A stretch of DNA of 24,722 bases from Deinococcales bacterium (GTDB lineage: Bacteria; Deinococcota; Deinococci; Deinococcales; JAAFIG01): assembly GCA_043778225.1 (NCBI GenBank), contig JAYWGM010000049.1, positions 1-24,722 of the forward strand, read 5' to 3'. The notes beneath the pieces are model-generated. The model worked only from the letters and a program-made list of their open reading frames with translations. It was not told the DNA's origin and searched no databases. The translations under genes and the position numbers were made by a program. This document shows, in pieces, positions 1 to 24,722 of the stretch (position 1 is the first letter of the stretch; each line of letters starts with the position of its first letter).

Positions 1-2
1 GG

Positions 3-155
3 GCTGGGGTGGTCACGACGCTCGAGTTTACAGCCGATTCGGACGCGGATAAACCCACCAAATTCTTATGGGCAATGAGTGCAAGTAACAACAATGATAA
101 AGCGCCTTTGTCCAAAGACCCAGCTTTTCGGATTGATTTAAGCTGCACAAAGTAA
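3..155 (+). CDS. 3' end of a CDS entering from the left edge; C-terminus of a probable secreted protein paralogous to 21506..22339
   Basis: Open frame from the edge to TAA at 153-155: AGVVTTLEFTADSDADKPTKFLWAMSASNNNDKAPLSKDPAFRIDLSCTK*. The ending DPAFRIDLSC resembles DPSLRFKLDC of the 277-aa protein. Confidence 0.7.
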   Translation, partial: AGVVTTLEFTADSDADKPTKFLWAMSASNNNDKAPLSKDPAFRIDLSCTK

Positions 156-179
156 GATTTTTTCTTCATCTCGAGCCGT

Positions 180-185
180 TAGAAT
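180..185 (+). promoter_or_regulatory. -10 element TAGAAT of a leaderless transcript
   Basis: TAGAAT lies 5 nt before ATG 191; no Shine-Dalgarno is visible. Confidence 0.65.
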
Positions 186-190
186 AATGT

Positions 191-2629
191 ATGACTTTAA
201 CGGCTCAGGCGATTCTCGAGGTGCGCTTATTTGGCGTTCCACGGCTTTTGTTGGGCAGTATGCCAATACTTTTGCCAACCAAACGCGCTTGGGGCGTGGT
301 GGCGTTCTTGGCACTCGAGGGGGCAACTTCTCGGGATAGATTAGCCAAATTACTCTGGGATGAAGCCTTTTTTGAGAACCCACGGCGCAATCTGCGCCAA
401 GAATTGTATCGCTTAGCAAAAACACCACTGGCAGATTTTCTCGAGCTTGGCGAAACCGTGAGTTTGCGTTGCTTTTGCGATGCCCGTGATGCTCGAGATT
501 CGCAAGGTTTGATTGCCGCCGACTTCCTGCTGAGGTTTGAAGTGCTACAAGCACCCAATTTTCAAAGTTGGTTACAAATGCAGCGCGAGACTTTTTCGCG
601 GCTGCGTTTAAGCCGTTTGGAAGCTCGAGCCAAGGGTTTAAGTGGTTTAGGTGCTTTAGATGCGTGGCTCGAAGTCTTGCAAGTGGATAACTTGCGTGAA
701 ACTGCGGTACAAGCCGCCCTAAGACTCGAAGCCGAACATCTTGGACTGCATACCGCTTTGTTGCGCTATCAAGACTTTAAGATGCTCTTGAAAACCGAAC
801 TTGGACTCGAGCCGCGACCAGAAACATTGGCATTGGCGCACGAATTGGGTTTAGAAACCACCAGCCTTGCTCAGCCAAAAACCGATGTTCACCTAGAACG
901 TTTACTCGAGGCAGCAAGTTTACTGACCCAACCATTTGAAGCCCAGATGCTGCTCGATGTGACTGGCTTATCCGACTTTGAGGTTTTGGAAATCCTCGAG
1001 ATTGCTACAGCTCAGGGTTTTTTGCAGCACACCGAGTCAAAATACCGAATCCTAAACAGACAAACAAATTTAAGCACCGAACGCCAACGAATTCTCGAGC
1101 GTCGGATTGCCAAGCGTTTAATCGCCATCAGCGCCGCGCCCGAAATGATTGCAGCCCATCTCGAGCAAGCTGGTGAACGGCTCGAGGCGACCGAGAAATT
1201 TTTGGAAGCCGCCGAACTGGCAGCCCGTCAAAATCGAGTTGCTGATGCTTTTACTTATTACAATAAAGTCCTCGAGCTTAGCGAAAATACCGAGCAGCGT
1301 TTTACAGTGCTGCAAACCAGAATTATCTTGGCGCGGCGTTTGGATAACCGAATTTGGCGCGAAGCGATTCGAGATTTGGAACGCGAAGCCCGCAATCGTA
1401 CTCCTGAACATCGGGTAACAGCCGATTTACAACGAGCTTTGTGGCATTTTAGCAATGCCGAATACGATAAAGCACAAGGATTTTTTGCGCCGCACCTCGA
1501 GCGAAGCGGCAAACTGGGTGCGATGGCAGCTTATCTCCAGGGAATCGTGCTGATGAAAACTGGGCAACTGAACGAATCAGAAACGTTTTTGCGCCGAGCC
1601 TTAATCGAAAAAAATGCACTCGAGGATGTCCAAACCGCCGAGGTGCATAATGTCTTGTGTGTTCTGGCAGTGCAGCGCGGACAATTTGCAGAAGCAAAAA
1701 TCCACAATCAAGCCAGCTTAAAAGGTTTTGCACGCTCTGGGCATGAACTTGGTTTAACCAGAGCCTTGTCCACGGCTGGTGTCCTCGAGATGCTGAGTGG
1801 GCAGCACCGCGCCGCAACCCGAATGTTTAAGCGTTCACTCGAGACTGCACAAAAAATTAACGATACCGCCAGTCAAATTGCGACACTCTTAAATTTAAGT
1901 AAATCCACTTTCGAGACCATGCAATTAGAAGCAAGCCGCGATTACCTCGAGCAGGGTTTGGTGTTACTCGAGACGCATCCAGACCCAAGTTTAGCGGGTT
2001 CATATTTAATTAACTTAGCGGCGATTGAACGAATTCAATTAAAATTAGATTCGGCATGGACTCGAGTTGTGACAGCGCTTGAATTGGCTACGACTCAAAA
2101 TGCCATGCCCAAAGTTGCCAGCCGAGCCTTGGTGCTGGTCAGCATGGCGCTTGAACGCCAGCGTTACGAGCTTGCCGCCCAATACCTCGAGCTTGCGGCT
2201 GAACACATCACCCCAGAATTAGAAGCTGAACTGACCTTACAAAAAGCACATTTATCGTTGCAATCAGCCCCACAGCAAACACTGGATTTACTCGAGAACC
2301 GAATTTTTACCAACGACGACCTCGAGTACCGTGTTGCCCTGATGGCATTTGCTTATTTGAAACTCGAGCAACCAAAAAAAGCCTCTGCTGTACTTGAATT
2401 AAGCGCCTCGAGTATCTATGCACCATTGGTTCAAGCGGCGCGAATTGAAATTTATGCCGCACTTGGTACACTACAGTCCAATCATTTTGAACCTATGCCG
2501 AGCAAAACCAGTCTCCCTTTTGTGCGTCATGCGCTGACTTTAGCCTTTGCCAATCACGCCCCAGAAAAACAAAAATATCGCCATACTTTGCGGCAACTCG
2601 AGACTCAATTAGCTGCTATTCTATTTTAA
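191..2629 (+). CDS. SARP/AfsR-family transcriptional regulator (OmpR-type wHTH + BTAD + TPR repeats), apparently without the central NTPase domain
   Basis: N-terminal motifs LEVRLFGVPRL, VAFLAL, SRDRLAKLLW, RRNLRQELYRL; BTAD motif DNLRETAVQAALRL...LKTELGLEPRPET; long C-terminal TPR-like helical array. Confidence 0.85.
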   Translation: MTLTAQAILEVRLFGVPRLLLGSMPILLPTKRAWGVVAFLALEGATSRDRLAKLLWDEAFFENPRRNLRQELYRLAKTPLADFLELGETVSLRCFCDARDARDSQGLIAADFLLRFEVLQAPNFQSWLQMQRETFSRLRLSRLEARAKGLSGLGALDAWLEVLQVDNLRETAVQAALRLEAEHLGLHTALLRYQDFKMLLKTELGLEPRPETLALAHELGLETTSLAQPKTDVHLERLLEAASLLTQPFEAQMLLDVTGLSDFEVLEILEIATAQGFLQHTESKYRILNRQTNLSTERQRILERRIAKRLIAISAAPEMIAAHLEQAGERLEATEKFLEAAELAARQNRVADAFTYYNKVLELSENTEQRFTVLQTRIILARRLDNRIWREAIRDLEREARNRTPEHRVTADLQRALWHFSNAEYDKAQGFFAPHLERSGKLGAMAAYLQGIVLMKTGQLNESETFLRRALIEKNALEDVQTAEVHNVLCVLAVQRGQFAEAKIHNQASLKGFARSGHELGLTRALSTAGVLEMLSGQHRAATRMFKRSLETAQKINDTASQIATLLNLSKSTFETMQLEASRDYLEQGLVLLETHPDPSLAGSYLINLAAIERIQLKLDSAWTRVVTALELATTQNAMPKVASRALVLVSMALERQRYELAAQYLELAAEHITPELEAELTLQKAHLSLQSAPQQTLDLLENRIFTNDDLEYRVALMAFAYLKLEQPKKASAVLELSASSIYAPLVQAARIEIYAALGTLQSNHFEPMPSKTSLPFVRHALTLAFANHAPEKQKYRHTLRQLETQLAAILF

Positions 2630-3573
2630 TGCTAACCATCCGCGAATTTCAGCATGGCGATTACGAGGGGCTGTCTTGGCTCGAGAACGCCCTGACTGGT
2701 GGAGAAACCAGCCCTTACGACCTTGAGCAGCGCGACCAAGCTCGAGACCCCAACCTTGGTTTTGTGCGTTTTATTGCCACTTGGGGCTGGGGCGAAACGA
2801 TTGGCATGATTGAAGCCACCCAGCGCCCAGCGCCGTGGTACTCGAGGGGCGAAGTGCGGCTTGGGGTGCGGACAGACTTCCGGCGACGGGGCATTGGCGG
2901 GGCGCTCTTGGGCGTTCTCGAGACGATACTGCGCGAGCGTGGCTCGGATGTGATGCTGCTCTACACCGGAGAATTTGATGCGGCGATCAATTATTTTTTG
3001 TGGCACAGAGGTTATGGCGAGTCGTTTCGCGGGTTTTCGCAGTGGTTGCCGCTCGAGCAGGTCAATCCAGATGCCTACCCTGTGAACTGGCAACGCCTCA
3101 ATGCTGCCGAGGTACATTTGCGTTCGCTCAGTCAATTGCGCCACGAATGGGATTGCGCTCAAAAATTTTATGAGTTGTACTTAACCCTCGAGAGTGATGC
3201 GCCTCGAGCCGATAACGAATACTTGCCGACCAGTTTTGAAGAATTCTGCCAGAATAATTTTGACAGCCCGTCTGCCTTGCCCGATGGCGTGACGATTGCG
3301 GTGCAACATGGGCAGTACATTGGACTAAACATTCTTTACCTCGACTCGAGTGGCAAGGTTCTGCACAACGGTCTGACCGGTGTGCGCCATGATTTTCGTG
3401 GGCTGGGCTTGGCATTGGCGCTTAAACTCGAAGGAATCCGCTTTGGGCAACGCCTTGGATTTTCGGGCATCACCAGTTTTAATGCCTCGAGCAACACCGC
3501 AATTTTACGGCTCAACGAAAAATTAGGGTTTATTCGCAGTCCAGCCACAATCGAATGGCGCAAGCAGCTTTAA
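2629..3573 (+). CDS. Tandem-domain GNAT N-acetyltransferase
   Basis: Two acetyl-CoA binding motifs (VRTDFRRRGIGGALL; TGVRHDFRGLGLALALK) and C-terminal NTAILRLNEKLGF; TAATG overlap with the upstream gene. Confidence 0.9.
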   Translation: MLTIREFQHGDYEGLSWLENALTGGETSPYDLEQRDQARDPNLGFVRFIATWGWGETIGMIEATQRPAPWYSRGEVRLGVRTDFRRRGIGGALLGVLETILRERGSDVMLLYTGEFDAAINYFLWHRGYGESFRGFSQWLPLEQVNPDAYPVNWQRLNAAEVHLRSLSQLRHEWDCAQKFYELYLTLESDAPRADNEYLPTSFEEFCQNNFDSPSALPDGVTIAVQHGQYIGLNILYLDSSGKVLHNGLTGVRHDFRGLGLALALKLEGIRFGQRLGFSGITSFNASSNTAILRLNEKLGFIRSPATIEWRKQL

Positions 3574-3902
3574 TTGAGTTTCTCGAGGTCTGATAAGGCT
3601 CGAGTTTCCACATCGGGCGAGATACGAGTTTCCACATCGGGCAAGATACGAGTTTCCACATCGGGCAACATCAAACTCTGTTCTGCCAAACGCGCTTCAA
3701 ACAGCACATCCACGACCCTCAGCCAACGCCCCAGCCACTCGCGCATGACTTCAGCCCGACGGGCTAAACCGATGGCTTCGAGCGCATCACAAACAATCTC
3801 GAGCCGCCCCGCCATGATTTCGGCATAACGACTGGCATCCTCGAGTTCTGTACCAAGCTCGAGTTGGGTTATTTCACAGCGAATACGATTCACCACCACC
3901 AC
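3570..3902 (-). CDS. Small hypothetical helical protein with a C-terminal 8-aa repeat (PDVETR x3); true start possibly GTG 3896
   Basis: 110-aa ORF filling the gap between two genes; -10 TAGGCT (3908-3903) is 6 nt upstream of GTG 3896. Confidence 0.6.
   Translation of the reverse strand: MVVVNRIRCEITQLELGTELEDASRYAEIMAGRLEIVCDALEAIGLARRAEVMREWLGRWLRVVDVLFEARLAEQSLMLPDVETRILPDVETRISPDVETRALSDLEKLN
3601..3668. repeat. 24-bp tandem repeat, about 2.8 copies (CGAGTTTCCACATCGGGCRAGATA)
   Basis: Units start at 3601, 3625 and 3649 and are in frame in the minus-strand ORF. Confidence 0.9.
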
Positions 3903-4003
3903 AGCCTACAATAAAGCCAGACTTGACAAAAGCAAATTGTGTCGCCAAAGACCCAGTGTGCAAATCCGCGCCATAAAATCCAATTCTCGAGTAAACTAGG
4001 TCT

Positions 4004-5254
4004 GTGCCTGCCAGCCCCCTCGAGCAACTGACCCAAATCGCTTCTTTGCTGCCACCACAAGTGGGCAGTCGGGTGCGTACCATTGCCCGTGAACTCGAGG
4101 CAGAGCGCAGTGCGCTGACCGCATTTCAAAGCCTTGGCATGAAACTCAGTGGGGTGCGCGATTCTTTTGATGTGATTACGCTTTTTCAAGATATGCTGAC
4201 CGAAGCCGTGCGCCTGATGCAAGCCGACCGTGGAGCGCTTGCCTTGGTCGAAGATGGGGCAGTGCGAGTGGTGGACAGTTGCTCCAAAGATTCGCATGAA
4301 GAAGTTCAGGTCTCGAGAACATTGCTTGAGCGGGTCGTGACCACCAAGCAAAGCATCATCACCACCAATGTCCAAGAAGAGATGGGACACAGCGCCTCGG
4401 AAAGCATTTTGGCACTTGATATTCGCAGTGTCTTGGCAGTCCCACTCCGCGCCCGAGACGATGTGATTGGGGTTTTATATGTGGATACGCAGTTCACCCA
4501 AAGGGCTTTTACCGAATCCGACTCGAGTATTCTTAACGGCTTTGCGGCACAAGCTGGCGTGGCTGTTACCCTAGCCCGAAGTATTCAACAAGAACACGAA
4601 AATTATGTCAGTTTGGTCAAGACGATGTTGTCCACACTCGAGGCTCGAGACGAGTACACCGCCGGTCATTCGGATAGGGTCGGTTTTTATACCAAAAAGT
4701 TAGCAGAAAGACTGGGCTGGGCTGCTGCTGACCTCGAGCGAGCCTTATTTGCTGGCTTTGTTCACGACATCGGCAAAATTGGCATCCGCGATGTCTATTT
4801 GCACAAAACTGGAAATCTCAGCCCCGAAGAACGCAAAATTCTCGAGCAACATACTGTGATTGGCGAAAAGCTACTTCGCAACAACACCAAAGGTTTTGAA
4901 GGGATTCTGTCTTCAATTCGCTCGCACCACGAACGCTGGGATGGCACGGGCTACCCCGATGGATTATCTGGCGAGACCATTCCGCTACTGGCGCGTATGG
5001 TTGGCATTTCCGATGCCTTTGATGCCATGACCACTGCCCGCCCCTACAGCACCCCAAAATCTTGGGAACAAACCTTTGAAATTTTGACCAAGGACATCGG
5101 TACACATTTTGACCCTTTCCTTGTGCCGCTTTTTATCGAAGCCCTGTCCGACGAAAAAGTCTCCAATGCCGTTTTGGAAATGAACCGAAGCGGCGAACTC
5201 GACCGCAATGTGATTGCGACTTTGATTGCCCAACACGACATAAAAGCAGGGTAA
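4004..5254 (+). CDS. GAF + HD-GYP domain phosphodiesterase (putative c-di-GMP PDE)
   Basis: GAF motif IRSVLAVPLRARDDVIGVLYVD; HD-GYP motifs EARDEYTAGHSDRV, HDIGKI, HHERWDGTGYPDGL, DAFDAMTTARPY; leaderless -10 TAAACT at 3992-3997. Confidence 0.92.
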   Translation: MPASPLEQLTQIASLLPPQVGSRVRTIARELEAERSALTAFQSLGMKLSGVRDSFDVITLFQDMLTEAVRLMQADRGALALVEDGAVRVVDSCSKDSHEEVQVSRTLLERVVTTKQSIITTNVQEEMGHSASESILALDIRSVLAVPLRARDDVIGVLYVDTQFTQRAFTESDSSILNGFAAQAGVAVTLARSIQQEHENYVSLVKTMLSTLEARDEYTAGHSDRVGFYTKKLAERLGWAAADLERALFAGFVHDIGKIGIRDVYLHKTGNLSPEERKILEQHTVIGEKLLRNNTKGFEGILSSIRSHHERWDGTGYPDGLSGETIPLLARMVGISDAFDAMTTARPYSTPKSWEQTFEILTKDIGTHFDPFLVPLFIEALSDEKVSNAVLEMNRSGELDRNVIATLIAQHDIKAG

Positions 5255-5356
5255 AAAAGGCAGGGTAAAAAGGGGAAAAGGACAAAAGGTTAAATCACTT
5301 TACTTTTGACCTTTTCACCCTTTGACCTTTTCACCCTTTGACCTTTTCACCCTGCC
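5246..5356. repeat. Intergenic short tandem repeats with terminal inverted repeat between convergent genes (probable terminator hairpin)
   Basis: TTTGACCTTTTCACCC x3 at 5305-5352; GCAGGGTAAAAA x2 at 5246 and 5260; GGCAGGGTAAAAAGG (5259-5273) pairs 14/15 with CCTTTTCACCCTGCC (5342-5356). Confidence 0.8.
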
Positions 5357-5361
5357 CTTCT

Positions 5362-6237
5362 TCACTGCCAGACGCGCAGGGCTTTGAGGCTCGAGCCGTC
5401 GCCGTCGGCAATCGCAATCAGAACGCCTTCATGGGTTATGGTCAGCCGCCCTTGGTCTTGGCTCGAGATTCGTTTGCCGTCTTTGAGGTCTCGGGCGGCT
5501 TTGGCGTTCAATTCTAAAACTGGGTACTCGAGGGCGGTTAAATCTGACAGTCCAAGGCTTGACTCAAGTTGCTCGAGCGAGGTGGCTTGGGACAGGTTAA
5601 ATTTGCCGACTCGAGTCCGCACCAAACCACCCAAATGCGCCACTGTGCCAAGTGCAAGACCAATATCTCGGGCAAGGCTGCGAATGTATGTGCCACTCGA
5701 GACACTAATTTCGAGTTTGAGGGTAGCAAAATCACCTAAGGCTTGGGGGAAATTGGCTCGGTCACGCATGGTTGGCAGTGTCTCGAGGTAGCGCAAAACC
5801 GAAATAGTTACCGCTCGAGGCTCGAGTTTGACTTCTTTTCCAGCCCTTGCGAGGTCGTAGGCACGTTGTCCGTTGATGTGAATGGCGCTGTAATCTGGCG
5901 GAAGCTGCATCAGTTGTCCCCGAAATTGCTGCAAGACTTGCTCCAGGTGGGCTGGATTAAATTCTGGGACTGGTTTTTGCTCGAGAATTGGTCCCTCGGC
6001 ATCGAGGGTTGGGGTACTTGCGCCAAGGCTGATAAACCCCAAATAATCTTTATCGGCAATCTCGAGGTACGGCACAAGTTTGGTGCTTTCGTTGGTCAGC
6101 AGCACCAGTACGCCAGTTGCCAGTGGGTCGAGTGTTCCAGTGTGTCCGATGCGTTTTGTACCAAGTAACTTTCTGGCTCGTGCCACAACATCAAACGAAG
6201 TCCAACCCAAGGGTTTATCCACAATAAAAACAGCCAC
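5362..6237 (-). CDS. truB: tRNA pseudouridine(55) synthase TruB
   Basis: Motifs DKPLGWTSFDVV, GHTGTLDPLATGVL, PPDYSAIHINGQRAYDLAR, SSGTYIRSLARDIG; leaderless -10 TAAGAT 5 nt upstream. Confidence 0.97.
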   Translation of the reverse strand: MAVFIVDKPLGWTSFDVVARARKLLGTKRIGHTGTLDPLATGVLVLLTNESTKLVPYLEIADKDYLGFISLGASTPTLDAEGPILEQKPVPEFNPAHLEQVLQQFRGQLMQLPPDYSAIHINGQRAYDLARAGKEVKLEPRAVTISVLRYLETLPTMRDRANFPQALGDFATLKLEISVSSGTYIRSLARDIGLALGTVAHLGGLVRTRVGKFNLSQATSLEQLESSLGLSDLTALEYPVLELNAKAARDLKDGKRISSQDQGRLTITHEGVLIAIADGDGSSLKALRVWQ

Positions 6238-6275
6238 ACTGCATCTTAACCCTCAAATCAAGGCTATACTTTGGT

Positions 6276-7445
6276 ATGAAATGGTTTCTGGGCATGGCAG
6301 CATTGGCATTTGGCGCTTTGGCGCTTGGAGAATCTGTTTCGGTGGTGCGTTTAGCTGTAGCCGCGCCACTGTCGGGTGGACAAGCCAAGACCGGCAACAC
6401 GATTCGTGATGGCGCACGGTTGGCAGTCCAAGAAGCCCAAGCCCGATTTACAAAACTTGGCTTAAAACTCGAGTTTATCGCCATGGATGACCAAGGTGTT
6501 CCAGCCACAGGGGCAGTCGTGGCAAGAAAATTGGTTCAGGATGCCAGTGTGCTGGGTGTGGTCGGTCATATGAACAGTGGTGTAACACTCGAGACCTTAC
6601 CAATTTATGCCCCGAGCAACTTAGCCCTTGTTTCGCCCTCAAACACCAATCCTCGAGTCACCGACCAAGGTTTAGCCAACATCAACCGAGTCTGTGGGCG
6701 CGATGATGTCCAAGGACCTGTGGCTGCCGAATTTATTCGCAGTACCTTAAAAGCACGGCGGGTGCTGGTGATTAACGATGGCGAAGCCTATGGGCTTGGA
6801 ATTACACAGGCATTTACAAAACGTGCCAAAACACTCGGTTTAGCAGTGGTGGGGTTTATCAGTAATCCTGTTGGTGTCCTGAGCAGCCAATCTTTAAGCG
6901 CCGTGACGCAACAAATTAAACTCTATAACCCAGAAGTGGTCTATTATGGCGGCACAGAGGTACAAGGCGCAGAAATTATCAAGATGATGGTGGCGAGTAA
7001 AGTTAAAGCGCTTATGGTTGGACCAGATGGCTTGGACAATTCTAATTTTGTGCAAACGGCTGGAGCGGCGGCGGCGGGAGTCTATTTTACGTCGACGGCG
7101 GGTCCAATTTCGCAGTTGCGCGGGCGCGATGTCAAAGGCTTTGTAAGTCGCTATAATACTATTTTTAAGACCAACCCAGAAACCTATTCGCCCTATGCTT
7201 ACGATGCTGCTTCGATGTTGCTCGAGGCAATCAGCACCATTTACAAAAACAATAAAAAACTGCCAACTCGAGCCGAGGTTGCCTTAGCAGTGCGTGGTCT
7301 CGAGTGGGATGGCGTGACTGGTCGGATTCGCCTCAATGCCAATGGCGACCGCCAGACAGCCGATTATTATGTTTTGCAGTACAAAACCGCCAAATACCCC
7401 GGCGAGATTGTCAAAGCCATTCAGAGCGCTCCGCCAACCAAGTAA
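6276..7445 (+). CDS. Branched-chain amino acid ABC transporter substrate-binding protein (LivJ/LivK family)
   Basis: Signal peptide; motifs APLSG, VVGHMNSGV, RVCGRDDVQG, AYGLG, YAYDAA; leaderless -10 TATACT at 6265-6270. Confidence 0.9.
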   Translation: MKWFLGMAALAFGALALGESVSVVRLAVAAPLSGGQAKTGNTIRDGARLAVQEAQARFTKLGLKLEFIAMDDQGVPATGAVVARKLVQDASVLGVVGHMNSGVTLETLPIYAPSNLALVSPSNTNPRVTDQGLANINRVCGRDDVQGPVAAEFIRSTLKARRVLVINDGEAYGLGITQAFTKRAKTLGLAVVGFISNPVGVLSSQSLSAVTQQIKLYNPEVVYYGGTEVQGAEIIKMMVASKVKALMVGPDGLDNSNFVQTAGAAAAGVYFTSTAGPISQLRGRDVKGFVSRYNTIFKTNPETYSPYAYDAASMLLEAISTIYKNNKKLPTRAEVALAVRGLEWDGVTGRIRLNANGDRQTADYYVLQYKTAKYPGEIVKAIQSAPPTK

Positions 7446-7447
7446 AA

Positions 7448-7475
7448 TTGCCCTCGGCTTTGTTGATGTTACAAT
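7448..7475 (+). promoter_or_regulatory. Sigma-70-type promoter for the redoxin-like gene
   Basis: TTGCCC-16 nt-TACAAT with extended TG; SD AGGAGA before ATG 7499. Confidence 0.55.
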
Positions 7476-7498
7476 GCTTGGGTTTTATAAGGAGATTT

Positions 7499-8008
7499 AT
7501 GCAAATTCTTGAAGCGGGTACTCTTGCCCCGCAGTTTGTGACCACCGATTTGAACGGCAATACACTCGACCTGAGCGCTGCCCTCGCCACCGCCCCTGTG
7601 CTGTTGGTCTTTGCCCATCCAATCATCAATGCCAGCCGTTTGGTGGTTGGTTATTTGCGGCGCTGGGCAGAAATTGCGCCGAGTGTACCAGTTTGGGTGC
7701 TGTCTGAAGGGCGGCTCGAGGAAACCAAAACCTATGTCGGCGAAGGCGAGGGCTTGTACCTCAAAATGCCAGTCACGCACGATAACTGCGCGGTTGCCGG
7801 CTTGTATGGTGCAAAGTTTTTACCAACCATGTACCTGATTGGTACGAACGGCACAATTATTCGTGGCTATTCTGGTTTTAACCGCGACTTTTTGAACTGG
7901 GCTGCTTCGGAAGCCGCCCGTTTGACTGGCGGCAAAGCCAAAGACCTGATTAGCGACGGCGACAATAAGGGTTTCTACGAGTTAGCCGAGCGTGGACCCT
8001 GCACATGA
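7499..8008 (+). CDS. Redoxin/AhpC-TSA (thioredoxin-fold) protein lacking the CxxC motif; start revised to ATG 7499
   Basis: Motifs GTLAPQFVTTDLNG, PVLLVF, YGAKFLPTMYLIGTNGTI; AGGAGA SD upstream of 7499. The longer ORF start at 7304 overlaps the livJ-like gene. Confidence 0.8.
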   Translation: MQILEAGTLAPQFVTTDLNGNTLDLSAALATAPVLLVFAHPIINASRLVVGYLRRWAEIAPSVPVWVLSEGRLEETKTYVGEGEGLYLKMPVTHDNCAVAGLYGAKFLPTMYLIGTNGTIIRGYSGFNRDFLNWAASEAARLTGGKAKDLISDGDNKGFYELAERGPCT

Positions 8009-8175
8009 CCAGCCTAATTTTAGGGGTGGCACTGTTGGGTTTTGGGATTTTTTACTTTGCGATGCTCCCCAAAGTGCCAGCCGTGCAAAAAAATATGATG
8101 CGAATTTTGGCGGCGGTCAACACCGTTGGCGGCATTGCGGTTCTAACAATGGTGATGCTTGGTATCATGAAATAG
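8005..8175 (+). CDS. Small 56-aa membrane protein with two hydrophobic helices (not in ORF track)
   Basis: ATGA overlap with the redoxin stop; MTSLILGVALLGFGIFYFAMLPKVPAVQKNMMRILAAVNTVGGIAVLTMVMLGIMK*. Confidence 0.75.
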   Translation: MTSLILGVALLGFGIFYFAMLPKVPAVQKNMMRILAAVNTVGGIAVLTMVMLGIMK

Positions 8176-8235
8176 GCTCGAACTTAGGCGCTACAAAGCC
8201 CCTTTTGCTAAAGTTAATGCTTAGTGGCTCGAGAA

Positions 8236-8280
8236 TAAAAGCACTTCATGGGCAGCCAAGCCACCCATGAAGTGCTTTTA
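8236..8280. terminator. Bidirectional intrinsic terminator
   Basis: Perfect 17-bp inverted repeat TAAAAGCACTTCATGGG-N11-CCCATGAAGTGCTTTTA between convergent genes. Confidence 0.88.
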
Positions 8281-8282
8281 CT

Positions 8283-10367
8283 TTAGAATTTTAGGGTCGG
8301 TGTGGCAGAAGGCACAAGGCTATCTGCCGAAGAATTATTGCCGAGTTTGCCCTCAGTGCCATTTGCGCCCCAACAGTAAACAATACCGTCGGTGGTTACG
8401 CCACAAGTAAATTCGTCGCTGGTACTGATGCTCGAGAAGCGTAAGGGGCTAGGATTAGTGCTTGAGTCTCTTACACTTATTGGGTAGTTTCGTTGGGCAA
8501 TTGTAGTATTCCCAAGCCGCCCCGCGCCTCCAGCACCCCAACAGTAAGCAACGCCAGCCGTGGTCAGACCACAAGTATGTACAACGCCTGCGCTGATGCT
8601 CGAGAAGCGTAAAGGGTTAGGATTGCCAAATGAATCATTCACAGTAGCTGGGGAAAAACTAAAAATACCACCAGTTCCAAGTTGACCTGCCGCTCCATCT
8701 CCCCAACAGTAGGCAACACCAGCCGTAGTTAATCCACAAGTATGTTCCGTTTCTGCACTGATACTCGAGAAGCGTAAAGCACTAGGATCACCTAAATCAT
8801 TTTTAACAAGATTCGGAGTAAGGGTTTGGTTAGGACCAAAATCTCCAAGTTGAAAATCGGTATTATCACCCCAGCAATAGGCTACACCATCGGTTTTCAC
8901 AGCACAGGTATGAAATTTCCCAGCACTGATACTTGAGAATTTGAATCCACCAGATACAAGGGTTGGAACATCTTTGTAGGTAGTGGTCCCATTTCCAAGT
9001 CGCCCATTGCTTCCAAGCCCCCAACAATAAGCAGTTCCATCGGTTTGCACAGCACAAGTGTGAAATGCACCAGCACTGATACTCGAGAATTTTAGGGTGC
9101 TATCCACGAGCCTAGGTGAAGGATTGCTACTTAGAGGTAAATTATTGCCACCTTGTCCATTGCTATTATCACCCCAACAATAGGCAGTTCCATCGGTGGT
9201 TAAAGCACAGGTATGGTCACGTCCAGCGCTAATGCTCGAGAAACGCAAGGCACTATCCGCCCCACTCGAGTCTTTAACCGTTATTGGAATACCACTTGTT
9301 AGGGTTGCGGCTGGATTACCAATTTTACCATTGCTGTTAGCACCCCAGCAGTACGCCACCCCACTGGCAGTTAAGGCACAACCATGGTTGATTCCTAAGT
9401 CCAACCGACCTAAGCCTAGGGCGTTAAAACTTGCGTTGCCATTGGTTGCATCGTTGGTAACAAGCACATCATCTGTTCCTTGATTAGGCTTTGTGCTGCT
9501 TTGACTGGCACTTCTGGTTAAACCAGCTTGCATAATTTCCGTACCCATTCGGGCTTCGGCAGCACTTAGAGCTTCGGGCGGGTAAACACTGCGGGTGACT
9601 CGAGAAGTCGTTTCATTGACAACCGCAAAGGTCATGGTGAAACGGTAAGCAGTAGCCGTGCCTTGTTTGGGAATCCGTAAGGCAATGTTAATCAACCCAC
9701 TTTGTCCAGTCGGAATATCCCTAACAAACGAAGTTGGATTCGCACAATTTGGAATACAACGCCGTGCTACAAAACCATAACCAAGCACTTTATCGTTGCT
9801 CGAGAAACCATTATCTGTCCAAGCCTGCGTAAAGTTTTGTAAGGCAGCCACTTCAGAAGGGTCAAAGACTTGAAAATCCTCACGCCCAGCAATCAACGTT
9901 GGTACAGTCACACTCGAGCCAGTCAGAGGTGTGAATTGCAGTCCATGCGTCGGAGCAACCAGTTTTGCAACTCGAGCCTGTTCGAGGCTGGTAACGCCGC
10001 CAAAATCGGTAATGGTTTTAATTGCCGAGCCACCAATGTTGCCATTTTTTGCAACCGCATACAAATTTAGATTATCGAAAGTATTACCACTGATGTTATT
10101 GACTGTAAATTGAGCTTGTAAATAATCGTATGCACCATCGGTAATCACAGTCACTGTCGGCGGAGGAGTCATCGGAAAAGTCACGTCAGCTTCGCGTAGA
10201 GTGCCTTGGAGTTGCAAGCCTCTGGTCAAACGAGCCGAACTACCCCCAGACGAACTTAAACTAAGCTCGAGACCACCAAGGATATTTTGCTGAACTAGGG
10301 CGGTTTGTTGCTGACAAGACATAAAAACGGCGGCTAGGATTGGCGTAACAACTAAAAAGCGTTTCAT
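8283..10367 (-). CDS. Lipoprotein with an uncharacterised N-terminal domain and a C-terminal 7-repeat RCC1/BLIP-II beta-propeller
   Basis: Lipoprotein signal MKRFLVVTPILAAVFMS-C; seven repeats of the type FSSISAGxxHTCAxxxDGxAYCWGxNxxGxLG; SD GGAGG. Confidence 0.9.
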   Translation of the reverse strand: MKRFLVVTPILAAVFMSCQQQTALVQQNILGGLELSLSSSGGSSARLTRGLQLQGTLREADVTFPMTPPPTVTVITDGAYDYLQAQFTVNNISGNTFDNLNLYAVAKNGNIGGSAIKTITDFGGVTSLEQARVAKLVAPTHGLQFTPLTGSSVTVPTLIAGREDFQVFDPSEVAALQNFTQAWTDNGFSSNDKVLGYGFVARRCIPNCANPTSFVRDIPTGQSGLINIALRIPKQGTATAYRFTMTFAVVNETTSRVTRSVYPPEALSAAEARMGTEIMQAGLTRSASQSSTKPNQGTDDVLVTNDATNGNASFNALGLGRLDLGINHGCALTASGVAYCWGANSNGKIGNPAATLTSGIPITVKDSSGADSALRFSSISAGRDHTCALTTDGTAYCWGDNSNGQGGNNLPLSSNPSPRLVDSTLKFSSISAGAFHTCAVQTDGTAYCWGLGSNGRLGNGTTTYKDVPTLVSGGFKFSSISAGKFHTCAVKTDGVAYCWGDNTDFQLGDFGPNQTLTPNLVKNDLGDPSALRFSSISAETEHTCGLTTAGVAYCWGDGAAGQLGTGGIFSFSPATVNDSFGNPNPLRFSSISAGVVHTCGLTTAGVAYCWGAGGAGRLGNTTIAQRNYPISVRDSSTNPSPLRFSSISTSDEFTCGVTTDGIVYCWGANGTEGKLGNNSSADSLVPSATPTLKF

Positions 10368-10513
10368 GGTTGTTCCTCCGTGAAGTCCATAAAATCATTC
10401 ATTGGCTCGAGACCAAGGGTATTAAAAGACACGGTTGCACCAACAATCATCTTGTAACAATGAAGCTCGAGAATTGGTGGGGCGTAAGGTTTTTTAGTAG
10501 GCAGTTCTTTCAT
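10364..10513 (-). CDS. 49-aa RiPP-precursor-like peptide B (not in ORF track)
   Basis: MKELPTKKPYAPPILELHCYKMIVGATVSFNTLGLEPMNDFMDFTEEQP*; SD GGAGG; ATGA overlaps with both neighbours; paralogous to peptide A. Confidence 0.85.
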   Translation of the reverse strand: MKELPTKKPYAPPILELHCYKMIVGATVSFNTLGLEPMNDFMDFTEEQP

Positions 10514-10656
10514 AATTCCTCCATAAAGTTGTTCATTGGCTCGAGACCAAGAGGAGGAACAATAGGAAGAGGACCAGAAAGTCCAATAATCAGGCTGTAC
10601 AGATGAGCCTCGAGCAGTGGCGGGGTATACGGTTTTTTAGTCGGAGACTCATTCAT
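10510..10656 (-). CDS. 48-aa RiPP-precursor-like peptide A (not in ORF track)
   Basis: MNESPTKKPYTPPLLEAHLYSLIIGLSGPLPIVPPLGLEPMNNFMEEL*; SD GAGGT 6 nt upstream; ATGA overlap with peptide B. Confidence 0.85.
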   Translation of the reverse strand: MNESPTKKPYTPPLLEAHLYSLIIGLSGPLPIVPPLGLEPMNNFMEEL

Positions 10657-10674
10657 GGGTTTACCTCGAGACCC

Positions 10675-10708
10675 ACCCTAACAAGTCAGCGTCACACAGC
10701 CGTGAGAC
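10675..10708 (-). promoter_or_regulatory. Putative promoter of the peptide-peptide-lipoprotein operon: extended -10 plus 11-bp-period direct repeat
   Basis: Minus strand reads GTCTCACG-gct-GTGTGACG-ctgact-TGt-TAGGGT; no recognisable -35 at canonical spacing. Confidence 0.5.
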
Positions 10709-10732
10709 GGCTTAAAATTCGTCAGGGTCAAC

Positions 10733-10760
10733 AAAAAAGGCAAACCTAAGGCTTGCCTTT
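10733..10760 (-). terminator. Intrinsic terminator downstream of the SPT-like gene
   Basis: Minus strand AAAGGCAAGCC-TTA-GGTTTGCCTTT followed by a T run. Confidence 0.8.
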
Positions 10761-10780
10761 GCTTAAAGCCCAATGGCTTA

Positions 10781-11992
10781 TCAACGAATAATCTGTAACG
10801 CCTTACCAACGTGTTCAAAAGCGTGTAAGGCTTTCTCGAGTTGGTCTTGGGTATGTGCGCCGTTGTAACTGGTGCGGATAATGCACTGGTCTTTTGGCAC
10901 GGCTGGCGGCAGGCTCGGTGTGGTAAAGATTTTTGCGTCCCATAAGCCACGCCAAAAACGAATGGCTGCATCTTGGTCGCCCGCCATAACTGGAATAATG
11001 GGGCTGTTGCTGCCCAGTAAATCAAAGCCAAGATTGAGGAGATTCGAGCGCATAAAATTAACATTCTTCCACATATTCTCGCGGTGATGCGGCTCGGAGC
11101 GCATAATTCGCAGCGCCTCGAGTGCCGCCGCCACATTGGGGGCTGGCAGGGCAGCGTTAAAAATAAATGGACGACCTGTGTGCTTAACAAAATCCACAAT
11201 ATCGCGGTCACCAGCAATAAAACCACCCACACTGGCAAAGGATTTCGAGAACGTGCCGACCACAACATCCACCAAATGCTCAATGCCAAAGTGAACATGA
11301 GCGCCTTCGCCACGTGGACCTAGCACGCCACTGGCATGGGCATCATCGCAGATGACCCGAGCGCCGTATTTTTTTGCCACGGCGGCGACAGTATCGACTG
11401 TGCCAATATGCCCAGACATACTAAAGACACCCTCGGTGTAGACCAAACGCCCACCGGGCTTGCCAACATCGGCCGCCAATTGGCGCTCGAGGTCTTCGGC
11501 ATCGTTGTGCTTAAAGCGGCGCAGATTCTCCCACGCCCAACTTAAACGCGCCCCGTCGTATAAACTGGCGTGGTTCTCGCGGTCAAAATAAACCAAATCG
11601 TGGCGAGCCGATAATGCCACGACACTGGTAGCACAGGCTAAAAAGCCCGCTCCAAAGACTATCGTGGCTTCTTTGCCCAAAAATTCGGCAAGTTCGCGCT
11701 CCAAGGTTTCGTGAATCTCGAGTGTACCGGTCAAAAACCTCGAGCCAGTACAGGTTGTACCATAGCGGTCAATGGCTTTTTTGCTGGCTTCACGGATGCG
11801 CGGGTCTTGGGTTAAGCCAAGGTAATCGTTGCTGCCGGTCAGCACATATTCTTCGCCCTCAACAACGACACTGCCACCACCATGTTTTTGGATTGCCTTA
11901 AAGTACGGGTATAAACCCATGGCAATGGCTTCATCGGCGCGGTTGTATTTTTTGGCTTTCTCAAAAGCATCAAGCTGTATTGGTTGTGTCAT
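10781..11992 (-). CDS. PLP-dependent alpha-oxoamine synthase family enzyme (serine palmitoyltransferase-like / BioF family); start revised to ATG 11992
   Basis: Motifs GSNDYLGL, GSRFLTGT, NHASLYDG, EGVFSMSG, DDAHASGVLG, GTFSKS (PLP lysine); SD GAGGGG before MTQPIQ. Confidence 0.88.
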   Translation of the reverse strand: MTQPIQLDAFEKAKKYNRADEAIAMGLYPYFKAIQKHGGGSVVVEGEEYVLTGSNDYLGLTQDPRIREASKKAIDRYGTTCTGSRFLTGTLEIHETLERELAEFLGKEATIVFGAGFLACATSVVALSARHDLVYFDRENHASLYDGARLSWAWENLRRFKHNDAEDLERQLAADVGKPGGRLVYTEGVFSMSGHIGTVDTVAAVAKKYGARVICDDAHASGVLGPRGEGAHVHFGIEHLVDVVVGTFSKSFASVGGFIAGDRDIVDFVKHTGRPFIFNAALPAPNVAAALEALRIMRSEPHHRENMWKNVNFMRSNLLNLGFDLLGSNSPIIPVMAGDQDAAIRFWRGLWDAKIFTTPSLPPAVPKDQCIIRTSYNGAHTQDQLEKALHAFEHVGKALQIIR

Positions 11993-12097
11993 CTCTTCCC
12001 CCTCAAATTTGTACTCGAGCCGCATTGGTTTTCGAGCGAATAACATAAACTATCACGAGAAGAGCGCCAGAATTTAGGGTTATCTTTCACTCGAGCC

Positions 12098-12784
12098 TTA
12101 GCGTGTGTTCCAATACCGAGCAATCAGCCAAGCGATAAGCGCTGCTACCGCCAAACCTAAGATAATCAAAATAAGCAAAATCGCCCCTCGAAAAAGCGCC
12201 AGCAAAAACTCGAGTCCTCGAGTCCCAAACCAGATTATTCGCGCCAGATTCGTTTCGCTAAAAAGCATAAAACCAAGTCCAGCAAACAAAAAAGCCCCCA
12301 AAGCCGCCGCTCCAGCCCCTGCCAACAACCAACCCAATAAGCCGCCGCCAAGCCCAAATATAAGGCTTGTTGGCAACCGCCACTTTTGGCTGATGGCATA
12401 GGCGCGTTTGGGGATTGCCCTGCGGGTATCGTGTAGCCACCATGTCAGTCTCGAGGTCAGGGGCGGACGAGCATTGCCAATGCGCCCAACGCTGACATCT
12501 TGTTTGGCTCGAGCTTGGGTGCGTTGGGCTTCAGTCCAGATTGGCTCGGTGGGGGCTTGCGAGACTCGAGTAAAAAGCCCTAACTGGGTTTCGACTGAGG
12601 CGACACTTTTTGAGAATTCATCTGAATCCAACTTTGGCAGTCCTAGCAATTGTTTAATCAGCACGGCTGGCAAGAGTGGCTCGAGGCTCTGGACTTTTTC
12701 TACCCAAGTTGTGCCAGTTGCTCCAAGCGAGTTCTCGAGTCGAGTCGTCAAGCGCTTCAAGGTTTCTTCTCGAGACTCGAGCAT
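12098..12784 (-). CDS. Hypothetical membrane protein (soluble N-terminus, about 3 C-terminal TM helices); start probably ATG 12784
   Basis: Hydrophobic C-terminal segments; ATG lies 2 nt after the upstream TAA. Confidence 0.7.
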   Translation of the reverse strand: MLESREETLKRLTTRLENSLGATGTTWVEKVQSLEPLLPAVLIKQLLGLPKLDSDEFSKSVASVETQLGLFTRVSQAPTEPIWTEAQRTQARAKQDVSVGRIGNARPPLTSRLTWWLHDTRRAIPKRAYAISQKWRLPTSLIFGLGGGLLGWLLAGAGAAALGAFLFAGLGFMLFSETNLARIIWFGTRGLEFLLALFRGAILLILIILGLAVAALIAWLIARYWNTR

Positions 12785-12786
12785 GA

Positions 12787-13668
12787 TTATTTTTGTTTTG
12801 CCCAATAACGCACCAAGCCGTTGGCTGCCATTTGGTACGGGGTCGAGAGTGCGTACTTGGTCTCGAGGTTTTTATTTTGGATTTCGGCTTTGGCATACTG
12901 CCCTATTGCTGTGGCAATTTCGTCTGCGCCGCCGCCTGCTTCAATAATCTTTTGAGACATCTGCTCGAGAATATCGAGGCTCTGCTCGAGTTTGGCAAAA
13001 TGCAAAACAGTATCGGTATACATCCCAAAATGGGTCAAAAAAATACGCGCTGGCTCGAGCGCCCTAAGTTGGGCTAAACTTTTGCGCCATGCCGCAAAAT
13101 CAATATCGGGCGGCGGCGTGGGGGCAATCACATGGCTTGAACCCTGCAGGCGCACGCCACCCACATCGCCACAAAAAACATCTTGCCCAAAGGCATACAC
13201 CAAATGATGAATCGCATGACCGGGGGCATACATCGCTTGCACCTCAAGACCCGAAATTTGCAGGGTTTCCAGACCCTCGAGAACCACGAGTTGCGCCTCT
13301 GGCACAGGTTCAAACTGCCCCCAAAGGGTCTCCATCATCGCACCATAAATTCGGGTCGCACTGGTCAGAAGCCGCTCAGGATTTTTAAGATGAATTGCCC
13401 CATGCCGATGAACATAGACTTGTAAATTTGGGTTTTCTCGAGCCATTGTCCCAGCCGCGCCAGCGTGGTCGAGATGAATATGGGTCAGCAATAAATGCTT
13501 ACAGTCAGCAATATCATAGCCAAGCGCCGCAATTCCAGCTTTGAGGTTTGGCAAGGTACTCGAGGGTCCACAATCCACAATCAGATGCCCCAGACTTGAG
13601 GGGATAAAGTAAGCCGCCACCGTGCCACTCGAACCCATCAACTCGAGGTCAATGGTGTGGATGTTCAT
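12787..13668 (-). CDS. MBL-fold metallo-hydrolase
   Basis: Motifs VDCG, THIHLDHAG, PGHAIHH, GD, THFG; ATGA overlap with the upstream gene. Confidence 0.92.
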   Translation of the reverse strand: MNIHTIDLELMGSSGTVAAYFIPSSLGHLIVDCGPSSTLPNLKAGIAALGYDIADCKHLLLTHIHLDHAGAAGTMARENPNLQVYVHRHGAIHLKNPERLLTSATRIYGAMMETLWGQFEPVPEAQLVVLEGLETLQISGLEVQAMYAPGHAIHHLVYAFGQDVFCGDVGGVRLQGSSHVIAPTPPPDIDFAAWRKSLAQLRALEPARIFLTHFGMYTDTVLHFAKLEQSLDILEQMSQKIIEAGGGADEIATAIGQYAKAEIQNKNLETKYALSTPYQMAANGLVRYWAKQK

Positions 13669-14417
13669 GCTTTTGCGCCAATATGAGTCTCGAGTACACC
13701 AACGCCAGCAATACTCAGTTCAATATGGTCTTCAGGTTGCAGTGGTCCGACACCTTCTGGCGTACCCGTAATAATCACATCGCCAGCTTCTAGGGTCATA
13801 AATTGCGAAACATAGCTAATCACAAATGGCACGCTGTAAATCATTTGGCTGGTTGGGGCATCTTGGCGAATTTCGCCGTTGATGCGGGTCGTGACCCGAG
13901 ATTGGCTTGGCTCGAGGTCGGTTTCTAGGTGTGGTCCAAATGGCAAAAAGTCGTCTGCACCTTTGGCGCGAAACCACTGCAAGTCTGAGCGCTGTTTATC
14001 TCGAGCCGTCAAATCTATGGCGCAGGTATAGCCAAGCACATAGGACAAAGCGCTGCTTGCAGAAACCTTGTGCGCTCGAGACTTCATCACCAAGCCCAAT
14101 TCACCTTCAAAATGAAAATTTTCTGTCCACGCCGGATACGCCACGGTTGCGCCGTGATGGGTCAGGGTATTAGGTCCTTTTAAGAATAAACCCGGTTCTG
14201 GTGGCACTTCGCCGCCCATTTCGGCAGCGTGTGCTGCATAATTTTTACCGACACAAATAATTTTACTCGGTTCGGCTGGCACAAGCATCTGCACTTCTTG
14301 GCTCGAGAAAACCGTACCAGTTGGCTCGAGATTAGGTAGCCGAATGACCTGCACAGTGTCGCCCTCGAGAATGCCCCAGTGAATATCATGTTGAACTTGA
14401 AAACGAATAATTTTCAT
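13665..14417 (-). CDS. Fumarylacetoacetate hydrolase family protein
   Basis: Motifs PSKIICVGKNYAAH, HFEGELG, DLTARD, AKG, GDVIITGTPEGVG; leaderless -10 TAAACT. Confidence 0.93.
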   Translation of the reverse strand: MKIIRFQVQHDIHWGILEGDTVQVIRLPNLEPTGTVFSSQEVQMLVPAEPSKIICVGKNYAAHAAEMGGEVPPEPGLFLKGPNTLTHHGATVAYPAWTENFHFEGELGLVMKSRAHKVSASSALSYVLGYTCAIDLTARDKQRSDLQWFRAKGADDFLPFGPHLETDLEPSQSRVTTRINGEIRQDAPTSQMIYSVPFVISYVSQFMTLEAGDVIITGTPEGVGPLQPEDHIELSIAGVGVLETHIGAKA

Positions 14418-14436
14418 AAAAACAGTTTAACACGTA

Positions 14437-14895
14437 TCAAATCTGTTCAAATTGCATTGTCATCCGTAAACCCAAGGCGGCAGCCAAACGCCGTACCGTC
14501 TCGAGATTATGGCTTCTATACTTAGGATTTCTCATTCTCGAGAGTGCCGATGTGGTCGTACCAACCCGCGCCGCAATTTGGGCAGCCGATAATTCACTCG
14601 AGTCTATTAAGCGTCCGATTTCTAAGCTGATTGGATTGACTACCGTAACTTCGACCAAAACAGCTTCGGGATTGACCAACCCCTCGAGTTGGTCGTTTGA
14701 CAAGTCAGATACCTGTTTGACTTTTGCTTTAGGCAACTGACCACGATGCAAAGGAAGGTATTCGCTCAAGTTATAACCAAGTTTTTTAAGCAGTGCGGCT
14801 CGAGTTGTGGCGGTGATAATAAACACGCCCGCAAAATCTGGGAAAAATCCAAACCAATGGCGTTTCACTTGTCCAATAACGGCTGTATAGTTCAT
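14437..14895 (-). CDS. HicB-like antitoxin with C-terminal XRE-type HTH
   Basis: N-terminal YTAVI...WFGFFPDFAG HicB-like fold; HTH LSAAQIAARVGTTTSALSRM...LETVRRLAAALG; downstream of a HicA-like ORF. Confidence 0.78.
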   Translation of the reverse strand: MNYTAVIGQVKRHWFGFFPDFAGVFIITATTRAALLKKLGYNLSEYLPLHRGQLPKAKVKQVSDLSNDQLEGLVNPEAVLVEVTVVNPISLEIGRLIDSSELSAAQIAARVGTTTSALSRMRNPKYRSHNLETVRRLAAALGLRMTMQFEQI

Positions 14896-15103
14896 TTTTT
14901 TCCCTTCTTACCTTTTTTGGGATTTTGAGTTGTTGGTAGTACGATTTTAGTGTGCCTCGCGGGATTTCAACTCCATCTGAGCCATCAAAAGAAATCATTC
15001 GCTCACCGTTTGTCCAGATTTCGTGGTCGCCCTTACCTGAACGCAATTTTTGCCAGCCCAATTGAGTTGCAAGTTGCTTGATTTCGCGGATTCTTGGTGG
15101 CAT
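14786..15103 (-). CDS. HicA-family toxin (mRNA interferase) with anomalous C-terminal read-through; start ATG 15103
   Basis: MPPRIREIKQLATQLGW...GKGDHEIW...EIPRGTLKSY matches the HicA dsRBD-like pattern including the conserved His; the frame overlaps hicB by 110 nt. Confidence 0.8.
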   Translation of the reverse strand: MPPRIREIKQLATQLGWQKLRSGKGDHEIWTNGERMISFDGSDGVEIPRGTLKSYYQQLKIPKKVRREKNELYSRYWTSETPLVWIFPRFCGRVYYHRHNSSRTA

Positions 15104-15163
15104 TTGTTGGTATAAATTAGCATCTTTGCTAATAAATTTCAAGGTATGGGTTAGAATATCCAG

Positions 15164-16156
15164 ATGAACCCGTCACAAGTTCTTTTAGCGCATCTCGAGC
15201 ATCATGCCATTCCAGCCGTGGCTTGGGCATTTGGGCAAGTCGGTCAACTTGAGCTTGGCTACACTGGCAAACGCTGGCACACCCCAGATGCGCCCAACAT
15301 CAGCCCCGAGACGGTCTTTGATTTGGCAAGCCTGACCAAAGTGCTGGTGACTGTGCCACTTTTATTAAAACTGATTGGGGCTGGAAAACTCGATCCAACC
15401 GCGCCTTTGCTCGAGGTACTGCCAGAAATTGCTGGCTTTCCACTCGAGAGCGCCAATCTGTTGCAACTCGTTTCGCATTCGGCTGGACTCGAGGCGTTGT
15501 CGCCGCTGAGAACTTGGAAATTATCTCGAGATGCTGCCTTACAAAAAGCCCTCGAGATGCCGCGCCCACAGTCTGGGATTATTTATTCTGACCAAGGTTT
15601 TTTGGTGCTGACTTATCTGCTCGAGAAATTGTACGGGCAACGGCTGGATATGGTCGCAAACCAAGAATTGTTCGCACCCAATAACGTAAACCTGACCTAC
15701 CAGCCAGACCCAAACCTCTGTGCTGCGACCGAACTTGACTCGAGTGGCAACTTAATCATCGGGCGAGTTCACGATGAAAACACGGCTGCTTTAGATGGTA
15801 TTTCTGGTCATGCTGGGTTATTTGGCAACCTGACTGAACTTTGTAAATACCTCCAAGCCCTGATGACGGGTCTAGTTCTACCATCTCCCCTGCTCGAAAC
15901 CATGCAGCGCGAAATTGCTCGAGACCACCACGACGCTCGTGCCTTTGGTTGGTTAATCCCGCACCCAAACTGGCTGGGCGCGGACAATGCGCCCCCCGAC
16001 ACATTGGGTCATACGGGTTTTACGGGGACTGGAGTCTGGTTTTCGCTAGAAACTCAGCAGTGCAACGTGCTGCTCTCCAACCGCGTTTGTCCATCTCGAG
16101 CCACCCCAAACGACATCGCTGGCTTGCGCCGCAAGTTTAATGCGGCGGCTTGGTGA
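15164..16156 (+). CDS. Serine hydrolase, beta-lactamase/AmpC-like family
   Basis: Motifs FDLASLTK (SxxK), HSAGL, YSDQG, GHAGLF, GHTGFTGT, LSNRV; leaderless -10 TAGAAT at 15152-15157. Confidence 0.92.
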   Translation: MNPSQVLLAHLEHHAIPAVAWAFGQVGQLELGYTGKRWHTPDAPNISPETVFDLASLTKVLVTVPLLLKLIGAGKLDPTAPLLEVLPEIAGFPLESANLLQLVSHSAGLEALSPLRTWKLSRDAALQKALEMPRPQSGIIYSDQGFLVLTYLLEKLYGQRLDMVANQELFAPNNVNLTYQPDPNLCAATELDSSGNLIIGRVHDENTAALDGISGHAGLFGNLTELCKYLQALMTGLVLPSPLLETMQREIARDHHDARAFGWLIPHPNWLGADNAPPDTLGHTGFTGTGVWFSLETQQCNVLLSNRVCPSRATPNDIAGLRRKFNAAAW

Positions 16157-16236
16157 TAACCACGAGATTTCGTACAGTGCATTTTTGGATTCTCGAGTAA
16201 AGTAAAAGCAGTTCAACACATTTGGAGGAATGACCC

Positions 16237-17868
16237 GTGAAACAACTTGTACTTCGTTTTGTTCTGTCTTTGGCTTTTCTTGGCGTTGCCCAAGCCCAAA
16301 CCCTGCCCAAAGAAACCCGCACCCGCATTATTCAGTCGGTGGTCGAGGTCTTGGCACTCGAGAACGACTCTGGCATACCACGCCTTGGCAGTCAGGGTGG
16401 CAGTGGCACAATCATCAGCAGCAGTGGCTACTTACTGACCAATTACCATGTGATTTTTGACGATGAAACAGGCAAGGAAATTAAACGCCATGCGATTCGT
16501 TTTACCGATAACCCGACCAAAGAACCTATTCTTAAAGGCATTGCCACGATTGCCATGACCATACCCAAACTCGACTTGGCACTCTTAAAAATTACTCAAG
16601 ACGAAAAAGGCAATCCAATCTCGAGCAGCGCAAAATTTGTGGCTTCGCCCGTTGGCAATCCATTTGACATGGTGCTGGGCGAACATTTAACCATTGCGGG
16701 CTATCCAGACATTGGTGGACGCACAATTACCTTTACAACTGGCGTTTTTAGTGGTTGGACGGCCGAAAATAACCGTGGGGCTGGCACGAATTGGATTAAA
16801 ACCGATGGCAAAATCTCGAGTGGCAACTCTGGCGGTGGTGCATTTGATGAACAAGGATTTTTGGTCGGTGTGCCAACGGCTGGAATCTCGAGACGGGTCA
16901 GCCAGAACTTAACCGAATCGCAAAATTATTTGCGCCCGATTCATTTGGCTTACCAATTATTCGATGCTCAAGTGCCAGATGTACTCTGGGCGGGAAATCG
17001 CCGCCCTGTTGTTCCCGCCGATGTGGATGCCACTGGTTTGGTCATCCCAATTGTAGCTGGTGGTTTGTTGCCCGCCAAGTCAGGGCAAACTTGGAGCATG
17101 ACCATTGAAGGGCTACCAACTTGGACTTTAAGCCTAACGCGCCTAGACCAAGACGGCGACCCGACCGGCACAGCCAACCAAGCTGGCAGCAGCCAACCGT
17201 TTATTGCTTATGCTTACGAAGACGATGGCTTATTTTATTTTCATGTTGAATCGCAACGCAACGAAGCCTTTGCTTGTACTTTTGAAGACCCGATTACCGC
17301 TAAAGATGGTCTGCTGTCCGAAGGTGAAGCCCTCAACAGTCCCCCAGACGCGGACAACTGGCGCAGCCTGAACCGCAGTTGTAGTGTTCGGTTAGGCAAC
17401 GCCGCAACAATAGCAATAGCCGCCCCACCAGTCAGCGCCGACCCACCAAAGGCTGGTGGCACACTGGCAGCTGCTTTCCCGCCCAAGCCGGGGCAAACTT
17501 GGACAGTCACGATCGAAGGACTTTCGCCGTGGACCCTCGAGTTCAAAAACCTAGATAAAGATGGTGACCCCGAAGGCACGGGTCGTCAAGGCACTTTTAG
17601 TGCGGCGGCTTTTGCCTTTACCGACGACGAGAACTCGAGGGTCTTTCAGTTTTTTGGTGCAAATGGCGGCTATTGGTGTGTTTTCCAAAAAAATGCAGCC
17701 TTGAATGGGGCTGGCGAAGCCTATTTCCGAGCCACTGGTCAGCAAACACCCAGCAAAATGAACCGCACTTGTGGCGCAAACTTGGTTGGGGCTGGCGGCA
17801 CAACTTTTAGTAAGCTCGAGCCACAAGAATTCTTTAAGTTGATAAAATTCAGCCATTTGGCATACTGA
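16237..17868 (+). CDS. Secreted trypsin-like (S1) serine protease with two tandem C-terminal accessory domains
   Basis: Signal peptide ending AQA; catalytic triad motifs TNYHV, DLALL, GNSGG; SD GGAGG. Confidence 0.9.
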   Translation: MKQLVLRFVLSLAFLGVAQAQTLPKETRTRIIQSVVEVLALENDSGIPRLGSQGGSGTIISSSGYLLTNYHVIFDDETGKEIKRHAIRFTDNPTKEPILKGIATIAMTIPKLDLALLKITQDEKGNPISSSAKFVASPVGNPFDMVLGEHLTIAGYPDIGGRTITFTTGVFSGWTAENNRGAGTNWIKTDGKISSGNSGGGAFDEQGFLVGVPTAGISRRVSQNLTESQNYLRPIHLAYQLFDAQVPDVLWAGNRRPVVPADVDATGLVIPIVAGGLLPAKSGQTWSMTIEGLPTWTLSLTRLDQDGDPTGTANQAGSSQPFIAYAYEDDGLFYFHVESQRNEAFACTFEDPITAKDGLLSEGEALNSPPDADNWRSLNRSCSVRLGNAATIAIAAPPVSADPPKAGGTLAAAFPPKPGQTWTVTIEGLSPWTLEFKNLDKDGDPEGTGRQGTFSAAAFAFTDDENSRVFQFFGANGGYWCVFQKNAALNGAGEAYFRATGQQTPSKMNRTCGANLVGAGGTTFSKLEPQEFFKLIKFSHLAY

Positions 17869-17893
17869 CAAAAGCCTGCCCAACCAGTACAAT
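17865..17893 (+). promoter_or_regulatory. Sigma-70 promoter of ssrA
   Basis: CTGACA-17 nt-TACAAT, ending about 30 nt upstream of the mature 5' end. Confidence 0.75.
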
Positions 17894-17924
17894 AGCAAAG
17901 CATCTGAATATCGGGTGTCACCGT

Positions 17925-18296
17925 GGGCGCGTACTTGGTTTCGACAGGGACTGCTGAAGGTGTGGTTGCGAGCCGCAGATGGTGGTTGGCTGCGAAAAAA
18001 TCCACCAAGCCTTTAACTGGCACAAATGTTTTGAAAATGGGCGCACGCGCTCCATTAGCACTGGCTGCTTAATTCAGCCAAAGCCGCTTAGAGACCCGGC
18101 AGTTGGTGTCTAACCCGCTTAATCATAGACTGCTAGTTTTGGTCATGCCTCATAACCAAATACGAAAATAATGAGGATGCTGCAACAACAACCTGCCTTT
18201 GGGTTCGTTTAGCAAAAGATTAGTATAAAGGCTACGCTCGTAGATGCCCACTGAACGGGTTTTTGGACGAGGGTTCGACCCCCTCCGCGTCCACCA
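17925..18296 (+). ncRNA. ssrA: tmRNA; predicted tag (A)GTNVLKMGARAPLALAA* at 18019-18072
   Basis: 5' GGGCGCG pairs with 3' CGCGTCC-ACCA with a G3-U alanine wobble; 5' GGTTTCGAC motif; 3' GGACGAGGGTTCGACCCCCTC T-arm; TAACT before the resume codon; tag ends ALAA-TAA. Confidence 0.96.
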
Positions 18297-18334
18297 AAAG
18301 AAAAGCTCGAGGCAAACCTCGAGCTTTTTTCTTT
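18297..18334. terminator. Bidirectional intrinsic terminator after ssrA
   Basis: AAAAGCTCGAGG-CAAA-CCTCGAGCTTTT followed by a T-rich tail. Confidence 0.9.
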
Positions 18335-19625
18335 ATTGCAGATTGCTGATGTCTATTTCGGCACTTCTCGAGTTATGCCAAGCCAAACGTAATTTTTTTG
18401 GCTGAATACCTTTTTCGACTTCAATCAATGCCCGTAAGAGCAGTTCTTGGTTGGGTTGTAACTCGACACTCAGGCTTGTATCGCGGTTAGCAAAGTAGCT
18501 CCAGTCCGAGATTCGACTCGAGATGCCGTCTTGGTCAAGAAACGACAGATTAGAAAGCCCCCCATAAATACCAATTGGCGATTTAAGGGTGTTCTTGACC
18601 GTAAAATAGACCACCATCCAACGCCCACCTTCTGGCGCGGTACTGCCATCAAACCACGGGGCGGTGCTGTACTCAACCCGTTCGAGCTTAAAATTGGTGC
18701 GTCCAGGATAATAGACTCCATACTGGGCTGGAAAAAATAACAGCGCAGTCGAGCCATCGGTCACGTTCGGGTCGGCAAATGGGGCTGGAATTGGCGCAAC
18801 TTTACCGCGCAAGTCGTAGCGCCAAACCGCGCCGTTGCAGTCGTCCACAATCATCTTAGGCAGACTCACATCTCTGTCCATGATGATACGGGTATAGATG
18901 CTGATTTTTTGGGCTGGGCGTAAATTGATGCTGACCGAGCGCATTGTACCTTGTTCGTACCAGTAGCTTTCCGCTTCGACATTTTGATTTTTGGAATCCA
19001 CCCCCGAAAAACGAATTTTCGTGCCAGAAACATAGATTTCGCCTTTGGTCGGATTTTGCACCGTCGCATAAATAAGCAAGGCTTTTTTACTCGAGTCAAG
19101 CAAATCGTCTTTTTCGCCACCATCGTATAAATAATTACCAATACTGTACTCGAGTTTGGTGATGGAGTAATTGATGGCAGTATCCAGCCCCTTGCAGAGC
19201 GTATATGTTTGCCCCAGAACGCCCTCGCCGCCGCTTTGCTGGGTTGTGCCTTGGATACTTGGGGCGTTGGTGACTGGAGTGGCTGGACTCGAGATGGTGA
19301 TGGTGCTGCCCGAAACACTGGCAGTTAATCCTAAACCTTTGGCGACATCCAAGGCTGGAGCATAGGCAACATCTTTTTGCAGTGCAACTGGCACTTTAAT
19401 GGTTTTAGCGTTGCGGCTAAAAGTGGCGGTTTTACCCTTTAAGTCAAGGCTGATATTCGAGCCAATCGCGGCGGCATAAGGCTTACTCGAGAGTGCCAGT
19501 TTACCCGCCACGACCACACCCGCGAGGCTAGTGGATTTGCCAGCAAAAACAACTTTGTAAGACGTTTGCGCCAGTGCGATGGCTGCCAGAGATAGACCCA
19601 AGACCAACAAAGCTATTTTTTTCAT
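18333..19625 (-). CDS. Secreted hypothetical protein (AMIN/stalk-like N-terminus, two Ig-like DUF4352-type domains)
   Basis: Signal peptide ending ALA-Q; two similar segments (LLIYATVQNPTK...SINLRPAQKI and MVVYFTVKNTLK...SVELQPNQEL); SD AGGAG. Domain names come from pattern only. Confidence 0.75.
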   Translation of the reverse strand: MKKIALLVLGLSLAAIALAQTSYKVVFAGKSTSLAGVVVAGKLALSSKPYAAAIGSNISLDLKGKTATFSRNAKTIKVPVALQKDVAYAPALDVAKGLGLTASVSGSTITISSPATPVTNAPSIQGTTQQSGGEGVLGQTYTLCKGLDTAINYSITKLEYSIGNYLYDGGEKDDLLDSSKKALLIYATVQNPTKGEIYVSGTKIRFSGVDSKNQNVEAESYWYEQGTMRSVSINLRPAQKISIYTRIIMDRDVSLPKMIVDDCNGAVWRYDLRGKVAPIPAPFADPNVTDGSTALLFFPAQYGVYYPGRTNFKLERVEYSTAPWFDGSTAPEGGRWMVVYFTVKNTLKSPIGIYGGLSNLSFLDQDGISSRISDWSYFANRDTSLSVELQPNQELLLRALIEVEKGIQPKKLRLAWHNSRSAEIDISNLQ

Positions 19626-19647
19626 TCGAGAACTCCTTTTGATTAGT

Positions 19648-21429
19648 TTAACTCAAAATCTGATTTCTCGAGTCGGTTTCACGAAACTGCATTTCAAAAA
19701 GGTCTTTGTAGAGTCCAGCACTGCTTAAAAGTTCAGAATGCGTTCCGATACTCGAGATTCGCCCATGTTCTAAAACCGCAATTCTTGAGGCATTTCGCAC
19801 CGTACTCAAGCGGTGGGCAATTACAAAAGTAGTGCGCGATTTCATTAGTCGCTCGAGGGCTTCTTGCACCAAAAATTCAGATTCGTTATCTAGGGCGCTG
19901 GTGGCTTCATCAAGAATTAGAATCCGTGGGTTTTTAAGAATCGCTCTGGCAATCGCAATGCGCTGACGTTGCCCGCCCGATAACTTCATACCACGCTCAC
20001 CGACCACGGTAGCAAACCCCTGCTCGAGTTTTTCGATAAACTCTAGGGCATTGGCAGCTTTGGCGGCGGCTTCTACTTGGGCATCGGTGGCTTCGGCTCG
20101 ACCATAGCGAATATTTTCGAGAATACTGCCACTAAACAACTGGGTTTCTTGTGGCACAATCCCAATTTGACTCCGTAAATCAGACAACTTGAGTTGGCGA
20201 ATATCCACGCCATCCAAACGAATAACCCCGTGGCTTAAATCGTAAAAACGCGGTATCAGGCTAACCAAGGTACTCTTGCCCGCGCCACTTGTACCAACCA
20301 GTGCCAGCACCTCGCCGGCTTTGACTTCTAGGTTAATGTTCTCGAGAACTGGTGTTTCTCGAGAAGTATACTTAAAACTGACATTCTCGAATTGCACTCG
20401 CCCTTGCACGGCTACAAGTTCTTGGGGTTGCAATGGCTCGAGTAAATCGCTTGGCATTTCAAGGATTTCAAAAATTCGGCTTGAAGCGCCAAGGGCTTCT
20501 TGAAATTGGGTAAAAATTCCACTTAGGCTTGCCATTGCGGTAGACAACCCAAGGGCATAAAACATAAAACTAATCAGCGCCCCAGGCGTTAAATTACCCT
20601 CAAACGCCAAGCGCCCACCGTACCACAAGACAAAACCCAAGCCCGAAAAAGCAATAAAAAGCATGGTTGAGCCAAATGCCGAATTGAGGGCATTGCGTTT
20701 CATGGCGGTGCTAAAAGTGGCTTCGATACCAGTGCCGTATTTTGTGCGCTCCAGCAATTCGTTGGTAAAAGACTGCACCACACGAATATTGGTCAGGGCT
20801 TCTTCGGCGCTGGCATTGGCAGCGGCAATTTTATCTTGGACTTCTTTGGAGAGTTTACGCACTTGTCGCCCAAAAAAAATCGCACCAAAAACAATAAATG
20901 GCGTAACCAATAAAGTCACCAATGCCAGTTTCCAATTGGTCACAAACATCATCACCGCACTGCCAAATAAAGAAATGGTCTGGCTTAGCCCGTTGGCTAA
21001 AGCGCTCGAGGCGACAGTCTGGACAGTGGCAGCATCTGAAGTCAGACGCGAAGTCAGTTCGCCGACCTTACGGCTTTCAAAAAAACCACTCGAAAGCGAT
21101 AACAAATGCTGATACACGGTGCGCCGTACATCACGCACCACACTACTGCCAACAAAGGCTAAACCGTAAGACTGAGCCGCACTAAAAATACCCTGTCCTA
21201 ATGCCACCAGCACCAGTAAAACAACCACGCGGTCAAGTTCGGCGGTGTCTTTGCTGGCTAAATTCAAAAAACTTGCATCCACCAAGCGCCCAAGCACCTG
21301 TGGAAAAACCAAACCCAGCCCACTCGAGACCAAGGTGGCTAAACCCGCCAAAACCAAGACCCAGCGGTATGGCTTAGAAAAACGCATCAGGCGAGGGAAT
21401 TGACCAACCGATTTTTTAGCATCCAACAC
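19648..21429 (-). CDS. ABC transporter fused permease/ATP-binding protein (MsbA/ABCB-type exporter)
   Basis: TM domain; Walker A GTSGAGKS; Q-loop VPQE; signature LSGGQRQR; Walker B ILILDEATSALD; switch IAHRL. Confidence 0.95.
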   Translation of the reverse strand: MLDAKKSVGQFPRLMRFSKPYRWVLVLAGLATLVSSGLGLVFPQVLGRLVDASFLNLASKDTAELDRVVVLLVLVALGQGIFSAAQSYGLAFVGSSVVRDVRRTVYQHLLSLSSGFFESRKVGELTSRLTSDAATVQTVASSALANGLSQTISLFGSAVMMFVTNWKLALVTLLVTPFIVFGAIFFGRQVRKLSKEVQDKIAAANASAEEALTNIRVVQSFTNELLERTKYGTGIEATFSTAMKRNALNSAFGSTMLFIAFSGLGFVLWYGGRLAFEGNLTPGALISFMFYALGLSTAMASLSGIFTQFQEALGASSRIFEILEMPSDLLEPLQPQELVAVQGRVQFENVSFKYTSRETPVLENINLEVKAGEVLALVGTSGAGKSTLVSLIPRFYDLSHGVIRLDGVDIRQLKLSDLRSQIGIVPQETQLFSGSILENIRYGRAEATDAQVEAAAKAANALEFIEKLEQGFATVVGERGMKLSGGQRQRIAIARAILKNPRILILDEATSALDNESEFLVQEALERLMKSRTTFVIAHRLSTVRNASRIAVLEHGRISSIGTHSELLSSAGLYKDLFEMQFRETDSRNQILS

Positions 21430-21505
21430 CCGATATTCATACCATGCGCGTCACACCACAATCGCCAAAAAATGTGAGAAAATACACCAATTCATAAGGA
21501 GTCCT

Positions 21506-22339
21506 ATGCGCCCGATTTGGTTGGTAATCGCAATAATCTTGGTTGGTGGAGCAATTGCTCAAACTACTTTTAAGCTCGTGATTAACGGCAAAACCGCCTC
21601 AAGTGGCTGGATTAACCTTAACGGCAAAGTCTATCTTCCGCTCGAGGCTTTACAAAAAGCTGGGGTCAGCGCCAAAAAATCTGGCAACACTTATACCTTG
21701 ACGCTGCCAAAAATCGCCAGCCCAACGCCAAAACCTGTCGTTACACCAAAACCAGTCACCACGGTCACTGTCCCAAAACCAGTCACCACGCCAATTTCAC
21801 CCATCAGCCCGATTGCACCTGTTGCACCTGTTGCACCTATCAGCCCACCAGTCAATCCGATTCTTGGGGTCAATACCTCGAGTGGCAGTATTAAAATCGT
21901 GGTCAGCAATGCCAATAAACCTCTGCTCGAGGGGTGCAGTGGTCAAAGCCTAAACAATGGTGTCTGGCTGATGCGGATATTAAATTTTGCACCACTCATC
22001 CGTGACAGCAAAGTTGGTTACTTGGTGACGCTCGAGTACAGCAATATCTCGGTCAATGCTTTATCTTTATTCGATACCGGTTTTAGCGATGGTGAAGGTG
22101 GCGCAGGCAATTTCACGCTGCAATTACAAGAAAACAGCACCTTGGCTTCAAGCAACACCGAAGCTGGCTTTTTATACAACATTGTTCAGCCAAACAGCAA
22201 AGCCAGTGTGGACATCTTTTTTTTAACTAACCAAACCAGTCTGCCAACCCCGCAACGTTTTACCGTCGGACAAGAACGCCGTGTGGCTGGCTTTACGGTC
22301 TCTGACCCAAGCCTGCGCTTTAAGCTCGATTGCCGATGA
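21506..22339 (+). CDS. Secreted hypothetical protein with stalk-like N-domain, Pro/Thr-rich linker and two-Cys C-terminal domain
   Basis: Signal peptide ending AIA-Q; NGKVYLPLEAL motif; TPKPV/PISP/VAP repeats; SD AAGGAG. Confidence 0.8.
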   Translation: MRPIWLVIAIILVGGAIAQTTFKLVINGKTASSGWINLNGKVYLPLEALQKAGVSAKKSGNTYTLTLPKIASPTPKPVVTPKPVTTVTVPKPVTTPISPISPIAPVAPVAPISPPVNPILGVNTSSGSIKIVVSNANKPLLEGCSGQSLNNGVWLMRILNFAPLIRDSKVGYLVTLEYSNISVNALSLFDTGFSDGEGGAGNFTLQLQENSTLASSNTEAGFLYNIVQPNSKASVDIFFLTNQTSLPTPQRFTVGQERRVAGFTVSDPSLRFKLDCR

Positions 22340-22791
22340 GACTGCATATGATTACGGTTGGCACGCCAAAACTCGAGTATGCCCAAATTGGCTGCCAAAT
22401 GTACAGCACACGGCTTGAGCGTTTTCATAAAGTCAGGTTTACGCGGGTACGTGACAGCAAAAAGTCTGGCGAAGCCGCCATGCTCGAGGAAGGACAAGCA
22501 ATCCTCGAGACGGTTGGCAAAGCCTATTTATTTGCGCTTGACCCAAACGGGCGGCAACTCGAGACTCCAGCCCTTGCCCAAAAACTCGAGCAATTAGGCG
22601 TAGATGGACACGGCGAACTGGCATTTTGCATTGGCGGCGACGAAGGGCTGTCTGATGCTGTCAAAACTCGAGCCGACAGTTTGTGGAGTTTAAGCCAACT
22701 GACTTTTCCGCATGACCTAGCGCAGTTGGTGCTGCTTGAGGCTTTGTACCGTGCCAGTACGATTAACGCTGGGGTTAAATACCACAAATAA
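22336..22791 (+). CDS. rlmH: 23S rRNA (pseudouridine1915-N3)-methyltransferase RlmH; start ATG 22336
   Basis: Motifs ITVG, FCIGGDEGL, SLSQLTFPHDLA, LLEALYRASTI, YHK; ATGA overlap with the upstream gene. Confidence 0.95.
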   Translation: MRLHMITVGTPKLEYAQIGCQMYSTRLERFHKVRFTRVRDSKKSGEAAMLEEGQAILETVGKAYLFALDPNGRQLETPALAQKLEQLGVDGHGELAFCIGGDEGLSDAVKTRADSLWSLSQLTFPHDLAQLVLLEALYRASTINAGVKYHK

Positions 22792-22879
22792 GCAGCACTG
22801 GCTTTGAATAGATTAAAATCATGAAACCCAACAGCATTCCATTTCGAGCCAAAATTGCACCTTTTGGTTGCGTCATAGC

Positions 22880-22915
22880 TTGACAAGATGAGTCAAAAAA
22901 CCAATATGCTAGAAT
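22880..22915 (+). promoter_or_regulatory. TA operon promoter with palindromic operator
   Basis: TTGAC-N7-GTCAA palindrome (22880-22896); extended -10 TGcTAGAAT 6 nt before ATG 22922. Confidence 0.55.
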
Positions 22916-22921
22916 CTTCGT

Positions 22922-23146
22922 ATGACCCTAACGCTAAATCTCAAACCACAACTTGAGCAACAACTCGAACAAGCTGCCAGAAAAAAAGGTGTAACACTCG
23001 AGGAATTGCTCGAACAAGACCTCGAGCAGCGCTGGTTAATCCCAGACCCATTAGCACAGTTCTCGAGCATTGGCTTAGGCGAATCCGATTTAAATGCCAA
23101 AGATAGTAAGGCTTGGCTTAAAGAACAATGGAATAAAGTATTGTGA
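22922..23146 (+). CDS. Putative VapB-type antitoxin (RHH/CopG-like)
   Basis: MTLTLNLKPQLEQQLEQAARKKGVTLEELL beta-alpha-alpha pattern; C-terminal IGLGES motif; GTGA overlap with the PIN gene. Confidence 0.8.
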   Translation: MTLTLNLKPQLEQQLEQAARKKGVTLEELLEQDLEQRWLIPDPLAQFSSIGLGESDLNAKDSKAWLKEQWNKVL

Positions 23147-23538
23147 CACTCGACTCAAGTGCCATTTTTGCTTTGTTGAACAGTAAAGACCTAGACCATA
23201 CTCGTATCAGAATGGCATTGTCCAAGCATCGTCCACCGTTTATTGTTGCAACCGCAGCCCTTGCCGAAATTTCGTACATGATCGAAACTCGTCTTGGCTT
23301 TTATGTCTTGGATGCTTTCCTCAGCGACATTGAATTGGGCTTATTTCGTTTAGATTTTCGTGAATCAGATATACCTCGAGCGCGAATTTTGGCACGTCGT
23401 TATCAAGACCTATCTTTGGGTTTAGCTGATGCGTTAATTATCGCCTGTGCTGAACGAAACGGTGGAAAAGTGATGAGTTTAGATCAACATTTTTGGATTG
23501 TATCCAATGAAGGATTTATCACTGTCGAATCATTATGA
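23143..23538 (+). CDS. PIN-domain VapC toxin
   Basis: Motifs LDSSAIFAL, LAEISY, LGLADA, SLDQHF (PIN acidic residues). Confidence 0.9.
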   Translation: MTLDSSAIFALLNSKDLDHTRIRMALSKHRPPFIVATAALAEISYMIETRLGFYVLDAFLSDIELGLFRLDFRESDIPRARILARRYQDLSLGLADALIIACAERNGGKVMSLDQHFWIVSNEGFITVESL

Positions 23539-23616
23539 TTTTTGACCTCGCAATGTGGCTCGAGCAGCTTTGTTTTATGACTGGAATTTGAGCAGCCTTT
23601 TCGAGTACATTAAAGC

Positions 23617-24663
23617 ATGAACGCCAACATTTCTGCCCCATCTCGAGCCATGCCCATTGGTCGCGCCCGCGTAAGTTGGACAGACAACCTGATTACCATT
23701 GCTCTTGGCTTGTGGCTGATTGCGGGGGTTTTTATAGACGGGTTCGCCCACAGTAACCTGCGCGGCAGCATCGAAAGTTTTTTTACGCCTTGGCACGCGA
23801 TTCTTTATGCTGGCTTTAGCGTTTCGGCACTTTGGACAATGTGGTTGGTGTATGGTCAAATTCGCCTCGGGCGAACTGGTTTTGCCGCCATTCCGATTGG
23901 TTACGAATTGGGTTTACTTGGCATTGGTATTTTTGGACTGGGTGGCATCGGCGACATGATTTGGCATTCGGTTTTTGGCATCGAAGTTGGCAATGCCGCG
24001 CTGCTCTCCCCTACCCACCTGATGCTGCTGTGTGGCGGTACGTTATTGGTCACAAGTCCGTTGCGTTCAGGTTGGGCTACCCTTGGTTACGCCCCCAAAT
24101 TCCTCGAGTTTTTGCCTGTGCTTTTGAGTAGTTTTGCAGCCCTAAGTTTTGCAACATTTTTCCAATTGCACGCTTGGGGTTTAACCAATGTGCCAGATGG
24201 CAATAATTATATGAATTGGATTGGCGGCATTCGCGGTAGTACCTCGTTTAACATCGCTTCTAATTTTGCAAACATGGGCATTTTATTCAGCAATGTGATT
24301 CTACTTGCGCCTATCTTGCTGCTGTTACGGCGCTGGAAAACCCCATTTGGCACGTTCACCATCATGTTTACACTCAACACCATCGGTATGACCGTGATTG
24401 GTGGCTCGGTTCATTGGCAAGCCGTCATTGCCATGGCAGTCTCAGGATTATTTGCCGATGTCTTCATTGCCAAATTCAACCCTTCGGTCAAGCACATTCT
24501 CGAGTTTCGGGCTTTGGCGACTCTGCTGCCTGTATTTATTTGGGGAACCCATTTTTTAGTGCGGCATTTACGCGAAGGCATTGCGCTCGAGCTTGAATTC
24601 TGGACTGGCACAATAGTCATGGCAGTAGGGCAAACGCACCAAGTTGAGCTTGCTGTACCCTAA
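23617..24663 (+). CDS. Multi-pass membrane protein of unknown function; C-terminus probably replaced by IS sequence after 24625
   Basis: Many TM helices with paired motifs DGFAH, ESFFTPWH, DMIWH, LLSPTH; leaderless -10 TACATT; the last 12 codons lie inside the IS end. Confidence 0.8.
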   Translation: MNANISAPSRAMPIGRARVSWTDNLITIALGLWLIAGVFIDGFAHSNLRGSIESFFTPWHAILYAGFSVSALWTMWLVYGQIRLGRTGFAAIPIGYELGLLGIGIFGLGGIGDMIWHSVFGIEVGNAALLSPTHLMLLCGGTLLVTSPLRSGWATLGYAPKFLEFLPVLLSSFAALSFATFFQLHAWGLTNVPDGNNYMNWIGGIRGSTSFNIASNFANMGILFSNVILLAPILLLLRRWKTPFGTFTIMFTLNTIGMTVIGGSVHWQAVIAMAVSGLFADVFIAKFNPSVKHILEFRALATLLPVFIWGTHFLVRHLREGIALELEFWTGTIVMAVGQTHQVELAVP

Positions 24664-24722
24664 AGAATGATTATCAATATCATCGAACATTTCAGTACCC
24701 TCGAAGACGCTCGTCGTGACCA
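24626..24722 (+). mobile_element. Left end of an ISAs1-family insertion sequence (partial)
   Basis: TAGGGCAAACGCA resembles the (C)AGGGCAAxCGCA terminal IR I recall for ISAs1 elements; it is followed by an ORF with an ISAs1-like N-terminus. Confidence 0.75.
24667..24722 (+). CDS. ISAs1-family transposase, N-terminal fragment running off the window
   Basis: MIINIIEHFSTLEDARRD matches the EHFSxLxDPR start typical of ISAs1 transposases; -10-like TACCCT 5 nt upstream. Confidence 0.72.
   Translation, partial: MIINIIEHFSTLEDARRD

Follow-up and report, generated by a model that had tools for sequence, protein, structure and literature searches.

CTCGAG is a highly iterated palindrome of an uncultured Deinococcales family and a possible signal for the helicase-nuclease AddAB

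The window analyzed here is a stretch of 24,722 nucleotides of Deinococcales DNA, from an uncultured bacterium related to Deinococcus and Thermus, that carries truB, a gene with RCC1-like repeats and a tmRNA gene, and throughout which the hexamer CTCGAG is dispersed (Table 1). An earlier note on this DNA had put the hexamer at about 175 copies, 38 of them in the first 3.6 kb, with about 6 expected; the recount gave exactly 175 copies, of which 38 fall within the first 3,600 bp, and an expectation of 5.9 under an order-0 model, 3.2 under an order-1 and 12.7 under an order-2 Markov model. Contigs of two sequencing runs, which are possible source data of the assembly and so not independent, cover positions 1-20000, and most of the long pieces listed showed no differences.

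Table 1. Features of the window and, elsewhere in the same genome (G000), the genes of the candidate reader.
Feature	Position	Strand	Remarks
Dispersed CTCGAG copies (n = 175)	21..24591	.	outermost copies at 21 and 24586; density 7.1 per kb; every frame as well as spacers
truB, anchor for placing the organism and fetching relatives	5362..6237	-	closest named matches 'Deinococcales bacterium' MAGs, 74-80% identity
RCC1-like repeats within a 694-aa gene (8283-10367)	8431..9242	-	five with the word, one with a transition variant
tmRNA gene without CTCGAG	17925..18296	+	structural RNA genes depleted genome-wide
addA (AddA)	G000:C79:31168-33813		intact; many close homologues
addB (AddB)	G000:C32:43473-45914		intact; 813 aa; many close homologues

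The genome to which the window belongs (G000; 4.03 Mb in 107 contigs, 48.7% G+C, 89% complete) contains 24,877 copies of CTCGAG, that is 6.17 per kb or about one per 160 bases. The genome-wide ratio of observed to expected copies (O/E) is 27, 48 and 15 under order-0, order-1 and order-2 models, respectively. CTCGAG ranks first among the 64 six-base palindromes and is the only one strongly over-represented, while 32 of the 64 fall below one tenth of their first-order expectation and CGATCG is depleted to 182 copies. No extended consensus flanking the word is conserved across the genome. The one-transition variants that had been seen to recur are indeed present, but their excess is modest, 1.4-1.5 times the order-1 expectation genome-wide. 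The same genome holds 131 copies of GGCC, for which about 20,900 are expected.

The enrichment is not confined to the contig of the window: every one of the 107 contigs has 4.0-10.6 copies per kb, and all 19 genomes of the Deinococcales family (57-94% complete) have 4.3-6.8 per kb. Among 203 other genomes sampled from the order the maximum was 3.5 per kb; from rounded genome sizes, genus g9 has 0.6-1.6 per kb and family f3 at most 0.27 per kb in 61 of 61 genomes, and f3 is probably mainly Deinococcus, g9 Thermus and the further genus g13 Meiothermus. The word is a strong compositional marker of this uncultured family, and no published description of its over-abundance in Deinococcota was found in a literature search that covered few subscription papers.

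To see what coding requirements contribute, 3,728 genes were called in G000 with a simple dicodon score. The density of CTCGAG was 6.2 per kb in coding and 5.8 per kb in non-coding DNA, the latter holding 2,247 sites against 73 expected, and the coding sites fell into all three frames (13,278 as Leu-Glu, 4,434 as x-Arg-x and 4,556 as x-Ser-Ser/Arg), as had been reported for the window. Synonymous-codon shuffles yielded about 1,840 copies compared with 22,268 observed, a 12-fold excess that bears out the statement that codon bias alone does not suffice, and the enrichment does not vanish under this control. Where the protein permits the word it is used in 69% of cases in the Leu-Glu frame and in 56 and 43% in the other two; thus 69% of Leu-Glu pairs are written CTC GAG, while elsewhere CTC makes up 9% of Leu codons and GAG 22% of Glu codons. 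Leu-Glu is also over-used more than any other amino-acid pair (O/E 2.32, against 0.97 for Glu-Leu), which suggests that the word has altered proteins. Genes below 36% G+C are poor in CTCGAG (0.5 per kb), and the longest gaps between sites lie in such low-G+C islands. That 91% of the sites are coding and 60% of those lie in the Leu-Glu frame could raise the suspicion of an assembly artefact or of a bias in codon, dicodon or amino-acid use. The excess beyond synonymous shuffling, the equal non-coding density, the use of three frames and the richness of all 19 family assemblies stand against such an origin, which we reject as having a negligible probability.

Structural RNA genes behave differently from the rest of the genome. 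The absence of the word from the tmRNA body, pointed out in the earlier note, holds with 0 sites and is weak when taken by itself, but the 68 tRNA and tmRNA genes of G000 together contain 5 sites where 34 are expected. The RCC1-like repeats illustrate a site and its variant side by side: on the minus strand, five repeats read TTCTCGAG (TTC TCG AG, Phe-Ser-Ser; at 8431, 8599, 8764, 9082 and 9235) and one reads TTCTCAAG (8932-8939), as described earlier.

We next considered the force that acts on the sites, using 60 regions round 12 anchors in six genomes of g5, a genus within this family. These genomes differ by about 14% in pairs, and at least three of them cover 110 kb. Conservation in orthologs, a check proposed with the original observation, was found to exceed the background: both genomes of a pair had the site in 81% of 8,936 comparisons in coding DNA and in 79% of 930 in non-coding DNA, where the figure for all hexamers was 43-44%. 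Two-state fits favoured the site over its one-base variant in 17 of 17 synonymous classes, of which 16 were enriched 26- to 848-fold and the last 5.8-fold; non-coding classes were enriched 19- to 185-fold. The loss ratio was below 1 in every synonymous class, and in the best-powered class losses ran at 0.13 (0.08-0.24) and gains at 7.5 (5.0-14.0) times background. For these two rates, fixation bias alone would give 0.07 and 4.1, and the observed values are about twofold or more above, which could reflect uneven background rates and segregating variants. Parsimony counted 237 synonymous losses against 527 expected (138 against 322 under a stricter rule), whereas non-synonymous losses were near background (84 against 93) and intergenic ones unstable (35 against 60, or 24 against 26, expected); polarised gains, at 12 events, were too few for use. 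A mutational pump that only creates sites is rejected at synonymous positions by there being fewer losses than expected.

The same comparisons speak to the nature of the preference. All six positions are affected. Variants that arise by transversion are avoided no less strongly than those that arise by transition, and a half-site brings no benefit (0.6 for GTC GAG/GAA and 0.9 for CTT GAG/GAA), a pattern unlike that of very-short-patch repair, whose bias is confined to T:G mismatches. Site-directed repair of nearby mismatches was likewise rejected, because four-fold divergence was 0.32-0.38 at all distances from a site, as for control words. Together, these data show that a selection-like force on the whole DNA hexamer keeps and regains each complete CTCGAG.

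Neighbouring sites, in turn, disfavour each other. The O/E for both members of a pair being used was 0.19-0.39 at 8-13 bp, and against within-gene permutations of 1,597 genes pairs occurred at 0.42 (7-13 bp), 0.62 (14-20 bp), 0.86-0.88 (21-45 bp) and 0.96 (61-90 bp) of expectation; long gaps were under-represented too, so that spacing is more even than in the permutations. In a logistic model of 32,135 opportunities for site use, a neighbour lowered the log-odds by 1.4 (7-13 bp), 0.36 (31-45 bp), 0.12 (91-120 bp) and 0.05 (161-220 bp), an effect that is symmetric up- and downstream, declines roughly as the inverse of distance from 10 to 160 bp and is about zero past 220 bp. The short-range repulsion was found again in the g5 loci and requires two complete sites, as pairs of a site with a five-of-six near-site are not under-represented at 10-20 bp. 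Outside genes the repulsion is weaker (3.7 against 6.5 per 1,000 at 8-13 bp) and is no longer seen at 21-30 bp, and inverted pairs of other hexamers also dip mildly at 8-12 bp; a hairpin cost may therefore be part of the repulsion.

These spacing data bear on the possibility that an abundant dimeric DNA-binding protein, a nucleoid or chromosome organiser, binds duplex CTCGAG and that each bound site brings a small fitness gain. A palindrome would suit a dimer, the repulsion peaks below about 20 bp and requires both sites to be complete, and HIP1, the iterated palindrome of cyanobacteria, has been tied to chromosome structure (PMC5861425). On the other hand, the repulsion has a tail that reaches about 200 bp, no clear helical phasing was seen, the stretch 20-100 bp ahead of start codons shows no shortage of sites, and no candidate protein was identified. 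We regard such an organiser as rather unlikely.

The earlier note had named a process driven by a methyltransferase and repair as one of three possibilities, and had asked for a search for the enzymes; this part of its interpretation found no support. According to this model, which is that of Elhai, CTCGAG is methylated by an orphan enzyme, and repair, either methylation-directed or of the very-short-patch type, makes and keeps the sites. We searched for methyltransferases of six Pfam families (PF00145, PF01555, PF02086, PF07669, PF02384 and PF05063) in G000, in the five best genomes and in 19 or 41 relatives. G000 holds many methyltransferases, most of them beside nuclease-like genes, but none common to the whole family was found in the six Pfam families within these incomplete genomes, and an enzyme outside the searched families would escape. 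In G013, a family member assembled as a single contig, no N4/N6 beta-class enzyme matched, none of its one C5 and two D12 enzymes is shared with G000 or G006, and its one MT-A70 gene is absent from the four other genomes searched (the comparison left out three N6-type matches of type I/IIG size). Taken as candidates for a cognate methyltransferase, the genes recovered by Pfam searches and pairwise comparison of enzymes were patchy, mostly nuclease-linked, and were rejected.

Active orphan m6A enzymes specific for CTCGAG do exist in Marinithermus hydrothermalis, Meiothermus chliarophilus and M. ruber, as listed in a survey (PMC4752239). The TaqI-like enzyme encoded by G025 is close to M.TaqI and was assigned by name to Marinithermus; it had strong matches, however, in 4 of 41 genomes and in none of the 19 family genomes, one of which gave a weak match (E 5e-9). 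For a second, XhoI/PaeR7I-like methyltransferase, 20 genomes out of 221 in the order were positive and the family gave a single weak match; the five g13 genomes that carry it average 2.11 sites per kb against 2.20 in the 16 that do not. Vsr nuclease and XhoI-family nuclease were each found in 0 of 19 family genomes, and a BsoBI-family search is uninformative, as it gave no match even in the controls. NucS was not found in G000 and was strong in one of seven congeners, yet is present in the motif-poor f3; as drivers, NucS and Vsr were both discarded, since neither tracks the word. The effect on every mismatch type rather than on one, and synonymous divergence that is flat with distance from a site, further oppose the repair component, and we consider the model improbable. 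With no family-wide methyltransferase, XhoI nuclease or Vsr found, the cyanobacterial rule that links HIPs to methyltransferases appears to fail here.

Enrichment of a word through DNA uptake has been proposed for HIP1 and is known for uptake sequences. Here, a receptor at the pilus tip or in the periplasm would prefer CTCGAG, and biased uptake followed by recombination would raise its frequency, with which the whole-word specificity and the short-range footprint are in keeping. The machinery is largely in place: ComEC is intact in five of five family genomes. In G000, ComEA and DprA were recognised by motif and inspection, and a 1,107-aa PilX-N protein is accompanied by three minor pilins; the model of this PilX-N protein matches Thermus ComZ (Z 13.6, rmsd 11.4, 365 aligned), and homologues of it occur in 14 of 18 other family genomes. 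This ComZ-like protein had no sequence match in the PDB, and its best Foldseek hit had an E of 0.023. It is, however, only 40-52% identical within the family, the query had no match in G009, G010, G013 and G015, all of them motif-rich, and competence genes also match in the D. radiodurans control. A link between HIP1 and competence genes is reported in a 2026 study (PMC13756078). We hold an uptake signal to be unlikely.

The word is likely a signal for some DNA-processing enzyme and not a methylation mark. As its reader we put forward, with confidence a little short of even, the helicase-nuclease AddAB, for which CTCGAG would be a palindromic Chi-like stop signal; the earlier note had not considered this enzyme, which suits the data better than the other candidates. 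AddAB would chew broken or incoming DNA ends up to CTCGAG and there hand the end over to recombination; if it stops at the word, a word-bearing allele would, we propose, be recombined in or spared more often, and biased conversion together with selection for short resection would raise the frequency of the word. As a palindrome is identical on the two strands, encounters from either direction could add up and produce an excess above that of ordinary Chi sites, and a site beside another site would add less, matching the observed repulsion. The two genes are unlinked in G000, and their AddA- and AddB-like matches lie below the NCBIfam cut-offs of Gram-positive models; AddB matches that of B. subtilis weakly (E 0.005, residues 2-220).

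Relatives of the family allow AddAB and the word to be compared. T. thermophilus possesses AddAB, whose deletion strongly raises natural transformation and which, by the authors' reading, degrades incoming DNA (PMC9751324), and a survey lists RecB/AddA for one of 11 Deinococcus species (PMC6300522); D. radiodurans is without the enzyme. On the T. thermophilus plasmid pTT27 (70 kb), 64 of 76 TCGA lie within CTCGAG (odds ratio 38), as against 4 of 118 on the D. radiodurans plasmid MP1 (30 kb), these being counts from one plasmid per genus; Thermus is no counter-example because pTT27 avoids TCGA except inside CTCGAG. The corresponding fractions were 25 of 40 in g9 loci and 6 of 100 in g7 loci; g8 loci (25 kb; 25 of 185, odds ratio 0.9) showed no preference, f2 loci (73 kb; odds ratio 1.3) little, and the Meiothermus phage MMP17 was ambiguous (2.6 CTCGAG per kb, odds ratio 1.2).

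Several observations weigh against AddAB, those on g8, f2 and MMP17 among them. AddA homologues are attributed to Deinobacterium chartae, Deinococcus cellulosilyticus and D. roseus, three deep-branching deinococci that may be among the 61 motif-poor f3 genomes sampled. Known Chi sites are non-palindromic with orientation bias and are read as single-stranded DNA, and a palindromic word suggests instead a dimer on duplex DNA. Most of the repulsion, moreover, falls within 30 bp, where shielding from random breaks would be expected, roughly, to extend to at least 160 bp. Two scans carry no weight either way. In metagenomes, an AddA alignment retrieved 80 loci that were without exception distant (23-41% identity; median O/E 1.4) and served only to find AddB, and a viral scan for three close sites returned at least 129 stretches, with none of the 30 most enriched matching G000 proteins.

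The wider proposal built on AddAB is possible but doubtful: CTCGAG would be a Chi site and the first that is palindromic, serving Deinococcota AddAB throughout the order as an unmethylated self signal. It would have spread itself through biased repair and through control over the entry of foreign DNA, rewritten the proteome and been lost with AddAB in Deinococcus. If true, highly iterated palindromes generally could be footprints of end-resection enzymes. If AddAB reads the word, the as yet missing Chi of the phylum would be supplied together with a practical handle on transformation. T. thermophilus HB27 is naturally competent, has published addAB deletions and shows the word preference on its plasmid, so the cause is testable there by transformation, and a puzzle like that of HIP1 would become testable in Thermus.

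Among known systems, Chi sites of AddAB and RecBCD resemble CTCGAG in being short over-represented words, and AddA and AddB are present and conserved in the family while the motif-poor Deinococcus mostly lack the enzyme; structures of B. subtilis AddAB with Chi are on record. The word differs from Chi in its much greater density and in its palindromic form, and consequently has no strand skew, and the AddB concerned is shorter and very divergent. We do not file it as Chi because it is palindromic and its stop activity is putative, although it likely works like Chi. The uptake sequences of Neisseria and Pasteurellaceae and the methylated RAATTY of Campylobacter are known genome-wide words. Uptake sequences share with CTCGAG the skewing of peptide usage, and competence machinery is present in the family, but CTCGAG is six bases only and has no extended consensus, no known receptor and no conserved methyltransferase. 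Vsr targets do not match it either, as Vsr was found in none of the 19 genomes and transversions are disfavoured too. The orphan m6A enzymes of Marinithermus and Meiothermus concern the same hexamer in the same order but are patchy and were not found in the family, and CTCGAG clusters at the Nocardia origin, according to Blow et al. (2016; PMC4752239), in contrast to its genome-wide occurrence here.

The closest likeness is to the HIP class, and this part of the earlier interpretation stands: CTCGAG is over-represented genome- and family-wide, dispersed in all frames and spacers, and conserved beyond background and codon needs. For three decades, to our knowledge, no function of HIP1 has been proven. 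Like CTCGAG, the cyanobacterial HIP1 (GCGATCGC) and its alternates are dispersed palindromes that occur within genes and between them and in every frame, are conserved beyond codon needs and have a function yet to be proven (Elhai 2015, PMC4390886; Xu et al. 2018, PMC5861425; PMC13756078), and the conservation of HIP1 parallels that of CTCGAG (PMC5861425). It is not HIP1 proper, as the word is CTCGAG and not GCGATCGC and the host belongs to Deinococcales and not to the cyanobacteria. HIP1 proper is further marked by a 10-90 kb periodicity, whereas the site distances examined in the 107 contigs of G000 reach 3 kb. At 6,170 per Mb it is two to twenty times denser than HIP1, for which Elhai gives 300-2,700 per Mb and reports at least one methyltransferase in every HIP genome and four strains without a CGATCG enzyme (PMC4390886); in the Deinococcales family no methyltransferase was found family-wide, and the word has no flank extension. 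Together, these data indicate that the excess of CTCGAG is real and that the word behaves like a highly iterated palindrome, in another phylum than HIP1, and since this denser case is seemingly without the conserved methyltransferase of the main HIP model, 'iterated palindrome' becomes separable from 'methylation mark'.

Avoidance of palindromes other than CTCGAG in the source genome (G000) is extreme, with 32 of the 64 six-base palindromes standing below 0.1 of the first-order expectation genome-wide. GGCC is left with 131 copies in the whole genome versus about 20,900 expected, and almost none of the degenerate restriction-type words GRCGYC, GGSCC and RCATGY remain genome-wide; the same genome carries many methyltransferase-nuclease gene pairs. 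In two-state fits to aligned regions of g5, another genus of the same Deinococcales family, the avoidance of TTCGAA and the retention of CTCGAG showed the same loss/gain signature. A strong match to NucS was obtained in only one of the eight genomes of genus g1 (G000-G007), versus all 11 of the remaining family genomes.

The features are located in the following table. Five CTCGAG sites lie in tRNA genes of G000, four of them inside the 26-gene array. The tag peptide called for the tmRNA of the window exceeds the usual tag length. Within the PDVETR repeats, the compared contigs differ slightly in length near 3641-3643. Because the short element beside truB shows high depth in the contigs and joints to other places, the data suggest that it is a dispersed intergenic repeat.

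Locations of genes and elements in G000 and in the window
Feature	Location	Strand
addA	G000:C79:31168-33813	
addB	G000:C32:43473-45914	
ComZ-like pilus-tip protein, 1,107 aa, with three minor pilins	G000:C86:6151-11597 (= L338:1151-6597)	
Array of 26 tRNA genes (L339)	G000:C19:9937-14171	all on one strand
tmRNA gene, tag peptide called as GTNVLKMGARAPLALAA	window 17925-18296	+
Short ORF region, tandem imperfect repeats reading PDVETR	window 3570-3902	-
Short element between HD-GAF gene and truB	window 5255-5366, also 18377	
Toxin-antitoxin-type HTH protein gene, small ORF upstream	window 14437-15142	
Toxin-antitoxin-type PIN-domain protein gene	window 23143-23538	

The genes for AddAB, the candidate reader of CTCGAG, are on separate contigs in G000, with addB immediately 3' of a recN-like gene; in contrast, addA adjoins addB in a metagenome locus (L372). 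The ComZ-like protein of G000 is fast-evolving and its region is CTCGAG-poor (9 sites in 5.4 kb); it is twice the size of ComZ of Thermus. In 70 kb of the T. thermophilus plasmid pTT27 (L455, L457), TCGA is avoided outside CTCGAG, 64 of its 76 occurrences falling within that palindrome.
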